A DNA stretch of 64,000 bases from an archaeon (GTDB lineage Archaea; Asgardarchaeota; Thorarchaeia; Thorarchaeales; Thorarchaeaceae). Positions 1 to 64,000 of this stretch are shown piece by piece. The notes below the pieces were generated by a model that worked only from the letters and a program-made list of their open reading frames with translations, made no database searches and was not told the origin of the DNA. Positions within the stretch are counted from its first letter, which is position 1; each line of letters begins with the position of its first letter. The position numbers and the translations under genes were made by a program. The stretch spans positions 1-64,000 of the forward strand of contig JAJRWI010000033.1 of NCBI GenBank assembly GCA_024276825.1, in the 5' to 3' direction.

Positions 1-2
1 AT

Positions 3-1808
3 GTCACTGTATCACCTGAATTGAGTCCTATTCTTGGAAACCACTGCATGATCGATTTTGAAATTCGTCATACATATTGGGATGTTCCTGGTGTTCGCTA
101 TGAAACAACACATGGACTAACACCATTTATGGATGTACCTCGTTTTACAATCACAAACACATATCATCAATTTGACATTGGACAAGTAGTAAACACTATA
201 GATGTTGATGTAGACCCAATTTGGGAAACTCTTTTACCGATGTCTGATGCTTTTCTTAGATGGGGATACTCACTTCTAGATGAGTCATTTAATTCTCCAA
301 TCAACACCTATGAGGGAGTCAACCTCTGGAATGGTGCTGATTATCGAGTCCCTGAGAACATCTCACTGACTTTTGACATGTTACATAATCACTTAGAATT
401 TCCATACATAATCGATTGCCATGAAGAAGTAGTACACTACACTGAAGCAGCTCAAAATTACAAAGAGAACGGATTTTATTATGATATCAATCTGGGGCTT
501 TCATTCACTGTTCCTGCAACAATTACAATCAATATGCCCACCACAGTCAGAAAGGGGGAGTCTTATGACATAAGCATAGATCTTAGCCTTGACAAGGAGA
601 ATATTGATGTACTGTTCACTTATGACATTGAACTCGGCTATGTCTTGCACTGGTGGTTCATTGACTGCGATTACAATACAACATATAGTGGTCGTTCTGA
701 GTTTAATGTAAACCTTCAAGATGTTTCAGACATTATAACTAGTATTGGACTGTCAACAGAATCAATAACTGGTGACTATCTGGGAGAATGGCTTACAATA
801 AAGAAATTTTCAACAAGTACGGACCTTCTTGGAACACTACTTGATGCTGAAGTTGAGATCCACCTCTTTAAGATTCTCTCAGACCTGCTAGAATCCACTC
901 AGGTGGGGCGCATTATCAAGCTACTTGACTTTTTCATTGATGAAGTTGACTTGATTGCGACACCATCTATTAGTGGTTATGTATCCACTGATCTTGAAGT
1001 TTCAAACTCTGCAATCGTACTTGACAGGAGCACAATTACTTTTGACGAAGGAAACACTCACCAACAAGCCACAATGACCGTAAATGGTGGCCCCTCATCA
1101 ACAAGCTTAAGGCTCACCAATATGACTTATAATATCGAATTCGCAACAGATTGGAGCATTGAACTTGATTTTTCGAATGTTGTGAACTACTTCGTTGACG
1201 ACTATGAATATTACATTGGCACCTTTCCATCCATTACATTCTCAAGTGACGAACACTGTGTTGAAGCCAGCTTGCATACAGGATATGATCAGAGTATATC
1301 ATTGAGCGTCATTAATGATCTTACCCCACCACAGATTGATTGCAGTGCTAGTCCTCAGAGTCCGACAAGTAGTGATTCTGTACTGATAACTGCCTCTGTA
1401 TCTGATGACTCTAGCATCGCCATCGTTCTGCTCTCGTATTCACTTGACAATGGGCTGTCTTGGATAAACAAAACAATGACTTATGATCCCAGTATAACCA
1501 AGTACAAGGCTTACATCCCCTCTCAAGAATCCGGAACTAATGTCCAATATCTCATTTATGCGTGCGACGAGTATGATAACTGGGCTACCACGAGTAGTTC
1601 ATCATACCTTGTTTATGACCCCCCTATACAAACAACAACATCTTCCTCAACAACACCAACAACAGTTTCAAATACAAACCCACCAAGCAGTCCACCTGAT
1701 ACATCGCCCCTCTCAGGCAATGTTGTTCTTACATCTGTTCTTGGTATAGCTGTATTGGGAGTAATTATAGTCCTCATGATAAAACAGCGGTCACACAAGA
1801 CCTCCTAA
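3..1808 (+). CDS. Extracellular, C-terminally membrane-anchored protein (5' partial)
   Basis: Frame is open back to the window start. Beta-rich acidic body, Ig-like module (DLTPPQI...), Ser/Thr/Pro linker, C-terminal TM helix and basic tail. Confidence 0.7.
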   Translation, partial: VTVSPELSPILGNHCMIDFEIRHTYWDVPGVRYETTHGLTPFMDVPRFTITNTYHQFDIGQVVNTIDVDVDPIWETLLPMSDAFLRWGYSLLDESFNSPINTYEGVNLWNGADYRVPENISLTFDMLHNHLEFPYIIDCHEEVVHYTEAAQNYKENGFYYDINLGLSFTVPATITINMPTTVRKGESYDISIDLSLDKENIDVLFTYDIELGYVLHWWFIDCDYNTTYSGRSEFNVNLQDVSDIITSIGLSTESITGDYLGEWLTIKKFSTSTDLLGTLLDAEVEIHLFKILSDLLESTQVGRIIKLLDFFIDEVDLIATPSISGYVSTDLEVSNSAIVLDRSTITFDEGNTHQQATMTVNGGPSSTSLRLTNMTYNIEFATDWSIELDFSNVVNYFVDDYEYYIGTFPSITFSSDEHCVEASLHTGYDQSISLSVINDLTPPQIDCSASPQSPTSSDSVLITASVSDDSSIAIVLLSYSLDNGLSWINKTMTYDPSITKYKAYIPSQESGTNVQYLIYACDEYDNWATTSSSSYLVYDPPIQTTTSSSTTPTTVSNTNPPSSPPDTSPLSGNVVLTSVLGIAVLGVIIVLMIKQRSHKTS

Positions 1809-2152
1809 TATTTGAACTACACGAGTCATACTGGCTACATGACAAGCCAGTATGGCTTCTATATATCAAATTGCCTTGCTCATTTTTCCAAATATTGCAA
1901 CTGATATTTATACCATTACAAAGTGAGCTCGCCTTTGGATGTTCTATTGATTGGCCATCCTATCTATGATTAATTCTGAATCAATCGATACATAAGCAAG
2001 TTGTCATCTTTTGGGTTGCTCATAGATGCCTAGATGTGGGGCAATCCTGAAATTTACAATGAAAAGTGTCTATGAGATGAGTTGGTATTATCCCTGAATG
2101 CCAAACATCCAAACTGTGTGTAATATCTTCATCCTCTGCAGACTGTATTTAT

Positions 2153-2335
2153 TTCTGCGAATCAAAAACACATCAAGTATCAAAGGCTATCAAGAAACTT
2201 GCCATCTTTGGTTTATCTCTTAGAAACGCTTTTGGGCCTGACAGCGATGTTGATGCCTTGGTGATGTTTAAACAAGGAACCGTGCTTCTTGCAAAAATAA
2301 GTGATGACCTCTTTCGAAAGGAAACTAATACTTGA
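2153..2335 (+). pseudogene. Degenerate minimal nucleotidyltransferase (MNT/MntA antitoxin-like) fragment
   Basis: Manual translation FCESKTHQVSKAIKKLAIFGLSLRNAFGPDSDVDALVMF matches the MNT hFGS...DSDhD motif with GS changed to GL. No start codon; truncated. Confidence 0.65.
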
Positions 2336-2402
2336 GTTCATTTTGAAACAGACTCATGCGCACATTCAGAGCATATCATCGAAGATCAATGTTCACTGAC
2401 TT

Positions 2403-2738
2403 TCAATGCATGAATTTCACTTTGAAACTCTCATCAATTTCCTGAATGACCCTGAAATGGTTATCTTTGGTGCATAAGGTCAGGCCCCTATTAATTGCTA
2501 TTGCAGAGATTGTGATGTCTATTGCTGGAAGAGGCTTTCCAAGTTTCAGAAGGAGTGTGGAGAGAGTGAATGCTTTATCAAAATCCTCCCGACCTGGAAT
2601 GATCACTTTCAACCCCCTCAATGATATTGATTTTGGATACTCAATCAAATTAAGCGATGTAGTGCATCCTTCCACTGATCTTGCATTATTTCGAATGAAA
2701 TCTATTAAGATGCTTGTGTCGTAGAGTGGCGTTCCCAT
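2403..2738 (-). CDS. vapC: VapC-like PIN-domain toxin
   Basis: LYDTSILID, P-x-x-D-I-x-I-S-A-I-A, LCTKDNHF PIN motifs; overlaps the antitoxin gene. Confidence 0.85.
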   Translation of the reverse strand: MGTPLYDTSILIDFIRNNARSVEGCTTSLNLIEYPKSISLRGLKVIIPGREDFDKAFTLSTLLLKLGKPLPAIDITISAIAINRGLTLCTKDNHFRVIQEIDESFKVKFMH

Positions 2739-2977
2739 TCCATCTCCCTCGATCTCTTGTAATGTGATTCGGCCTCTTCAATAGAGATTGTTTCTAGATT
2801 CACTCCGAGTTTCTCAGCAAGTCTTGCATAGTGTTCTATATCTACAGTTTCACTTCCCGCTAGTCGGTCCAAATACTCCACAATTGCACGCCTAACGACT
2901 TCACTCCATTTTATCTCAGGGTATTTTTTCATTCGTTTTCGAATCTCTTCGGGGATAGATAATGTGATGTTTGGCAT
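2705..2977 (-). CDS. RHH-type antitoxin (VapB-like)
   Basis: MPNITLSIPEEIRKRMKKYPEIKWSEVVRRAI is the typical archaeal RHH antitoxin N-terminus; lies upstream of the PIN gene. Confidence 0.8.
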   Translation of the reverse strand: MPNITLSIPEEIRKRMKKYPEIKWSEVVRRAIVEYLDRLAGSETVDIEHYARLAEKLGVNLETISIEEAESHYKRSREMEWERHSTTQAS

Positions 2978-3297
2978 ATGTGATTATACATATTATCCAT
3001 ATATAAGTGTAAACACCTCTTTTGAAAATTGTATACTATTTTTGTCCTTTGCAAGATAGAATGTCATCTCTCCAGACTCGATTAGGTCGGTGATATCTTC
3101 TAGAGTGAGGTGCACAACAAGGTCCAATCCCGGTCAATCATTTCTTGATAGGCCATGACAAGTTGCAGATTCAATCATACTTGATTTCGGACAAATCATA
3201 AGATTCGCTCTTGGAGCGGTCTACGAACCAAACCATGCATGCGATAAGCACGAAAATAATCATGATAATCAGTGCTATTGAAAGAGATGCGGAATAG

Positions 3298-3762
3298 GTT
3301 TCAGTCCCTCTAGTTCATACTCCCTTCACTGAACCAAAGGGGACTCCCATACAAGCGATGGCTGCACAAGGTGTTAAGGGAACAATAGAGATATTTTTAG
3401 AATACACTGATGGACTGAGAGATCTTGAAGGCTTCTCTCATATTATCTTATTATACCATTTTCACAAGTCCAAGCCATATTCGTTGACGGTGAGACCATA
3501 CATGGATGATTGCGAACATGGAGTGTTTGCAACACGGTCTCCGAGCAGACCGAACCCGATTGGCATCTCTGTGGTTCGACTTCTGGCGATAAATGATGGG
3601 AACATTGAGATTGTAGATGTTGACATTCTAGATGGTACGCCACTCTTGGACATTAAGCCGTACGTACCGCAATTTGATATAGCTGAGGTCAAGCGCATCG
3701 GTTGGCTCGAAGATAGAGTTCACAGCCTCCCCGATTCAAGGGATGATGGACGTTTTGCTTGA
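3298..3762 (+). CDS. trmO: tRNA m6t6A37 methyltransferase TrmO/TsaA family (5' end possibly damaged)
   Basis: GVFATRSPSRPNPIG and DGTPLLDIKPY motifs. The conserved VHTPFTEPKGTPIQ lies in frame upstream of the ATG at 3358, after a TAG at 3295. Confidence 0.85.
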   Translation, partial: VSVPLVHTPFTEPKGTPIQAMAAQGVKGTIEIFLEYTDGLRDLEGFSHIILLYHFHKSKPYSLTVRPYMDDCEHGVFATRSPSRPNPIGISVVRLLAINDGNIEIVDVDILDGTPLLDIKPYVPQFDIAEVKRIGWLEDRVHSLPDSRDDGRFA

Positions 3763-3912
3763 GTGTATCACTAATTATAACAAAAAGACAATAAAGTTCA
3801 GTAAAGGCTCAATACATACAATCAACATCATTATGACTGAAACTACCATCGACTTGATATTCCACTATTGATACCCATAATTATCTAGTTTATCGATAAG
3901 AAGTGTTTCCTA

Positions 3913-5334
3913 ATGGGATTGATAAAGAAGCCATTCAGACCAATTGTCCTTGCATTAGTGGGCATTATTCTTACGAGTTCATTCATAATTGGTATCAACA
4001 TGAACCAAGTCGCACCAAGCATCACAAATCTCGAAGATCCCTATGTGACAATATTTAGAGGTGATGCAGAATATGGACTGATGTTGTCTTGGGATGATGG
4101 ACCTATCACTGATTTAATGATGTCATACTTGGAAGATAGAATTGGAGTCACTCATACTTCATTTATTATTACATCAAGAATCACTGATTATGTCAAACTA
4201 TACATGACTGATTTACTATTCAGAGGTTTTGATATTCAATCTCATGGGCTCTATCATGAGTATCTTGGTGATGAGTCTGATCTCGACTATATTAGAGAGA
4301 CTCTTAATCAGAGTATAATCGATATTCAGCATCATTTTGGATTTATTCCAACAATCTTTGCATATCCATATGGCAACGCGTCTTACGAAGAGTCTAAAAT
4401 TGTTCTCTCCCTGTTTGATGTTGGTCGCGGTGTAATGGGAGAATCAATTTACAGACTGGGGGAATGGCCCAACGTCTATCGCAAGTACTGTCCTCACTCA
4501 CTCCCATCCGCAGATGGAATATGCGATGAGACCGTAAGCATGATATCTAGACGATTCAACGAGATGATTGAGCCTCCCGATCCCACAATGTACAATCCCG
4601 ACTCGAAACTATGGGACAAATCAGTCAATGAATCAACTCACAAGATGTTCAAACTCTACGGCCATACATCTTATTCTTTTCTCAACAGATCATCTTGGGA
4701 CATATTCATTGACGAGATGACAGAAATTCTTTCGAACAATAGAGTCTGGGCAACTTCATGGGGGGAGGGCTTTGCTTATGAAAAGGTCCGAGCTGGTACT
4801 ACTATCTCTCAGATAGAGCGGGGTGAGGATGTGATCTCCTTCTCAATAGACACATCAGTTGACATCTCAAAATACCCCATTCCTGTGACTGTGAAGGTAG
4901 AAGTCCCAAATGACTGGGATGTGGGATCAGTCATCATTGGTGAGAAGGAGGTTTCTGTCAATGAAATCATCTCCATTGATAATAGAAGCTACATCATGTT
5001 TGACATTCTCCCCAATGGTCAACGAGTTCAAATTAGAAATGTACCGTCTAGTGACAGCGAACCTCCACAGATAGATAGTCTGACTATGCGTTATCTTGCT
5101 AATGGTACAATATTTACGTTTAATGCATTTGATGCGAGCGGCTTCATTACGGATATCAATGTATCAGTCACCATAGATAATTCGATTCTGACTCTCAATA
5201 ACATAAGAAACCCAATATTCTGGGGAAATAGCACATATGGTTTTGTTATCTATGATCATATAGAGAATGCAGACATCATGATTACACTTGAAGACTCCAA
5301 TGGTAACGTTGCGTATCTCGTTGAACAAATCTGA
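3913..5334 (+). CDS. Secreted/membrane-anchored polysaccharide deacetylase (CE4/NodB) family protein
   Basis: N-terminal TM; LSWDDG, IQSHGLYH and FAYPYG motifs. Confidence 0.8.
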   Translation: MGLIKKPFRPIVLALVGIILTSSFIIGINMNQVAPSITNLEDPYVTIFRGDAEYGLMLSWDDGPITDLMMSYLEDRIGVTHTSFIITSRITDYVKLYMTDLLFRGFDIQSHGLYHEYLGDESDLDYIRETLNQSIIDIQHHFGFIPTIFAYPYGNASYEESKIVLSLFDVGRGVMGESIYRLGEWPNVYRKYCPHSLPSADGICDETVSMISRRFNEMIEPPDPTMYNPDSKLWDKSVNESTHKMFKLYGHTSYSFLNRSSWDIFIDEMTEILSNNRVWATSWGEGFAYEKVRAGTTISQIERGEDVISFSIDTSVDISKYPIPVTVKVEVPNDWDVGSVIIGEKEVSVNEIISIDNRSYIMFDILPNGQRVQIRNVPSSDSEPPQIDSLTMRYLANGTIFTFNAFDASGFITDINVSVTIDNSILTLNNIRNPIFWGNSTYGFVIYDHIENADIMITLEDSNGNVAYLVEQI

Positions 5335-5335
5335 C

Positions 5336-6910
5336 TCATGAAATACTCTCTTCATGACCATTACCTATGACGACATCCCTCTCAGGCAGTTTTTGTTTTT
5401 TCCAAAGGATATAGAGCCCAACAAGAAATGCAATAGGAGTCGGTATTGCAATACTTGACATGAGCATGAAACGTAGCAGTAGGACCGAGTTTACCACTAT
5501 GCCCCCGATTAGGAACACCCACCAAGGCATCCTTCCATGATTGCAGATAATGCCTAGAATGGCAAGTAATAGCATCAATATCTTATCATGATAGTAAAAG
5601 AGTGGTGGTATGAACAGACCAAGATTGTATGTTGTGTATGAAGTGCTCCATATAATATAATAGAACATTCCATTGATAATAAGGCCAAACGAATAGACCA
5701 TTGGAATCACAACGAACGGAAGAAATAGTGTGAACCCTGCAATAGTCATGTCAAATCTTGCGATTAGTGGTGCAAGACTAATCCTTTGTTTTATTCTCTC
5801 AATAATGGGCCTACGCTTCTCGGACTCTGGCAGTGTCTTCTTCTTGGGGATGATTGTTCTCACATCAATTATAAGATTATGAGCCAAAATAAGTGCCAAT
5901 CCAACCAAAGCGATGAGTGATGCGGCTGGATAGATTGTTATCCACTGCTCTCCATAGAAAGACGAGAGAAATCTATTGATTACTATATTAGGAATCATAA
6001 CCTGAAGGTAATATATTGGAAATACAAGCACAAGACCAAGTGAGGAACGAAGGCGACCCATTGCAGTCAGGAGCAATATGAGGGATCCAAGAACACTGAG
6101 GATGATCCATATAGCTGAGTAGTATGGATCGCTGTTGTAATATGTGATTGTATAAACAGGAGGGTTGAAGTGAATTAATGTGAAACGTTCTACAACAATC
6201 TCTGTCAGAGAATAATGTACTCTTATCCAGTCCTCACTGTGTCCCATTGGATACGATGCGAAACCCTCCCCAAGGGGCAGAAGAAGAGTGACAATTGGCA
6301 TTGCGATTGCCATCAATATATGAATCGGATTGAGTAGATTGCGCCGAGTCTGCCTTTTGTTCCATAGATACACGAGATGCACAGCCAAGCTTACGAATAC
6401 CACAAGACCAAGCTCTGTAACCGTTGTCCCTAGTGCATGTATTGACGCCGCCATTGCAAGGTCTTCAGGAGTCGGGGCCTCTGCTTGCTCTGCGATCTGG
6501 GTAGTGTAATGAAAGATGACTGTCGAATCACCATTCTTCAATCCAATAGTGATCGTGAAGTCCTGTGCGGGCACCGTAAAATCAGGAGCAACATTTGGGA
6601 ATGCCATACCATCAAGAGTTGTGTTGTCCAATGAATCATAATGCGCAAATGAGCCGCTTCTGCTGCCTTTGATATCAAATGACACATCACCATTTGTGAC
6701 ATTGAGGTCGTCTATTACAAGACGAATCGCATAGATAGACCAACTCATCTCTTGATGAGTCGAGTTCACTTGGATGATGACGGTTCTCTGACGATAGTCT
6801 TTCCAACGGCAGCCTGGCGTCGGGAACAGTTCCGCATACGCCACAATGGTCATTCCTGAAACAATCAACATCATTGAAATGAGAATTAAATGAACACGAC
6901 CAATATGCAT
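5336..6910 (-). CDS. Multi-pass membrane protein of unknown function
   Basis: Signal/TM, extracellular domain, about 10 hydrophobic helices. Confidence 0.65.
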   Translation of the reverse strand: MHIGRVHLILISMMLIVSGMTIVAYAELFPTPGCRWKDYRQRTVIIQVNSTHQEMSWSIYAIRLVIDDLNVTNGDVSFDIKGSRSGSFAHYDSLDNTTLDGMAFPNVAPDFTVPAQDFTITIGLKNGDSTVIFHYTTQIAEQAEAPTPEDLAMAASIHALGTTVTELGLVVFVSLAVHLVYLWNKRQTRRNLLNPIHILMAIAMPIVTLLLPLGEGFASYPMGHSEDWIRVHYSLTEIVVERFTLIHFNPPVYTITYYNSDPYYSAIWIILSVLGSLILLLTAMGRLRSSLGLVLVFPIYYLQVMIPNIVINRFLSSFYGEQWITIYPAASLIALVGLALILAHNLIIDVRTIIPKKKTLPESEKRRPIIERIKQRISLAPLIARFDMTIAGFTLFLPFVVIPMVYSFGLIINGMFYYIIWSTSYTTYNLGLFIPPLFYYHDKILMLLLAILGIICNHGRMPWWVFLIGGIVVNSVLLLRFMLMSSIAIPTPIAFLVGLYILWKKQKLPERDVVIGNGHEESIS

Positions 6911-7069
6911 CAGAGGCGCTCCCCATAATTGACCCGCAGTATATTTAATGGTCTGAAGGCAATTTAGTCTTTCTAAAACTCTGGCAATTGTATTGCCATA
7001 AGACTATAATCTAGTATAGGTTGCCGCCTACAGATATGAATCAATATCGTGCGGTCTATGAAGGTAATT

Positions 7070-7261
7070 CTAAATCTGCGAGATGTCAAAGGGCTCGCCG
7101 TTGAGGCGATCCACAACCCATGTGATGCAGGCAAAAACTGCAAATAGACCTACTATTAGCAGGACGATTGGTTGTGATGCGTAGAAGTTCTCGTTCTCCA
7201 TTGAATCAAGTGAACCTGTGGTTATTAACATGAACACTGCAGCAGCACCTATGCCAATCAT
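7070..7261 (-). CDS. Small two-TM membrane protein (possibly a fragment)
   Basis: Two hydrophobic segments in 63 aa. Confidence 0.35.
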   Translation of the reverse strand: MIGIGAAAVFMLITTGSLDSMENENFYASQPIVLLIVGLFAVFACITWVVDRLNGEPFDISQI

Positions 7262-7480
7262 GAGAATTATCAGTCAATTTGGTGTCTTGTCTGTCATATG
7301 ATCAATCTCATCATTCCATAATTCTAAAATCGGATAATATCTATTTCGACATGAAAAGTAGCATCACTGAAGATTTCCAAACCTTAGGTGAGGCATTCAA
7401 TATTCATCACAGAGTATTAGAATTGCAATCGAACTTGCAGTGCACCGATAAATACTTAACCATTGTTAACTACTATTCTA

Positions 7481-9175
7481 ATGATTGAAATGAATGAGAT
7501 TAAGCCTCAACGCAAATACGAACTAAAGATCAAGGGCATGACTTGTGACTCCTGTGCCCATCATGTCAGAGCGGCATTGAAGAGCGTTGATGGAGTCATC
7601 GAGATAAGGCTTAAGAGCTGGAAGGATGAAGAGGCTGAAGTGATTGCCTCTGAGAGCACTCGACCTGAAGACCTAGTTGAGTCAGTTAAGAAGGCAGGAT
7701 ATCAGGCTGAACTCAAGTCTGAAGAAAGTGCTGAAACTACTGATGCATTGTTCAATACTCAACCTGATATTGATGTGGTTGTTATTGGAACTGGTGGCGC
7801 TGGTGTCGCAGCTGCAATAAGAGCAGCAGAACTTGGCAAAAATGTGATTATAATTGAGAGGGGAGTCATAGGTGGCACCTGTGTCAATATAGGCTGTGTT
7901 CCATCAAAGGCACTCATTCATGCAGCCAAGGCATTTCACTCGGCTGGCAATCATCCCTTTAAGGGAATTTATACAACCGCTGATAGAGTGGACTTCAGCA
8001 TTGTAGTGGGTGCGAAGGACAGTCTTGTGCGAAACCTTCGACAGGAAAAGTATGCGGATGTATTAGACACCTATGACAACATCAAGATCATTCAAGGCTG
8101 GGCAAGGCTGAGAAGCGATGGGACTGTGGCTGTTGGTGAAGATAATGTGTTGCGACCTGCAAAGGTCATAATAGCAACAGGTGCACGACCTCGAATCTTG
8201 GACATCAAGGGTGTTGACAAGGTGGGTGTCCTGACCAGCACAACTGCGATGAGCCTTTCCAAACTTCCCGATTCAATGATTGTGATTGGGGGTAGAGCGG
8301 TAGCCCTCGAGCTTGGACAGACATTTGCCAGACTGGGCACCAAAGTGACAATTCTCCAGAGAAGCCAGTCAATATTGCCCGACCATGATCCAGAGATAGC
8401 TCAGGCAATTCAGAAATACCTTGAGGAAGAAGGAATCGAGATAGTGACAGGAGTCAACATACGATCAATCAGAAAAAACAATGAAATGAGGGTAGTGGTG
8501 GCTGACACTCCTCATGAAGAACGTGAGTTTAAAGCGCAAGAGATTCTGATGGCCACAGGACGTAGACCCAACACAGATGATCTGGGACTGGAAGAGGTTG
8601 GTGTCGAGCTAGACGAGAGGGGCTTCATTAAGGTAGACTCTACAATGCAGACTTCCAACCCTGCTGTCTATGCAGCAGGAGACGTGACCACACTGCCAAA
8701 ATTTGTCTACGTGGCCGCATCATCCGGAGGCATTGCTGCAGAAAACGCAGTGGGCAAGTCTGAACGACAGATTGACCTATCTGTGATTCCACAGGTGGTC
8801 TTCACTGATCCGCAAGTTTCCAGAGTGGGCATGACTGAGAGCGAGGCGCGTGATGCAGGGTTCGATGTGAAGACAAGCGTCCTACCGATGAAGCATGTCC
8901 CAAGAGCCATTGCGGCAAGGGATGTCCGAGGCCTGATCAAGCTAGTTGCAGACAGAAGGACCAATCTGCTACTGGGTGCGCATATCGTGGCGGCTGAAGC
9001 AGGAGAGATGATACAGGCAGCCACTATTGGCATAATCATGGGACAGAAGTACGGCATGCAGATAACAGACTTTCAAGAGATGCTGTTTCCATATCTCACT
9101 TGGGTTGAAGGCATCAAACTCGCAGTCCTGAGCTTTGACAAGGACGTTTCAAAGTTGTCCTGTTGTGCCACATAG
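7481..9175 (+). CDS. merA: Mercuric reductase with N-terminal HMA domain
   Basis: GMTCDSC HMA motif, GGTCVNIGCVPSK redox disulfide, C-terminal LSCCA vicinal cysteines. Confidence 0.93.
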   Translation: MIEMNEIKPQRKYELKIKGMTCDSCAHHVRAALKSVDGVIEIRLKSWKDEEAEVIASESTRPEDLVESVKKAGYQAELKSEESAETTDALFNTQPDIDVVVIGTGGAGVAAAIRAAELGKNVIIIERGVIGGTCVNIGCVPSKALIHAAKAFHSAGNHPFKGIYTTADRVDFSIVVGAKDSLVRNLRQEKYADVLDTYDNIKIIQGWARLRSDGTVAVGEDNVLRPAKVIIATGARPRILDIKGVDKVGVLTSTTAMSLSKLPDSMIVIGGRAVALELGQTFARLGTKVTILQRSQSILPDHDPEIAQAIQKYLEEEGIEIVTGVNIRSIRKNNEMRVVVADTPHEEREFKAQEILMATGRRPNTDDLGLEEVGVELDERGFIKVDSTMQTSNPAVYAAGDVTTLPKFVYVAASSGGIAAENAVGKSERQIDLSVIPQVVFTDPQVSRVGMTESEARDAGFDVKTSVLPMKHVPRAIAARDVRGLIKLVADRRTNLLLGAHIVAAEAGEMIQAATIGIIMGQKYGMQITDFQEMLFPYLTWVEGIKLAVLSFDKDVSKLSCCAT

Positions 9176-9196
9176 ATTCGATAAAACAAATCATCA

Positions 9197-11395
9197 TCAA
9201 CTCTCTCTGCCGGTGGACCTGCAACCAAATGAGTTCAGAAGAACGGTTGTGACACTTGATGCCATGGCAATCATCGCCCAGACTGGATGGAGCAGCCCAA
9301 TGACTGCAATAGGAATTCCTACACCATTGAAAGAAAATGCCAATGCGATGTTCTGTTTTATCTTTGAATAGCTCGACTTTCCAATGACATATGCATCAAC
9401 CACGCCTGAAAGACGATCTCCGATTAGAACAACATCCGCAGACTCTATTGCAATGTCACTTCCTGCACCAATAGCAATTCCCACATCTGCCTGCATCAGG
9501 GCTGGAGCATCATTGATCCCATCACCCACCATGGCCACACGATATCCCTGTTTCTGGAGATGCCACACTTTGTTGGACTTGTCTTGAGGCATGACCCCTG
9601 CAAATACTTCATCTATCCCAATCTTTCTGGCGATTGCCTGGGCAGTCCTCTCATTATCTCCTGTCATTATCACTGACTTAATCCCCATGGAATGTAGTTT
9701 CTTAATGGTCTCACGGGCGTCCTCCTTCAGTGTGTCGCCGATTGCTATCAATCCAATGAGTTTACCATCCTTTGCAACCGCAACAGTTGTGAAACCCTGT
9801 TCTTGCAGTCTTACCATATCATCTGGATAATCATCCTTTGAGACCCCATACTGCGCCAAAAGACTTGGACTGCCAACGACAATTGTATCAACTCCAACTC
9901 TCCCGCTGACTCCAAGACCGACATGAGCCCGAAAGTCCTCTGCAGTCTGCAGTTCAATGTCCATTTCAAGGGCTCTTTCTACTATGGCGCAACCGAGTGG
10001 ATGCTCGGATCCAATCTCAAGACTGCCTGCGAGTGCAAGGACTGCTCTCTCATCATGACCGTCTTTAACAATCACTTCTACAACTTCTGGCTTGCCTTTG
10101 GTTAGAGTGCCCGTCTTGTCAAACACTACAATCCTGATGTCTTTGAAGACCTGAAATGCCTCTCCAGAGCGAATAAGGACACCCTTCTGTGCTGCAAGGC
10201 CTCCTCCACGAATCATGGCCAGTGGTGTTGCCATTCCCAGAGCACAGGGATATCCCATGACGAGCACAGCGAGAGTGGCAAAGATGGCCCGCGAAAAGTC
10301 TGGTTGACCGATAAATATCAAGGGCAAAATGGTCCACAATACGAAGGCTAAGAATGCACTTAATAACACCCCTCGTACAAAGTACTTCAGAACATTGTCG
10401 ACAAGGATGATTATGTTTGGCTTGAGTGCCCGCGCCTCCCTGATGTGCATTGCAACCTTCTGGAGGAATGACTCTTCCCCAATCCTGGTCACTCTGATAA
10501 CAAGAGTTCCTCCCTGATTTATGGAGCCGCCAATGACCTCATCACCCTGGCTCTTCAACACAGGAATGGACTCACCAGTGACAAGGCTCTGATCAACAGT
10601 CGACGAGCCATGTTCAACAACTCCGTCCACAGGAATGCTCTCCCCTGGTCTGACCCTCACAAGATTGCCTGCCTGTACATCCTCGATTGGAACTTCAGTT
10701 TCCTGTCCATCAGGAGTGATGACTCTTGCAGTGGCGGGTTGCAGGTCCATCAGCTTTCTGATTGCCTGTGATGATCTTGTACGGACGATGAGTGATACAT
10801 AACCTGACAGAATATGATACAGTGTCACGAACACTGAAACCGCAAAGAAGTCTACTGTGGGCCAAGGCTGGATGACAAAACCGACGAGACCTCCCATAAG
10901 TCCGCCAAAGGCTGCGAACTCCAGAAGGACATGCTGATTCAGAATCCCTCTTCGTAGAGAGGCTCCTGCCATCCGCTTGATATAGAATCCTGGGCCAAAC
11001 ATAATCATTATCGCTATTGCAAGAACAATGAACATGGTCCCGTTGAGCATCAAGCCCGTCCACATAAGAACCATGAGTGCAACAACAGGGAGCGCAAGCA
11101 GTCCAGAAATAATCAGTCGCAGTCGCTCATGGCGCAGCTCTTCCTCTTCCTCCTCGAAGAACCGCGTCTTGTCTGGATCCCGAATCTTGAACCCAATGCT
11201 CCGCAGTGTGTCTTTGATGTCTATGGGGGCAATCTGCTCGGGGTCATATTGGATCAATGCCTCCTCATGGCTCAGGCTGACCGAAACCTCAGCAACTCCC
11301 TCCATTCGACTAAGAGCACGAGTGATGCTCTCTGTGCAGAATGAGCACTGCATCCCACCAAGCTTGACAAGGAGCTTCTCGCGCTTCTCAGACAT
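9197..11395 (-). CDS. copA: Heavy-metal P1B-type ATPase (CopA-like)
   Basis: GMQCSFC HMA, TGES, YPCALG, DKTGTLT, SEHPLG, GDGINDAPAL and MASS motifs. Confidence 0.9.
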   Translation of the reverse strand: MSEKREKLLVKLGGMQCSFCTESITRALSRMEGVAEVSVSLSHEEALIQYDPEQIAPIDIKDTLRSIGFKIRDPDKTRFFEEEEEELRHERLRLIISGLLALPVVALMVLMWTGLMLNGTMFIVLAIAIMIMFGPGFYIKRMAGASLRRGILNQHVLLEFAAFGGLMGGLVGFVIQPWPTVDFFAVSVFVTLYHILSGYVSLIVRTRSSQAIRKLMDLQPATARVITPDGQETEVPIEDVQAGNLVRVRPGESIPVDGVVEHGSSTVDQSLVTGESIPVLKSQGDEVIGGSINQGGTLVIRVTRIGEESFLQKVAMHIREARALKPNIIILVDNVLKYFVRGVLLSAFLAFVLWTILPLIFIGQPDFSRAIFATLAVLVMGYPCALGMATPLAMIRGGGLAAQKGVLIRSGEAFQVFKDIRIVVFDKTGTLTKGKPEVVEVIVKDGHDERAVLALAGSLEIGSEHPLGCAIVERALEMDIELQTAEDFRAHVGLGVSGRVGVDTIVVGSPSLLAQYGVSKDDYPDDMVRLQEQGFTTVAVAKDGKLIGLIAIGDTLKEDARETIKKLHSMGIKSVIMTGDNERTAQAIARKIGIDEVFAGVMPQDKSNKVWHLQKQGYRVAMVGDGINDAPALMQADVGIAIGAGSDIAIESADVVLIGDRLSGVVDAYVIGKSSYSKIKQNIALAFSFNGVGIPIAVIGLLHPVWAMIAMASSVTTVLLNSFGCRSTGRES

Positions 11396-11413
11396 ACAGA
11401 TGTTCTCTCCAAA

Positions 11414-11647
11414 TTAGAGTGCGGTCTCGGAGATGACTGGATATCCCATAGTTTCAAGAGTTTCACGAATGACTGAGGAGCTGGTCTTATTATCATTGAA
11501 GCTTATCTGGACCTTGTGCTGCTCACGACTCACATCAACTTTAAGAACACCATGAATGGATGATAAGGTCCGTCGTATCCGATCTTCACAACCTTGACAA
11601 TGAATTGTCCCATCTTTAATGGAGAATTCTATTCGATTCAATCCCAC
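11414..11647 (-). CDS. HMA metallochaperone (CopZ-like)
   Basis: IHCQGC motif, 77 aa, directly upstream of the ATPase. Confidence 0.85.
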   Translation of the reverse strand: MGLNRIEFSIKDGTIHCQGCEDRIRRTLSSIHGVLKVDVSREQHKVQISFNDNKTSSSVIRETLETMGYPVISETAL

Positions 11648-11825
11648 CTTGGTTCACCATATCAAGTTTAGGATGAAATGCCATCATATCTATTTCATTG
11701 CTTTTAAGAGCGGTCATGTGGTAATATTATGGCGAGTCAGAAAGTGTATATGTTAGGTATGCACTACTAAATTTCGATACACGAATATCAAAGTCTTGGG
11801 ACAACCAAAAAGGAATGAGAGGATC

Positions 11826-13013
11826 ATGCATTTTGAGATAAAGAACAATATATTCTGGGTTGGAAAGATCGACTGGGAACTGCGTAAGTTTCATGGAGAA
11901 GAATACTCAACACATAAAGGGACCACCTATAACTCCTACTTGATTAAGGATGAACACACTGTCCTGATTGACACTGTGTGGACGCCGTTTGCTGAGGAAT
12001 TTGTTGACAACCTCTCTCAGGTGGTTTCACTTGATAAGATTGATTTCATAATTGCCAATCACGCAGAGCCCGATCACAGTGGCGCACTACCTGCACTGAT
12101 GAAGGAGATTCCCGACACACCGATATATTGTACAGCAAATGGTGTCAAGTCACTGAAGGGATATTATCACAAGGACTGGGACTTTCATGTTGTGAAGACT
12201 GGAGATAAATTATCTCTTGGTTCTAGAGACTTGGTCTTTGTCAGTGCTCCGATGCTTCACTGGCCAGACAGCATGTTCTGCTATCTGACAGACGACAACA
12301 TTCTCTTCTCCAATGATGCATTCGGCCAGCATTATGCCTCCGAGCTGATGTACAACGACCTTGTGGATCAATGCGAGCTGTTTGATGAATGTATCAAATA
12401 CTACGCCAATATTCTAACTCCCTTCAGTCATTTGGTCAGGAAGAAGATTGAGGAGGTTCTAGAACTCAAGCTTCCTGTTGATATGATATGCACGAGTCAT
12501 GGAGTCATCTGGCGTGACGATCCACTTCAGATTGTGAACAAGTACATGGAATGGGCGGACAACTATAAGGAGAATCAGATCACTATCATCTATGATACCA
12601 TGTGGAACAGCACTAGGAGGATGGCTGAGGCAATCGCAGAGGGCATTCGAAAGGTTGATGGCATGGTAGTGGTCAAACTCTTCAACTCCGCAAGAGCGGA
12701 CAAGAACGACATCATCAAAGAGGTGTTCAAGTCAAAGGCCATCATTGTGGGCTCTCCTACTATCAACAATGGAATCCTGTCATCTGTTTCTGGCATCCTT
12801 GAAGAGATACGAGGTCTTCGTTTCAGGGAGAAAAAGGCAGCAGCATTCGGCTCCTATGGGTGGTCTGGCGAGGGAGTAAAGATGATTACGGAGCTGTTGA
12901 AAGAGGCAGGTTTTGAGATTGTGAATGAGGGAATCCGTGAACTCTGGAAGCCTGACAGAGAGGCAATCAAGAGGTGTGCCGATTTCGGAGAGAACTTCGT
13001 GAAAAGTCTATAG
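11826..13013 (+). CDS. fprA: Flavodiiron protein (FprA/NorV-type NO/O2 reductase)
   Basis: NHAEPDHSG, LHWPDSM, SNDAFGQH; C-terminal flavodoxin with FGSYGWSGE. Confidence 0.92.
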   Translation: MHFEIKNNIFWVGKIDWELRKFHGEEYSTHKGTTYNSYLIKDEHTVLIDTVWTPFAEEFVDNLSQVVSLDKIDFIIANHAEPDHSGALPALMKEIPDTPIYCTANGVKSLKGYYHKDWDFHVVKTGDKLSLGSRDLVFVSAPMLHWPDSMFCYLTDDNILFSNDAFGQHYASELMYNDLVDQCELFDECIKYYANILTPFSHLVRKKIEEVLELKLPVDMICTSHGVIWRDDPLQIVNKYMEWADNYKENQITIIYDTMWNSTRRMAEAIAEGIRKVDGMVVVKLFNSARADKNDIIKEVFKSKAIIVGSPTINNGILSSVSGILEEIRGLRFREKKAAAFGSYGWSGEGVKMITELLKEAGFEIVNEGIRELWKPDREAIKRCADFGENFVKSL

Positions 13014-13079
13014 AAACCATTGATCATTTCTAGCAATAGACTCATTACATGGATTCATGCTAGGCAAACAAGGATGCCT

Positions 13080-15908
13080 ATGAGTGATAAGAGAGTCATA
13101 ATCGTCCCTCACACCCATTGGGACAGAGAGTGGTACTTGCCCTTCCAGCGGTTCAGGTTCATGCTGGTAGAACTTGTGGACCAGTTGCTTGATATTCTCA
13201 AGCAGCAAGACTACTGCTTCATGCTTGATGGCCAGACGGTCATTCTGGAGGACTACTTTGAGATAAGACCCGAGAGAAAGGAGGAACTGCTGCGTGAGAT
13301 TCGCGCAGGCAGGGTGGCAGTGGGACCCTGGTATATTCTCCCTGATGAGTGGCTGGTTGGTGGGGAGAGCCTGATTCGCAGTCTTGAATACAGTCACACC
13401 CTTGCAAGCAGGTTTAATGTCCCTCTCATGGATGTAGCATACTTGCCCGACCAGTTCGGCCACACAAGCACGATGCCTCAGTTGCTTGGTGACCTCACAT
13501 CACTCAGGGCAGCAGTTTTGTGGCGTGGTGTGCCCCCAGAGATAATGACAGTGCCCTTCACTTGGAAGTCGCATCCCGATGCCACGGTTTCAGTCCTTGG
13601 GATATACATGCCAGGAGGATATGGCAACGCATCAAGATTTCCGGAAAAATATGATGAATTTGTGGAGATGGTCAATGATAGAATTGAAGACCTAGAGCAA
13701 TTCTCACCTCTGCCAGTGTATTTGCTGATGAATGGGTCTGATCACCTGTTCCCCCAACCCTTTGTTCAGGGCTTTGCAGAACGCCTGTGTCAAGGAGGGC
13801 TAAATGTTTCATTAGGTATTGTAAATGATTATGTGAGCGCCCTTGAGAGTGAGATCAAGAAAGCCGGATACAGGCCACCTGTATATGCGGGAGAGTTCAG
13901 GTCTCCTGCCCGCGCACCTCTGCTTCAGGACACTTACTCTGCCAGAATCTGGATTAAGCTGTGGAATCAGAAGGTGGAGGACATCCTCTGTCTGAAGGCA
14001 GAACCGATCAGTACCTATCTCTGGTTGTACATGGATGAGCAATACCCAAGTGTGTTTCTCGAAACCGCATGGAAGTGGATGCTCAGAAATCACCCTCATG
14101 ACTCCATCTGTGGATGCTCAGTGGACACAACTCACGAGGAGATGAAGGCCAGGTTCTCATGGGCCGAGTCGATTGCTGAGGGTCTGATTGATGCAGCAGT
14201 CAAGAAGATGAGGTCCTCAATGGAGCCCTCTGAAGAAACTTCGATTCTTGTCTTCAATCCCTCCTGTGTTTCCGCAGTTCCTCTGTATATTAAGTTCATG
14301 CTACCAAGAGAGATGATTGTCAAGGGTGTTCAGGACACAGAAGGAAATCTGTACGAAGTGCAACGTCTGGAGTCCAGGGATGATGTATACCTTGACATGA
14401 CAGTAGGCATGAGAATTGCAAAGATGGGGATGAAGCTGATAACTGGCAGGAAGCTGATGAGCTTCTACATCAATGATGTCGCGTTCTTTGATGGTGAAGA
14501 GAAGGGGCTCTTGGAACTTAGAATGATGGCGGATGACCATCCCATTGGTGAGTTTGATATAGAGGATTTCAAACGAAGAGCCCAAGAGATCTTTGAAAGC
14601 AAGAAGTACAAGAGAATACACATTGTTGCTTCCAAACCCACTCAGGTACAGTACGCAGCATGCATCCCGCTTCCAGCATTGGCATTCTCAAGAATCACAC
14701 CAGTTTCCGACGTGATTCCTAGTTCAATCGATGACGAGTTCTTAGCCGATGGGAACCGCGTCATCAACAGGTTCTATGAGGTCAGGTTTAACAAGGACGG
14801 CACACTGGATGTTCTGAATAGGGAGAGCGGTCACCTATACAGCCGTCTACATGTCTTTGAAGACTATGGGGATTGCGGCGATGAGTACACATTCAGTCGT
14901 GTTGGACCTGAGAAGGTCCGTGTTAAGAGGGTGAAGAGATCCTTGATAAATCAGGGGCCAGTCATGGTTGAGATTAAACAGGAAACCATGCTCGAAGTCT
15001 TCAAGGAACTGGACGAGTCTAGAAGCAAGAGGGCTGGAAAGGCAGAGATCGAGGTCACTTCAGTCTTCAGGTTCTATCGCGACCTTCCCAAGATCGACAT
15101 CACCACACGGTTGACGAATACTGCCAAGGACCACCGTCTGAGAGTTTGCTTTGACCTCCCGTTCAAATCTGAAATCACAAAGACGGCGACTCATTTTGGA
15201 TATATTGAGCGGCAGGGCGATCCCGAGAGGATTCCCGAAACGGCAGAGCTCGAGAGGACAAGGTCCTCCTATCCCGAGAAGCCTTCAGGGATTCAACCCC
15301 AGAAACGCTTCATCAGGGTGGATGACGCCAACGGCAAGGATGGAGTCACTATATACAACAAGGGCATGCCCGAGGTCGAGCTGGTTGCTGGGCAGCGGAT
15401 TGCTATCACACTGGTGCGATCAATAGGTTGGCTGTCCCGTTCAGACTTTCCAGAGCGTCCTATTCATGCAGGGCCTGATTTTGAAACACCGGGGGCACAG
15501 GAGCTGGGAGTCGAGTTTGAGTATCATTATGGGTTTGTGATACATTCCAAAAACACTCCTATCTGCACTAGTGCAGACTATGCGGACACAATAGCTGAGA
15601 GCGTGCTCTCGGTATCATTCCATAACGCAGAGTTTCCCGTTCATCTCACCCGGCCCATAATCCGAATCGACAACAGGGCAGTGAGGGTTTCTTCATTGAG
15701 AGTGCGAGATGACTCAATATTGGTGACAATGTACAATCTGTCCACTCAAGACCAGTTCACCACAATCAAGTTGGCTCCCAAAATCACTAATGTGGAGCGA
15801 GTCAGAATCGATGGGTCCATACTCTCAAAACACGAGATATCCGATAACTCCATACAAGTGGACTTTGCTCCCCGTCAGATCATCATGATGCGATTGAAGA
15901 TGAAATAA
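13080..15908 (+). CDS. GH38 alpha-mannosidase
   Basis: HTHWDREWY, LDGQT, PDQFGH and HPHDSICGCS motifs. Confidence 0.92.
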   Translation: MSDKRVIIVPHTHWDREWYLPFQRFRFMLVELVDQLLDILKQQDYCFMLDGQTVILEDYFEIRPERKEELLREIRAGRVAVGPWYILPDEWLVGGESLIRSLEYSHTLASRFNVPLMDVAYLPDQFGHTSTMPQLLGDLTSLRAAVLWRGVPPEIMTVPFTWKSHPDATVSVLGIYMPGGYGNASRFPEKYDEFVEMVNDRIEDLEQFSPLPVYLLMNGSDHLFPQPFVQGFAERLCQGGLNVSLGIVNDYVSALESEIKKAGYRPPVYAGEFRSPARAPLLQDTYSARIWIKLWNQKVEDILCLKAEPISTYLWLYMDEQYPSVFLETAWKWMLRNHPHDSICGCSVDTTHEEMKARFSWAESIAEGLIDAAVKKMRSSMEPSEETSILVFNPSCVSAVPLYIKFMLPREMIVKGVQDTEGNLYEVQRLESRDDVYLDMTVGMRIAKMGMKLITGRKLMSFYINDVAFFDGEEKGLLELRMMADDHPIGEFDIEDFKRRAQEIFESKKYKRIHIVASKPTQVQYAACIPLPALAFSRITPVSDVIPSSIDDEFLADGNRVINRFYEVRFNKDGTLDVLNRESGHLYSRLHVFEDYGDCGDEYTFSRVGPEKVRVKRVKRSLINQGPVMVEIKQETMLEVFKELDESRSKRAGKAEIEVTSVFRFYRDLPKIDITTRLTNTAKDHRLRVCFDLPFKSEITKTATHFGYIERQGDPERIPETAELERTRSSYPEKPSGIQPQKRFIRVDDANGKDGVTIYNKGMPEVELVAGQRIAITLVRSIGWLSRSDFPERPIHAGPDFETPGAQELGVEFEYHYGFVIHSKNTPICTSADYADTIAESVLSVSFHNAEFPVHLTRPIIRIDNRAVRVSSLRVRDDSILVTMYNLSTQDQFTTIKLAPKITNVERVRIDGSILSKHEISDNSIQVDFAPRQIIMMRLKMK

Positions 15909-16073
15909 CATCTTTAGAAGTGGCAAAACGACGACACAACTCCAGTGTCCTGATTGTTTCAAGTCAGTACAGAGAAGATAAAAAGCACCGAAAAATAACC
16001 CTCGATGCCTAATAGAGTGAATGAGATGGAGAAGAGCAGAGTGGGGACTTTTTTTGTCCTCTAGCCATCTGCT

Positions 16074-18032
16074 TTATCGGTAAGCCAAAGTTCCGAATGG
16101 CGAGGCTGCAAAAGATGCAGTCTGGCAAACCAATCTGCTAAGAATTACTCGTTTGAGCAGGGATGTTCTGTGGCTACTTTTCAGGAATGATCCTACCTCG
16201 ATCAACAGCAATATCATGACAACGGCAGCAGACATGCCAATTATCAAGATAAAAACAAATGGCGACTGGCCATCCATACTGGGCGGAGTGGTAGCGTTCG
16301 TTGGGACTGAATGCAGTCCGCGAAAATATTGTAAATTAGGTCTCATGACCAAGAGGTTGTCTGATACGTTCGATACCACAAAAGGTCCTGAAGTCACAAA
16401 ATTGTCCGATGTTGGGTCGGGTGCCCAATCATCCCAGCCAATGCTTCTGATCTGTTCCAAAACGTCCTTTTGCATGATTGGCAGGAGGCACACCGAATAG
16501 ATGTGCCAATATGACTCGGTGTTGAACTCGAGATATACAACGTTCTCACGCGGTGCGTAGACCGAAGTCAGGTTCTGAGTGCTTCGATGAAACGGGTGGT
16601 CTTTCGTTTCATAATAGAATAGTAATGTATATACTACATCAGATGCTGTGATTACACTTCCGTCACTCCATGTCGCATTATCCAGAATCTTGAAGATGAA
16701 TCTTGTATTGCCCTCAGGAACCCGTGCGTCGTCTTGATGTGTCAATATAGTGAATGACTCTGCAAGCCACGGCATAATTCTGCCATCCCAAGCAATCTTG
16801 AGAAGACTGTCATAGAACTCCGTCGCAAGACCAAAGGATGCACATGCAGTCCATGTTTCAATTGTGGTTGTGTGAAACATATTGAAATCGTCAATCTGTT
16901 CCTGAAGGCCCCACCTGAGAGTACCTCCCACAAGCCTCATCTGTTCACTTCTCTGTCTGACCAGATAGTTTGTCCACCAGTTTGCAACACCTCCTCTTGG
17001 TGAACATACAAAGCCTTCAAACTTGTCCTTTCGATAGGCGGTGCTCTGCAAATACTCCACAATTGGAATTATTGGACACTCATAGATCAGTATCTTTTGC
17101 ATCTCAGTGGCAGCTTCATAGACACTCTCATAGTCTGTTGCATGCAGAAGCTGATGTCTCCAAGAGTCGTAAGTCAGGTTCTTGAAGTTAGGATAGTTAT
17201 AGTATGGCCAGTTGGCATATTGTGACCAGAACTCATAACCCAACCAACGGACATCGTAAATGTCTTGGAAACTGCTTGACATCAAGAGTACAATGTCATA
17301 ATCCCCATGAAAATACAGTCGCGAAAGAATATCCTCCCAGGTTTCAATGGTGCTGGCATTGACTCCCACTAATCGTAGGGAATCACGAACAGCACGCGCA
17401 ATTTGTATTGCTGCATATGAGCTTGAAGCAATCTCAATGTTCACTGTAAAATCTTGGCCGTCAGGAAGCTCTCGCCATCCATCATTATCAATGTCCTGAA
17501 TCCGAATACTATCAAGTGAGTCGTTTGCGGCTTTTATCTCACTTGTATAGTAGTCATAGTCATTCATTCCATCAATTGACCATGGACTCGTCAGAGGAAC
17601 GCATGAGTCAAGAGGAATTGCCTTCCCTTCAAGCATATCCTCAGCGATATGCTGCTTGTCTAAGGCAAAAGCGATTGCTCTTCTGAACGCAGTCATATTG
17701 AATGGAATCTTCCTGCAGTTAATGGTGAGATACCAATAATGATCGAGTGGGACATGGTGAACTACGATCTTGTCGGTATTTACAAGATCATACTCTCCGG
17801 TATCAAAGCAATTGCTTACAATATCAATCTCATCATTCTGCAGACTGGCAATCTGATCATCCAGACTCATCCCAGTATGAAACTCGAGGGACCCGATAGA
17901 TGGGCCTGCCATTAACTCTGTGCTTTGGTATCCATTTACTGTCAGAGGTGTGATTGAGAAGCAGATGATGAATAGGAACAATGCAACCACATGCATTCTC
18001 ACTCTATAATCCCCTCGAGCTATTAAGATCAT
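16074..18032 (-). CDS. ABC transporter family-5 (peptide/nickel) substrate-binding protein, membrane anchored
   Basis: FRRAIAFALDK, PWLAES, WSDGSVITASDV and SGPFVV motifs; signal peptide and C-terminal TM. Confidence 0.8.
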   Translation of the reverse strand: MILIARGDYRVRMHVVALFLFIICFSITPLTVNGYQSTELMAGPSIGSLEFHTGMSLDDQIASLQNDEIDIVSNCFDTGEYDLVNTDKIVVHHVPLDHYWYLTINCRKIPFNMTAFRRAIAFALDKQHIAEDMLEGKAIPLDSCVPLTSPWSIDGMNDYDYYTSEIKAANDSLDSIRIQDIDNDGWRELPDGQDFTVNIEIASSSYAAIQIARAVRDSLRLVGVNASTIETWEDILSRLYFHGDYDIVLLMSSSFQDIYDVRWLGYEFWSQYANWPYYNYPNFKNLTYDSWRHQLLHATDYESVYEAATEMQKILIYECPIIPIVEYLQSTAYRKDKFEGFVCSPRGGVANWWTNYLVRQRSEQMRLVGGTLRWGLQEQIDDFNMFHTTTIETWTACASFGLATEFYDSLLKIAWDGRIMPWLAESFTILTHQDDARVPEGNTRFIFKILDNATWSDGSVITASDVVYTLLFYYETKDHPFHRSTQNLTSVYAPRENVVYLEFNTESYWHIYSVCLLPIMQKDVLEQIRSIGWDDWAPDPTSDNFVTSGPFVVSNVSDNLLVMRPNLQYFRGLHSVPTNATTPPSMDGQSPFVFILIIGMSAAVVMILLLIEVGSFLKSSHRTSLLKRVILSRLVCQTASFAASPFGTLAYR

Positions 18033-18211
18033 GTTGAGTAATTGTGCGTTGTTATGTGATTCTCAACACAAGAAACTTACTACTTATAGAATAAATGACC
18101 ATGCTTGCCATGTGTATAGAATAACATTTAATACTTGATAATTTACTTGAATATGATTGTGTCCTATTGACACTTGGGGACTCGCTCATAGGCGCAAGGG
18201 GCTTTTGACCA

Positions 18212-19891
18212 ATGCATGAGATATCGCTATTAACATCCATAGTAGCATTAATCATCACAGCCTTTTTTACAAAACAGTATTACAAGAATAGAGTTCGCAT
18301 TGATCTTATTCTATCATTATATGGAATGATATTCACAACTCGTCAAATTGTACTTTACATATGGCTTAACCTTGAACCATTAACAACTGCTCGAATAATA
18401 CTCAGAGCCACCGATTACTTGATTGGTATTCCCCTCATGCTATTAGGATTTGAACTGTTCTATTCAAGTGCTGCCTCACGTGTTCGCGGAATTGATCGAA
18501 GAGTCAAACCCATTACCAACCTCGGTGCAGTCATTATCCTATCAATCATAGCCATGCTATATCTTCTCATTGATGTGGAATCTGCAAGAAGACTGGCTGT
18601 ACTCGTGGTTTTCCCATTCCTCTTTGGAGTTCTGATCTATTATCTAATAATCTTCATAAACAACCCCTATAAAATACCTAAGCCTGAGTATGAACGCGGA
18701 ATCAACCTGATTCTATTGGGCTACTTAACACAGATTTTTGGCACCGCATTCTTTGCAGGTATTCTTCGACAGGTTGATTTAGGAATAGCCACTGAACTCG
18801 TGTCAGTCTTAATCGTTGGCGCAGGGGGGATTGTATCAGAAACGGTCACATTTGCTGGTCTGTATGAGAAACTGGATGCTGGTCTGATCGTTATAGATAA
18901 CAACGGTCATATAGAGATGGTCAAACTCTACGACAAAGTCGAGCAGTATAATCGGTCATCTCATGCATCCTTAACAGCTGAAGCAATTATTCTATATATC
19001 AATGACTATCTTGAGCAAGTGTTCGAGTCTGGCAGGGAAGTGACAATTCCCCATCTAACCCTTGACCCCTTGGAACATGACAAGATATATCGCATTGACA
19101 TAATCCCTCATCGCCTTGATCGTGAGAGCAAGCCACTCTCAATACTGATTATAATCACTGATGTGACAAGTTCCATTAGGGAGATGGAGTCCGAAAAACT
19201 TGCAGACTTGTTCAAGAAGTATTTGGAGGAAAGGGACACTGCACGATTGTACTTTGATCTATTAAGCCATGACATTGGCAACTTACTACAAGTCATCCTC
19301 TTTGCTGCCGATTCGGGTGAGTTTGACAATGATCCCCAATTCCGATCTGACATCATGCATGAACTTCTTGCAAAGGTTAATCGATCAAGGTATCTGTTGA
19401 AAGAAGTTCGAATTATGGCCCGTGCAAAGGAATATGCAAAAACGATCAAGCCAATTGATGTGGGGGATGCAATCAGAGAGGCGATCATCTCAGTTCAAGA
19501 ATTCCTGTCTGAAGGTGCTTCAAACATCGACATTGATGTGACACTGAATGAAGGCACTAGAATGGCCCTTGCAGATGACCTGATCACTCATGGCCTTATG
19601 GGCGTGCTCCGATTTTTCATAACCAACCATTCAGGCTCAAACGGGTTAAGGATTGACATATCCTCCCCTGATGAGGGGCATGTTGTGCTGATCACTTTCA
19701 CCGACCCGACTATAGAGATATCTGAGTCACTAAGGCCACATATTTTCAGCCAAGAGGCTAGGGTCATTCTACCAATAGACAGCATTGGTCTCATTCTAGC
19801 AAAAAAGGTCTTCAATAGATATGGAGGAACTATCAAACTCAAAGGCTCAGAGCAAGGGACAACGATTGTGGTACAACTTCCTGCGGCATGA
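18212..19891 (+). CDS. Membrane sensor histidine kinase-like protein (7TM-PAS-HisKA-degenerate HATPase)
   Basis: H-box DLLSHDIGNLLQ; IGLILAKKVFNRYGGTI and GTTIVVQLP in the HATPase fold. Confidence 0.75.
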   Translation: MHEISLLTSIVALIITAFFTKQYYKNRVRIDLILSLYGMIFTTRQIVLYIWLNLEPLTTARIILRATDYLIGIPLMLLGFELFYSSAASRVRGIDRRVKPITNLGAVIILSIIAMLYLLIDVESARRLAVLVVFPFLFGVLIYYLIIFINNPYKIPKPEYERGINLILLGYLTQIFGTAFFAGILRQVDLGIATELVSVLIVGAGGIVSETVTFAGLYEKLDAGLIVIDNNGHIEMVKLYDKVEQYNRSSHASLTAEAIILYINDYLEQVFESGREVTIPHLTLDPLEHDKIYRIDIIPHRLDRESKPLSILIIITDVTSSIREMESEKLADLFKKYLEERDTARLYFDLLSHDIGNLLQVILFAADSGEFDNDPQFRSDIMHELLAKVNRSRYLLKEVRIMARAKEYAKTIKPIDVGDAIREAIISVQEFLSEGASNIDIDVTLNEGTRMALADDLITHGLMGVLRFFITNHSGSNGLRIDISSPDEGHVVLITFTDPTIEISESLRPHIFSQEARVILPIDSIGLILAKKVFNRYGGTIKLKGSEQGTTIVVQLPAA

Positions 19892-20039
19892 CTCTTACCT
19901 GTAATCAGCTCAAAAACATCTTTCATCCCTCAATCTTGACCATCATGCTATGAAATGACCTCGCCCCATTGTGGTCCAGTAAGTCATCTCATAAGTGTCA
20001 TTTATCAACTCACATCTGAAATATACCTATTGAATCCTA

Positions 20040-20750
20040 CTATGTCTTTACTCCGACAAACAGATTCTCCCTTCCAAGACCACCCTTGATGATCTCTGGC
20101 GTGAGACCATACCTGCTTAAGGTATCAACTATACTCCTTCGAGTAAACAGCCCCATTTCATGAATCTCTTTAATATGTCTTATCTCGCCTTGCACCGCAA
20201 TAAGATAATGCATCTCCAACAATGCGATATTTCCTTTCCTCCTACTCACTCCAACTCGTGCAATCTTGCAGTTCGTGTTGTCCACACATGTTATTGATAA
20301 GTGCTCGTCCCTGAAGCTCTCTGCTGTGAATATGGGCTCAATGATCAATGCTCCGCCATTTTTCAAGTGCTCAGTGAATTTGGCAATGGCAGCATCTAGC
20401 CTCTTCATGGTCCTTACATAGTTGATGGATCCAAAGAGACATATGATGGCATCAAACTGCCTATCAATCTTAAAGCTGGTCATGTCCCCCTGAACAAACT
20501 CCACATCCCTATTTCTCTCCCATGCGATTCTGAGCATGTCCTCATTCAGGTCGAGCCCAACAATATCATAATGCACTTTCAGGAATTCGATGTGTCTTCC
20601 AGTCCCACAGGCAACATCCAACAGCATATTCCCATCAGACCTCTTTCTCTTCTGAATGATTGAATGAAGGATTTCTGCTTCCTCTTTGTAGTTCTTGTTT
20701 GCATACATCAAATCATAATAACGTGCTAACGTTGAGTACAGTTCTTCCAT
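20040..20750 (-). CDS. Class I SAM-dependent methyltransferase
   Basis: LLDVACGTGRH, GLDLNEDML, GDMTSF motifs. Confidence 0.9.
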   Translation of the reverse strand: MEELYSTLARYYDLMYANKNYKEEAEILHSIIQKRKRSDGNMLLDVACGTGRHIEFLKVHYDIVGLDLNEDMLRIAWERNRDVEFVQGDMTSFKIDRQFDAIICLFGSINYVRTMKRLDAAIAKFTEHLKNGGALIIEPIFTAESFRDEHLSITCVDNTNCKIARVGVSRRKGNIALLEMHYLIAVQGEIRHIKEIHEMGLFTRRSIVDTLSRYGLTPEIIKGGLGRENLFVGVKT

Positions 20751-20969
20751 GACTCATCACATCAACCTGCATGCCGCTGAATGAATATAACTCCCAGTTT
20801 TGATTAAATCCATAACGCAATTATGAGTCCGTCTGAATGTGATTTATGCATTCCGCCTCTCTCTGATTACCACCAGACTCTGCCAAAATTCTCATTATGA
20901 CTAACATAACAAGTTTAGACAACTTTTCGGTTTCTGAAGACCACTGCTAATTACACACCATAAAAAGAA

Positions 20970-20998
20970 GAGATGGAGGTGCGTGCCTCCTCCATCTC
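20970..20998 (-). terminator. Hairpin plus U-tract after the GH3 gene
   Basis: GAGATGGAGG...CCTCCATCTC inverted repeat with an A-run at 20962-20966 (U-run on the minus strand). Confidence 0.55.
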
Positions 20999-22559
20999 AG
21001 TATTGTTCGCAAGTGGCAAGTATTGTCGAGTCATCAGTCAGTACCCTTGGTTTGGCCTGAAGGTGTGTCTTCTCAATCACCTCTTCAAACAGTGATGACT
21101 TCATGCGGTACAATCGGGTTGGTCCAAGAGCCCCCGTTTCTCTGTTAAATCTGAACTCGAGATTGATCTCACCAAGTGCTCTCTCGAAGTTGCTGACAAA
21201 CTCCAATGGGTCTATCTCTACTCCTCCTTCAAACATCGCTACAATACTGTAATGAGCAACCCCATTTTCCACAACACCAACCACTGTATAATCCTGAATC
21301 CCATACCTTGTCTTTTTACATGCCTCATGGATGGACTTGTTGATGTGTGCCTCAGAAACTTTCTCTCCCGAGAGATTGACGACTCTCCCCTTTCTTGCAA
21401 TGCTTCTGACTGTATATGGGTCCGTTGAAGTGAATGTCATCATATCACCTGTTCGATACCTGACATAGCCATTGAGGTTTGTTATGACCATCTCATAACG
21501 ACACCCCTTCTTGACTTCCGACAGTGGGATGACTGTTGGGTCATCACTGTCAATTTCGGACTGTGGGATAAACTCGTAATAATTGATGTTTGGCATGAGT
21601 TGTATGCCTGGTTCTGGCAGTAATTGCCCACCATAGAAGCCCTCACTGCCTCCGTACATCTCCCAGATAGTCACATTCTGAAAAGTGTCATTAATCCACT
21701 CTCTATATGGGTCTGTATCAACACCAGTTGCAACGAACAGTCGCAAATTAGGCCATAGAATGTTCAAGTCAAGATGTCCCTCATCATCTATCGCTTGCTT
21801 GACTCTTCTACCGGTATCGGTACCAGCAAACTCGCGTGCCAACTCAGGACCATAAAGGCTCTGCATCCTTCTGACTAGGGCAAGGCTTAAAGTGGTTATG
21901 CCCTGTAGGGCAGTGATATTGTTTCTCACAGAGATCTTAGCATACTCCCAGAGCTTTTCTTCCATGTTCATGATATTGAAGACACTCTCCCCAGGAACTA
22001 TCAACCTCTGGAATAGCTTGTTCTGAAACTGCGCATAGACTCCTGTGGCATAACCCACTGGAATTCCATTAATGTGATCAAGCACAGCAGGTGCACCAAA
22101 TGTGACGAGCTTGCCATCGAGAATCCTAATATTCTCAGATTCAGCATTGATGAATCCCATCCATGACAACATAGTGCCTTTGGAAACTTCTTTCAATGAG
22201 GTTCTTGTCAGTGGAAGTCGCTTTGGCTTGCCTGTAGTGCCGCTCGTCTGAAGATACCAGATCACATCATCGGCAGTCAGGACTCCTCCCCTTGGATTTT
22301 CATAGGTCATGTGAAGATATTTCTTAATTGACTGCGAATCAGACAAGGCTACTGAACTGCGAAACTCCTCCTCACCACCTATCTCTCCAAAGCCATGCAC
22401 TCTTCCATAGATGGTGTCTTTGTGTCTATGAAGAATATCAAGTAGTTTCTTCTCCATCAGTTCTATGGGGCGGCTGAGGATATACTCTATCTCGCGGTGC
22501 TTCTTTTTGGCAATAACGCCAACTAGCCTCCTCATTATCGACATCATCATCTGCTCCAT
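20997..22559 (-). CDS. GH3-family acyl-acid amido synthetase (adenylate-forming)
   Basis: TSGTTGKPK, YGGSEG, YYEFIP and YVRYRTGD motifs. Confidence 0.88.
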   Translation of the reverse strand: MEQMMMSIMRRLVGVIAKKKHREIEYILSRPIELMEKKLLDILHRHKDTIYGRVHGFGEIGGEEEFRSSVALSDSQSIKKYLHMTYENPRGGVLTADDVIWYLQTSGTTGKPKRLPLTRTSLKEVSKGTMLSWMGFINAESENIRILDGKLVTFGAPAVLDHINGIPVGYATGVYAQFQNKLFQRLIVPGESVFNIMNMEEKLWEYAKISVRNNITALQGITTLSLALVRRMQSLYGPELAREFAGTDTGRRVKQAIDDEGHLDLNILWPNLRLFVATGVDTDPYREWINDTFQNVTIWEMYGGSEGFYGGQLLPEPGIQLMPNINYYEFIPQSEIDSDDPTVIPLSEVKKGCRYEMVITNLNGYVRYRTGDMMTFTSTDPYTVRSIARKGRVVNLSGEKVSEAHINKSIHEACKKTRYGIQDYTVVGVVENGVAHYSIVAMFEGGVEIDPLEFVSNFERALGEINLEFRFNRETGALGPTRLYRMKSSLFEEVIEKTHLQAKPRVLTDDSTILATCEQY

Positions 22560-22878
22560 ATGGCCTATTCAAACCATCAGTATGAATAATGAACAATGAA
22601 AATAACCAAAATTCGCAATTGACTCTTCAAACAATGAGCTACAGAATTATCAGTAATCAATACCATTAAACTGTTAGTGGCGAAAAAAGGCTCAATAATT
22701 GGTAAAAAGTGAATTTATCAAAAAATAGTTTTCCCATCCCATTCATGTGGGAATAAATACTACTATGGATTCTCCGTCCATGACCATCAACTAGATCCCA
22801 CATAGATTACCATCAAAAGATTAAGTAGTGAGCGTGCGTCTAACAGCGCCAATGATTGTTATTTGAGGAGAGGATTTC

Positions 22879-25800
22879 TTGTCGGAAGAGTTCAATATTC
22901 TGGGAAAAGTTGCATCGCTGAATGAGAACGAGTCAATGATATATTCGCTGATGCTGGCAGATGGAAACATTACCAAGGGCGACCTCATCATTCTCAGTGG
23001 TCTCTCAGAAGAAGAGGTCGATGAGATTCTCACAAAACTGGAAAACGAGCGACTGATAGTGAGACATACTGGTGTCATCACTCGATTTCATGCAGTACCG
23101 CCATTTCATGGCATAGCTGAAGAGGTGGAGAATATCGGGGAGAGAATTCAGTCCTTACGTGATGAGATACGCCAACAGATATCCAATATATCATCAACGA
23201 TTCGCAATCATGTACTGGAAGTGTCTAATTCTGCCATCATTACTGCAAAGGACAATGAAACCAAGTACGAATCACATAAGAATCAGGCCCTCGACCAAAT
23301 CCGGTCTTTAATAGGTGCTAGTATGAGCAGACTATCGGATACAGAATCATCATCAGAGGGTCTGCTCGAGTCTGATTTTGCTGAATGGAAGAACGCCATG
23401 TCTGGAGAGATTGATCCTAATGTGTCAGAGATTAAAAACAGCATAATCTCTGTTAGTTCTACATTAAAGTCGCAGATGAAATCGTGGTCTGGTTCTGCAA
23501 GGATGTCAATTAAGGCTCTAGATCAAAATGCGAGTACCACTCTGAACCAGTTTAAGACCCTTGTTTCAAGCGAGATTGAGAAACAAAAGCAGTCAAGCGA
23601 GGGGTCTATCGAGCAGAAGGGGCGCGAACTGCAGGAGGGGGTCCAAACCACACTCAATGATTTTAATGACCGCATGAATGTTCTAAAGGGCGAGATCACC
23701 TCCACGAGTTCCTCGCTTCGTGAACAAATAGTCACATCACTGAATGGAATCGATGGGTCAATTACTACCACACTTGAACAAAAATCAGATGAACTGACTT
23801 CAATGTTAAACTCACTGAAGAACGAGACCCAAAGTGCAATAGCGGAATTTCAAGATATCGAAACATCTGCACATGATGCTCATAAGGCATCATTACATGA
23901 TACAGTCGGGTCATTCAAATCGAGCATCACGGATGACTTAGAGGCACTTGATAGACTGTCATCAGAGGCACTAGAATCGTTTGTTCAGGACACGGACACT
24001 ACTTTCTCTTCAATTGATGATCAGCTGAATGGACTGCTGAAGCAAGTCGACAGCCACATTCAGGTAGTTTCTGAGAGGATGTTTCAGCTTAACAAGGACA
24101 CCATGACAGCATTCCATCAGAGAGCGGTGTTGGGATTCAATGATATGGCGAGAAACATCTCCTCTGCCCTATCTGAAACCCATGCATCATTCAGCGAGAA
24201 CATCAAGTCCACAGGAGCCCAACTCACTAAGATGAATGTCTCATTACTTGAGAGTTCAGTGATCCATGTCAACAAGACCAAGGAGGCTCTCATTAACGAG
24301 ATTCATGCCTTAAGTGAGAATATGCGTGCGCGCGTCAATGATGTGGTTTCAACGGCAATAGCAGAACTCCAGAAACTGTCTGATGACCTCCAAGAGTCCA
24401 TTGCATCGCTGACCTCCTCTGCCTCATCATCAATTGCTATGCAGGCTGAATCCAGAATCTCTGAACTCCAAGAACACCATGACTTATTGCAACCGAAGAT
24501 TGATGACTTTATCAATCAGGAGGTTTCAAACCATGAACGTGTCCTCGCAAATCTGAATGATATGATAAGTGACTCTGGTCAAAGACTTGATGATGACCTC
24601 AGTGGCATCAGGGAACAAAACCTTGCAATTCTGCAGTCTGCACTTGAGAATGCCAAGGAAACTGGAATCCTGACGATTGCCCAACTGAGGGATGAGAGCA
24701 AGGAAATACTGGACGCGTTAAAGACATCTTATACTGGAATCACATCAGATATTCGAACCAGCCTAAAGTCTACCATATCTGCTGCAAATAATGAGCTCGT
24801 GAGTGCAACGGAACAGATGACTGCGGGAATCACTGAACATGTGTCCACACGAATAGAGCATATGCGGGAGGCCACCGAGCAGCTGAACAGCAGACTGTCA
24901 AAGAGTTTCGAACAGGCACAACAGTCAATCGCAAGCACTATTCGTGACACAGTTTCGCAGTCATCAACAGCTCTCTCCAGTGCAACCGAGCAGGCATCAG
25001 CACAGCTTGAAGAGATGAACACAGCCAGTATATCGGCCATTGACCTTGTGATGGAATCTATGGCGAACTCTGCCACCTCATTTCAATCGGGACTGAATAA
25101 TGTCCTTGACAATGTCAAGCAATCACTGGCATCGCTATTGGATGAGATATCATCAGTGTCCATTGACTCAGCCAATGATGTCCTCAGTCAGACCAACTCC
25201 ATAATTAGTAGTCTTGATGTCGAGCTTGACAATCTTCAGACATCCGCCGAAACTGGAATAGACTCCCTTGTGGCCGACTCGAAACAGGGGATTGACGATG
25301 CTGCTCAAAGGCTAAAAGAATCCACAGCGGCAATAGCTGAACAGTTTAAGACATCATCTGCCAAAGCCCTACAGAAATCGACTGAGCGATTGAAATCCGA
25401 GCTTGATGGGTTAAAGGATGAGCTTGAGATCAGCTTTGAAGCCTCATTCAACCAATTCATTGAAATCACCTCAAGCTTTAGGAATGAGATCAAGAAAATA
25501 GCCAGCGAAGTAGAAAAGGGTGAGATGCTGGAAACCTCGCAAGAGCTCCTTGAGAAGGCATTCCCAAGTTCCGAGAGCATAGCTGATACTGGTACCGAAG
25601 TTGTCAAAATGCTGGCCTCAGTCTGGTCAAAGATTGGTGCCACAAACTTCCCTGGTGCAAAGAAAACTTGGACAATCACATCTAGAGAGGTCGTTCTGGC
25701 ACACATCAAAGACATGATCGGGCGTGCCAAGTCAAAGGCCACACTGATATTCCCATTCATTCATGATGTCCCTGTTGAGATGCTTAGTCAGCTCAAGACA

Positions 25801-26082
25801 ACAACGGGTGTCGAGGTAGTAGTCACAGATGAGCCTGGTCTCAATGACAGACTCAGCTCCATCATTGGCAAGGGGAACATCCGTGTCAGGGTACGTAGCG
25901 GCAGGGATGTGTATGCATGTGTTAGGGATTCCGAAGAGGTTCTTCTAGCCCCTGCCACCGATAGGGACGAGGATGTGGTTGGTGTCCTGACTGTCGATGA
26001 TGGGTTCGTCAAATTCATCATGGGCATCATTGGACCGATATTTCAAGCAAAGACAAAGCTCCTGAGGCCAGAGGACCTATGA
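22879..26082 (+). CDS. TrmB-like wHTH + very long helical/coiled-coil insert + TrmB/PLD-like C-terminal domain
   Basis: N-terminal wHTH ending FHAVPP; about 800 aa of Pro-poor amphipathic helix; C-terminal AHIKDMIGRAKS...VRDSEEVLLAP. Confidence 0.7.
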   Translation: MSEEFNILGKVASLNENESMIYSLMLADGNITKGDLIILSGLSEEEVDEILTKLENERLIVRHTGVITRFHAVPPFHGIAEEVENIGERIQSLRDEIRQQISNISSTIRNHVLEVSNSAIITAKDNETKYESHKNQALDQIRSLIGASMSRLSDTESSSEGLLESDFAEWKNAMSGEIDPNVSEIKNSIISVSSTLKSQMKSWSGSARMSIKALDQNASTTLNQFKTLVSSEIEKQKQSSEGSIEQKGRELQEGVQTTLNDFNDRMNVLKGEITSTSSSLREQIVTSLNGIDGSITTTLEQKSDELTSMLNSLKNETQSAIAEFQDIETSAHDAHKASLHDTVGSFKSSITDDLEALDRLSSEALESFVQDTDTTFSSIDDQLNGLLKQVDSHIQVVSERMFQLNKDTMTAFHQRAVLGFNDMARNISSALSETHASFSENIKSTGAQLTKMNVSLLESSVIHVNKTKEALINEIHALSENMRARVNDVVSTAIAELQKLSDDLQESIASLTSSASSSIAMQAESRISELQEHHDLLQPKIDDFINQEVSNHERVLANLNDMISDSGQRLDDDLSGIREQNLAILQSALENAKETGILTIAQLRDESKEILDALKTSYTGITSDIRTSLKSTISAANNELVSATEQMTAGITEHVSTRIEHMREATEQLNSRLSKSFEQAQQSIASTIRDTVSQSSTALSSATEQASAQLEEMNTASISAIDLVMESMANSATSFQSGLNNVLDNVKQSLASLLDEISSVSIDSANDVLSQTNSIISSLDVELDNLQTSAETGIDSLVADSKQGIDDAAQRLKESTAAIAEQFKTSSAKALQKSTERLKSELDGLKDELEISFEASFNQFIEITSSFRNEIKKIASEVEKGEMLETSQELLEKAFPSSESIADTGTEVVKMLASVWSKIGATNFPGAKKTWTITSREVVLAHIKDMIGRAKSKATLIFPFIHDVPVEMLSQLKTTTGVEVVVTDEPGLNDRLSSIIGKGNIRVRVRSGRDVYACVRDSEEVLLAPATDRDEDVVGVLTVDDGFVKFIMGIIGPIFQAKTKLLRPEDL

Positions 26083-26251
26083 AACATAGAGGTGCATAAC
26101 GCACCTCCACCTCTTTCCAATCTTGACTTCAGATGCAAATCAGGTCACATGCAATCTAGCAATCTGAATGCTGGTTTATTCAAGGGCTCTTGAGCACAAT
26201 GAAAAATCAGATGATGGCCATTATTGGCCATCAGATCACACTCAAATAACA

Positions 26252-27004
26252 TCAGCTCTTTTTCAAAATATCACGGATCTCTTTGAGGACCGACAACATC
26301 TCATACTCCACATCGCCTTTGCCTTCTGGTTGACTCTCTCGGGGAGTCACTACCTCGGTACCAACCACATATGGGTCTCTGAACTTTCGGAGCTCACGGA
26401 GTATGAAGTCTCGCACTGACTCAAAAATACAAATCCCCTCCAGCTTCTCCTCGGGTTTGGCCCCAGCCTGAGTACCTCCTGAATACCCGGCGGTCTGGAT
26501 CTCAACACTGCCTATTCCAAAGAGCCTGTCCAGTGGTCCTGCCTTGCTTGAGATGTTGGTGATAGTCCTGAATGGGACATGCTTTTCAGTGACCGTGACA
26601 ATCCCCTTTCTCACGTAGATCTCATGCATTGTTTCACCAGTTTCTGCAATCACCGAATATCTGATAGATCGCACATAGACTGCCCAGAGGATGAATCCTG
26701 GAATAAGCCAGATGATGTTGACAGCCCAATAGACCATGTTTATAATAGGCCACCACGAGTTAAAATACTCCCAGAACTGAGCAACTGTCAGCATCTCATC
26801 AAGTACTATTACCATATAGGCGATTCCCAGCCATGCAAGCATCAAGAGCGCCCATATAATGAACAGTACCAAGATAGCAGTCAACCAACCCTTGTATATG
26901 AACGCTGTATCTGGTCTGAACATCTTTCCACTTGATATGGTTTCCATTGGAGGTTTGATCACTTTCCCTTCAATCTCTTTTCCCATTTCCCTTCTACTTC
27001 CCAT
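26252..27004 (-). CDS. Membrane protein with bacterial PH (bPH_2) domain
   Basis: Two TMs, then VPFRTITNI...GPLDRLFGIGSVEIQTAG. Confidence 0.85.
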   Translation of the reverse strand: MGSRREMGKEIEGKVIKPPMETISSGKMFRPDTAFIYKGWLTAILVLFIIWALLMLAWLGIAYMVIVLDEMLTVAQFWEYFNSWWPIINMVYWAVNIIWLIPGFILWAVYVRSIRYSVIAETGETMHEIYVRKGIVTVTEKHVPFRTITNISSKAGPLDRLFGIGSVEIQTAGYSGGTQAGAKPEEKLEGICIFESVRDFILRELRKFRDPYVVGTEVVTPRESQPEGKGDVEYEMLSVLKEIRDILKKS

Positions 27005-27622
27005 CTAACTCTCACTTCTCTTATATCGAAGAATCTCCTTCTCGGTGAGTCTCTCAAAGATTGCAGTGGACCGCTCTGTCATTTGCAGGTCTAACTCGTC
27101 TGGTCGAAGTGTGATGTTGTATTCCTTAACAATCGTATCGAGAATCTCCCTGCACTCTCCCTCTTTAGGACATTCTGGACAAAGACGCCCTGCATATGAG
27201 TCATGCTTATACCAGACAATCACACCTAGTTTAAGAGTGAACACCATGTACACCTTCGCATTGGCTTGATAGTCAAAGCTCACAAGAAGCCCATTATAGT
27301 CCTGAACCCTGACCTCATCAAGTCTGTGTGTCCTGGCCAATCTCTTCAGTGCCTTGACAATCTTCTCTCGTGCCCTGTTCAGCACTCTCGAAACATATGG
27401 TGTGTCTTTGAACACCAACTTGTCTTTGAATCGCTCCTTGATCTCTTTGACTCGTATTTCATAATCCAAGTCACCCTCCTCATACTTTTTCCTAATGAGG
27501 TGTTTGACAAGATTCTCAGGGGGCTTTCTACCTCTCTCATACTTCGACGCAATCTCAGTTGTGGGCAGTCCTTGATGGAACTCCCACCAGACCACTGCTT
27601 CGTGTGTTGAGAGAATCTCCAT
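27005..27622 (-). CDS. Hypothetical protein, putative DNA-binding with a Cys cluster
   Basis: Abuts the bPH gene; sigma-region-4-like VSRVLNRAREKI; CPECPKEGEC. Start taken at MEILST. Confidence 0.6.
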   Translation of the reverse strand: MEILSTHEAVVWWEFHQGLPTTEIASKYERGRKPPENLVKHLIRKKYEEGDLDYEIRVKEIKERFKDKLVFKDTPYVSRVLNRAREKIVKALKRLARTHRLDEVRVQDYNGLLVSFDYQANAKVYMVFTLKLGVIVWYKHDSYAGRLCPECPKEGECREILDTIVKEYNITLRPDELDLQMTERSTAIFERLTEKEILRYKRSES

Positions 27623-27731
27623 TTTCAGTTCCTCGATATACCTTAGGCATTTTTTGCCTAACATGTGACTAGATAACTTTACATATAAATATTATGAATA
27701 TTTACCAAAATATTGAAAACATTTACGGATA

Positions 27732-27950
27732 ATGCTTATGACAAGAAAGAATGTTGTGACTAGAACTGACAATCTTTGCAAGAACTTCAGGGAGATTCAA
27801 ACGGTTAGAGATCTGAATTTGAGAGTATATCTTGGCAGTAGATTCGGATTATTGTGCCGAAATGGTGTGGGAAAGATTATGATTGAAGTATGTCATCTTC
27901 TCTTTGGCACTATAATCCATCTAACTTCCCCATATACGGTAAAGTTCTGA
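27732..27950 (+). pseudogene. Truncated ABC-transporter ATPase N-terminus
   Basis: NLCKNF..VRDLNL..FGLLCRNGVGK is a degraded Walker A (GxNGAGKT); sequence decays immediately after. Confidence 0.65.
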
Positions 27951-27984
27951 AGGCAGAAAACTGGTCAGACTTGTCATGTCAGTC

Positions 27985-28208
27985 AGAAGTGGAATAATGG
28001 CAGAGAATCTTGGAGTTTTCACATCTACACTCAGACGTTGGGAACAACACAGGGGGAAGGAGGCCAGGTCCCTGTTCATGAGGACAAAGCCCCTGCGAAC
28101 ACCAATGTTGTGGTGGGTGGCAACACCTGCAGGGGAATGGCCGAACGCATGAGTCCTGTTCAGACGAGTTCACCATTGCGCGACAAGTCTGAACAAGATT
28201 AGGTTGTC
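27985..28208 (+). ncRNA. Stand-alone TnpB omega-RNA-like structured element, copy A
   Basis: Core 28056-28208 is about 90% identical (manual alignment) to 59157-59306 and similar to the tnpB 3' region 46912-47070. Stems CCCCTGC/GCAGGGG, CACCA/TGGTG and GGTG-GCAA-CACC. Confidence 0.7.
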
Positions 28209-28632
28209 AGGAGTTTTAGCTTGGATTCTTGTGCTATTGATGACAGCAACTACAGCTACAAGTAACAATCAGTGATTTTATTGATGAATTTCCGAAGGTC
28301 AGCAATTCTCATATCGGATGACAAGTAATATTGTTATCAATGACACTACCACTACAAAATTAGTCACATGTTACGTAGTGATCGAATCGGTACCAAAACT
28401 GCCCGATGACCTTCAGTTTCCAAATGACCTCCCCAATCTGCCAGTGGCGCATTCCGAGTATTATGCAAATGGCATAGAAATCGGTCAACGCCAGTACCTA
28501 CTGGAGTCTTATTTAACGTGCATAATAATTGCACCTCTACGGATTTATCAGACTGTTATGAGTTGCAACTTAGGAAGACTCCACATTATTTCCAAGAATT
28601 GAGTAGATTCATGCTTGATCAGTAATGCCGCA

Positions 28633-29748
28633 TCAGTCAATCCCGATGTGCTTTAAGGGTTTGTTCAATGTGAAGTCCTCATCAGCTCTCCATGATCGAG
28701 TTGCTTCGTCAAATGTTTCTGCCCAAAGGCCATATCGCTGGGAGTACTTGTAGTCAATGGTCAATAGTTCAAAACTCTCACATATCTTCCAGACTAGTGT
28801 GATCATCTCGGACATGTGTGCCGACGGCATCCTTGCAGACCACACGAACCCAGTGGAGATTTCTCTGATACTTGAGGCGAATGGAAAGTCGCCCTCTCCC
28901 AGTTTGGCTATGAGCCTCTGTGTGACTTCAGGAGGGGCCTTTGCGATTATCATCGAGGTGCTATAGACGTCGAAATGTGTCCAGTTAATGAATACCGTGT
29001 AGGTCTCAATTATCTCCTGAAGACGCTTCAACCTCTTCGAGAACATCTGAGGGACTCCGCGTTCATTCTTGTCAAGGCCAATTTTGTCCATTATCTCAGT
29101 GTTCTTGCGACGTGCATCCATTGTGATCTCTTCAAGGATCTTAGCATCAAGCCCGTCAATATCTATGACATCCTGAGGTTTATCATAAACAGTTTCACCA
29201 TTGAATCTGACATGGCTTGGAGGAGTATTCCACCATCTGTCCCAGTCGAAGTTCCATGTGAGCCTTTCAGAGTCCCAGGCCTCTGGTTTGGGGTGGGTAT
29301 AGGTGGAGCAATAGCCAGGCAGAAGTGTGGGCAGTTCCCTCACACGTTCGACTAGTCCGTGTTCTTTAAGTTTCTTAAAGGCCCGCTCAAGATGTTTCTG
29401 TGTTTCGGGGGGCTGTCTGAACTGAAGAAGTAGTCCGTGCGTACTGCCCCCATATACTCTAGCCCTGTAGAGTGTGTAAGGATGTTCCTCACAGAATTGC
29501 TCTATTCTGACAAGGTCGTCATGGGACCCTGTTTCGACTAGAAAGTCATAGACCTGCAGGCCCAGTCTGATGGGATTGAGTATTGCTTGCACCCCGACAT
29601 AGACCCGCTCTTTCTTCAGGCTGTCTAGCCATGCCTTTGCAGTAGGGGGTGATACTCCAATCTCTTCTGCCAGTCTGGCAGCTGGGGCCATAGGCATCTC
29701 TTGAAGCTTGAATAAGAGATGGAATTTCTGTCTGTTCACTCGATGCAT
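28633..29748 (-). CDS. Double Lrp/AsnC-like wHTH transcription regulator
   Basis: HTH AARLAEEIGVSPPTAKAWL and a second DGLDAKILEEITMDARRKNTEI. Start set at MHRVN to avoid overlapping the upstream gene. Confidence 0.75.
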   Translation of the reverse strand: MHRVNRQKFHLLFKLQEMPMAPAARLAEEIGVSPPTAKAWLDSLKKERVYVGVQAILNPIRLGLQVYDFLVETGSHDDLVRIEQFCEEHPYTLYRARVYGGSTHGLLLQFRQPPETQKHLERAFKKLKEHGLVERVRELPTLLPGYCSTYTHPKPEAWDSERLTWNFDWDRWWNTPPSHVRFNGETVYDKPQDVIDIDGLDAKILEEITMDARRKNTEIMDKIGLDKNERGVPQMFSKRLKRLQEIIETYTVFINWTHFDVYSTSMIIAKAPPEVTQRLIAKLGEGDFPFASSIREISTGFVWSARMPSAHMSEMITLVWKICESFELLTIDYKYSQRYGLWAETFDEATRSWRADEDFTLNKPLKHIGID

Positions 29749-29758
29749 ACCCTCTGTT

Positions 29759-30229
29759 TTAGAAGTAGGCCACAATATCTGGAAGACCCGGCCCTGCTCC
29801 TGTGGGAGGGTCGAATTCCAGATAATCAGTCGTGTATAGTTTTCCAGTGCCAGATCCATAGAGAAATGCAACCATACTGACAGTGTATATTCCACTCTCA
29901 GTTGCCATATTAATGCAATCAAGGTTCAGGGCAGATGTAGGGCACCCATAGATTATCACCTTGAAGGAGTATCCGTTACCCGAGGGTAGCACGAGGTCAA
30001 AATACAGTTCTATCCGTGATGGCTGGATATCATCAAGCTGAAACGCGACAAGAATCTTGATGTCGTCCTCAATCTGATCAGAGTCAAGATCCCCATAGTA
30101 TGCATCTTGTATTGCTATAGACCCAAGTACCAAGGACCTTGTCTGTGCTCTCACTGTGGGAATGGCCATGATACCAACCAAGATGACACAGAGAAGCATC
30201 AACAATCCGCGTGTTCTTACATATCTCAT
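29759..30229 (-). CDS. Secreted hypothetical protein
   Basis: Signal peptide MRYVRTRGLLMLLCVILVG...VRA; DLDSDQIEDD Ca-binding-like loop. Confidence 0.6.
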   Translation of the reverse strand: MRYVRTRGLLMLLCVILVGIMAIPTVRAQTRSLVLGSIAIQDAYYGDLDSDQIEDDIKILVAFQLDDIQPSRIELYFDLVLPSGNGYSFKVIIYGCPTSALNLDCINMATESGIYTVSMVAFLYGSGTGKLYTTDYLEFDPPTGAGPGLPDIVAYF

Positions 30230-30349
30230 TGGTTCATCGCACATTAGGATTACAAAGCCACTTATAAGTGTGGTTTTGCGGATAATTTTAAGAATATTTA
30301 TAAAGCAGTTTTTGTTTATCGCACATACCATTTCGTTGAGGTATCAACC

Positions 30350-31459
30350 TTGAATAAGAAGCCATTTTTCGGTGCGCTCCTGTTATTCCTATTTGGACTA
30401 ACAGTACTGGTTATGCCCACACCCGTCATGGCCAGCCCGGATGGTGCAACAGCCCGTCCAGGAGGCTATGGAGGGAGATGGCGCAATACTGCACCCACAG
30501 TCACAATCGAATCTCCAGAAAACTTGGCCACTGTTGTTGGGACAATCACGATTCAGGCAACTGCTACTGATGCTCAGGATGGTACGCTCACACCTACAAT
30601 CTATATTGATGGTGTTGCTGTAGCAGTGGCAAACTCGTATACTTGGGACACAACAACAGTGGACGATGGATCCCACACAATCGAGGCAAAGGCCACTGAC
30701 AGTGGTGGTCTCACAGGTTCTGATCTTGTCACCGTCACAGTGGACAATGTGGAAGATCCGCCACCCCCACCCCCACCACCAGGCCAGAACAAGTATGCTG
30801 TCATAGTCGGTATCTCCGATTATGCCGCAGTCAACGACTTGACATATTGCGATGAGGACGCTACTGACTGGTACAATTACCTGTCTGGTCTTGGATACAC
30901 AATCAAGCTGTTCGGAGACGGCACAAACTATTACCCACAGTGGGATGGCTATGCGACTGAGTATAACATCAAGACTGCACTTGCAGACTTCATTGCCCAG
31001 GCTGATGAGGATGATATAATCGTCTTTGCCAGTTCAGGGCATGGTACAACATATTCTGGCGGAGAAACCATATGTTGCTGGGACTATGGTGTGGGAGAGA
31101 ATGGCGAGGATGGCTCCTTTACTGATGTGGAGATGGCAAGCGTCTTTGCACCTGCTGTTTGTGAGGTGTTTATCTTCCTCGATCACTGCTACTCAGGCGG
31201 TATGAATGAGGTCATGTCAAACTCTAACGCTGGTAAGTTTTACATGACAACGACCTGCACTGACTCGGGCTATGGGTATGATGTTCCAGAGTACTCCAAT
31301 GGAGCATGGACATACTGGTTCCTTGAGGCCGGGCTTGTTGGTCAAGGCTTCACAAACATGGAGGACTGCTTTAGCTGGGCACTCTCAAACTACCCATATG
31401 GCGGTGCTGACACCCCACAGGAGTTTGATGGTGATCTTACAACCTTCTTCACTCTTTAG
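30350..31459 (+). CDS. Secreted caspase-family (C14/metacaspase-like) protease with Ig-like domain
   Basis: Signal peptide; Big-type Ig domain; poly-Pro linker; KYAVIVGISDY, SSGHG (His) and LDHCYSGG (Cys) dyad. Confidence 0.85.
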   Translation: MNKKPFFGALLLFLFGLTVLVMPTPVMASPDGATARPGGYGGRWRNTAPTVTIESPENLATVVGTITIQATATDAQDGTLTPTIYIDGVAVAVANSYTWDTTTVDDGSHTIEAKATDSGGLTGSDLVTVTVDNVEDPPPPPPPPGQNKYAVIVGISDYAAVNDLTYCDEDATDWYNYLSGLGYTIKLFGDGTNYYPQWDGYATEYNIKTALADFIAQADEDDIIVFASSGHGTTYSGGETICCWDYGVGENGEDGSFTDVEMASVFAPAVCEVFIFLDHCYSGGMNEVMSNSNAGKFYMTTTCTDSGYGYDVPEYSNGAWTYWFLEAGLVGQGFTNMEDCFSWALSNYPYGGADTPQEFDGDLTTFFTL

Positions 31460-31665
31460 GAGCAAGTCTATTTGAAGGCGGGCAATCTGCTTGCCCCCTT
31501 CCCCCCTCTTTTTTGATGAGTGCAATCATTTGGTCATCCAAGTAATAAGATTCAGTTTATAATGGGAATTTCTATTCTTTACATTTCAAAATTCAATCGA
31601 AACGTTATTGACTCACCTAGTTCATTGAATATTACACATGATGATAATTTATGGAGATGATATAA

Positions 31666-32853
31666 GTGTCAGAAAAGATGATACAAGGACTTCGGCAGGA
31701 TGATGGGCCGTGGTTACTTCTGCATATTCTACTACCAATGTTTATGACTCTCTTTTTCTTTGAGAGTCTACGGGTCTTCATCGGACTGATCTACTTTGTC
31801 AATTTGGGAGCAATGACTATTGGTGTGTCTGTGCTTTACATTTTCCTGCTGCTGTCGCCAATTGTGGTTCTGTTCATCAAGAAAATTGGTGCATACAGAA
31901 TAGTAATCTTTAGTGCTGTTGGAATTGTGATCTTTCGTTTGTTGATGGCATTGTTGAGTTGGAACATGTCACTAATGCTTATTACATCAGGCATTGCAAC
32001 AATGTTGTATGGCATATTTGTCGCATCCATCATAATCACACCCCTTCAGAATACCCCGGAACGACTTCCTGGGAGGACAGGGTCCATTTCCATATCTTTT
32101 GCTCTCGCACTTGCCATGGACATCATGTTTCGAGCGATAGGTGGTACATGGGACATCACAATCGGCAGTTATTCCATTGCCATCGTGATCCCACTCACCA
32201 TTATCACATTCATCATCATCTGGTTGATTGGCCCTGTCTGTGGGGCAGTTATTCAGAACAGTTCTAGCACGCCAAAGGCGAAGAAGAGCCGGCTTGTTCG
32301 CATGTTTATGGGAGCGGGATTTGGTGGAGGACTGTTCATGATCTACACATTATTGGGATTTCCGAATGTCGTTGCTAGGTGGACCAACACAAGCTATGAG
32401 TTTAATACAGTGTCTGTCGTAATTGCATTGCTGCTCTATGCAATACTGGTCCAGATACCAAAGGCCAATAATCTAGTGTTCAGGAGGGAGATCATCCTTG
32501 TGTTGAATCTGCTATTAATCGTGGCAGTGATGGACATCATTTACATTCACAGTGTGATTGTGTCAGTGTTTACAGGAATTGCAGTGTTTGCCATGATGGC
32601 TGACCTGAGTGTTTTGTGGGGTATTGTCGTCAGCAGGGGCGGTGATATTGTTGATAGCGGACTGTTCCATTTCTTCGGAATGTTCCTATTCATGTTTCTG
32701 ATCCTGTTCTTCGCTCTGTCCTTTGTAGCGGGGATGATTCTGCCAGCACTGGAGGGAATGATACCGTATCTTTTGATGCTTGCAACTTTTCTGGTGTTCA
32801 TTGTCAGTGTTGGAGTATCGGTTTCTGGATTCGTAAGGGAGGTGGAAGAGTAA
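31666..32853 (+). CDS. Multi-pass membrane protein (putative CWH43/PGAP2IP TM region)
   Basis: About 11-12 TM helices; stop overlaps the start of the EEP gene (TAATG). Confidence 0.65.
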   Translation: MSEKMIQGLRQDDGPWLLLHILLPMFMTLFFFESLRVFIGLIYFVNLGAMTIGVSVLYIFLLLSPIVVLFIKKIGAYRIVIFSAVGIVIFRLLMALLSWNMSLMLITSGIATMLYGIFVASIIITPLQNTPERLPGRTGSISISFALALAMDIMFRAIGGTWDITIGSYSIAIVIPLTIITFIIIWLIGPVCGAVIQNSSSTPKAKKSRLVRMFMGAGFGGGLFMIYTLLGFPNVVARWTNTSYEFNTVSVVIALLLYAILVQIPKANNLVFRREIILVLNLLLIVAVMDIIYIHSVIVSVFTGIAVFAMMADLSVLWGIVVSRGGDIVDSGLFHFFGMFLFMFLILFFALSFVAGMILPALEGMIPYLLMLATFLVFIVSVGVSVSGFVREVEE

Positions 32854-33701
32854 TGATGACAAGAAATCTCAAGTTTACAATAGTGATATCTGCAATACTG
32901 TTCATCGGGACAATGGCAGGCCTGCTCATCACATTGACACCTGCGCCTGACACCGAACCAACAACAACACTCACTCTTATGACCTATAACATCTATCAGG
33001 GTTACACGCCAGATGGAGGAGTCAATCTCGAAGTGATTCGCGACACAATTAGAGATGCAAGCCCCGACATTGTAGGGCTTCAAGAGTCAGACATGAACAG
33101 AATAAGTTCAATGAATATAGACTCGATCCGATGGTTGGCCACTCAGTTGAACATGTATAGTTATTTTGGACCACCAACAAGTGAACAGATAATAGGTGTC
33201 GCACTACTCTCCAAATATCCAATCATCAGTAGTGCATATCATCTTCTGACCTCTGAGGAACTCCCAAGGGTCCTCATTGAGGCTACTATTCAAGTGGGCT
33301 CTGAGCAGGTGAGTGTCTTTGTGGTCCATTTGGGACTGTCATATGAAGACAGAACCACTCAAGCTGCAGAGGCCATGCAATATGTCGATGCTGCCATGGC
33401 GCCAAAGATTCTCATGGGCGACTTTAACACTTTGCCCACGGGTGAACCAGAACCAGGCTCGGATGATCCACGGGTGGACACAATTTATACTGACATATCT
33501 GCACATCTCAATGACACTTGGACTGCAGCAGGGCATCCGCAGAATTCTAATGATGGTTTCACTTGGCCAAGCTATGGCCCATACGAGAGGATAGACTATA
33601 TCTGGGTGAGCCCCGATTTCACTGTCAGCTCTTGTACTGTGATAAGCAGTGCAACAGGTAGTGATCATTTGCCTGTAGTGGCAACAGTTCAGATGCCATG
33701 A
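32853..33701 (+). CDS. Endonuclease/exonuclease/phosphatase (EEP) family protein, CWH43 C-terminal-like
   Basis: MTYNI, VGLQESD, MGDFN, RIDYIW and GSDHLPV motifs; N-terminal TM. Confidence 0.85.
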   Translation: MMTRNLKFTIVISAILFIGTMAGLLITLTPAPDTEPTTTLTLMTYNIYQGYTPDGGVNLEVIRDTIRDASPDIVGLQESDMNRISSMNIDSIRWLATQLNMYSYFGPPTSEQIIGVALLSKYPIISSAYHLLTSEELPRVLIEATIQVGSEQVSVFVVHLGLSYEDRTTQAAEAMQYVDAAMAPKILMGDFNTLPTGEPEPGSDDPRVDTIYTDISAHLNDTWTAAGHPQNSNDGFTWPSYGPYERIDYIWVSPDFTVSSCTVISSATGSDHLPVVATVQMP

Positions 33702-33770
33702 TGGAAAATAGATAATAATGAGAGATCTACTGATAGGACCACATTGGTTAATCAGTATGATCTTCTTTTT

Positions 33771-34052
33771 CTATTCTATAATCTGACCATCGCGATCTAT
33801 TGTGAGTTCGTCCAATCGGAGCAGTAGCCGGTCTGGCACAAGTCGTAAAGCATTGATAAAATTGTGCCAGTTTTTCACAGTGCCCGCATCATCGCTAGTA
33901 ATTGCATCTAGAAGGTCTGAGATTCTCCCAGTTTCCGATCCAGTCAAAGGATGGACAAATTGGATTTCATAGTCCCCATCAGGATCATAGATTATGCAAT
34001 TCACAAAGAGTGAGGAGTCTTCAGAATACCGGATAACTACTCGTTTCATCAT
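33771..34052 (-). CDS. Hypothetical protein
   Basis: 93-aa ORF co-oriented downstream of RNase Z. Confidence 0.5.
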   Translation of the reverse strand: MMKRVVIRYSEDSSLFVNCIIYDPDGDYEIQFVHPLTGSETGRISDLLDAITSDDAGTVKNWHNFINALRLVPDRLLLRLDELTIDRDGQIIE

Positions 34053-34075
34053 CGCTAGCCACTATTGAACATTAA

Positions 34076-35047
34076 TCAGGCAATATTATCACATGCAGAC
34101 ATATTACTTGTGTTACTTCTTTTGACCACACCTTCTTTGTCAATCTCAAGTCGCATGAGATCATGAGCCAAGATGGAGTTCTTGAATATGTGCTGAGCCT
34201 CTTTAAGTATCTCAAGACCATTGCCATAACGTGGACTGTAATGGGTCAGTGCCAGGTATTTCACACCTGCGTCCCTTGCAAGTTCAGCAGCTTGTGCTGC
34301 AGTCATGTGCCCACGTTCCTCTGCCAGTTCTGCATGGCTGGTGCAATACATTGCTTCGGAAATCAATAGGGTGGCATTTTGGGATACTTGCCTGAGAGTT
34401 TCACAGGGTCTAGTATCACCAGTGTACACTATCTTTATCGGAGGAGGAGGTGTGTCCGTGACCTCTTCAGGTCTGATTGTCCGCCCGTCATCTAGCTTTA
34501 CTGACTTCCCTAAGGCAAGGTCTTTCCACAGAGGGCCTTTGGGGACTCCAAGTTCACTTGCAAGCTGAGGGATAAAATGACCTCTAGGTCTTTGATAGAG
34601 AATCTCATAACCTAGGGCATACCCCCTGTGATTGACCTCGAAAGCGGAGACCTTTATATCGTCAATCTCGATGATTGGTCCCGCTTCAATGGCATAGACT
34701 GTGGTTTCGAAAGTGGTGCCAAGGTGAATTGTATCTTGATTGATTCTAACATATTCTATCAGTTCCTTCGGGCCAAAGATCTGGAGGGGTCTGATTCTGC
34801 CTAATAGAGAGAACCGCAATAAAAGACCAGGTAGTCCAAGAATATGGTCAGCATGCATGTGTGATATGAATATGACCATGTGTTTGTTGTTCCCCAATCG
34901 GGCACGTTCAAATTGACGTTGCACATCTTCCCCGGCATCAAACAGTAGATTCCATCCTTGATACCTGATTGCAACAGCGGGGTGATTACGGTTCTCAGTG
35001 GGAATACTCCCGCCACTTCCAAGGAACACAACCTCAAGACGTGCCAT
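34076..35047 (-). CDS. rnz: Ribonuclease Z
   Basis: FLGSGGSIP, SHMHADHILG, GP exosite, YTGDTRP, THYSPRY. Confidence 0.93.
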   Translation of the reverse strand: MARLEVVFLGSGGSIPTENRNHPAVAIRYQGWNLLFDAGEDVQRQFERARLGNNKHMVIFISHMHADHILGLPGLLLRFSLLGRIRPLQIFGPKELIEYVRINQDTIHLGTTFETTVYAIEAGPIIEIDDIKVSAFEVNHRGYALGYEILYQRPRGHFIPQLASELGVPKGPLWKDLALGKSVKLDDGRTIRPEEVTDTPPPPIKIVYTGDTRPCETLRQVSQNATLLISEAMYCTSHAELAEERGHMTAAQAAELARDAGVKYLALTHYSPRYGNGLEILKEAQHIFKNSILAHDLMRLEIDKEGVVKRSNTSNMSACDNIA

Positions 35048-35102
35048 TATGATGCCTCTTGTTTCACACTGCGTTTGCATCTCATAACGATTATGATTGA
35101 AC

Positions 35103-36557
35103 TCAGGCCAAGTCGATAGACAGACAATTGTTATGGATTACTTCTTTTCGTACCGTCGAGTATGTCCGAACATCAAAAAAGGAGGAGTCGCACTTCCAGT
35201 TCATTGATTGTAAATCAAATATCTTTATGACATCAAGAGGGCGCTTCTCGCCAGCTGTGATCACATGGGTTTCAAGATTGTCCACCATACTACGTTCTTC
35301 CTCCAAGATTGAAACTATCTGCTTTGCTTGACCCATGGGAGTGCTGGACAGTATTATCACCTTTTTAATGGATGGCCGGTCGATGTTCTCTAACAGGGAG
35401 AAGAATGAGAAGGGCAATTTGCTCATTGCAATATGTAGCATTGCAGCTGTGGAGGAGTCAGCCACTGAAACCACGCCCTCTGTAAGAGCAGGAATCTTGA
35501 CTATTATGCGAGGCAAGACAGCCCGTTCGTTGATTATCTCACTCCGCTTACGGAATACAATGCTCCTTGATAGCTTTGTTGCTATTGAGACGTCTTGAAC
35601 CTTTGAGTCATAGTCTTTTAGCAGATGCTTCATTACCAATAGCTTGGATTTTCCGAGTCTGCTTATTGGTGCATTGAGGGTGGTTCTTTTGGTTTCACCA
35701 ACCACTAATTCATCTACATGCTTTCTCAGCAAAAGTCGGAAGTGAAGAAGGTCTATTCGCCATTGGTTTGACTTTCGATCATAATAGGAGTCATTGAAAC
35801 TTGTCGTGCCTGGTGATAACCACCATGCGCTGACATTGTCGCTGCTATTTCGTAAATCAACAACCAGCTTTCTAAAACCTTTGGAGAATGCAGCAGGGAT
35901 CAACAAAGTCTGATAGACCATGGCGCGCTCTGCGTCAGCAAATATTGTAGAAGTGACATACGGTCCTGAGAGAATGAATAAGGGATTTGAGAGGATTAGC
36001 AAGATGCGCTCAAAGGCCAACTGATTGGCATTGATGATACCGACTCGACGTAGTATTCCAGATGATGCAAGCCGTATCCAGGCCCGTCTAGCCTTGGAAT
36101 ATTTAATTCCCGTCAATGCTTCAAGTTCAGACAGTCTTACTTCTGGATTGCCAAAGACGGCCTTCAAGATGACAATCTCGGATTCCTTGAGTTTTGAGAT
36201 GTTGGCATGATATAATTCATCAATGAGGGATAAGATGTCTCGAGATGTTATAACCTCCACATCACCTAGAGCATGTACAGACTCAAGGCGTTTTTTGAGG
36301 TCAGAACATAGACTTCCCCGATAACTGGAAACAATTGCATGGATACGTTTTAGGTCAGAAGTCATCTGAAACTGATCGTGATGCTCGTAGCTCTCTAGAT
36401 GGCATAACACCTTGAGAACAGTTCGTGCATCAGGGCTCAGTCTTTGTTTATAGGTGCCCTGTCCTTGCGTCATCAATACATCATTAGATTCGGACTGATC
36501 CAGCACAAAGACAACCCCTATCAACAATTCTGTTTGTACTACGAGCAAGGGCACCAA
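35103..36557 (-). CDS. Multi-wHTH (Lrp-like) putative regulator
   Basis: Two HTH-like segments (LSELEALTGIKYSKARRAW; VQDVSIATKLSRSIVFRK); start uncertain. Confidence 0.55.
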   Translation of the reverse strand: MVPLLVVQTELLIGVVFVLDQSESNDVLMTQGQGTYKQRLSPDARTVLKVLCHLESYEHHDQFQMTSDLKRIHAIVSSYRGSLCSDLKKRLESVHALGDVEVITSRDILSLIDELYHANISKLKESEIVILKAVFGNPEVRLSELEALTGIKYSKARRAWIRLASSGILRRVGIINANQLAFERILLILSNPLFILSGPYVTSTIFADAERAMVYQTLLIPAAFSKGFRKLVVDLRNSSDNVSAWWLSPGTTSFNDSYYDRKSNQWRIDLLHFRLLLRKHVDELVVGETKRTTLNAPISRLGKSKLLVMKHLLKDYDSKVQDVSIATKLSRSIVFRKRSEIINERAVLPRIIVKIPALTEGVVSVADSSTAAMLHIAMSKLPFSFFSLLENIDRPSIKKVIILSSTPMGQAKQIVSILEEERSMVDNLETHVITAGEKRPLDVIKIFDLQSMNWKCDSSFFDVRTYSTVRKEVIHNNCLSIDLA

Positions 36558-36612
36558 TTAACCGTGCCTAGACCTCTAACCTTGAACATAATTGAAACGA
36601 TTTAAGCACATA

Positions 36613-37401
36613 TTATCGGATTGGGGTCGATTCCTTGAATAGCGACCAGAAGTATGATGATGCCATCTCAGCAAAGACCGAATGTGATGAGAATATCCCC
36701 AAGAAGTCTGAGCCCTCGGTTGTGCCTGCAAGCATGATTAGCGTATGCTTGCGATCTACAACAAGACCCGCACCAAACACGCGGTCTCGGGTTCTGACTT
36801 CAAATCCCCTAGGAATGATATTCTTGATTGGTTCCGGAATCTCAGATGTCAGAATATGTACCTTCGGCACTTTGAGTTCAAGAATTCTCTCAAGAAGCTC
36901 CGCAAGGCTGCCGACATCAAACTCCTTCGATAGGTGACTCATATCAAGACTGGGAATTGAGAGGATCACTTCATCCCTTGCCTCGTCCAACATTTCCAGG
37001 GCTTTTGCAAGAATGCCTGCTCTACCATGGATTAGCCAGACGTCGCGTGGCGATGCCTGAGCCTCGCGTTCAAATCGGGGTTGCAACTCGTCAATGACAA
37101 CCCTGCTATATTGCTGAATCTGCTCCTCCATATTTAGTCTGATTATCTTGACCACTTCTGAAGGTGCCTTAGCGGCATATTTTGTGGGTCGTCCCCGTTG
37201 GACTTGAATGAACCCTTTCTCTTCCAATCGTCCAAGCACATCATATATTCTTGAGTATGGCACCTTGGAGCTGGCACTGATCTCGGATGCGGATTGAATG
37301 CCCCCATCAACAAGAGCAACATAAGCCTGGACCTCATACTCTGTCAGCCCAAAACCCTTGAGGGCTTTGAGAGTCGCTTCACTAATTATCAAGTCATTCA
37401 C
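36613..37401 (-). CDS. TrmB family transcriptional regulator
   Basis: FGLTEYEVQAYVAL...SKVPYSRIYDVLGRLEEKG. Confidence 0.9.
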   Translation of the reverse strand: MNDLIISEATLKALKGFGLTEYEVQAYVALVDGGIQSASEISASSKVPYSRIYDVLGRLEEKGFIQVQRGRPTKYAAKAPSEVVKIIRLNMEEQIQQYSRVVIDELQPRFEREAQASPRDVWLIHGRAGILAKALEMLDEARDEVILSIPSLDMSHLSKEFDVGSLAELLERILELKVPKVHILTSEIPEPIKNIIPRGFEVRTRDRVFGAGLVVDRKHTLIMLAGTTEGSDFLGIFSSHSVFAEMASSYFWSLFKESTPIR

Positions 37402-37972
37402 CTTGCTTCTTGTATTGATTCACATACCACTCAAGAAATGCATGAAAGGCCTTTGTTCTGTGTGAAATGGACACCTTCTCAAGCATGCTCAGTTGGGCGT
37501 AGGTTTTGTTCATGCCATCAGGAATGAATATGGGATCGTAGCCAAACCCGCTATCTCCTGAGGGGGTCAGACTGATAGTACCGTGAGTCACCCCAGTGAA
37601 CACTTTAATCTGCTTGCCATCCGAAAATCCCACAGCTGTCACAAACCTTGCAGACCTGTCATCAATTCCATCCATCAGGCGTAATATCCCCTCTATTCCA
37701 ATCGTCCTCAGTACAAATGCTGCATATGCCTTTGGGAAACCATTAAGACTGTCAATGTATAGTCCTGTGTCATCAACGACCACAAGACCTTTCAGTTCAT
37801 TAAACGCATGTTTCGCTGCTACTTCAGCAACCTCAGCAACTTCATCAGAACGAATCTCAACTTTGCTATAGGGATTAGTTGTGAACTTCAGCCCATACTC
37901 TTCAAACACGGGTTTCAGTTCTGCTATCTTGTGTTGATTATTAGTAATCAGTATCAGCTCATTGCCTGACAT
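37394..37972 (-). CDS. rdgB: Non-canonical purine NTP pyrophosphatase (RdgB/HAM1)
   Basis: ITNNQHK, DDTGL, GFGYDPIF and SHR motifs. Confidence 0.92.
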   Translation of the reverse strand: MSGNELILITNNQHKIAELKPVFEEYGLKFTTNPYSKVEIRSDEVAEVAEVAAKHAFNELKGLVVVDDTGLYIDSLNGFPKAYAAFVLRTIGIEGILRLMDGIDDRSARFVTAVGFSDGKQIKVFTGVTHGTISLTPSGDSGFGYDPIFIPDGMNKTYAQLSMLEKVSISHRTKAFHAFLEWYVNQYKKQGE

Positions 37973-39083
37973 ACTCTAAGACCTCCTTCATGACTTTGTA
38001 TGACTGTCTGGTCTTTTCAAGATCAAACATGCCTGTGGCATTCCATAGTATTATGTGTTTTAACCCGTTTCGGGTATATTCCTCAAGCTCTTTGATTATT
38101 GTTTCAGAGTCGCCAATCATATAGAATGCATGTAGAATATCCTCAGGAACAGAGTCAATTGCTGATAGGACTGTCTTACGGTCATAGTTCATGGGAATAT
38201 AGTCCCTGAGAGAGTAGAAGTCTTCACCAAAGGGATGCTCATGCCCAATCTTTTTCCATTCGGATGAGGGATATAGTAATGCAAAGGCGCGAGCCAGAGG
38301 TGTGTTAATCATGCGTTCACACTCAGACTCATCGTTATCAAGCACACACCAGTTCCAGAGCGCTGCAGTGAACTTGTTGGCCTTCCCCATCTTCTCCCTG
38401 TATTTTCTAATTGTCTTCAATCCTTCAGCATAGTCATGAGGACTCAATAGAGTTGGAATCCAACCATCTCCAAAATCTGCCGCGATTTTCAGCATCTTGG
38501 GGCCATGAGCTGCTATCCAAATGGGAGGGGGGCGGTCTTGAATTCTGGGACGCAGCGACATCACGGCGCGTTTCAGCACCCAGAATCTACCATCATAATC
38601 GAATGGTTCATGGGTTTCCCATATCTTCCGTATTATTTCAAGCGCCTCGCGGAGCTTCCCGACCTGACATGAATAGTCGAGTCCATAGGGCTTGATGTTC
38701 TCAATCTCTCCAGCACCAATTCCCAGAATCGCTCTTCCGTTAGAGATGTGATCGAGTGTGAGGAAGGTCTGAGCTATCAATACAGGATGTCTTCGAATTG
38801 GCTCGGTGACAGCAGATAGTAGCTTTGTGTTCTCAGTCACCATAGCACATGCAGCCATAATGGTAGACATCTCATAATAGGTATGTGGTGACTGTTGAAT
38901 GAGAGCTAATGGTGTTATATCAGGTGTCCAGAAGGATTCTGGTATAAAACCTGCAAAGTGATCGGGAAATGCCATTGATGCATAGCCAAGACTGTCTATT
39001 GTCTTTGCGTTCCTGATCAAACTCTCAAATGGAGGGAGAAAGGGCCCTGGGGCACCAATCTCCAGATCATGCAGACTTGTCAT
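37959..39083 (-). CDS. LLM-class (luciferase-like) flavin/F420-dependent oxidoreductase
   Basis: PDH, TLDHISNGRAILGIGAG, PPIWIAAHGPKML..A..GDGW. Confidence 0.88.
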   Translation of the reverse strand: MTSLHDLEIGAPGPFLPPFESLIRNAKTIDSLGYASMAFPDHFAGFIPESFWTPDITPLALIQQSPHTYYEMSTIMAACAMVTENTKLLSAVTEPIRRHPVLIAQTFLTLDHISNGRAILGIGAGEIENIKPYGLDYSCQVGKLREALEIIRKIWETHEPFDYDGRFWVLKRAVMSLRPRIQDRPPPIWIAAHGPKMLKIAADFGDGWIPTLLSPHDYAEGLKTIRKYREKMGKANKFTAALWNWCVLDNDESECERMINTPLARAFALLYPSSEWKKIGHEHPFGEDFYSLRDYIPMNYDRKTVLSAIDSVPEDILHAFYMIGDSETIIKELEEYTRNGLKHIILWNATGMFDLEKTRQSYKVMKEVLEYVRQ

Positions 39084-39086
39084 ATA

Positions 39087-40304
39087 TCAACACGACTCAG
39101 CAAATCGGATGATTACATCACGGACATTGTCAAAGTCCTTTACATCCAGCCACTCATCAATCCCATGGAAATTGGAGTCATCAGCAATAGTGCCATAACA
39201 AGCAGTTGGAATACCGACTGCTGTGAAAAAGTGCCCATCGTTTCCACCGAGATCTGCAGCAATCTGCAAGCTGGGATCGACAACCTCCTTTACAACGCCG
39301 TAGAAAGCCTTGATGAACTTGTTATCCCTGTCTGAGCCCCAGCCATGAACTTTGGTCTTTATCTCGAGGGTGGCATCAACGCCTGTGTCCTCCTTTACTT
39401 GATTTAGATAATTCTCTATGTCATTCACAACCTCATCGGGATTCTCCTCTGGGATTAAGCGGCAGTCAAAAGACACTTCAGCCTTTCCAGGGATTATATT
39501 GGTCTTACTGCCTGCTTTGAGGATTGTCATTGAAAAACGGCCCCAGAGGTTCTGAAATGGACATCCAGGAGGAGCAGGATATTCAGACATCACCTTCTTT
39601 CTGATGTCAATGTATCCCAACATGCCATCTAGAAGAGGAATGGCAAGATGAATGGCATTGGCAAACCTAAAGGGATATCCTGCATGGCCCTGCTGACCAT
39701 GAACGGTGATTGTTCCTCCTATAACTCCGCTCGCACCAACACTCACATAACCGGGACCACTGTCTGCGACAATTGCAAAATCACCCCTGATCTTCGGAGG
39801 ACCATTGATCAGATAGTCGATGCCCCATTCACCGCCTATCTCTTCATTGGGTGAGATCAGCAGCTTCATGTTGACTTTTGATTTTCCCTTCTCCGCAAGT
39901 GCTTTTGCTGCACTGACTGAAGCAACAAGATTGCCTTTGCAGTCTGTCACTCCACGACCATAGAGCTTGTCGCCTTCAATTGTCAGATCGAAGGGAGGTC
40001 GGGTCCAGGCATCAAAATCGCCAGCTGGTACAACATCATAATGTGTGCAGACTAGGACTGTTTCTGGTGCCCCAACATCAAGCGTTGCAACAATGTTCGG
40101 TTGAGGTTTGCCATCGTGCTTGGAGTCAAAGACCTCTACCTTTAGACCACCTTCTTTACAATACTTCTTAATCACTTCACTACATTCCATGTAGTTCTTC
40201 TTCTCTTCACTATTGGTGTCAAGCTGAATTATCTCGCGCAAGAACTGCTGTTCCCAATTGTCCATCAAATCTCGCCTCACTATTCCCTCTTGGTCGATGA
40301 CCAT
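39087..40304 (-). CDS. M20 family metallopeptidase/deacylase (ArgE/DapE-like)
   Basis: HYDVVP, GRGVTDCKG, NEEIGG, GHAG and FHGIDE motifs. Confidence 0.9.
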   Translation of the reverse strand: MVIDQEGIVRRDLMDNWEQQFLREIIQLDTNSEEKKNYMECSEVIKKYCKEGGLKVEVFDSKHDGKPQPNIVATLDVGAPETVLVCTHYDVVPAGDFDAWTRPPFDLTIEGDKLYGRGVTDCKGNLVASVSAAKALAEKGKSKVNMKLLISPNEEIGGEWGIDYLINGPPKIRGDFAIVADSGPGYVSVGASGVIGGTITVHGQQGHAGYPFRFANAIHLAIPLLDGMLGYIDIRKKVMSEYPAPPGCPFQNLWGRFSMTILKAGSKTNIIPGKAEVSFDCRLIPEENPDEVVNDIENYLNQVKEDTGVDATLEIKTKVHGWGSDRDNKFIKAFYGVVKEVVDPSLQIAADLGGNDGHFFTAVGIPTACYGTIADDSNFHGIDEWLDVKDFDNVRDVIIRFAESC

Positions 40305-40395
40305 AATTAGTCTTTTCCAACGACAAAACAAGCAACTGAAGATTCCAATTCAATACAAGGATAACTTAAGTCAATAGAGGTTGTCATAATTACCC

Positions 40396-40989
40396 ATGGA
40401 ACCAGTAGTTTTTCACATTCAAAAGGGACGGCTGGTTAAAGTACCAGAGCCGGGTGCATTTGGAAAAGGCGATTGTTATCTGATTGATACAGGAGTCAAG
40501 ATCTATCTATGGATTGGGCCAGAGTCTTCTGTGGATGAGAAGTTTCTCACTGCAGCCTCCGCGGTATTTCTAGACACGAAGAGAAAAGGCCATGCAGATA
40601 TCGACAGGATTGATGGAGGAAACGAACCTGAAGAGTTCAAGGCATTGTTTCCCAATTTCCAACTGACTGATGAGGACACCGAAGGGATTCTTAAGAGTGT
40701 GCAGTTAGAAAAGAGAGAGTACAAGCTCTGGCGAGTACATCATGAAGGTGGCGACTCGTTCTTTGTCGAGGTTCCTCTCAAGCGTGATTCATTATTCAGT
40801 GCGGACGTCTTTATCCTTGACACATGGGATGACATCTTCGTCTGGCGCGGTAAAGAGGCATCAGCAAGAGAGAAGTTCGATGCTACAATAATTGCACGAC
40901 GCTATGATGCAGAGAGAGTGGGAGTTCAGGAGATAGAGTTGATTGAGGAAGGCAGTGAACCTGAAGAGTTCTGGAAGTCATTTGAATGA
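40396..40989 (+). CDS. Two-domain gelsolin-like protein
   Basis: Two repeats: GDCYLID..IYLWIG..S..EK..GNEPEEF and ADVFILD..IFVWRG..AS.REK..GSEPEEFW. Confidence 0.9.
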   Translation: MEPVVFHIQKGRLVKVPEPGAFGKGDCYLIDTGVKIYLWIGPESSVDEKFLTAASAVFLDTKRKGHADIDRIDGGNEPEEFKALFPNFQLTDEDTEGILKSVQLEKREYKLWRVHHEGGDSFFVEVPLKRDSLFSADVFILDTWDDIFVWRGKEASAREKFDATIIARRYDAERVGVQEIELIEEGSEPEEFWKSFE

Positions 40990-42426
40990 TCATACCAGCC
41001 TAAAGTGACCAGGTCGCGGTTCGTAGACAACGCCTGCATTCTTCATCAGTTCCAGATTTCGTGATGTAGTGGGGATATCAACCCCAGCCTCTTCGGCAAT
41101 CTCCCTCACAGTTGGTCCAAGGTCGCCAAGTGTGCCACTGTCCAGCTTCTTCAGCGCACGCCAGACTTTCGTGTTGAACTTGTGAGTCTTCGCGTCTTCC
41201 CCGTAATTGTGTCTTGCTTGTTCCTTGAATTGGGTGAGCTCTAGATACTCCTTCAATGCAGGCTCCAACACTCTGTCCCAAGCGGTCTTGATGTCTTTGG
41301 CTGTGATTTTAGACTTCCAAGAGGCTCGGGCTGTGGATCGTGCAATCCGCACTGTGCTGAGAGGTCGACCGAGCATATCACTATCAAGAATCATGCCCCT
41401 ACTGAGAACACTGTCATCAAGATCGAAACTGTCCTTTAGATCCTGCATTTTTACTATGATGTATTTGGTGCCAGCAGTGATTGTCCTCTCGCCCACCATG
41501 GGGATCAACATTTGGGCGGTAATTACAGTCTTCAGAATTGGAAGTCTAAGGTCTAGGGAATTTCTGGTTTCGATCCAGAAGTCTTCGCTTGTAAGAGCCA
41601 AGGGCACATCGGGAAGGGCCCCTGTGGCTTGAGTGGTCATTGCACTGAGAGACACTTCTTTGAATCCTGAGGGGTCTTTGCGTTCTATACAGAGAGTCTG
41701 TAGCGTGTCCCGTGCAAGTTCTCCAACGTCAAGCCTCCATGTTCTTCTTGTTAGTATGGAGTGGCCTCCAACATTACGGTATTTTGGGACCTTGCCTCTC
41801 AACACTGGAGGCAGAATCCTCCGAATAAATGTGAGAAATCTACGTACTTGGGCCTTCGCAGCTATTGCCTGTATCCCGGTTGTCAGTCCTCCAACACCAG
41901 ACTCAAACGGGGGGCTTGATATGAAGAGTCGGGCAAACACCCTCTTGCTGGTTTCCGCCATGCCCACATGTTCGAAGAGCATCCGAGATAGCTCAGCAAG
42001 ACTCAATGGGGGGTCTACTTCTTGTAGGACATCAAACCTGACTGAACTCCAGTCCTCCAGAGCAAAGGCCTGCACATTAGTGCTTGAACGCTCAAGAACC
42101 CGCGGATTCGCTATCCTTCGACCTATCAGCTCAATTCTAGCACCATCAGGGGGGACTTCTTTCTCATCGGGTACAAATATAACAACGCCATTGTGCGTCC
42201 AGGGACTTGGAGTGAGAATGAAAAAATCGCGGTTTCGTGTATAATGGACAAATCCGACAAACCTGTATATTCTTGATGAAATCCGCTCCATAAACTCGCA
42301 ATGGAGTTTCAGCTCCCATTGTGTGAGCTGTGCACCATACTCTCGATCGAACAGATCACTTGGCGCTACAACATCACCTAGCCTATCAAAGGATGTGCTA
42401 CCATCGTAAATGTCTTCATTCGCCAT
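40990..42426 (-). CDS. Hypothetical protein; putative degenerate MCM-like (OB fold + lid + wHTH)
   Basis: GRPLSTVRIARSTARASWKSKITAKDI resembles the MCM lid/sensor II; C-terminal wHTH VYEPRPGHFRLV; no Walker A. Confidence 0.55.
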   Translation of the reverse strand: MANEDIYDGSTSFDRLGDVVAPSDLFDREYGAQLTQWELKLHCEFMERISSRIYRFVGFVHYTRNRDFFILTPSPWTHNGVVIFVPDEKEVPPDGARIELIGRRIANPRVLERSSTNVQAFALEDWSSVRFDVLQEVDPPLSLAELSRMLFEHVGMAETSKRVFARLFISSPPFESGVGGLTTGIQAIAAKAQVRRFLTFIRRILPPVLRGKVPKYRNVGGHSILTRRTWRLDVGELARDTLQTLCIERKDPSGFKEVSLSAMTTQATGALPDVPLALTSEDFWIETRNSLDLRLPILKTVITAQMLIPMVGERTITAGTKYIIVKMQDLKDSFDLDDSVLSRGMILDSDMLGRPLSTVRIARSTARASWKSKITAKDIKTAWDRVLEPALKEYLELTQFKEQARHNYGEDAKTHKFNTKVWRALKKLDSGTLGDLGPTVREIAEEAGVDIPTTSRNLELMKNAGVVYEPRPGHFRLV

Positions 42427-42548
42427 AAGCGAGTCTCACCATTTCAATTGTAGATTGTCCCACAAATTCCAAGCCTGAACACTGAAGATATAGTTCTCTT
42501 CAATACTCAAATGCATATACAACTCAGATGTACTTCAACCTATTGCAT

Positions 42549-43622
42549 CTACAATAGCTCTGACGGGTCTTTTCCGCGGGCCATTGCCTTTTCGGTCATC
42601 CATGCAATTATGCTCTCTGGAGGCTCTATCTTCTCATCACGATCATGGAGTCTTATTGCATCTTCAGGGCACTTAACACCGCAGACCCCACAACCAACAC
42701 ACCTGTCCTGATTCACAGCACTGATTCCATCTTCAATTGTCAGAGCACTGAATTGACAACGATCAACGCATATTCCGCAGCCTGAGCATAGTTCTTCATC
42801 TACTACTGCAATATAGTTAGATCTCACTACAACATGCGGTTTATCAGTCATCACTACAGCTCTCAGTACATTGCAGCAGCATGTACAACAATTGCAGATG
42901 TAGAAATGACCGGACTGGATGTTCATTGTGCAATGGACTAGACCCGCATCTTCTGCTTCATTTAGCAGTCTGAGGGACTCTTCTTTTGTGATAGGCTTGG
43001 TCAGCTCACTATCATCGAAGGCATTTGGTTTCCTTGCAAAGACTAGGCAGACACTGATCGGATACTTGCAACGATTATCAAGAAGCTCCTGATGCTTTCG
43101 ACAGATGCACTCACGGACGCCCCATGAGCTGGCATTCTCAATGATCTGTTCAGCTTGTTCATAGTGATGCACAACAAGTTCCGAATTGATCATTTGATTG
43201 ATTGGAATGACCATATGTATGGCAGGAGGAGTGCTGAAGAGCTCACCGCCTTGACCTTTTACAAAGAATGTCTCTGCAAGCTCTGCAAACTCGCGATTCA
43301 TTCGACACAATTGTTCCTCATAGATCCCCACTACAAACGGCATTAGTGCATAACGGCGACCAGTACTGGAGTTCCAAGCACGAATCTGGCCCTTCTTGGC
43401 CATTGTTTCAAGGAGAGGCTCCAATCTTTCAATGCCCATTCCAAGTCGTTCACCAAGCTCTTCAATGGTTTCACCGCGGAGCTTCATCTTGCTGGCCAGA
43501 TCAGCCTCTTGTGGAGTGAATATCCATTGCAAGATTTTAAGGTGAGTTCCATCACTCATTGGTGTGAAACTGTTGGGAATTGTGTCCAAGATCTCCGCGA
43601 GTCGCCCATAGGGATCGCTCAT
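42549..43622 (-). CDS. 4Fe-4S dicluster domain protein
   Basis: CICR, ICNCCTCCC and two CxxCxxCxxxCP-type motifs. Confidence 0.85.
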   Translation of the reverse strand: MSDPYGRLAEILDTIPNSFTPMSDGTHLKILQWIFTPQEADLASKMKLRGETIEELGERLGMGIERLEPLLETMAKKGQIRAWNSSTGRRYALMPFVVGIYEEQLCRMNREFAELAETFFVKGQGGELFSTPPAIHMVIPINQMINSELVVHHYEQAEQIIENASSWGVRECICRKHQELLDNRCKYPISVCLVFARKPNAFDDSELTKPITKEESLRLLNEAEDAGLVHCTMNIQSGHFYICNCCTCCCNVLRAVVMTDKPHVVVRSNYIAVVDEELCSGCGICVDRCQFSALTIEDGISAVNQDRCVGCGVCGVKCPEDAIRLHDRDEKIEPPESIIAWMTEKAMARGKDPSELL

Positions 43623-43698
43623 AGGATTCGCCAGACATGTTACTTCATCCAACAAGATAAATGCATGCATGAATTAACCTTCATGTGGTGTTGAATGA

Positions 43699-44748
43699 AT
43701 GTCTGAGATGGAGTCAGGGAAAGTATGCATTCTCACGACAGGTGGGACAATATCCAGCGTGTATGACGCCAAGATTGGAGCATATCGACCGGGATTCTCT
43801 ATCGAGAAATTGCTCAAGACTCTGCCACCCGGAATGGAACGTATTGAGGTGATTACACAAGAGCTGTTCCAGCTGGACTCTGCCAATGCACAACCTCACC
43901 ACTGGCAGGAGATTGCGAATGCAATTAAGCAGACATATGAGAATAACCGTGATCTTGATGGTATTGTCATTCTTCATGGCACTGACACTATGGTTTATTC
44001 GTCAGCAGCAATCAGCCTTATGGTCCAAGACTTTGGCAAGCCCATCGTGTTCACTGGTTCTCAGATACCCTCGTCAGAACCCTGGAGTGATGGCCCACGC
44101 AATGTGAGAGATGCAATCAGAGTCGCTGCTTGGGCAGATCTTGGTGAAACATGTATCGTGTTCAACGGTGAAATTCATCGTGGGACCAGAGCCAGAAAGA
44201 TCAGAGAACGTGCTCAAGATGCCTTCGACTCAGTCGATCCCACACCTCTTGGGTTATTGGGTCGTGAAATTGTGCTCTATGAGAAACGCATTAGACGACA
44301 CAATCGAGTCCCGAGGTTTAAGGTCAATCTCGACAATCGAGTCTGTCTGCTGAAAGTGTTTCCAGGGATGCTCCCTGAAATAATCAACAGGGTTGTGGAC
44401 TTGGGATATAGAGGAATTGTGATTGAGGGATTCGGTTCTGGAAACATTCCTGCCAAAGAAAACTCACTGGCAGATGCAATCAAAGACGCTCTGAGTCGTG
44501 ACTGCATTGTAGTGATGACCACTCAGTGTGCCTTTGGCCAGGTAGACCTCTCACTCTATGAGGTGGGTAAGGCCGCCCTTCAAGTCGGTGCTTTAAGTGC
44601 TTATGACATGATTTCGGAGATCGCCGTCGTCAAACTCATGTGGTGCTTGGGTCAGACGGATAATCTTGAAGAGATCAGAAAGATGATGTTGACCAATTAT
44701 GTTGGCGAGATCACTATGTCCAGTTCTGTGGGAATGAATGGCAAATGA
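43699..44748 (+). CDS. Type I L-asparaginase (AnsA/GatD catalytic-domain family)
   Basis: TGGTI, HGTDTM, TGSQIP and SDG motifs; lacks the GatD N-terminal domain. Confidence 0.88.
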   Translation: MSEMESGKVCILTTGGTISSVYDAKIGAYRPGFSIEKLLKTLPPGMERIEVITQELFQLDSANAQPHHWQEIANAIKQTYENNRDLDGIVILHGTDTMVYSSAAISLMVQDFGKPIVFTGSQIPSSEPWSDGPRNVRDAIRVAAWADLGETCIVFNGEIHRGTRARKIRERAQDAFDSVDPTPLGLLGREIVLYEKRIRRHNRVPRFKVNLDNRVCLLKVFPGMLPEIINRVVDLGYRGIVIEGFGSGNIPAKENSLADAIKDALSRDCIVVMTTQCAFGQVDLSLYEVGKAALQVGALSAYDMISEIAVVKLMWCLGQTDNLEEIRKMMLTNYVGEITMSSSVGMNGK

Positions 44749-44878
44749 GCGAGTTGGAACACGTGTTCTTATAATTCTCATTTTTTTGGAGATTAGATTG
44801 AAAAACTTGTATGAGGATGCAGAGTCCAAGGATGCAACTGACGAATAGTTTTAAAATGCATCAGCATTCTCAGTTCTT

Positions 44879-44994
44879 GCCCGGATAGCCAAGCGGTTAC
44901 GGCGGCAGCCTGGAGACGCACACACATGGTGTGTCAGAACAGGCAGCTGCTCTCCCTTTGGGAGGCGCGAGTTCGATCCTCGCTCCGGGCGCCA
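44879..44994 (+). tRNA. tRNA-Ser(GGA) with 29-nt intron at 37/38 (44916-44944), encoded CCA
   Basis: Acceptor GCCCGGA/TCCGGGC, G73, anticodon stem GCAGC/GCTGC, CT-GGA-G|A loop, long variable arm CTCCC-TTT-GGGAG, T-loop GTTCGATC. Confidence 0.92.
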
Positions 44995-45301
44995 CGCCTC
45001 TTGCACCATATAATTAACTCATAAATTATTCGATATTTTGGGGGTACCAGTTTTATGTTTTAGAGTTTATAAGGGGGATGGTTTTAAAAATATAAATAAA
45101 ATTTGGGCAAAATTGGAACTCTGTAGATTTAATATTAAGCGTTATTATTACTTATTTTTCAAAATACAGGAGTTATAGAGTTTTTGCTTAATAAGTTTAA
45201 ATATTATCGCTAGTATAAAAATACGAGGTTAATAACGAAATGCGAAGAAACAAGGATGGTGAACTTAACAGCTAGAACAGGTCAGAAGTTTAAATATTCA
45301 G

Positions 45302-46951
45302 GTGAATAAAATGGCCAATACGATGGGCGTAGTCATAGCAGTGAAAGTACCAATAAAAACTGATAGAATGACTAAAAGAGCAAGACAACGATTACGACAA
45401 ATCGTTGGCCGAGACACCAGAACAATAAAAGCTCACTTGGGAGTAATTGAGCAGCATGAAAAGCAGCTAATTATTGGAAGGAGAAAAACAAGGATAAACG
45501 AGTCATTATTGCACGAGTTGACTTTGACAGCAATTTATGTGAAGAAAGGAGCATCCCAAAGGCTTTCAGTACTTCATGATTTGAAACAGAGATTCCAGAG
45601 AATTTCGCAAAATGAACTAGCAGAGTGTCGACGCACCGCGATAGCAATATGGGAATCATATCTTGCTTTAAGAGAGAAGAGAGCAAGTGTATCTAGACCT
45701 ACAAGCAAAAACAGATCAGGAAGAATTCCCAGATGGATTTTCACTCAAAGGTTCAATTTGATTGAGGACAATAACTCAGCAGCACGATGGTGGTTGGATA
45801 TTCGTGATTCTTTAGACTCACGAAGATTGAATCGGAGAACACATAGACGATTGAGGATACCACTATCAATCTCACCAATCCATCTTGAACAATTGTCAAA
45901 AGGAAAAATCAAGGCAATTCAGATATTCACAAAGGATGGAAAATGGTGGGTCACATTTTCAGTACAAATCGAATTTGAAAAACTTCCTGAAGAACTCAAG
46001 CCTCTAGCAGTATTGGGCATAGATCTAGGAATAAAGAAAACCATATGCAGTACACTCTTAACTGAGTCAAAAGTTTCTGAAACAAGATATTTCAAGCAAG
46101 ATGAAAAAATAGCCTTGATGGAAAAGTATGACCGACTGGTTTCTTCATTGCAAATTCAGAGAGATAATCATTCTAGTGAAGGTGTAATTCAACGATTGAA
46201 GGCAATTCGTCGAAAGAGACAGCGAGTTTCAATTGAGTATGACAGACTAATCGTTCATCAGCTTCTTGAGTATATTGCTGAGCTTGAAAAAAAATATACA
46301 TTGTACATAGCCATTGGGAAGGTATTTGGGATTCGTAATACTGCAAAACGTGGAAATAGGAGAGGTAAAAGATTCCGAGGAATGATTCATAGATGGACAT
46401 TTCGAAGAGTCACAAATATGATAAAGCATAGTTTAGCACAAAGAGGATGGGTTACAGAAGGCAAGGATTCCAGAATTATCCTTGTTCACGAGGCATGGAC
46501 AAGTATTATTTGTTGGAAATGTGGTCACAAGGGTCGTCGTCCAAAGCAGTCACTCTTTATATGCCCCCATTGTGGATTTAAAACAAATGCGGATCGAAAT
46601 GGCTCGTTAAATATTGCTCGGCGCTCCATTAGGCTCATTCGTCACTTGAATGAGAGTGGACTAGGGCGTTGGTCGTCTCCAGAGAGAGGGACAGCCCCGA
46701 AAGCCCAAGGGAAAATTTCTCGAGGGAAGTCTACACTCCCCAAGAGACCACCAATCTTGATGAAAGGGGAGTCCGCGGTTGTTCGCAGTGTCCAAATGGA
46801 CCTTTTCAGTTTTTGTGAGAAAACTGATTTGAGCGATCATGACCCTGCCGTGGAAAAAGCCGTGGAAAATCTTACTGCTGTTGAAAGTGATGTTTCAACA
46901 TCAAAGCAGAAGAAGGAAGCCAGGTCTATGGGAGGAATGCCATTCCAATGA
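45302..46951 (+). CDS. tnpB: TnpB/Cas12-like RNA-guided endonuclease with rearranged RuvC-II
   Basis: RuvC-I LGIDLG, zinc finger CWKC...CPHC, RuvC-III NADRNGSLNIA. Canonical RuvC-II Glu is absent (IAIGKV); alternative Glu in VHEAWTS. Confidence 0.9.
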   Translation: MNKMANTMGVVIAVKVPIKTDRMTKRARQRLRQIVGRDTRTIKAHLGVIEQHEKQLIIGRRKTRINESLLHELTLTAIYVKKGASQRLSVLHDLKQRFQRISQNELAECRRTAIAIWESYLALREKRASVSRPTSKNRSGRIPRWIFTQRFNLIEDNNSAARWWLDIRDSLDSRRLNRRTHRRLRIPLSISPIHLEQLSKGKIKAIQIFTKDGKWWVTFSVQIEFEKLPEELKPLAVLGIDLGIKKTICSTLLTESKVSETRYFKQDEKIALMEKYDRLVSSLQIQRDNHSSEGVIQRLKAIRRKRQRVSIEYDRLIVHQLLEYIAELEKKYTLYIAIGKVFGIRNTAKRGNRRGKRFRGMIHRWTFRRVTNMIKHSLAQRGWVTEGKDSRIILVHEAWTSIICWKCGHKGRRPKQSLFICPHCGFKTNADRNGSLNIARRSIRLIRHLNESGLGRWSSPERGTAPKAQGKISRGKSTLPKRPPILMKGESAVVRSVQMDLFSFCEKTDLSDHDPAVEKAVENLTAVESDVSTSKQKKEARSMGGMPFQ

Positions 46952-47070
46952 TAATAGACAAAGTCCTTGCTAACTCTATATTTGCAGTATGGAGAGTGGT
47001 GACACTTGGCAGGGAAAGGGTGGAACACGGAAGTCTGAAGTTGAGTTCACTCATCTAATTGACAGGTCAG
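46831..47070 (+). ncRNA. Putative cis omega-RNA overlapping the tnpB 3' end
   Basis: Position typical of TnpB omega-RNA. Stems CCTTGC/GCAGGG and AGTG-GTGA-CACT; GAGTTCAC end motif; homologous to the two stand-alone copies. Confidence 0.7.
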
Positions 47071-47308
47071 CTCGCTCCGGGCACATTTAGTGGTCGGAGT
47101 CTTTCTTTTTCTCAAGTCATCAAGCAAGGAGTTTAGTCATTAGTTCTGACATTCCATCCAAATTCGGTTTATATGTCATAGTGACTGAATGAATATACCA
47201 TAACATAGCAGATATATTATGTAACCAGAAGTACGAACTAATTGGTCTTTGATTTTTATGCAAGGACTAAGACATTGTGCATGATGATCCGTATGAGGAA
47301 TAAGACAG

Positions 47309-48238
47309 ATGATCCATACCACAATCCTGATGAGACGAAAGAGCAAGAGAACTGTTGCCACATCTAGGTACTGGACTGTAAAGATTCCACGGAAGGATGT
47401 GCTCGAGTACATAAAGGCTAGAGAGAAGCTTCAGGAGGTTTCAGATGGGCGAGAAGACATCTCACTCACCATTAATGGAAACAAGTATTTCAGTCGTATA
47501 TGTAATGAGAAATTATTGCTGATATTTATCACAGACATAGATGAGAAGGACCGTCTGATCAACCAGAAGATAGAAGCTGCTGCAAAGGGACTAGACGGCA
47601 CTCTGAAAGAGCGTAATATCGCCTATGTGAAGGAAAATTATGAGAAGATAGTCGCACCATTTGTGCATTCGAAATTGAAGATCGCACTTGTTGGAGAGGG
47701 AGGAGTGGGAAAGACAACAACATTGCACCTACTCATGGGTAAGAAACCACCAAGACAATATGTTCCTACTATCGCACTGAATCTGGAGGTCATGGAAACC
47801 ATATATTTTGCAAACTACTCATTGGTGATTTGGGATTTTGCAGGACAAGAGAGATTCCGTAAGCTGTGGAAGTTCTATTTCAAGGGAGCAGATATTGTAT
47901 TCCTGCTGACAGACTCTACACTACGAAATGTGCTACTGTCAAAGGATATGTTCACCATTATCAGGCGTGATGCGCCTAATGTCCCAATAATTGTGATTGC
48001 CAACAAACAGGATCTACCTAATGCACTTGATCCCTCGATAATCCGTAGAATCATAGGGGCTGAAACCTACCCGCTTGTCGCAATTGATCTTGCATATCGC
48101 GAGAAGATACTAAAGATACTTCTTGATGCCGCAGCAGAGCATGTGAAGATCACAGTGCCCGATGTACCTCCAGAGGAGTTACTGCGTTTTGTAGATGATG
48201 AGTATTTGTCGGAGGAATCGGAGGCTGCAGAGGCATGA
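47309..48238 (+). CDS. Arf/Rab-like small GTPase with N-terminal extension (longin/roadblock-like)
   Basis: GEGGVGKTT, YVPTI, WDFAGQERFRKLW and NKQDL motifs. Confidence 0.9.
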   Translation: MIHTTILMRRKSKRTVATSRYWTVKIPRKDVLEYIKAREKLQEVSDGREDISLTINGNKYFSRICNEKLLLIFITDIDEKDRLINQKIEAAAKGLDGTLKERNIAYVKENYEKIVAPFVHSKLKIALVGEGGVGKTTTLHLLMGKKPPRQYVPTIALNLEVMETIYFANYSLVIWDFAGQERFRKLWKFYFKGADIVFLLTDSTLRNVLLSKDMFTIIRRDAPNVPIIVIANKQDLPNALDPSIIRRIIGAETYPLVAIDLAYREKILKILLDAAAEHVKITVPDVPPEELLRFVDDEYLSEESEAAEA

Positions 48239-48423
48239 ATAGGTATCTTGTGAAATATTCATAAGAGATTGTAGTTAAATAATCCTGTTCAACTCAGTTG
48301 TTTGCCGAGGAATACGATCAGTGTGCCATCCCACGAGGGGTGAAGAGATTCCTATGGCAAGTATTATAAGGTAAATTCTTGAGGCGAACAAAGCCTCGTT
48401 CATTCAGACTGAGGTTATTTACC

Positions 48424-48873
48424 ATGTCCGAGCAAGAATACAAACACATAGTGAGAATAGCTGGCCATGACATTAACGGCCAGGAGAACCTCCTTCAGGG
48501 GCTCACAAAGATCAAGGGAGTTGGCATTAGGCTCTCAAAGGCCATACTGCATCAGCTTCAACTGGACCCGTATCAAAGGTTAGGCTTCATTTCAGAGGAT
48601 GTCATTTCAAAGATAGAAGACCTGCTTAAAGATCCTGTCACCCATAAGTTTCCTGAGTGGTATGTAAACAGGCCTCGCGACAGACACACAGGTAGGATGA
48701 TTCATCTCATTGGCTCGGACCTGGAGTTTGTACATCGTAATGACATTGATAGACTCAAACGCATAAGATCATGGCGTGGAATCAGACACTCCTTGGGATT
48801 GAAGGTGAGAGGACAACATACTAGGACCACAGGACGCGCAGGTATGGCTGTGGGAGTGTCTAGGAAGAAATAA
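48424..48873 (+). CDS. rps13: 30S ribosomal protein uS13
   Basis: LTKIKGVG, SWRGIRHSLGLKVRGQHTRTTGR. Confidence 0.96.
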   Translation: MSEQEYKHIVRIAGHDINGQENLLQGLTKIKGVGIRLSKAILHQLQLDPYQRLGFISEDVISKIEDLLKDPVTHKFPEWYVNRPRDRHTGRMIHLIGSDLEFVHRNDIDRLKRIRSWRGIRHSLGLKVRGQHTRTTGRAGMAVGVSRKK

Positions 48874-48889
48874 TGTTGAGGAATGAGTT

Positions 48890-49525
48890 ATGGGAGATCC
48901 AAAACGTCCAAAGAAAAAATACGTGACTCCGAAGCGTCCATTCGATAGCGATCGCTTTGTACAGGAACTTCAATTTGTTGGTACCTACGGACTGAGAAAC
49001 AAGCGTGAGCTGTGGCGACACAGAACAGAACTCTCACGTTTCAGAAGACAGGCTCGACACCTACTTGCTCTGCCCCCAGCGGAACGTGAGAAACAGGAGA
49101 AGGAGCTCGTCAATAAGCTTGTGAGAATGGGAATTCTGACATCGGAGCCAACATTGGACAGTGTACTGGATCTCACACTGGAAGACATCCTCGAACGACG
49201 CCTGCAGACTGTTGTCTTCAGAAAGGGACTTGCATGTTCTATGTATCACGCTAGACAATTAGTTGTCCACGGTCATATTGCATTAGACGGCGCAAGGGTA
49301 ACTACTCCCAGCAGAATCATTACTATTGCTGAAGAGGAGAGGATAGGATACACCTCAAAATCACCCTTGAATGATGAGTCACACCCTGCTAGGATAGCAG
49401 CATCCACTGTTGCACAACGTGTCATTGAGGCGGCAGAAATAGCAGCAGCAAAAGCAGCATCAAAGACTGCAGAGGGCGGCGAAAATATCGAGCTCTTGGA
49501 GCCACCAGAGGACATTGATGCGTGA
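48890..49525 (+). CDS. rps4: 30S ribosomal protein uS4
   Basis: MGDPKRPKKKY, YGLRNKRELW, LERRLQTVV. Confidence 0.96.
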   Translation: MGDPKRPKKKYVTPKRPFDSDRFVQELQFVGTYGLRNKRELWRHRTELSRFRRQARHLLALPPAEREKQEKELVNKLVRMGILTSEPTLDSVLDLTLEDILERRLQTVVFRKGLACSMYHARQLVVHGHIALDGARVTTPSRIITIAEEERIGYTSKSPLNDESHPARIAASTVAQRVIEAAEIAAAKAASKTAEGGENIELLEPPEDIDA

Positions 49526-49541
49526 TAATGAGGTGAAATAG

Positions 49542-49946
49542 ATGAGTAAGAAAGACACCAAGAGAGACAAATGGGGAATCGCTCACATTTATGCATCATA
49601 CAACGATTCAATCATTCATATTACGGACATCACGGGTGCTGAAACAATCGCACGCTATTCAGGTGGTATGATGGTCAAGGCTGACCGTAATGAGTCATCC
49701 CCACATGCTGCAATGCAGGCGGCATTCCAAGCTGCTCGCGAGGCAAAAGACAAAGGGATCTATGGAATCCATATTAGGGTCAGAGCACCTGGCGGTCATG
49801 GACCAAAGACACCTGGACCGGGAGCACAGGCTGCAATTCGTGCTCTGAGCCGTGCAGGACTTAGAATTGGCATCATTGATGAGGTCACACCCATGCCCCA
49901 TGATGGCACACGTAAGCCGGGTGGAAGAAGAGGTCGTAGAGTATAA
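49542..49946 (+). CDS. rps11: 30S ribosomal protein uS11
   Basis: [29 protein letters not shown]. Confidence 0.96.
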
Positions 49947-51296
49947 TCACACCACCGGCCGACCGCGGCCGGACCAGACTACCTCCATTTTGTATTGTAT
50001 TCCTTTATTGGTCTTGTTTTGGCGCTCAACAGGACGTGTTAGATGTCTCTGAGCTGAAAGGACAGGCAAGTATCGCCCGGGCCTTATATCACGCTCTCTC
50101 AATACACGAGTCTTTTTGGCATTGGGATCTTTATGTCCGCAGCGCACGCACTTGAAACCTTTCCCAAGACCAGCACTCTTCATTCGTTTGCCACATTTTG
50201 AACAAACTGGGTTCATATCATCATAGACCTCCGCAATTTTAATTATCTCAAGGCCTTCAACATTCAGTGTCAGCCCATGAGTGCGTGATGCAGGTCTCAC
50301 GCCAGCATCGATAATCACAATGTCGTCCTTGCAAAGTTTTTGGACAACATGACGGAATGAGCCAGTGGGCTCGTATGCCGCACAGTCGATGGTCCCAGTC
50401 GTATCACTGATGGAGAAGAACACATGCCCCCCTTCAGTCATTCTTGGGGCTGAATGAACCGCACCCTTCACGCGGGCCGACATATATGGTCTGAGGTCTT
50501 TGACCATAATGTGATGTGTCAAGTGCTGATCTGTGCCTTGATTTGTCCTGAATACTGTCCAACGGTCAATCTTCTGATGGGCCCTCACAAGTGATGCTGC
50601 TTTTATCACATCCTCTGCATTCTCACCGCGGATACCAAACAGTACAGGATCTGGACCGTGAGGCTCAATCAGTATATGTCCGTTTTCGGGGTCGATATTA
50701 GAGAACAGTAGTTCGGAGAACTTTCTGTCCATCTCAATGACAGATGTCGGATCAACACCGCGTTCCTCGTCGCATTCATCGGGATGACGGTAGGCCAGAA
50801 ACTCGAATGTGTAGTCGCCCTTCAGCATGTTGCCCACAGAGGAGAGTGCGCCGATGAGCCCACGTTCATTGCCAGAAGCCATGGACCAGATCCCAAATCT
50901 CTTGATCAACCGCCTTGCAATAGAGATTGTCATTGCACGCCATAATGTGTGCATAGAGAAATCGACAATCGCTGGTGGCAAACTATCAGTCAGAACAACA
51001 ATTCCCGGGTTGGTGTTTGGATAGTCATGCTGGACATATAGATGCAGCTGATGTTCCAAGAGTTCATCGATATGTTCAATGTTCTCACATCTTGTCTTGA
51101 AGCGTAGTGCGACAGCACCATTCCCACGAGTCCTGTAGGGTATATTCGGATTCAGACGTATTAGATTCGGAAAGTCCAGCCATTCAACATCAAGGTGAGA
51201 TAGCTCTTCAATAAGAATAGATGCAAAGTGTGTTGTGCAGCTCCCACGCGGACTGTCTATGTCATCCATTCCAATATGAACAATCGTATCGCTCAT
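49947..51296 (-). CDS. tiaS: tRNA(Ile2) agmatidine synthetase
   Basis: IGMDDIDS..GSCTTH, RLNPNIPYRTRGNGA, OB fold, zinc ribbon, RHLTRP. Confidence 0.93.
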   Translation of the reverse strand: MSDTIVHIGMDDIDSPRGSCTTHFASILIEELSHLDVEWLDFPNLIRLNPNIPYRTRGNGAVALRFKTRCENIEHIDELLEHQLHLYVQHDYPNTNPGIVVLTDSLPPAIVDFSMHTLWRAMTISIARRLIKRFGIWSMASGNERGLIGALSSVGNMLKGDYTFEFLAYRHPDECDEERGVDPTSVIEMDRKFSELLFSNIDPENGHILIEPHGPDPVLFGIRGENAEDVIKAASLVRAHQKIDRWTVFRTNQGTDQHLTHHIMVKDLRPYMSARVKGAVHSAPRMTEGGHVFFSISDTTGTIDCAAYEPTGSFRHVVQKLCKDDIVIIDAGVRPASRTHGLTLNVEGLEIIKIAEVYDDMNPVCSKCGKRMKSAGLGKGFKCVRCGHKDPNAKKTRVLRERDIRPGRYLPVLSAQRHLTRPVERQNKTNKGIQYKMEVVWSGRGRPVV

Positions 51297-51562
51297 AATA
51301 ATCCAGTCCTGCATTCATCGCATAGGGTTGCTGCATTAACTCGTGTGCCATGGTCTTCACAGACCAGACGCCCGCAGCGATCACAGGCGCGTGAGGACAA
51401 GAACTCGCCACATATCTGGCATTTTGCCTCCACGCATGACAAACAGAGACCATCTTCATTGAAACAGTCATCACAAATATGCGAGCCGCACATTCTACAC
51501 GCATGCAGCTGTCCTTGTGATGCACCGCATAGTTCACATTTGTCATGATCTCTGTCATTCAT
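51293..51562 (-). CDS. Small multi-zinc-finger protein
   Basis: Repeated CxxC motifs; stop overlaps the tiaS start. Confidence 0.7.
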   Translation of the reverse strand: MNDRDHDKCELCGASQGQLHACRMCGSHICDDCFNEDGLCLSCVEAKCQICGEFLSSRACDRCGRLVCEDHGTRVNAATLCDECRTGLL

Positions 51563-51623
51563 GATTGTATCAATCCAGAGAGCATGACAAAGCTGAAATC
51601 TGTCTTTTGGTTGCTCTTAATCA

Positions 51624-52163
51624 ATGCCAGTCATAAAAACAGACAGACCTCGCATCATAATCTTTCATGCCTCTCAGTGTGATCCAAAGAAATGTACAGG
51701 CATAAGGCTTCAGAGAATGCATAGAGCCACCATCATTAAGGATTTCAGACGAGTCCCAAGGAGGGCGGTGGTGCTTAACCCAATATCGCGTCATGCCCTG
51801 TCGCCGCTAGACCGAGAGCATGCCCTGCGTTCAGGTCTCGTCGCACTTGACTGCTCGTGGAAGCTTGCAGAGGGCCTCTTTAGATCGACAAGGTCTGGCG
51901 AACAACGTGCACTCCCCTATTTGCTGGCAGCCAATCCCATCAACACCTACAAGCCAATCAAACTCTCAACCGCAGAAGCAATTGCCGCGGCACTGTATAT
52001 CATGGGGTTTCCAGACGATGCAGAAGACATCATGTCAGTCTTCAAATGGGGCCCCTCTTTTATCACCCTGAACAGGGAGTGGCTGAATTCATATGCCGCC
52101 TGCTCTTCAAGCACCGAGGTCGTTCAAGTTCAGGATGAGATTATGAAGGAGCATCAGAGCTGA
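51624..52163 (+). CDS. tsr3: rRNA aminocarboxypropyltransferase Tsr3
   Basis: QCDPKKCTG, LDCSW, RALPYLLAANPIN, LSTAEA, FKWG. Confidence 0.93.
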   Translation: MPVIKTDRPRIIIFHASQCDPKKCTGIRLQRMHRATIIKDFRRVPRRAVVLNPISRHALSPLDREHALRSGLVALDCSWKLAEGLFRSTRSGEQRALPYLLAANPINTYKPIKLSTAEAIAAALYIMGFPDDAEDIMSVFKWGPSFITLNREWLNSYAACSSSTEVVQVQDEIMKEHQS

Positions 52164-52180
52164 TTGCATAACAAGAAGTA

Positions 52181-52526
52181 GCCCTGGTGCAGGGAGTAGC
52201 CCCAATTTTGTTCGGTCATCCCCCGTCACCAGGAGATGACTTTACGACATCAGACTATGCCCCCTACCCTCCACCTCGGGCCGACACTTCATTGGTGGAT
52301 TCTTGGGGTTGCTACCCGGTGATGGACCGTTTCAACCCGGCCAGACCACTACTCAGCAGCTTGAGTGCTGCATCATCGCTTGGCATGATCTGGAGGTGTC
52401 GTTTCTGTTTCCAGAGCAAGGCTCTCACCTTCCTGCTCTCGCAGGACCGGCGTCGGCATGTAGTTGGGAGCTTCCTCAGCTCCAGTCGAGTGACCGGTAC
52501 CGTCAGTCGTGCTCCTGCTCCAGGGC
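52181..52526 (-). ncRNA. rnpB: Archaeal RNase P RNA
   Basis: Minus strand shows the P1 helix GCCCTGGAGCAGG/CCTGCACCAGGGC, GAGGAAGCTCC, ACAGAAAC, GTTGAAACGG and GAACAAAATTGGGGCTAC conserved regions; lies downstream of cbf5. Confidence 0.88.
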
Positions 52527-52579
52527 CATTAAAGAGTAAGCAAGAACCATTAAGAACTTCTCGATGTGGCGTGGCAGAG

Positions 52580-53611
52580 TTATTTTTCCTTTTTCTTCCA
52601 CATCGGTGGATAACGCCCTCGTTCCATGAAGACTCGTTCTGTCTTTGCAATGATTCCACTAGATATCTTTGCAATACGTTCACTTGTTTCCAAGGCCTTA
52701 GCGACCGCTATGGCCTCACCCTTTAGTGTCTTTATCACGACCAAGTCGTTCTTCTTTATCCCACTGCTTAAACTCACAACGCCATTAGCAGCCAAGTCAG
52801 CACCATGGCATATCGCATCGACCGCACTGTCACGAACATTGAGTTCCGGCAGGTGTTGGAGGGCAAATTCGATGGGTAGGAGATACTTCCGGAGCTCGGA
52901 CTCATCACCATCTTCTTTCCAGAAGTGATAGGCATCCTTCAGATCATAGAGAGAACATAGATAGTTGTTATCCTCCTTGAAGGGACCAACTCTGGTCCTC
53001 CTGAGTTCCCTCATGTTACCCCCAACACCAACTGCCTCACCAACATCGAAGCAGAGTTTCCGGATGTATGTCCCTGCTTGGCACCCCACACGAAACAGAA
53101 CAAGACGACCCTTAATCTCGAGTATGTCAATGTAGTAGATGGTCCTGACCCTGAGAACTCGTTTCACTGAGGACCTCAATGGGGGTCGCTGGTATATCTT
53201 GCCCACAAACTCAAACATCACCTCTCTTATCGTGTCCTCATTGACCCGTTCATGCAGCTCGAGAACGCAGACATATTCTTTTCCTGCAGGGAGTAATGCC
53301 TGCATCACCTTTGTGGCATTCTCAATCCCCATGGGTAGTACTCCAGTGACCCCAGGATCTAGTGTGCCCCCATGCCCCACACGTTTTGTGCCAAGAATTC
53401 TCCTGACCCAGGTAGCTACCTCATGGCTTGTCGGACCAGCAGGCTTGTCAAGGCAGAGGACAGAGTTCTTCATCAGATATTCTATGGGAAGATTGCTCAA
53501 ATCGCTGAAGCCAAATTCGGGATTAGTAGTATCATGTGTTCTTATGATTAGTTCTCTGGGTCTGTCCGAGGGGAGAATGGAAGGCACTGTGATCCCCCAT
53601 CTGTGATTCAC
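52580..53611 (-). CDS. cbf5: H/ACA pseudouridine synthase Cbf5/TruB
   Basis: DKPAGPTSHEV, GHGGTLDP, QRPPLRSSVKR; PUA domain. Confidence 0.95.
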   Translation of the reverse strand: MNHRWGITVPSILPSDRPRELIIRTHDTTNPEFGFSDLSNLPIEYLMKNSVLCLDKPAGPTSHEVATWVRRILGTKRVGHGGTLDPGVTGVLPMGIENATKVMQALLPAGKEYVCVLELHERVNEDTIREVMFEFVGKIYQRPPLRSSVKRVLRVRTIYYIDILEIKGRLVLFRVGCQAGTYIRKLCFDVGEAVGVGGNMRELRRTRVGPFKEDNNYLCSLYDLKDAYHFWKEDGDESELRKYLLPIEFALQHLPELNVRDSAVDAICHGADLAANGVVSLSSGIKKNDLVVIKTLKGEAIAVAKALETSERIAKISSGIIAKTERVFMERGRYPPMWKKKEK

Positions 53612-53627
53612 AAGAGGAGACTGTTGC

Positions 53628-53909
53628 TCACTCGCTCAATCGAATCTTCGTCCTGAAGGTCTCTTCGAGGCCAGCCTCTTTGAGTGCCTTCTCCACAGAG
53701 TTGTCATCAGCGCCCTCTTTTATCGGGAGTGTTTTGTCAATGGGTTCAATATGACGAGTATTGACACGTCTTCGTCTGACACCACTGATATGCTTTGGGC
53801 CAGTGACGACAACGTACTTGCCATTCATCTTCTCTACAATAACACAGTAACTTCCAGCCTCTCGGCCCATGGTCTTAACACAGACTCTTCCAACTTCGAA
53901 TAATCTCAT
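53628..53909 (-). CDS. rpl14e: 50S ribosomal protein eL14
   Basis: EVGRVCVKTMGREAG, GVRRRRVN. Confidence 0.93.
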   Translation of the reverse strand: MRLFEVGRVCVKTMGREAGSYCVIVEKMNGKYVVVTGPKHISGVRRRRVNTRHIEPIDKTLPIKEGADDNSVEKALKEAGLEETFRTKIRLSE

Positions 53910-54046
53910 ATTTTTACACCTCAACTCAACCGCAGTCAAACTGAACCAGCAAGTCACCTCAATGGCTCATCCTTTGGTAGTGAGAATGAGGTGTTCTCAG
54001 GCACTTTCAATATAGATATTCCGATTGGACGAGAACTCTGCAAGTA

Positions 54047-54607
54047 TTATGAGTCTGGCACCTTCTGCTCAAAGAATGTTTCAAGGGCAATGATCACAAT
54101 CCGCACTACACCCTCAAGGTCAAAAAGTTCTGTATTAATGATGAGGTCATAGATTGTCAGATCAGTGATGTCAATGTCATAAAACCGCTTGTATCGCTCG
54201 CGTTCACTTGCTTCACGCACAGTGGTTTCACGAAGAGCGTCTTCATATTGCACATCATCGCGACCTGCTATTCTCATTACCCGGACCTCCATCGGCGCGA
54301 CCAGCAGTATCTTAAAGTCAGCATGCTCTCCCGCCATCCATGCTGAGAGTTGCCCGTCAATTACAACATTGCCCTTGCTAGCTTCAGTCCTGAGTCGCTC
54401 ATCCAGTTCTCTGTCAATCTCATCATTCTCCTGTGCAATCTTACTGAACTCCTCAAGGCTGTATCCGCGTTCTCTAGCAATAGCCCTAAAAATCATCCCT
54501 GCAGAAACCCTTCTTAGACCAAAGTGCTGGGCAATCCTGTCAGCTACGGAACTCTTGCCTGTGCCATGTAGTCCGCTGATTGTGACTGTGCGTGGCATAA
54601 TATTCAC
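54047..54607 (-). CDS. cmk: Cytidylate kinase
   Basis: TISGLHGTGKSS, SAGMIFR; conserved synteny. Confidence 0.9.
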   Translation of the reverse strand: MNIMPRTVTISGLHGTGKSSVADRIAQHFGLRRVSAGMIFRAIARERGYSLEEFSKIAQENDEIDRELDERLRTEASKGNVVIDGQLSAWMAGEHADFKILLVAPMEVRVMRIAGRDDVQYEDALRETTVREASERERYKRFYDIDITDLTIYDLIINTELFDLEGVVRIVIIALETFFEQKVPDS

Positions 54608-54691
54608 TCGTCAATAATTCCAACTTAAGAATTTAGTCATCAACCAATACTACTCAATCTACAGGTGAGCTGGGAAATGGCAGACTACAGT

Positions 54692-54961
54692 TTACAGTGC
54701 TCGGACCTTTCTGATGATACCACGCCTAACTGCTCTGGGACTAAGTTTTCCGCCATAGGGGCGATTAGGTCTCTTTGACGAACGGCTTGCCTTTCGATTC
54801 AGGCCATGCTTTGCCCTCTTGGGCAGGGATATCCTCGAGCCGGTTTCTGGACAGACACCTTCGGCCCGGTAATACTTCTGACGGTGCATAACAAGGCGTC
54901 CACCTGGGGTCTTCACTAGTCTGTTTGCTCTTCCTCTTGTCAGTTGTCCCGGTCGAGGCAT
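54692..54961 (-). CDS. rpl34e: 50S ribosomal protein eL34
   Basis: KTPGGRLV, KRPNRPYGG. Confidence 0.92.
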   Translation of the reverse strand: MPRPGQLTRGRANRLVKTPGGRLVMHRQKYYRAEGVCPETGSRISLPKRAKHGLNRKASRSSKRPNRPYGGKLSPRAVRRGIIRKVRAL

Positions 54962-55030
54962 TTACATCAACTCATCTCTATTGTTCTTACTGGACTCGGA
55001 ATGATTCTCTTTTAAGGAAAGCGGTAAGTG

Positions 55031-55603
55031 TCATGTCATTATCTGGACACCTTGTATCCTCTGAAGTATCTGACCAAGGCCAAGACCTACCAGAAAATAG
55101 AATGGCCAGAACCAGAGACCAAACCCACCAGACACAGGTACTCCTATGAAGCCCTCAAGGAAGGGGAGCAATTTGTGCACATTGAATGGGATTATGGCAA
55201 CAATAGTATCGCTGAGTCCCGTTGGAGACGATGGATTGACATATGTATAGAAGGTCCGCAACCATGAGAACACCAGCACAAATGGTATGAAGAAGAACAT
55301 CATTGGCTTGCAACGAGCGGTGAGCATCTCTCGCTGAATACGATCAATGTAGGGCTTTCGTCTCTTAACCTTTCTGAGGAGTTTCTCATTGCCTGTTTCG
55401 TTTGCCTTTTTCTGTAGTGCCTGAAACTGCTTGATTTCAACCTGATAACGGCGTAGTCTTCGTATGTCCGAGAATCGCTTCATAGCAAGATTGCTGATGC
55501 TAGATATCGTCAACGACACCAATACGACAAATACTGTTGCGCCAGGAGGCTGCTTGATTGCATCCATCAACCAGATAAAGAACAGTGTGACGATATCCTG
55601 CAT
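55031..55603 (-). CDS. EMC3/TMCO1 (DUF106, Oxa1-superfamily) membrane protein
   Basis: TM - coiled coil - KPM..TM - W..FY TM; sits between adk and L34e as in other archaea. Confidence 0.85.
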   Translation of the reverse strand: MQDIVTLFFIWLMDAIKQPPGATVFVVLVSLTISSISNLAMKRFSDIRRLRRYQVEIKQFQALQKKANETGNEKLLRKVKRRKPYIDRIQREMLTARCKPMMFFFIPFVLVFSWLRTFYTYVNPSSPTGLSDTIVAIIPFNVHKLLPFLEGFIGVPVSGGFGLWFWPFYFLVGLGLGQILQRIQGVQIMT

Positions 55604-55609
55604 GTTTTT

Positions 55610-56215
55610 TCACTCCATGATTGATTCAGCAAGTTGTGCTGCTGCCTCTTCTACTTTGCCCTCCCTGTTTAATATCCTTCGGACAGTGGCTCCTGTGAGG
55701 GTGCCAGCCGCAGCCGCAGCGGCCCGACACATCTCCTGATGAATTCTAATCTCGTCAGTCATTTGTTCGTCTCGTGCGCGGGTTTCATCGGATGCTCTTC
55801 TGCTCGCAATGTTCTCGGGATTTGCCTCAACAAGTATGATTGTCTTTGGCTGAATTGCCTTTACAACCCATTCAGGAAGACCTATCAGATAACCATTCTT
55901 TGTGAGGATGAGTGTATGAGTGTCAACAATTACACGAGTGCTCTTGCTCTTCTCAGCAATTGATTCTCCAGCAATCCTCTGGATCTCCCTCTGCTGTGCA
56001 GTAGGCATCTTTCGCATCTCATCACGGTCCTTCACAAGACCTCTTTTTGATGCCACCTCAAACATCTCGGTACCAAAGTTTAGGACCAGCACATCCTCGC
56101 CATGCCTCTCCTTGACTATCTCAACGGCGGTGTTGATCACAGTGGTCTTTCCAACTCCAGGGATTCCTGTGACAATGACTACATTTCTTGGCTCACTCAT
56201 TATGCCTGTCTCCAT
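55610..56215 (-). CDS. adkA: Archaeal adenylate kinase
   Basis: VTGIPGVGKTT, NFGTEM, DRDEMRK, DTH, GLP. Confidence 0.93.
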   Translation of the reverse strand: METGIMSEPRNVVIVTGIPGVGKTTVINTAVEIVKERHGEDVLVLNFGTEMFEVASKRGLVKDRDEMRKMPTAQQREIQRIAGESIAEKSKSTRVIVDTHTLILTKNGYLIGLPEWVVKAIQPKTIILVEANPENIASRRASDETRARDEQMTDEIRIHQEMCRAAAAAAGTLTGATVRRILNREGKVEEAAAQLAESIME

Positions 56216-56431
56216 GAAACTAACGAGATTTGTTCAATTCCATCCTGAGCGCTTTATATGTCATTCTGTTGAACCGACTTGCCATTGTGTGTAATCGTTC
56301 TCTCCAAATAGTGCCCCTGCATCGCTTTCTGTAAGATTGGCCAATAAACTCCTTCTGAATTACCTGGTCTAAACTCTAGACTAATGTAAAAATGTGGGAT
56401 ATGTTATTTTGATTGAGATGACCAAATACTA

Positions 56432-58245
56432 ATGACCCAGAAGACCAATCCCTCTGGCATGTCATATATAGGCAGATCGTGGTTGGAGTGCTCATCGCAT
56501 TGTTCATCGGATCTGCAATTATTCTTATCACTCCACAGAACTTCGTGTTTGGCTCCGTTTCAGAGGGTGACGAGGTATCGAGAACAACTGGCCATTCTCT
56601 CCATGACCTTGGACTTGCAGGAGATGATATTTTCACGCTCCTCGATACCTCGAACCTCACCTCCAGAGCTGGCTGGCTAACAAAAGTCACACTGGACAAT
56701 GATTATGGAGTAAATGCCATGCAAGAGATCAATGGGCTGAACATAGACGGTGCTGGAGCATGGATTAATCTCTATTATTACTTAAACATCAATGTTGAAG
56801 ACTATGACACACTCAACTTCACTCTGTCAGTAGAGTCTGTTCAGGACGAGTTCATTCTTGAAATGAACGCCTACTTTAGACTATTATGGTTGGGCTCCTT
56901 AAAGGCGGAGAACAGGACGAATATTGAACATGCTGGCCAACAAACACTCACCTTGAATGTATCTATGGACTGGCTTCGAAACAGCACCAGTAGTTGGATT
57001 ACTCAAGTGCGTTTTGAGATCTGGCTTCATCTAGAAACCTATTCTTCTCCGGTCATAAGACATGCTACTGCAACTGCATCATCTTCAAGACTCCTTTTCC
57101 CCCTCCTGATCGACTTTCAAGACCTCTCTGAGAACAGCATCTACGACCAACCCGAAACACGCTATCTCATAAGGGATCCCCTCATCAACATCACTAGTAT
57201 CTCTGGCAATGAAACAGGACTTCTCATACAGTGGACTAATAATGAACTGATATTCCTGCCTTCTGGAAACTATTCAATCAGCTATGGCTGGCTCAAGTTG
57301 CACATTTACAACTCCAAGACTCATATGAACTATACACATGTCGACTCTTTCGCATTGACTCTGGATGCAGCTGGGAGATTTATGGAAATACGCCCTCCAA
57401 TAACACGAATTGACCTCGATATCAATGAGGGCATTCTGTTCAGCATTTTCTTCGAAGATCCCTATTCTTCATCAATTGATTTCATCTATTACATCAACAA
57501 CTATGTGGCACATTCTAAATCAGCGTTCTATATCCCTGACATGTATGCCACAATACGGGTTGAGATCACACTCAAAATACCTCAATATCCCTCTCTCGCA
57601 AGGACTATTGATATTGATGAGTCCCATGACTTGATACTTCATTCTCGATTCCCTTATCACCCTGTCCTTGATCTTTTAGTTTCATTCCATGTGAGTCTTC
57701 GAAAGGCAATGAAACCATTCGCTCCAACAGGTTGGACTTGCAGAGAACGCCTTCTGCCAACATTATTGATGTTCATAAGCTACATACTTCCCTGGGCAGC
57801 CTCTGAACAGGTGGTTTCCAGCAACATTGGTGTGATCAATTTCTCGAGAATCTACTTCCTTCCCGCTGGTATTGAGATTCTGAAAAACGAACAAGGATCC
57901 GCTATTGCTTCTATTCTAGGTATCAGCAATCCATAGTCAGACTCGCCTCTCAACATCTGGGACATGTTCGGTCTGATTTCCGTTGTGGCAATGCTTTTTT
58001 GAATACCTATACTGATAATGCTTGTCAACCTGCTTAACGGCTCGTCAATTGACTCTGGACTGACAACGCTTCTCTCATTTGGAACTCCTGGAACAGCTGC
58101 TATTCTGACTGCAGTTTCCTTTGCAAGTTTCATTGTTCTCTATGGTGTGATACCTACAATCCTCTCATTTGCCATTGTCATCTGGAGGTCCTTGGCCCAG
58201 ACAAAGAAATTGAAGACTCTCCACAAGAAACTGAGCCGCAACTGA
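56432..58245 (+). pseudogene. Interrupted secreted/membrane protein gene
   Basis: ORFs 56479-57936 and 58018-58245 are in one frame, separated by TAG (57934) and TGA (58000) within continuous TM-like sequence. Probable frameshift near the 5' end. Confidence 0.6.
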
Positions 58246-58282
58246 GGTGCAATCATTTATGTCATTACACGCTATCAAGTAG

Positions 58283-58894
58283 TTGATGATGATGAACAAG
58301 ATTGACTTCAAGAAAACCCTCAAGGAACTCTATCTGCCTCCAAGGAGGCCCGTGCTCGTGGATGTTCCCGAGATGCAGTTCCTCATGATCGACGGTGCAG
58401 GACCGCCCGAGAATGAAGAGTACCAGTCCGCCATTCAGATTCTCTATGGGGTCTCATTTCCTATGAAGTTCAAGCTCAAAAAAGCTGGTGTTGTGGACTA
58501 TACGGTCCCCCCTCTTGAAGGCCTTTGGTGGGTTGAGGCCTCTGACACCTTTGACATCTCTCAGCGTGATGATTGGCGATGGACTGCAATGATAATGCAG
58601 CCAGAACAGGTCACACAAGACCTCGTCATTGAAACAATCGAGGAGGTCGAAGAGAAAAAGGGAATTGAGATTCAAAACCGCCTGCGACTGGAAACATTTC
58701 ATGAGGGGCGCTCAGCACAGATCATGCACATTGGCCCTTACAGTGCTGAAGGACCGACTATCCAGAAACTCCACGACTTCATTGAGGCTGAAGGTCTCTC
58801 ACCTAGGGGAAAACATCATGAGATATACCTCAGTGATCCTCGCCGTGCCGCTCCTGATAGACTTAAGACTGTGATTAGACAGCCAGTTTCATAG
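58283..58894 (+). CDS. GyrI-like small-molecule-binding domain protein
   Basis: DFKKTLKELY, VPPLEGLWW, HIGPYSAE, HHEIYLSDPRR. Confidence 0.88.
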   Translation: MMMMNKIDFKKTLKELYLPPRRPVLVDVPEMQFLMIDGAGPPENEEYQSAIQILYGVSFPMKFKLKKAGVVDYTVPPLEGLWWVEASDTFDISQRDDWRWTAMIMQPEQVTQDLVIETIEEVEEKKGIEIQNRLRLETFHEGRSAQIMHIGPYSAEGPTIQKLHDFIEAEGLSPRGKHHEIYLSDPRRAAPDRLKTVIRQPVS

Positions 58895-59075
58895 TTGGAT
58901 AGCAATCAAAAGAACATCTAATGATATACAGTAAAATTGAGGGGGGGTTAAATAGTCTCATCAGAGATCAAAGTCTGAAATGTGCCCAGTGCCATTCCTG
59001 GGTGGACGGGACTGAGATGTCCAAGAATGTCCAATTTACAATGAACGGCACAGACAATATGAAACCACCCTGTGT

Positions 59076-59306
59076 GAGCACGACGACCCCGCCGTGGTAG
59101 GAAATGCAGAAACCCCCATTGTGTCTGAATATAATGCGACCGGGACAACATAGGGAGAAGGAGGCCAGGTCCCTGTTCATGAGTACAAAGCCCCTGCGAA
59201 CACCGATGTTTCGGTGGGTGGTGACATCTGCAGGGGAAGGGCTGAACGCATGAGTCCTGTTCAGACGAGTTCATCAAGTGACAAGTCTGAACAAGATTAG
59301 GTTGTC
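59076..59306 (+). ncRNA. Stand-alone TnpB omega-RNA-like structured element, copy B
   Basis: Homologous to copy A and to the tnpB tail (GACCC(T/C)GCCGTGG, GAAGGA(A/G)GCCAGGTC). Stems CACCGA/TCGGTG and GGTG-GTGA-CATC. Confidence 0.7.
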
Positions 59307-59320
59307 GGAAAAATAAGAAT

Positions 59321-59346
59321 GAAGGAAGGCTCACAGCCTTTCCTTC
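59321..59346 (-). terminator. Hairpin downstream of actin
   Basis: GAAGGAAGGC-TCACA-GCCTTTCCTTC imperfect inverted repeat; T-rich beyond it on the minus strand. Confidence 0.5.
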
Positions 59347-59359
59347 TTGTTCTACTAGA

Positions 59360-60499
59360 CTAGATACACCTGTGTATGACTTCAGGGCCCGCTTCCTCGA
59401 ACTCCTTGCGAGTCACCCACATCTTCTGGAATGTCTTAAGTGACGCGATGATGGAGCCGCCAATCCAGACGCTGTACTGGCGTTCTGGTGGAGCGATGAT
59501 GCGGACCTCGATGTTTTCGGGTACGAGTTCGGTGATCTCCTTGTGGAGTCTCTCCTTGAGGCCTGGGAACATAGTGGAGCCTCCTGAGAGGACGATGTTT
59601 GCGTAGAGATCACGTCGCAGGTCGACATCACAGTCCTTGATTGCCTGAACGATGTGTTCGTCGAGTGGGACGGTGTCGAGTCCAATGGCACTGGGGTTGA
59701 AGAACAATTCAGGTGCCTGGAACCTCTCTGCGCCTACAGTGATGACCTCACCATCGGGCATCATATAGGGTCTGTCGACGCCTGCCTTGTCAGCGACGGT
59801 CTGCTCTCTCTCGGGGTCAAGAGCCACGTAGCAGAGTTTCTCCTTGATGTCTCTGACGATCTCTTTCTCAGCACCGCTGACGAAGCTCTTACCTCTCTGA
59901 CGCAGGAGTCTTCGGAGGTACTCGGTAATATCGCGTCCTGCGAGATCGATTCTCTTGATAGCGTGGGAGATAGCGAACCCCTCATAGATGGGTACGATGT
60001 GAGTAACACCATCACCAGAGTCAATGACCAGGCCAGTGGTTCTTCCTGACGCATATAGCGACATGACTGCCTGGGTAGCAACATACACTGCAGGCACATT
60101 GAACTGATCAAACATCACAGAGGCCATACGTTCTCTATTTTCTCTTGGGTTGTACGGTGCCTCAGTCAATAGGACTGGGTTCTCGCTGGGGTCAACCTTG
60201 AGGTCGTTATAAAAAGTGTAAGACCAAATCTTCTCAATTGCGTCCCAGTCGTCAATCTTTCCATGTGTGATTGGATAGACGAGCTTCAAAACACCTCTGA
60301 GATTGATGGCCTCCTCACCGATATAGTAATCACGTGTGTAGTGATCAACATCAGTCATAATGCTCTCATAACGTGGATAACCAATCAGTGTGGGCCATAC
60401 GGACCGGGGCTGGTCTTCACCTGCATAGCCATTTTTGCTAAGCCCTGTACCATTGTCAATGACTACAGGCTTCGCAGCTAGAAATTCATCTTCAGCCAT
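59360..60499 (-). CDS. Asgard actin (Lokiactin-type)
   Basis: [68 protein letters not shown]. Confidence 0.96.
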
Positions 60500-61077
60500 T
60501 TTTATCAGTCTCCTGTTGTTTATGGGAAAGTATTATGGAGTCCTTGTGCTAATACATTCTTACATATCGTATTTAAGCATTGTCTGTTTTTCTCGATTAT
60601 TTAAACGCATATAATATAAATATTTTAATTTAAAGTCATGACTATTCACACGTGCCAAAAACAGCGTCAATTTGTCATTTCTCGCATGAATTTTGATAGC
60701 TAATACGGTGATACATTCTAGATATTACATCGCAATCATTCATAGATTATTATTGTATATGTCTAATTTATTTTGTTTTTCTGGGTCCACCAAAAACTGC
60801 CGAATTTATGCGTATTTCGGCGATTTACGTGGGTCTTAATCCATAATCATAATTAGTCATAATCGTATTGGCCCAGAGCGGAGAGTTTTGGATCAATATC
60901 ACAGTATATCCGTTCACGCAATCTATTCATAATGTTCCAAAGTGATATACCTCCGAATCTTCAAAATTCGTGGGCTAGACACGAAATCTGCAGAATGCTT
61001 GAAACAAGAATTATTAAAAAGAGAAGAGTTAGAATCCTATTAATAAATATAATTCAAGTATATTTTGCATCAAATAA

Positions 61078-61875
61078 GTGAGGACAATGTTCTGGCAGAC
61101 CCCTGATGAGATAATACGACAAGAGGTTGAGAGTGTTCCTGTCCGAAAGATAATACTTGACCAGCTGGAGGGCGGACCCAAAACGGGCAGTGAACTGCGA
61201 GAGAGTATCAGAAAGGACCTTGCAGCCCGGTCTGTTAGAGATGCGAGAGGCCGGGTGCGTGCTGACATGATCCGTGTGACGGACCCTAAACTGTATTTCA
61301 ACACGAAGCATCTTGAAAGCATCGGAATAATAGCAAGCAAGAAGGTATCACAGCAAAGGATTTACAGGCTCAAACCAAAAGCGATACATCCAGTAAGAAG
61401 GGTGATTGGTGCCACGAGACCGAAGATACTGCTGACATCAATTGAGAAACCTGAGGAACAGCGTCAGTTTGCGAACTGGTTGAACAGAGAACGAGTTCTC
61501 AGACCAAAGTTTGTTCGAGTGTTTGTTGAGGAGCATTTCAGTCGCGGTTCAAGACGTCTTGAAACTTTCATGGCTCTCGAGCCCAGAAGGCGTTGGGAGA
61601 TGACCTGGCATGACCTGCCATTAGAAGTGGCAGGCGACAGTGAGGGAAATGTCCGTGGCGATCTGAAGGCCACATATGAAGAGATTGAGAAGGTGATTCT
61701 AGACGACATCGACGAGTTCGACCTGATTGTCGACCTCTCACGAGGACCACCTCTGATTCTTCTAGCATTGACTCTATTAGCATATGAATACTCGCTGGCA
61801 GCAATTCATGCGAGGAAATATGAGGGTGAAGACACTGAGGTCATCCACATCTTTCCTTGGGAGCGATGGCAATGA
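61078..61875 (+). CDS. wHTH regulator with C-terminal CARF-like (Csa3-type) domain
   Basis: N-terminal ArsR-like wHTH; C-terminal LIVDLSRGPPLILLAL resembles CARF motif II. Confidence 0.6.
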   Translation: MRTMFWQTPDEIIRQEVESVPVRKIILDQLEGGPKTGSELRESIRKDLAARSVRDARGRVRADMIRVTDPKLYFNTKHLESIGIIASKKVSQQRIYRLKPKAIHPVRRVIGATRPKILLTSIEKPEEQRQFANWLNRERVLRPKFVRVFVEEHFSRGSRRLETFMALEPRRRWEMTWHDLPLEVAGDSEGNVRGDLKATYEEIEKVILDDIDEFDLIVDLSRGPPLILLALTLLAYEYSLAAIHARKYEGEDTEVIHIFPWERWQ

Positions 61876-62561
61876 GCCAAAGGTCTCTTAAACTGAAAGT
61901 AATAGGTCTTGTCGAACGAATAAATGAGCTGCTTGACTTTGTCAACATGACATTGCCTACATTGTCTCATGAAACCCGTGTCTGGTCAAAGTTTAGTAAA
62001 TGGTCCTCGCAATTGCAAAGCATTCACTCAGCTATTTCAGAGGCTCTAAACACCCTTCTGCCCCAGCTTGAAAATGCATTATCATTGTCTCTTGAAAACA
62101 AGGAAGCCTTTCTCACGGTGCTGTTTCAGCCTAGCACTAGGAACCTGTTTTTAGAGATTGACACACATTTCAAAGAACAGGGGCATTATGTCCTCTCTCC
62201 CGAGGTGATGAAACACCTCTCATCATTGAGTGACATTGCAAAGATAATCGCTCTTGTTGGCGATGCAGTGATTGACATGGCAGTCCTCCATTATCTCTGG
62301 TCTCCCTTGATCGATGATGTTGGTGTTATCACACAGCAGAGAGCTGAGGTGGTCAGTAACGAGAACATGGCACGACTGTGTGACGAGTGGCGGCTCTTTG
62401 AACACCGCATCCATTTTGATCCTCCAACTGCAACCAAGTCCGAAACTGATCATATAAAGGGAACATTGGTGGAGGGAGTCTACGGACTGATATACATCGA
62501 GCATGATCTTGAGTCTGTAATGAACTCACTTATTCATCTCTACAAGGGAGTGAATATCTAG
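61872..62561 (+). CDS. RNase III-domain protein (no dsRBD)
   Basis: ALVGDAVID, RAEVVSNENMA and GTLVEGVYGLIY RNase III signatures. Confidence 0.8.
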   Translation: MSQRSLKLKVIGLVERINELLDFVNMTLPTLSHETRVWSKFSKWSSQLQSIHSAISEALNTLLPQLENALSLSLENKEAFLTVLFQPSTRNLFLEIDTHFKEQGHYVLSPEVMKHLSSLSDIAKIIALVGDAVIDMAVLHYLWSPLIDDVGVITQQRAEVVSNENMARLCDEWRLFEHRIHFDPPTATKSETDHIKGTLVEGVYGLIYIEHDLESVMNSLIHLYKGVNI

Positions 62562-64000
62562 AACTCTTCAAAGTCGAACTCATCATCTCTGTGGCTGGGA
62601 CTCTTCTCCAATGGGAACATCTCACTGAACTTCTTCTTGACATCACTGACAAGGTCTTTGTCACAATACACTCTCACAGATGGAATGGTCCGTTTTTGCT
62701 GTGTCAGTATTCTTGTGAGTGGTTTCCCCTCTTCGGTGTCTGAGAGGCGCACAAGGTCCATGCCTCTCTTACCGCCAACAAGGATTGGGATCTCACGAAG
62801 GTATCTCTCTCCAAGGTTGGGAATGACCACATCAATGATGCACCTTCCTGGCTCTTCAACAATCTCTAATTCTGCTTTAATGAGCGCTTCAATGTCAGTA
62901 TTGAACCTCTGCAGCTGTCTCTTTGTTTCCTTAGTGAAAGAGTTTAATGGCGAATAGAAGGCTACTTTGAAGAGTCTGCGATACCGGATTCTTGATGCAT
63001 ACTCTTGTATGAACGAGGTTTCTGACTCGCAAAGCCATTTATACAAGTCCGAGTCTGTCATCCTTGTGAAAAACCCTATGCACTCGTTCTTGGTGAATTT
63101 CTCCTCTTTCAGCCTGCAATATGTCGCCTTGGAGATCAGTGCCTCTGCAAGTTTTACAGCATGATGAATGTATAGGTCACTGAACATCCAGTTTCGGCTC
63201 AAGATCAGTGCCTCAAGTGAATGCAAGGCCTTCAGCATGAACGCACGAACAAACCTTCCGGTTTCATCCCTCACGACTCTGTTCGTCAGCAAAACTCTCT
63301 CTGCTGGGAATATCCCCAACTGAACCCCGCTATAGTATGCATCACGAATCAGATAGTCAGTCTTATCAATGTCTAGTGGACTGTCGAGAAAATCAGAAAT
63401 TAATGAGAGAATCTCATCATTACTCTGCCTCTTTAAGACATCAGCAACGGTCTTGGGATCCACATCAACTCTATCAAGGATGTCAGTCAGTCCGCTATTC
63501 CTAATTAGGTACACTCCTAGGTCCAGATGGTCCATACCCACATAATTTTTCAGGGCAAACTCGATTGTATGCGAGGTTGGCGGATGACCAATGTCGTGAA
63601 GTAAAGCGGCTGCCCTGAATATCTTCTGATGATAGTCGCTGAGTAGATTAGTGAGGGGAGTAAAGCAGACATTGTCTAGGTCGTCGCAATAGTTCACAAC
63701 ATGAATACACTTCTGAGCTAGGAAGTTAGTGCCGAGACAGTGTTGAAACCGGGTATGTGTGGCTCCAGGATATACAATGTGTGCTGGGCCAAGCTGCAGA
63801 ACAAAACGTAGTCTCTGCATCTCCCAACTCGAGATCACATCTAGCTCCCATGGCTCGAAGAGAATTGCACCGTGGATGGGATCTTGGACTGCTTTTTGAC
63901 GTGTGTGCTGCTCTCCAAGAGCAATCAGTTTCTCATGCCTGACAATTGCCTCCTCTATCTTATTCCATCTCTCATTCCTTGCCCCTCGTGCAGTAATAAT
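62558..64000 (-). CDS. HD-domain phosphohydrolase (dNTPase/SAMHD1-like), 5' partial
   Basis: QDPIHG (in frame upstream of the listed ORF), QRLRFVLQLG, HTRFQH, LLHDIGH, DIDKTDYLIRD; frame is open to the window end. Confidence 0.9.
   Translation of the reverse strand: MITARGARNERWNKIEEAIVRHEKLIALGEQHTRQKAVQDPIHGAILFEPWELDVISSWEMQRLRFVLQLGPAHIVYPGATHTRFQHCLGTNFLAQKCIHVVNYCDDLDNVCFTPLTNLLSDYHQKIFRAAALLHDIGHPPTSHTIEFALKNYVGMDHLDLGVYLIRNSGLTDILDRVDVDPKTVADVLKRQSNDEILSLISDFLDSPLDIDKTDYLIRDAYYSGVQLGIFPAERVLLTNRVVRDETGRFVRAFMLKALHSLEALILSRNWMFSDLYIHHAVKLAEALISKATYCRLKEEKFTKNECIGFFTRMTDSDLYKWLCESETSFIQEYASRIRYRRLFKVAFYSPLNSFTKETKRQLQRFNTDIEALIKAELEIVEEPGRCIIDVVIPNLGERYLREIPILVGGKRGMDLVRLSDTEEGKPLTRILTQQKRTIPSVRVYCDKDLVSDVKKKFSEMFPLEKSPSHRDDEFDFEEF

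Follow-up and report, generated by a model that had tools for sequence, protein, structure and literature searches.

Gene-less remnants of an IS607-type TnpA/TnpB element bearing omega-RNA scaffolds in an Asgard archaeon

Two intergenic elements, designated A and B, in an assembly of the Thorarchaeaceae (Asgardarchaeota; GCA_024276825.1) are gene-less remnants of an IS607-type TnpA/TnpB element that still bear an omega-RNA scaffold. Both lie on contig JAJRWI010000033.1, of which we analysed positions 1–64,000 of the forward strand (the window, 64,000 nt in all), and the genome searched is the full 2.9 Mb, 98%-complete assembly (a MAG). The reading we consider most likely, with moderate confidence, is that A and B are transposon-borne omega-RNA modules that would use a TnpB in trans and are retained selfishly. 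A known phenomenon is thereby extended to another host and another type of transposon, and no new principle is involved; stand-alone guide RNAs of this kind are already described in bacteria. A and B are not free-standing RNA genes of unknown origin.

A BLAST search of the genome with window positions 28040–28220 matched B at 59142–59306, with 89% identity over 168 nt (E 1.6e-58) and 90% when the query was trimmed, in agreement with the figure of about 90% in the initial annotation. The ordered blocks that A and B were said to have in common with the tnpB 3′ end (46831–47070) are present, as are changes that preserve pairing (GGTG-GCAA-CACC and GGTG-GTGA-CATC; CACCA..TGGTG and CACCG..CGGTG). 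A covariance model, R1, trained on the tnpB 3′ region of 54 cis copies and on no A/B-type sequence, finds seven A/B-type copies at E values of 1e-31 to 4e-8, and as both A and B are among them the proposed homology to the tnpB-associated omega-RNA region is borne out. The homology of A and B to the RNA region at the 3′ end of tnpB genes in this Thorarchaeota TnpB family extends over their whole length. There are about eight near-complete scaffolds in the genome. A and B are also nearer to each other than either is to the cis copy, as had been claimed; the cis scaffold is about 70% identical to them with all blocks in common, and the resident tnpB represents a sister subfamily.

Copy A retains both ends of the ancestral element. 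Its left end (27939–28044, 106 nt, plus strand, as are all features below unless stated), recognised from the left-end block and by translation, consists of a conserved leader of about 58 nt followed by the first 16 codons of an IS607-type tnpA, which start with an ATG at 27997, and this stub, which is the start of a MerR-type helix-turn-helix (MAENLGVFTSTLRRWE), is fused directly to the scaffold at a deletion junction that is unique in this genome. The scaffold runs to the transposon right end (28045–28208; BLAST, covariance model E 4e-8, pair counts) and lacks the 5′ 70 nt or so of the full RNA region, that is the 5′ strand of the long-range helix and the 5′ hairpin. Copy B is a 5′-truncated relic without a left end. 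It begins with a decayed tnpB 3′ stub (58946–59079) that aligns with the tnpB tail of a relic on contig C81 and with the tnpB 3′ coding region, and that has a TTAAATAG box at 58948–58955 and GGACTGAG at 59009–59016; this is followed by a full-length omega-RNA-like region and right end (59080–59306; model R1, E 2.6e-24, model positions 1–250). The initial statement that neither copy has an adjacent tnpB or transposase is thus correct for intact genes, but a tnpA stub precedes A and a tnpB tail precedes B.

The ends placed initially at 28208 and 59306 are exactly where similarity stops among all copies, at ...GATTAGGTTGTC. In every copy similarity is lost immediately after ...GGTTGTC and each flank is unique, including the 22 nt at the guide positions of A (28209–28230) and B (59307–59328), so defined by the loss of similarity after 28208 and 59306 respectively. 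The sequence at the guide position is no more than the unique flank of each insertion. The flank of B runs toward the 3′ end of an actin gene (59360–60499, minus strand). A search for second targets in the genome with the 22-nt flanks gave none beyond chance, the flank of A matching nowhere else in the genome over 17 nt or more, and the left-end flanks gave no clear TAM motif.

The family is considerably larger than the three members first counted. Those three, A, B and the cis copy, are real, but BLAST of the genome recovers at least 17 copies, all of them internally deleted IS607-type elements, with the left-end block recurring at 14 or more places and at least five different internal deletions. 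Two classes, one of about 175 nt (seven to eight copies) and one of about 650 nt (four copies), each have one common deletion junction, and since they multiplied after the deletion these classes are MITEs. The short class retains the left end together with only the last 65 nt or so of the right end and its terminal 9-bp stem; a decayed copy of it lies in the window at 20788–20944 on the minus strand (left-end BLAST match 20928–20878, alignment with the short class). Both ends are retained without an intact gene in A, in the copies C4, C28:82 and C7, and in the short class, though not in B. The stubs indicate the parentage. Their order in the 650-nt class is tnpA N-terminus, tnpB C-terminus and structured right end; the longer tnpA stub of C4 matches Pfam MerR (1.5e-12) and the NCBIfam IS607 transposase (5.8e-4), and the C81 relic joins an IS607 TnpA N-terminus (NF033518, 1e-22) to a TnpB zinc finger and RuvC-III (PF07282, 2.5e-7). 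The arrangement by which IS607 elements are recognised, a MerR-HTH TnpA upstream of tnpB, is accordingly seen here, in stubs only. The likeness to that family extends to the stub order, the matches to MerR-type HTH and resolvase N-terminus, and the asymmetric ends; unlike it, no complete copy is present in this genome and all members are internal deletion derivatives. No Rfam family matches the elements. We considered whether copies at the contig ends of C12 hide a full-length tnpB and rejected this, as the matching ends (C47 and C36) belong to the 650-nt deletion class.

The only intact tnpB of the genome (45311–46951) matches PF07282 (5e-12), NCBIfam guided_TnpB (4e-29) and PDB entries, and sits in a normal insertion sequence that has a left end, a right end and a cis RNA of its own. 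The left end of this tnpB-only element (45222–45310) contains TACGAGGTTAATAAC, GGTGAACTTAAC and GGTCAGAAG, with a TTTAAATATT box 13 nt before the tnpB ATG, and in other Thorarchaeota the homologous tnpB genes are preceded by the same layout. The cis omega-RNA region (46836–47070), which model R1 finds at E 7e-63, overlaps the last 116 nt of the tnpB reading frame and ends at the right end ...GACAGGTCAG; conservation across 53 homologous loci likewise ends at 47070. Of the guide position that follows as the flank of the right end (47071–47092), the first 12 nt (CTCGCTCCGGGC) also occur as the 3′ end of a tRNA gene at 44979–44990, with two matches in the window against 0 expected. The protein has the RuvC-I Asp, a zinc finger and the NADRN motif of RuvC-III, with Gly substituting for the Glu of RuvC-II (IAIGK). 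Gly at RuvC-II and NADxN at RuvC-III are found in the window TnpB and in 32 of 32 aligned homologues. We rejected the idea that the missing Glu makes the window TnpB nuclease-dead: the family has this Gly without exception, and such a rearranged RuvC-II site is treated as probably still active (PMC10691335). The resident TnpB is an unproven candidate for recognition of the A/B scaffolds, which it would have to accept across a divergence of about 30%.

The claim that the scaffolds diverged under selection for RNA pairing is supported both by pair counts and by single transitions in the helices. In the cis family, compensatory changes occur in 23 of 40 predicted pairs. For the A/B-type copies the paired cells amount to 92.8%, compared with 38–50% when the partners are slid, and six pairs have changed on both sides, figures that are not formal probabilities because the copies are related. 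In the five core helices, all 15 of the single transitions keep pairing as G-U (binomial p = 3e-5, again no formal probability among related copies), although in unpaired columns and stubs the transitions of the kinds that would break a pair (G>A, T>C) are the more frequent. These 15 transitions argue that the RNA fold was under selection. The scaffold is also the best-kept part of the elements: C4 and C28:82 are 91% identical over it, compared with 59% over the tnpA stub and 78% over the tnpB stub, and with 72% over the left end. The pairing-compatible substitutions may in part date from autonomous ancestors and not from the orphan state; some of those that keep pairing fall in copies that are themselves deletion derivatives.

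The alternative that survives best, which we nevertheless hold to be unlikely, is that the copies are neutral fossils: an IS607/TnpB transposon, now extinct, would have left its dead 3′ ends and mini-elements behind, and their structure would be inherited and under no present selection. No intact tnpA and no Y1 transposase were found in the 98%-complete assembly (nor any resolvase match above the cut-off), in which repeats may be missed as in any MAG, and the sole tnpB is of another subfamily. Without an intact tnpA the elements cannot now excise, and homing has nothing to act on. The copies are 10–25% diverged, and three (C28:1937, C28:34435 and window 20788–20944) are clearly degraded; A is 5′-truncated; and where partial copies no longer have the 5′ strand of the main stem, its 3′ strand has decayed. 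Against neutral fossils, within the same elements conservation of the scaffold far exceeds that of the stubs, and the preference for transitions that keep pairing runs counter to a background that favours breaking kinds, deletion derivatives included.

Comparison with related genomes also bears against neutral decay, as modules with a scaffold only are the most frequent form there and the one with the best scores. In 31 genomes of the same family the scaffold model gives 292 matches, compared with about 100 to the tnpB body, and many of the top-scoring scaffolds have only TnpB residues ~445–559 upstream. One of these genomes, G012, has 64 scaffold matches and eight body matches, and most of 14 scaffold loci examined in it align as elements of about 640 nt that have the left end in common and stop sharply at the right end. 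The 5′ parts of such orphan modules in relatives consist of decayed tnpB sequence and a different conserved motif, and show no similarity to the left end of full-length tnpB genes. The A/B copies themselves show no DNA-level conservation beyond this species; a DNA search of 60 other family genomes gave two weak matches, both at tnpB genes without tnpA. An autonomous parent, meaning a tnpA-tnpB element with an A/B-type scaffold, was found nowhere among the family genomes, metagenome contigs and TnpA loci searched: metagenome contigs scanned for the exact pattern yielded 0 matches, a scan of genome contigs with a single TnpB gave no loci, and among 80 loci from an alignment-based TnpB scan none had a tnpA N-terminus within 2.5 kb. 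Full-length IS607 TnpA proteins do exist in Thorarchaeota, and the three examined are solitary genes without a tnpB neighbour.

It is very unlikely that the right-end hairpins are retained for a transposase acting in cis on DNA, with no need of RNA. The short MITE class has multiplied with only the last 65 nt or so and the terminal 9-bp stem, and the transposon ends of mobile copies are always under selection. However, the stubs indicate that the transposase was a serine recombinase, and the IS607 serine recombinase works on double-stranded ends and does not need a hairpin. The strand-specific tolerance of G-U-type changes points instead to RNA or single strands. In addition, the short class can do without approximately 100 nt upstream of the terminal hairpin, whereas in the longer copies no part is better conserved than this stretch.

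The least likely reading, in our view highly improbable, is the one put forward in the initial annotation, a CRISPR-array-free host system in which a domesticated TnpB and dispersed RNA genes cut or repress several chosen targets; one tnpB beside about eight scaffolds, the constraint at the RNA level, a TnpB family whose rearranged site is probably still active according to PMC10691335 and the known existence of stand-alone omega RNAs working in trans would suit it, but every copy lies inside transposon remains with tnpA or tnpB stubs, the guide positions are plain insertion flanks with no second genome match, DNA conservation beyond the species is limited to the two weak matches above and tnpB itself is in a normal insertion sequence. 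Such a host system is not indicated, given the origin of the copies from deleted IS607 elements, their unique flanks, the different subfamily of the resident tnpB scaffold and the 5′ truncation of A. The simpler reading is that the elements exploit TnpB in trans for selfish ends, along the lines suggested for PATEs and stand-alone omega RNAs.

Selfish homing has been shown for IS605/IS607 TnpB. A and B stem from an IS607-type element, with a serine-recombinase tnpA followed by tnpB, in which internal deletion has left the scaffold at the right end. As a selfish unit, each module would be transcribed from a promoter region in the left end or from a TATA-like box derived from the tnpB 'LNIA' codons, and its RNA would be bound in trans by the TnpB of the window or by a closer relative now lost or unassembled. 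By analogy, the RNA might then direct cutting of an empty or excised site that matches its flank, after which recombination would restore the mini-element. In this genome the system is probably ageing, with an intact tnpA absent, a single tnpB of a sister subfamily, copies 10–25% diverged and some of them decayed. A bolder version, which we think quite improbable, is that omega-RNA-only mini-transposons of Thorarchaeota are living RNA genes that outnumber tnpB by about 3:1 and are loaded in trans on a few TnpBs with rearranged sites, so that one nuclease serves a large and changing set of guides; here a single TnpB would accept A/B scaffolds despite their divergence of about 30%, and co-option, against other mobile elements or in gene control, would be possible. 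If the modules are expressed and loaded they would constitute a natural case of one TnpB with many dispersed guide-RNA genes in the archaeal lineage nearest to eukaryotes, and RNA modules, not nuclease genes, would be the abundant and best-conserved part of the transposon in this genome and its relatives. The elements bear on how guide RNA and nuclease separate into genes of their own, a step toward CRISPR arrays and the Fanzor systems of eukaryotes, on how non-autonomous elements exploit RNA-guided homing, and, given several natural truncation classes, on which parts of the long scaffold (about 235 nt) are needed.

Stand-alone omega RNAs that work in trans are mentioned in a passage of PMC10691335 that cites the 2021 OMEGA study. 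Like A and B, stand-alone omega RNAs (Altae-Tran et al. 2023) are mobilised modules of scaffold plus guide with no effector or transposase beside them, and the genome around them includes a locus that does contain an effector. A and B differ from these in being of the TnpB type, in an Asgard archaeon, derived from IS607 with visible stubs, in having a trans role that is predicted, and in that the resident TnpB is of a sister subfamily. PATEs (Meers et al. 2023, 10.1101/2023.03.14.532601), omega-RNA-encoding minimal elements of the IS200/IS605 type, resemble the present elements in that they are protein-less, retain the omega RNA and both left and right ends, occur in many copies per genome and would have to obtain TnpB and transposase in trans. 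However, PATEs are elements of a Y1 transposase, which acts on single-stranded DNA hairpins, whereas the elements described here retain the start of a gene for a MerR-HTH serine recombinase, and no autonomous partner was found in the present genome. The Gly that replaces the RuvC-II Glu in the window TnpB is shared with the RIIr TnpB clades and Asgard-linked groups of PMC10691335, a likeness by motifs. In that work a GTTCACTCA motif lies downstream of Asgard tnpB genes, and it corresponds to a near-invariant block of the present cis scaffold; the stretch before GTTCACTCA is not hypervariable here, in contrast to those groups, and the variable flank starts about 25 nt after it.

Copies A (scaffold 28045–28208, plus strand) and B (59080–59306, plus strand) are 89–90% identical over 160–168 nt by BLAST and share blocks, in conserved order, with the 3' end of tnpB (45311–46951, plus strand), as the initial annotation had described; their ends at 28208 and 59306 coincide exactly with the loss of similarity among all copies. 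The block order relative to the cis copy, the omega-RNA region overlapping the tnpB 3' end (46836–47070), is correct, although the GACAAGTC–GACAGGTC pairing made in the initial annotation is probably fortuitous. Rather than the three members first recognised, BLAST searches of the assembly (2.9 Mb, 98% complete) that used the scaffold and the stretch preceding A as queries find at least 17 on nine contigs, including a decayed one at 20788–20944 of the window (minus strand). Copies that carry the right end all terminate in ...(G/T)TYAGGTTGTC, with unrelated sequence beyond. The host is an Asgard archaeon, with an actin gene (59360–60499, minus strand) and an Arf-type GTPase gene in the window, and homologues of the window's TnpB come from Thorarchaeota; an archaeal RNase P RNA (Rfam, 169 bits) lies at 52185–52522 on the minus strand.

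The parentage of these copies is seen in the conserved, approximately 106 nt 5' of A (27939–28044), which recur in most copies and include an ATG followed by MA(E/K)xLGVSTSTLRRWE(R)(Q/K)GL...RTxGGHRRY. The stub on contig C4 is longer than this, with a match to Pfam MerR (1.5e-12) and a weak one to the IS607 transposase model of NCBIfam. In the source genome G000, a relic on contig C81 (C81:166292–166758, equivalent to L017:1370–1836, minus strand) retains 109 residues of IS607 TnpA (NF033518 at 1e-22, with the MerR HTH and the YARVSS resolvase serine region), this N-terminus being fused through a frameshifting deletion to a TnpB tail with the zinc finger and RuvC-III tail (PF07282 at 2.5e-7). 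Its 3' sequence runs on into that preceding copy B, no recognisable scaffold was found downstream, and it belongs to a second IS607 lineage. The parent was therefore of IS607 type, with tnpA followed by tnpB, and the copies are internal deletion derivatives in which the right end is retained together with the left end, the tnpB tail or both. An autonomous tnpA–tnpB parent with the A/B-type right end was not found in relatives or metagenomes.

There are at least five deletion classes. In the ~175-nt class (7–8 copies) a GAACG microhomology marks where the left end meets the final ~65 nt, and the junction is the same in all; copy A (270 nt) has its own junction; a copy on contig C7 is ~350 nt; four copies of ~610–680 nt share one junction and run from a tnpA stub up to YARVSS through the tnpB tail to a full scaffold; and there are relics without a left end, such as B and that on C67. 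Two of the four ~610–680-nt copies are divided over contig ends (C47/C36 and both ends of C12). Four contig ends (both of C12 and the starts of C47 and C36) stop inside ~650-nt mini-elements and agree with one another perfectly over their terminal ~95–113 nt; the assembly breaks here at the repeat, which makes identity values from these ends artefactual. The common junctions show that two classes multiplied after gene loss and thus acted as MITEs.

For comparison with the cis omega-RNA, 80 loci of homologous tnpB genes were fetched. Conservation at the nucleotide level begins inside the last ~115 codons, extends to ~120 nt beyond the stop and ends abruptly there, in the window at 47070. For 54 tnpB 3' regions RNAalifold predicts 40 pairs, and 23 of these show compensatory changes. 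A covariance model based only on those cis sequences detects the cis copy at 7e-63 and recovers seven A/B-type copies (the orphan subfamily) at 1e-31 to 4e-8; the match to B spans the whole model, whereas that to A lacks the 5' part. The two subfamilies have corresponding 3' terminal stems and TAGGT(Y)RTC ends.

With a structure set by hand for 13 A/B-type copies, standard pairs occupy 92.8% of cells as against 38–50% with the partners slid, six pairs are changed on both sides, and each of the 15 distinct single transitions in the five core helices produces G-U, never A-C (binomial p = 3e-5), although these copies are related to one another and the figures are not formal probabilities. Among transitions in unpaired scaffold columns and gene stubs, the kinds that would break pairs (G>A, T>C) predominate. 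When two ~650-nt elements are compared with each other, identity is 91% in the scaffold core, 78% in the tnpB stub, 72% in the left end and 59% in the tnpA stub. These patterns argue for selection on an RNA fold, and part of the pairing signal may be inherited from autonomous ancestors.

Similar modules occur in relatives. Thirty-one genomes of the same taxonomic family contain 292 matches to the scaffold model (E <= 1e-5) and about 100 to a TnpB-body profile (residues 100–430), some of the latter being pieces of one gene; scaffold/body matches are 8/1 in G000 and 27/6, 20/4 and 64/8 in the relatives G026, G003 and G012, all these values being matches rather than copy numbers, with orphan counts inflated by MAG fragmentation. 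Many of the best-scoring scaffolds have upstream a match to TnpB residues ~445–559 only, and in 16 such loci aligned, high conservation begins at the GGACTAGG block, with decayed tnpB farther upstream. Most of the 14 scaffold loci fetched from G012 (L136–L149) align as ~640-nt elements with a common left end and a sharp right end; these have a TTTATTAGG box ~25–30 nt before GGACTAGG, and in most of them the terminal hairpin keeps its stem but has an unrelated short sequence in place of the near-invariant GTTCACTCA loop. Equivalents of the box are CTTAAATT in the ~650-nt class of G000, TTAAATAG in B (58948–58955) and, in the intact tnpB, the LNIA codons TTAAATATT (46607–46615). We infer that the TTTATTAGG-type box serves the RNA as an archaeal promoter.

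Stand-alone omega RNAs, mobilised without effector or transposase and acting in trans, are described in genomes with effector loci (PMC10691335), and it is common for PATEs to encode an omega RNA, which would depend on TnpB provided in trans (Meers et al., 10.1101/2023.03.14.532601); the present elements are therefore of a described kind, and what is new is the host lineage and IS607-type background. A GTTCACTCA motif is reported downstream of Asgard tnpB genes (PMC10691335); in the present cis scaffold it forms the near-invariant block. Judged from sequence, the elements are best regarded as transposon-borne omega-RNA modules without their own nuclease gene. The multi-guide system serving the host that was first suggested is not indicated by the data. 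Each 22-nt flank at the guide position is matched in the genome only at its own site. Selfish use of the modules is the most likely working model: TnpB supplied in trans would use each module's RNA, with the insertion flank as guide, and would cut the empty site so that the mini-element is kept.

The genome has only one tnpB (45311–46951), and neither a resolvase above cut-off nor a Y1 transposase was found in the 2.9-Mb, 98%-complete assembly; the system here looks old and is perhaps no longer active. In this TnpB and all 32 aligned Thorarchaeota homologues (~555 aa, 52–58% identical) the RuvC-II glutamate is replaced by Gly (YVAIGRLKNIR), the RuvC-III motif is NADRN, and a C-terminal tail of ~100 residues is conserved, which probably reflects the overlapping RNA. 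Clades with Gly at RuvC-II are considered rearranged and probably active (PMC10691335). Asgard transposon-type Cas1 is linked to some Asgard TnpB groups (PMC10691335); a Cas1 domain (PF01867, 3.8e-69), which may be of this type or a CRISPR Cas1, is present at the start of a G000 contig (C11:11–664).

The 12-mer CTCGCTCCGGGC occurs at the 3' end of a tRNA gene (44979–44990) and again at 47071–47082, the cis guide position, immediately beyond the intact tnpB element's right end (two matches in the window, none expected). The 2.08 kb between them comprises the whole IS and ~230 nt of AT-rich DNA, and the element may be an insertion into the tRNA 3' end. This tRNA (44879–44991, 113 nt) is an Rfam match that ARAGORN does not call, presumably owing to an intron. 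Solitary intact IS607-type tnpA genes (200–205 aa) occur in four Thorarchaeota loci, L115–L118 (JAVYKB010000277, JAHQWO010000187, SDNZ01000058 and CAYHAA010000022), with no tnpB nearby. Each adjoins the 3' end of a large opposite-strand gene without Pfam matches (longest called product 1655 residues, two of the genes being cut by the end of the contig or fetched locus), and these tnpA genes may have been domesticated or may encode solitary transposases capable of mobilising the mini-elements.

Follow-up and report, generated by a model that had tools for sequence, protein, structure and literature searches.

The segment from 44991 to 47070 of the window, a 64,000-nucleotide stretch of an Asgard archaeal genome, is best explained as a transposase-less Asgard TnpB element of about 2.1 kb that sits at a tRNA-Ser gene, with a 12-nt direct repeat as the footprint of its insertion. 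We give this reading a probability of roughly 0.55. Cas12 descends from TnpB, a protein usually seen as a homing aid of IS200/IS605 and IS607 elements, which insert at short motifs. Asgard archaea are the archaea closest to eukaryotes.

The 12-mer CTCGCTCCGGGC has exactly two copies in the 2.94-Mb genome (whole-genome search), at 44979-44990 and 47071-47082, and both flank a single TnpB cassette; a sequence-only reading of this DNA had noted the two positions. For a 12-mer with up to one mismatch, shuffling predicts 0.10 matches in the 64-kb window. Could the repeat be a coincidence? Its small size speaks for this and nothing else does; against it, the two copies in 2.94 Mb both flank the same cassette, one of them at the guide position, and we regard coincidence as extremely improbable. 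The locus comprises the following features.

44879..44995, + strand: tRNA-Ser(GGA) with encoded G73-CCA and a long variable arm (Rfam RF00005, 43 bits)
44979..44990, + strand: direct repeat copy 1, consisting of the T-stem 3' strand (CTCGC) and the acceptor 3' strand (TCCGGGC)
44991..45192, + strand: putative left arm, AT-rich, beginning with GCCA (the G73-CCA of the tRNA); boundary inferred from the repeat
45193-45205 and 45286-45298, + strand: two identical promoter-like boxes, AAGTTTAAATATT (alignment of homologous elements)
45311..46951, + strand: tnpB, 546 aa (PF07282, 4.9e-12; PDB TnpB 9nzp, 2.9e-11)
46915..47070, + strand: omega-RNA scaffold and right end, overlapping the tnpB 3' end (homologue alignments, RNAalifold)
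47071..47082, + strand: direct repeat copy 2, the first 12 nt of the predicted guide
47071..47090, + strand: predicted guide, 12 nt of repeat copy 2 and then ACATTTAG

Copy 1 lies in the 3' end of the tRNA-Ser gene, directly 3' of the T loop TTCGATC, in agreement with the sequence-only reading. The RF00005 match spans 44879-44991; ARAGORN reported no tRNA there. Read from the gene sequence, the anticodon is GGA, which makes this a tRNA-Ser, and an insert (intron) of about 32 nt is placed at the anticodon loop. The gene is single copy, with no second DNA match within the genome, and an asparaginase gene adjoins its orthologues in relatives. In the window's genome (G000) the T arm reads GCGAG / TTCGATC / CTCGC, versus ATGAG / TTCGAAT / CTCAT in relatives G001, G002, G003 and G011, so that two stem pairs differ in a compensated manner and the loop has changed as well. 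G012, which also has CTCGC, differs from G000 at one stem position.

Within the cassette, tnpB is the sole long ORF. Domain and structure alignments indicate that its 546-aa product is a TnpB with a RuvC-like fold and a zinc ribbon: the PF07282 match exceeds the family cut-off and marks the TNB zinc-ribbon domain, and residues 205-445 align with the solved TnpB 9nzp. The RuvC-I Asp (GIDLG) and the RuvC-III Asp (NADRN) align with 9nzp residues, and the catalytic Asp residues appear to be kept. The canonical RuvC-II Glu column of 9nzp aligns with IRN in the window's protein; RuvC-II may be rearranged, with a relocated Glu in HEAWTS.

The sequence-only reading had held that the boundary between scaffold and guide (47050 versus 47070) could not be fixed from sequence. 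Comparative alignments do place it. We aligned 11 + 13 homologous tnpB 3' regions and 12 of the at least 40 miniature copies in a related genome, G013. Similarity is lost directly after AAGAAAyAGGTyAK in some 25 homologues of full length and likewise in the miniature copies, of which there are at least 40. Because conservation ends at 47070 and the repeat starts at 47071, the boundary falls between these two positions, within one base. Both sets of alignments uphold the earlier observation that copy 2 directly follows the last conserved scaffold block: the scaffold, which contains GAGTTCACTCA, terminates in GACAGGTCAG, and copy 2 is directly 3' of it. The RNAalifold consensus has compensatory changes in 22 of 38 pairs, and on this comparative model the omega-RNA scaffold is a real structured RNA; the fold of the single sequence was not significant (z = -1.08). 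A guide position is thereby fixed for a TnpB family in which the literature had left it open.

All homologues share a GTTCACTCA motif, which occupies 47047-47055 in the window. Altae-Tran et al. 2023 (PMC10691335) described aCas1-linked Asgard TnpBs (Cas1H-Asgard-1/-2) that have this motif and are "often flanked with repeats"; the word tRNA is absent from the main text of that paper, and we found no publication describing a tRNA link of the Asgard TnpB family. The window's element shares with those aCas1-TnpB transposons a probably non-canonical RuvC, a downstream RNA with GTTCACTCA and flanking repeats; in contrast to them, no aCas1 lies beside it or beside the homologous tnpB loci examined. 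The same authors proposed a possible guide in the variable sequence that precedes GTTCACTCA. In the window's family these 10-15 nt form a loop that a covarying stem closes off, and the variable flank instead starts after GGTCAK; hence, we rejected the sequence before GTTCACTCA as the guide. Also rejected was TGAACAAGATT, which follows a second scaffold near 59288 and had been considered as a guide to a nearby gene start: every orphan scaffold in the genome shares this conserved sequence.

Surveys of the family were done by alignment and by eye. A lack of tRNA association at homologous tnpB loci, which the sequence-only reading had named as evidence against it, is clearly not what is seen: of the 26 full-length loci examined, 11 have a tRNA gene or fragment at or close to an end, and Rfam reported 11 tRNAs in about 130 kb of homologous loci, compared with 1 per 64 kb in the window. 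The L069 element interrupts a tRNA-Val beyond its T-stem and has a 5-nt repeat, CCGGC. Its right-end flank, CCGCCCT, pairs with GGGGCGG, the acceptor strand of the tRNA-Val 5' fragment that lies upstream, and the element has an intact tRNA-Val of its own with a recoded acceptor (GGGCCGC/GCGGCCC). At L108/L160, a 43-nt tRNA-Arg 3' half directly follows the right end and an intact, intron-bearing tRNA-Arg stands at the left end. At L080, L081 and L099, tRNA-Gly(UCC) abuts the right end in antisense. The guide of L078/L109 is antisense to a tRNA-Leu anticodon arm and has an exact match in G008, and its 14-mer also recurs exactly in G048 as a string match; the carriers' own tRNA-Leu genes have 1 and 3 mismatches to the guide. 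The junction of right end and tRNA recurs in at least five independent family members. We conclude from these loci that the TnpB family is recurrently found in or beside tRNA genes and that the window's repeat is not due to chance.

It had also been assumed that such elements make no target duplication. This holds for classical IS200/IS605 elements; in the window's TnpB family there are flanking direct repeats. They are mostly 6-11 nt long around G013 miniature copies, with 11 and 15 nt in two of these, and at least eight copies have TC-NN-GA repeats in which NN co-varies between both flanks. In an 8.2-kb full copy that interrupts a GNAT reading frame, both junctions have TATCTGGATTGC in common, an identity of 12 nt, of which 8-9 nt are target. 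As judged from these junctions, flanking direct repeats are a trait of the Asgard TnpB family with the GTTCACTCA motif; lengths of mostly 5-12 nt across the family may reflect a staggered cut or a homology core.

The cassette interior contains no integrase or TnpA, as already noted from the window, and none was found in the rest of the genome. Y1 TnpA (PF01797) was not found in G000, G002 or G003, and G013 has one broken copy; serine recombinase (PF00239) was not found in G000 or G013, and tyrosine integrase (PF00589) has no match in the window's genome. Neither at the locus nor elsewhere in the genome did we find a transposase, an aCas1 or a recombinase of the Y1, serine or tyrosine type. In this genome the element is probably immobile today. 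Adjacent to tnpB, no aCas1 was detected in the cassette or at the homologous loci examined, where a very divergent one could escape; PF01867 matches in relatives are on other contigs or far from tnpB on the same contig. A giant ORF (about 1410 aa) that adjoins tnpB in relatives has no Pfam match and so cannot be named a transposase.

Integrase att sites in tRNA genes and casposon insertions at tRNA 3' ends leave a repeat that runs from a tRNA loop to the 3' end and keep the tRNA intact. The direct repeat toward the tRNA 3' end and the intact tRNA in the window are alike; the window differs from both in that no integrase or casposase was found, in a distal repeat that lacks G73-CCA and in a repeat that is also the guide position. 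Perhaps the cassette is a decayed integrase-type island at a classical T-loop att site, with the right end of an unrelated TnpB insertion sequence lying against attR? The course of the repeat from T loop to tRNA 3' end and the absence of any remaining recombinase in the cassette would suit such an island. However, right end and repeat adjoin with single-base precision, the same contact recurs at independent loci with other tRNAs, no phage-type integrase was found in the genome, and attR should carry GCCA. We consider this explanation quite unlikely.

The distal copy continues with ACAT, and all tRNA-Ser orthologues examined encode GCCA. Since the orthologues encode G73-CCA at this position, copy 2 is not simply a displaced native tRNA end, and the proposal that it is a tRNA 3' duplication does not hold in its plain form. 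A native duplication or att exchange predicts GCCA distally; one has to assume either that guide positions 13-16 changed later or that the core came with the element.

A different origin would be that the resident tRNA-Ser is wholly or partly an element-borne spare, homologous recombination with the split host 5' fragment having collapsed the left junction. The outcome would be a chimeric tRNA, the element interior and a host 3' remnant at the right end. L069, where the order is host tRNA-Val 5' fragment, 62 nt, spare tRNA-Val, 186 nt, promoter box, would then be the uncollapsed form; its spare tRNA ends 318 nt before the tnpB ATG, compared with 320 nt from tRNA end to ATG in the window, the intervening sequences being unrelated. 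The compensated T-arm changes in G000, together with the loop changes, likewise fit an imported 3' part. The remnant, however, lacks GCCA, and its CTCGC is the derived form: among the five other orthologues examined, four have CTCAT and G012 shares CTCGC. Moreover, no tRNA 5' fragment was found upstream of the tRNA-Ser, which stands in its ancestral position beside the asparaginase gene. We judge an element-borne origin unlikely.

We favor an insertion by a TnpB element of a family whose members would insert at the T loop, the anticodon loop or the 3' end, within a tRNA gene or next to it, and leave short repeats. In the window the insertion would have occurred at the border of T loop and T-stem of tRNA-Ser(GGA), the 12-nt repeat being a target duplication or, alternatively, an identity like that of an att core. 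The tRNA-Ser is intact because its G73-CCA is provided by the DNA that adjoins copy 1 on the right. It is the repeat alone that places the left boundary at 44991. The left arm (44991..45192) has no match elsewhere in the genome; in G013 copies, too, the left arm stretches upstream beyond the promoter box by more than 100 nt.

As the guide of a TnpB is the DNA directly 3' of the right end, the guide here starts with the tRNA T-stem and acceptor and continues into ACATTTAG. It inevitably includes tRNA sequence, in keeping with homing or drive by TnpB at the tRNA site; homing itself we infer only from this geometry. Of the two alternatives in the sequence-only reading, a minimal tRNA-integrated element and an omega-RNA that reads into the repeat, each is partly true: the guide does begin in the repeat, and the element appears to be of the minimal kind. 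The vacant site, reconstructed as T loop plus CTCGCTCCGGGCACATTTAG with the empty-site junction CTCGCTCCGGGCACAT, would be matched completely by the omega-RNA, allowing homing, retention or drive, and the resident tRNA-Ser would be matched over 12 nt only. Precise loss of the element would leave the tRNA-Ser without G73-CCA. A scan of the genome collection with the right flank gave no match, and no empty site or near-identical strain was found; a scan with a T-arm/acceptor 24-mer returned unrelated bacterial tRNAs only. The sequence 5' of the repeats yielded no TAM consensus: base -1 is T in 10 of 10 junctions from G013 and L069 taken together, and C at tRNA-Leu targets and in the window.

Might the 12-nt match instead be kept by selection, TnpB-omega-RNA binding the resident tRNA-Ser or the left junction without cutting? 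Regulation, site guarding or junction recognition would be possible roles, comparable to the partial-match guides of TldR and to Cas autoregulation. The identity is 12 of 12 despite a lineage-derived T stem, and G002 may hold a relic of the element at the same site (AGTGAACTCAA ... TCCGGGACA); if this relic is genuine, the insertion is old and the two copies have co-evolved. Inside the elements there is a second pair of this kind. The two promoter-like boxes co-vary within each of 10 aligned homologous elements, and the 80-nt module between them ends in AACAGGTCAG, the same terminus as the right end, so that the 12-15 nt directly 3' of GGTCAG equal the box about 95 nt upstream in 10 of 10 elements with both boxes. 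However, in L069 and L078/L109 the guide has mismatches to the tRNAs of its own carriers, the reverse of what upkeep of a match would produce; the relic in G002 is suggestive at most, MAFFT favoring a competing alignment; and TnpB appears to keep its catalytic Asp residues. Selection for the match thus seems improbable to us.

A more far-reaching reading of the favored insertion, tentative and in our view rather doubtful, is that the family acts as a natural RNA-guided drive on essential tRNA genes, restoring the tRNA or bringing a recoded or intron-bearing spare. The guide would stay aimed at the uninterrupted allele, element-free cells or sister lineages would be cut, and loss of the element would break the tRNA. 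Mismatches to the guide from position 13 onward, and perhaps the altered T loop (TTCGATC versus TTCGAAT), would protect the resident tRNA-Ser. With tRNA-sequence guides and flanking repeats, a whole Asgard TnpB family is tied to tRNA genes, and at least one relative splits a tRNA and carries a spare predicted to resist the guide. Were the nuclease active on these targets, this would be a natural system that cuts an essential gene and supplies or repairs a resistant copy, parallel to the tRNA-directed guides of Cas12k transposons, and would offer a concrete explanation, in terms of selection, of why stems are recoded and introns present in the tRNA genes of archaea.

Homing by IS200/IS605 and IS607 elements (ISDra2; CboIStron) resembles the window in that DNA just 3' of the right end serves as guide and the vacated donor joint is the predicted target. 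Unlike these elements, the window's family inserts into or at tRNA genes, and some relatives carry a spare tRNA; neither a Y1 nor a serine TnpA was found. Flanking repeats of mostly 5-12 nt in the window's family contrast with 0-2 nt in IS200/IS605 and IS607. A short core repeat is common to IS607 ends (bioRxiv 10.1101/2023.11.20.567912); G013 repeats are longer than the 2-nt IS607 core, yet the co-varying NN of TC-NN-GA is core-like.

In type V-K CAST elements, a 17-nt guide after a repeat end of about 13 nt matches a tRNA gene, and the elements sit downstream of the targeted tRNA, with diverse tRNAs used (Hsieh and Peters, bioRxiv 10.1101/2021.02.06.429022). They share with the window an effector of TnpB lineage with a tRNA-matching guide, a resemblance that is functional only. 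Tn7 machinery and a CRISPR array are present there and neither in the window, where the 2.1-kb interior is a single ORF. The V-K guide is an internal spacer, whereas in the window it is the flank itself, and the window's TnpB is predicted to cut, which Cas12k does not.

A whole-genome search for CTCGCTCCGGGC returned exactly two sites, 44979-44990 (copy 1) and 47071-47082 (copy 2). The sequence-only reading had proposed that a 12-nt repeat of a tRNA-Ser 3' end brackets the tnpB cassette, and both copies were confirmed and are unique genome-wide. The features concerned are as follows.

44879-44995: tRNA-Ser gene (Rfam, 43 bits)
45193-45205 and 45286-45298: two promoter-like boxes
45311-46951: tnpB, 546 aa, the only long ORF between the repeat copies

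Copy 1 comprises the T-stem 3' strand and the acceptor 3' strand, directly after the T loop TTCGATC. The tRNA is missed by ARAGORN and detected by Rfam; its variable arm is long, a 32-nt insert sits at the anticodon loop, and G73 and CCA are encoded. It was assigned as tRNA-Ser because its anticodon reads GGA. It is single copy in the 2.94-Mb archaeal genome (G000; the window lies on contig C24). The window also encodes an archaeal RNase P RNA (52185-52522) and, just downstream of the cassette, an Arf/Ras-like GTPase (47309-48238), which fits an Asgard archaeon. An asparaginase gene adjoins the tRNA, and orthologues in many related genomes share this neighbourhood. The orientation of the tRNA relative to that gene has two states across the family's genera (genomes G001, G005, G008, G015, G019, G021 and G023 versus G000, G002, G003, G011 and G012), and this gene order suggests repeated inversion at the locus.

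Where does the guide begin? The earlier reading had put copy 2 at the putative guide position and left the boundary open (47050 versus 47070). Our alignments covered 24 full-length homologues in related genomes (3' regions; alignments A2 and A4) and 12 of the at least 40 miniature copies in the relative G013. In all of these, similarity extends through GTTCACTCA to a terminal AAGAAAyAGGTyAK and then ends abruptly. In the window conservation stops at 47070|47071, and hence the predicted guide opens with copy 2, as had been supposed. In the RNAalifold consensus of the scaffold, GTTCACTC pairs with the upstream GGGTGGAAC, and 22 of the 38 pairs show compensatory changes. This scaffold is a genuine, structured RNA.

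The 546-aa protein matches Pfam PF07282 (4.9e-12) and the solved TnpB 9nzp (2.9e-11); in comparison with the latter, its canonical RuvC-II glutamate is replaced. This rearranged catalytic site and the GTTCACTCA motif tie it to the aCas1-associated Asgard TnpBs, its nearest published kin (Altae-Tran et al. 2023, PMC10691335). Those were described as "often flanked with repeats"; their guide position was left open, and the variable stretch before the motif was suggested as a possible guide (PMC10691335). We rejected that stretch as the guide, since our alignments show it as a short loop that a covarying stem encloses. A second omega-RNA scaffold in the window (59150-59310) is an orphan lacking a nuclease gene, and four more orphans lie on contigs C7, C4, C67 and C28. 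As every orphan copy conserves TGAACAAGATT, this stretch belongs to the scaffold, and we rejected a reading of it as a guide directed at the start of a neighbouring gene.

Paired promoter-like boxes also occur in homologous loci L069, L071, L077, L079, L080, L098, L108 and L109. Their spacing is ~93-97 nt; the two boxes of one element agree over 12-15 nt, but box sequences vary from element to element. Immediately before the second box stands ...AACAGGTCAG, with which the right end (the scaffold end 3' of tnpB) also terminates. The arrangement resembles another "scaffold end + 13 nt" unit, its 13 nt matching the element's own upstream promoter. Autoregulation is one possible reading, an internally copied end junction another.

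The cassette interior had been described as free of integrase and TnpA, and this holds beyond the cassette: no aCas1, Y1 TnpA, serine recombinase or phage-type integrase was found in the window's genome or beside the homologues examined. PF00589 (phage integrase) has no match in the whole of G000, which is 98% complete, whereas all 14 control genomes match. The accompanying premise, that IS200/605 elements make no target duplication, fails for this TnpB family because copies in G013 are repeat-flanked. The miniature element (~600 nt; sites include L122-L135) joins the left end to the final ~440 nt of tnpB, omega-RNA scaffold included. It is amplified to at least 40 copies, whereas left-end regions belonging to full copies number only ~5. 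TC-NN-GA flanks the miniature copies, NN being identical on both sides of each copy (AA in five, TT in two, TG in one); two have flanking repeats of 11 and 15 nt. The sole Y1 TnpA of G013 is broken (L112). One full copy is an 8.2-kb element, repeat-flanked like the miniatures and with a left end matching theirs, that interrupts a GNAT reading frame with TATCTGGATTGC common to both junctions. Besides tnpB it carries a ~1410-aa ORF, divergently oriented and belonging to no known family:

L113:289-3999 plus L161:1-621 (G013, contig C20): ~1410-aa ORF
L114/L160 (G020) and L080 (G003): the same ORF in two other relatives

No Pfam family matches this ORF. At least three relatives (G013 C20, G020 C91, G003 C21) have it transcribed divergently from tnpB, and it is a candidate for a partner of the window's TnpB family or for the protein that mobilises it. 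The window's 12-nt repeat is of the same kind as the G013 flanking repeats.

Most simply, 44991-47070, with its left boundary putative, is read as a minimal derivative of the family element that entered tRNA-Ser where T loop and T stem meet, and the 12-nt repeat as the footprint of that insertion. The tRNA stays whole because the DNA right of copy 1 begins GCCA, and the guide starts with tRNA sequence because of the element's position. TnpB homing logic operates in IS605. It has likewise been described for IS607 (bioRxiv 10.1101/2023.11.20.567912). By this logic, the omega-RNA would match the vacated site in full; the predicted guide matches the resident tRNA-Ser over 12 nt only. The sequence-only reading had offered a minimal tRNA-integrated element or an omega-RNA homing on the tRNA. 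A TnpB-only element at the tRNA end is the likely reading, and the predicted guide does read into the repeat; nuclease activity, targeting and homing we infer. The nearest published functional analogue is the Cas12k transposon, located downstream of a tRNA gene for which it maintains a short, dedicated guide (bioRxiv 10.1101/2021.02.06.429022).

GCCA follows the acceptor stem in every tRNA-Ser orthologue examined, but copy 2 continues ACAT, so simple duplication of the native end cannot be the full account. There are three options. Guide positions 13-16 may have changed secondarily, and this would at the same time abolish a 16-nt self-match; the core may have been brought by the element; or the present tRNA-Ser may be partly element-borne. 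The last is favoured by the G000 T arm, set apart from the other orthologues examined by loop bases and by compensated changes in the stem (two pairs relative to G001, G002, G003 and G011; one position relative to G012), and by the tRNA-to-ATG distance, 320 nt here and 318 nt from the spare tRNA-Val in L069. Copy 2 has the derived stem, which speaks against this option.

Is the window an isolated case? Across ~130 kb of homologous loci Rfam detected 11 tRNA genes, versus 1 in the 64-kb window, and the suggested survey showed tRNA genes or fragments recurring at element ends. The tRNA association of this TnpB family is systematic; a literature search did not find it reported. Some loci are orthologous and thus not all are independent, yet they comprise at least six different tRNA contexts. 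The window's repeat is real, not chance, and part of a coherent family-level phenomenon; it is best read as an insertion footprint doubling as predicted guide seed.

The L069 locus belongs to another genus; there, a tRNA-Val is interrupted after the T-stem 3' strand. The right-end flank, CCGGC CCGCCCT A TCA, pairs with the upstream fragment (acceptor GGGGCGG), and CCGGC is duplicated. The element carries its own intact tRNA-Val with a recoded acceptor (GGGCCGC/GCGGCCC), giving mismatches at guide positions 6, 9 and 12. At L108/L160 a 43-nt tRNA-Arg 3' half, from the first anticodon base on, follows the right end, and an intact intron-bearing tRNA-Arg lies at the opposite end. In three genera (L080, L081, L099) an antisense tRNA-Gly(UCC) abuts the right end, starting at its CCA, and L105 has an antisense T-arm fragment at the guide position. 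L078 and L109 share the guide CTAAACCTTGCGCC, antisense to the tRNA-Leu(UAG) anticodon arm. It matches the G008 tRNA-Leu gene exactly, versus 1 and 3 differences from the tRNA-Leu genes adjoining the elements; G048 also contains an exact copy of the 14-mer. The tRNA-Leu beside the G009 element (L078:1240-1295) scores below the Rfam gathering threshold; its variable region is followed by an additional ~35-nt insert, absent from the tRNA-Leu genes of G010, G008 and G019.
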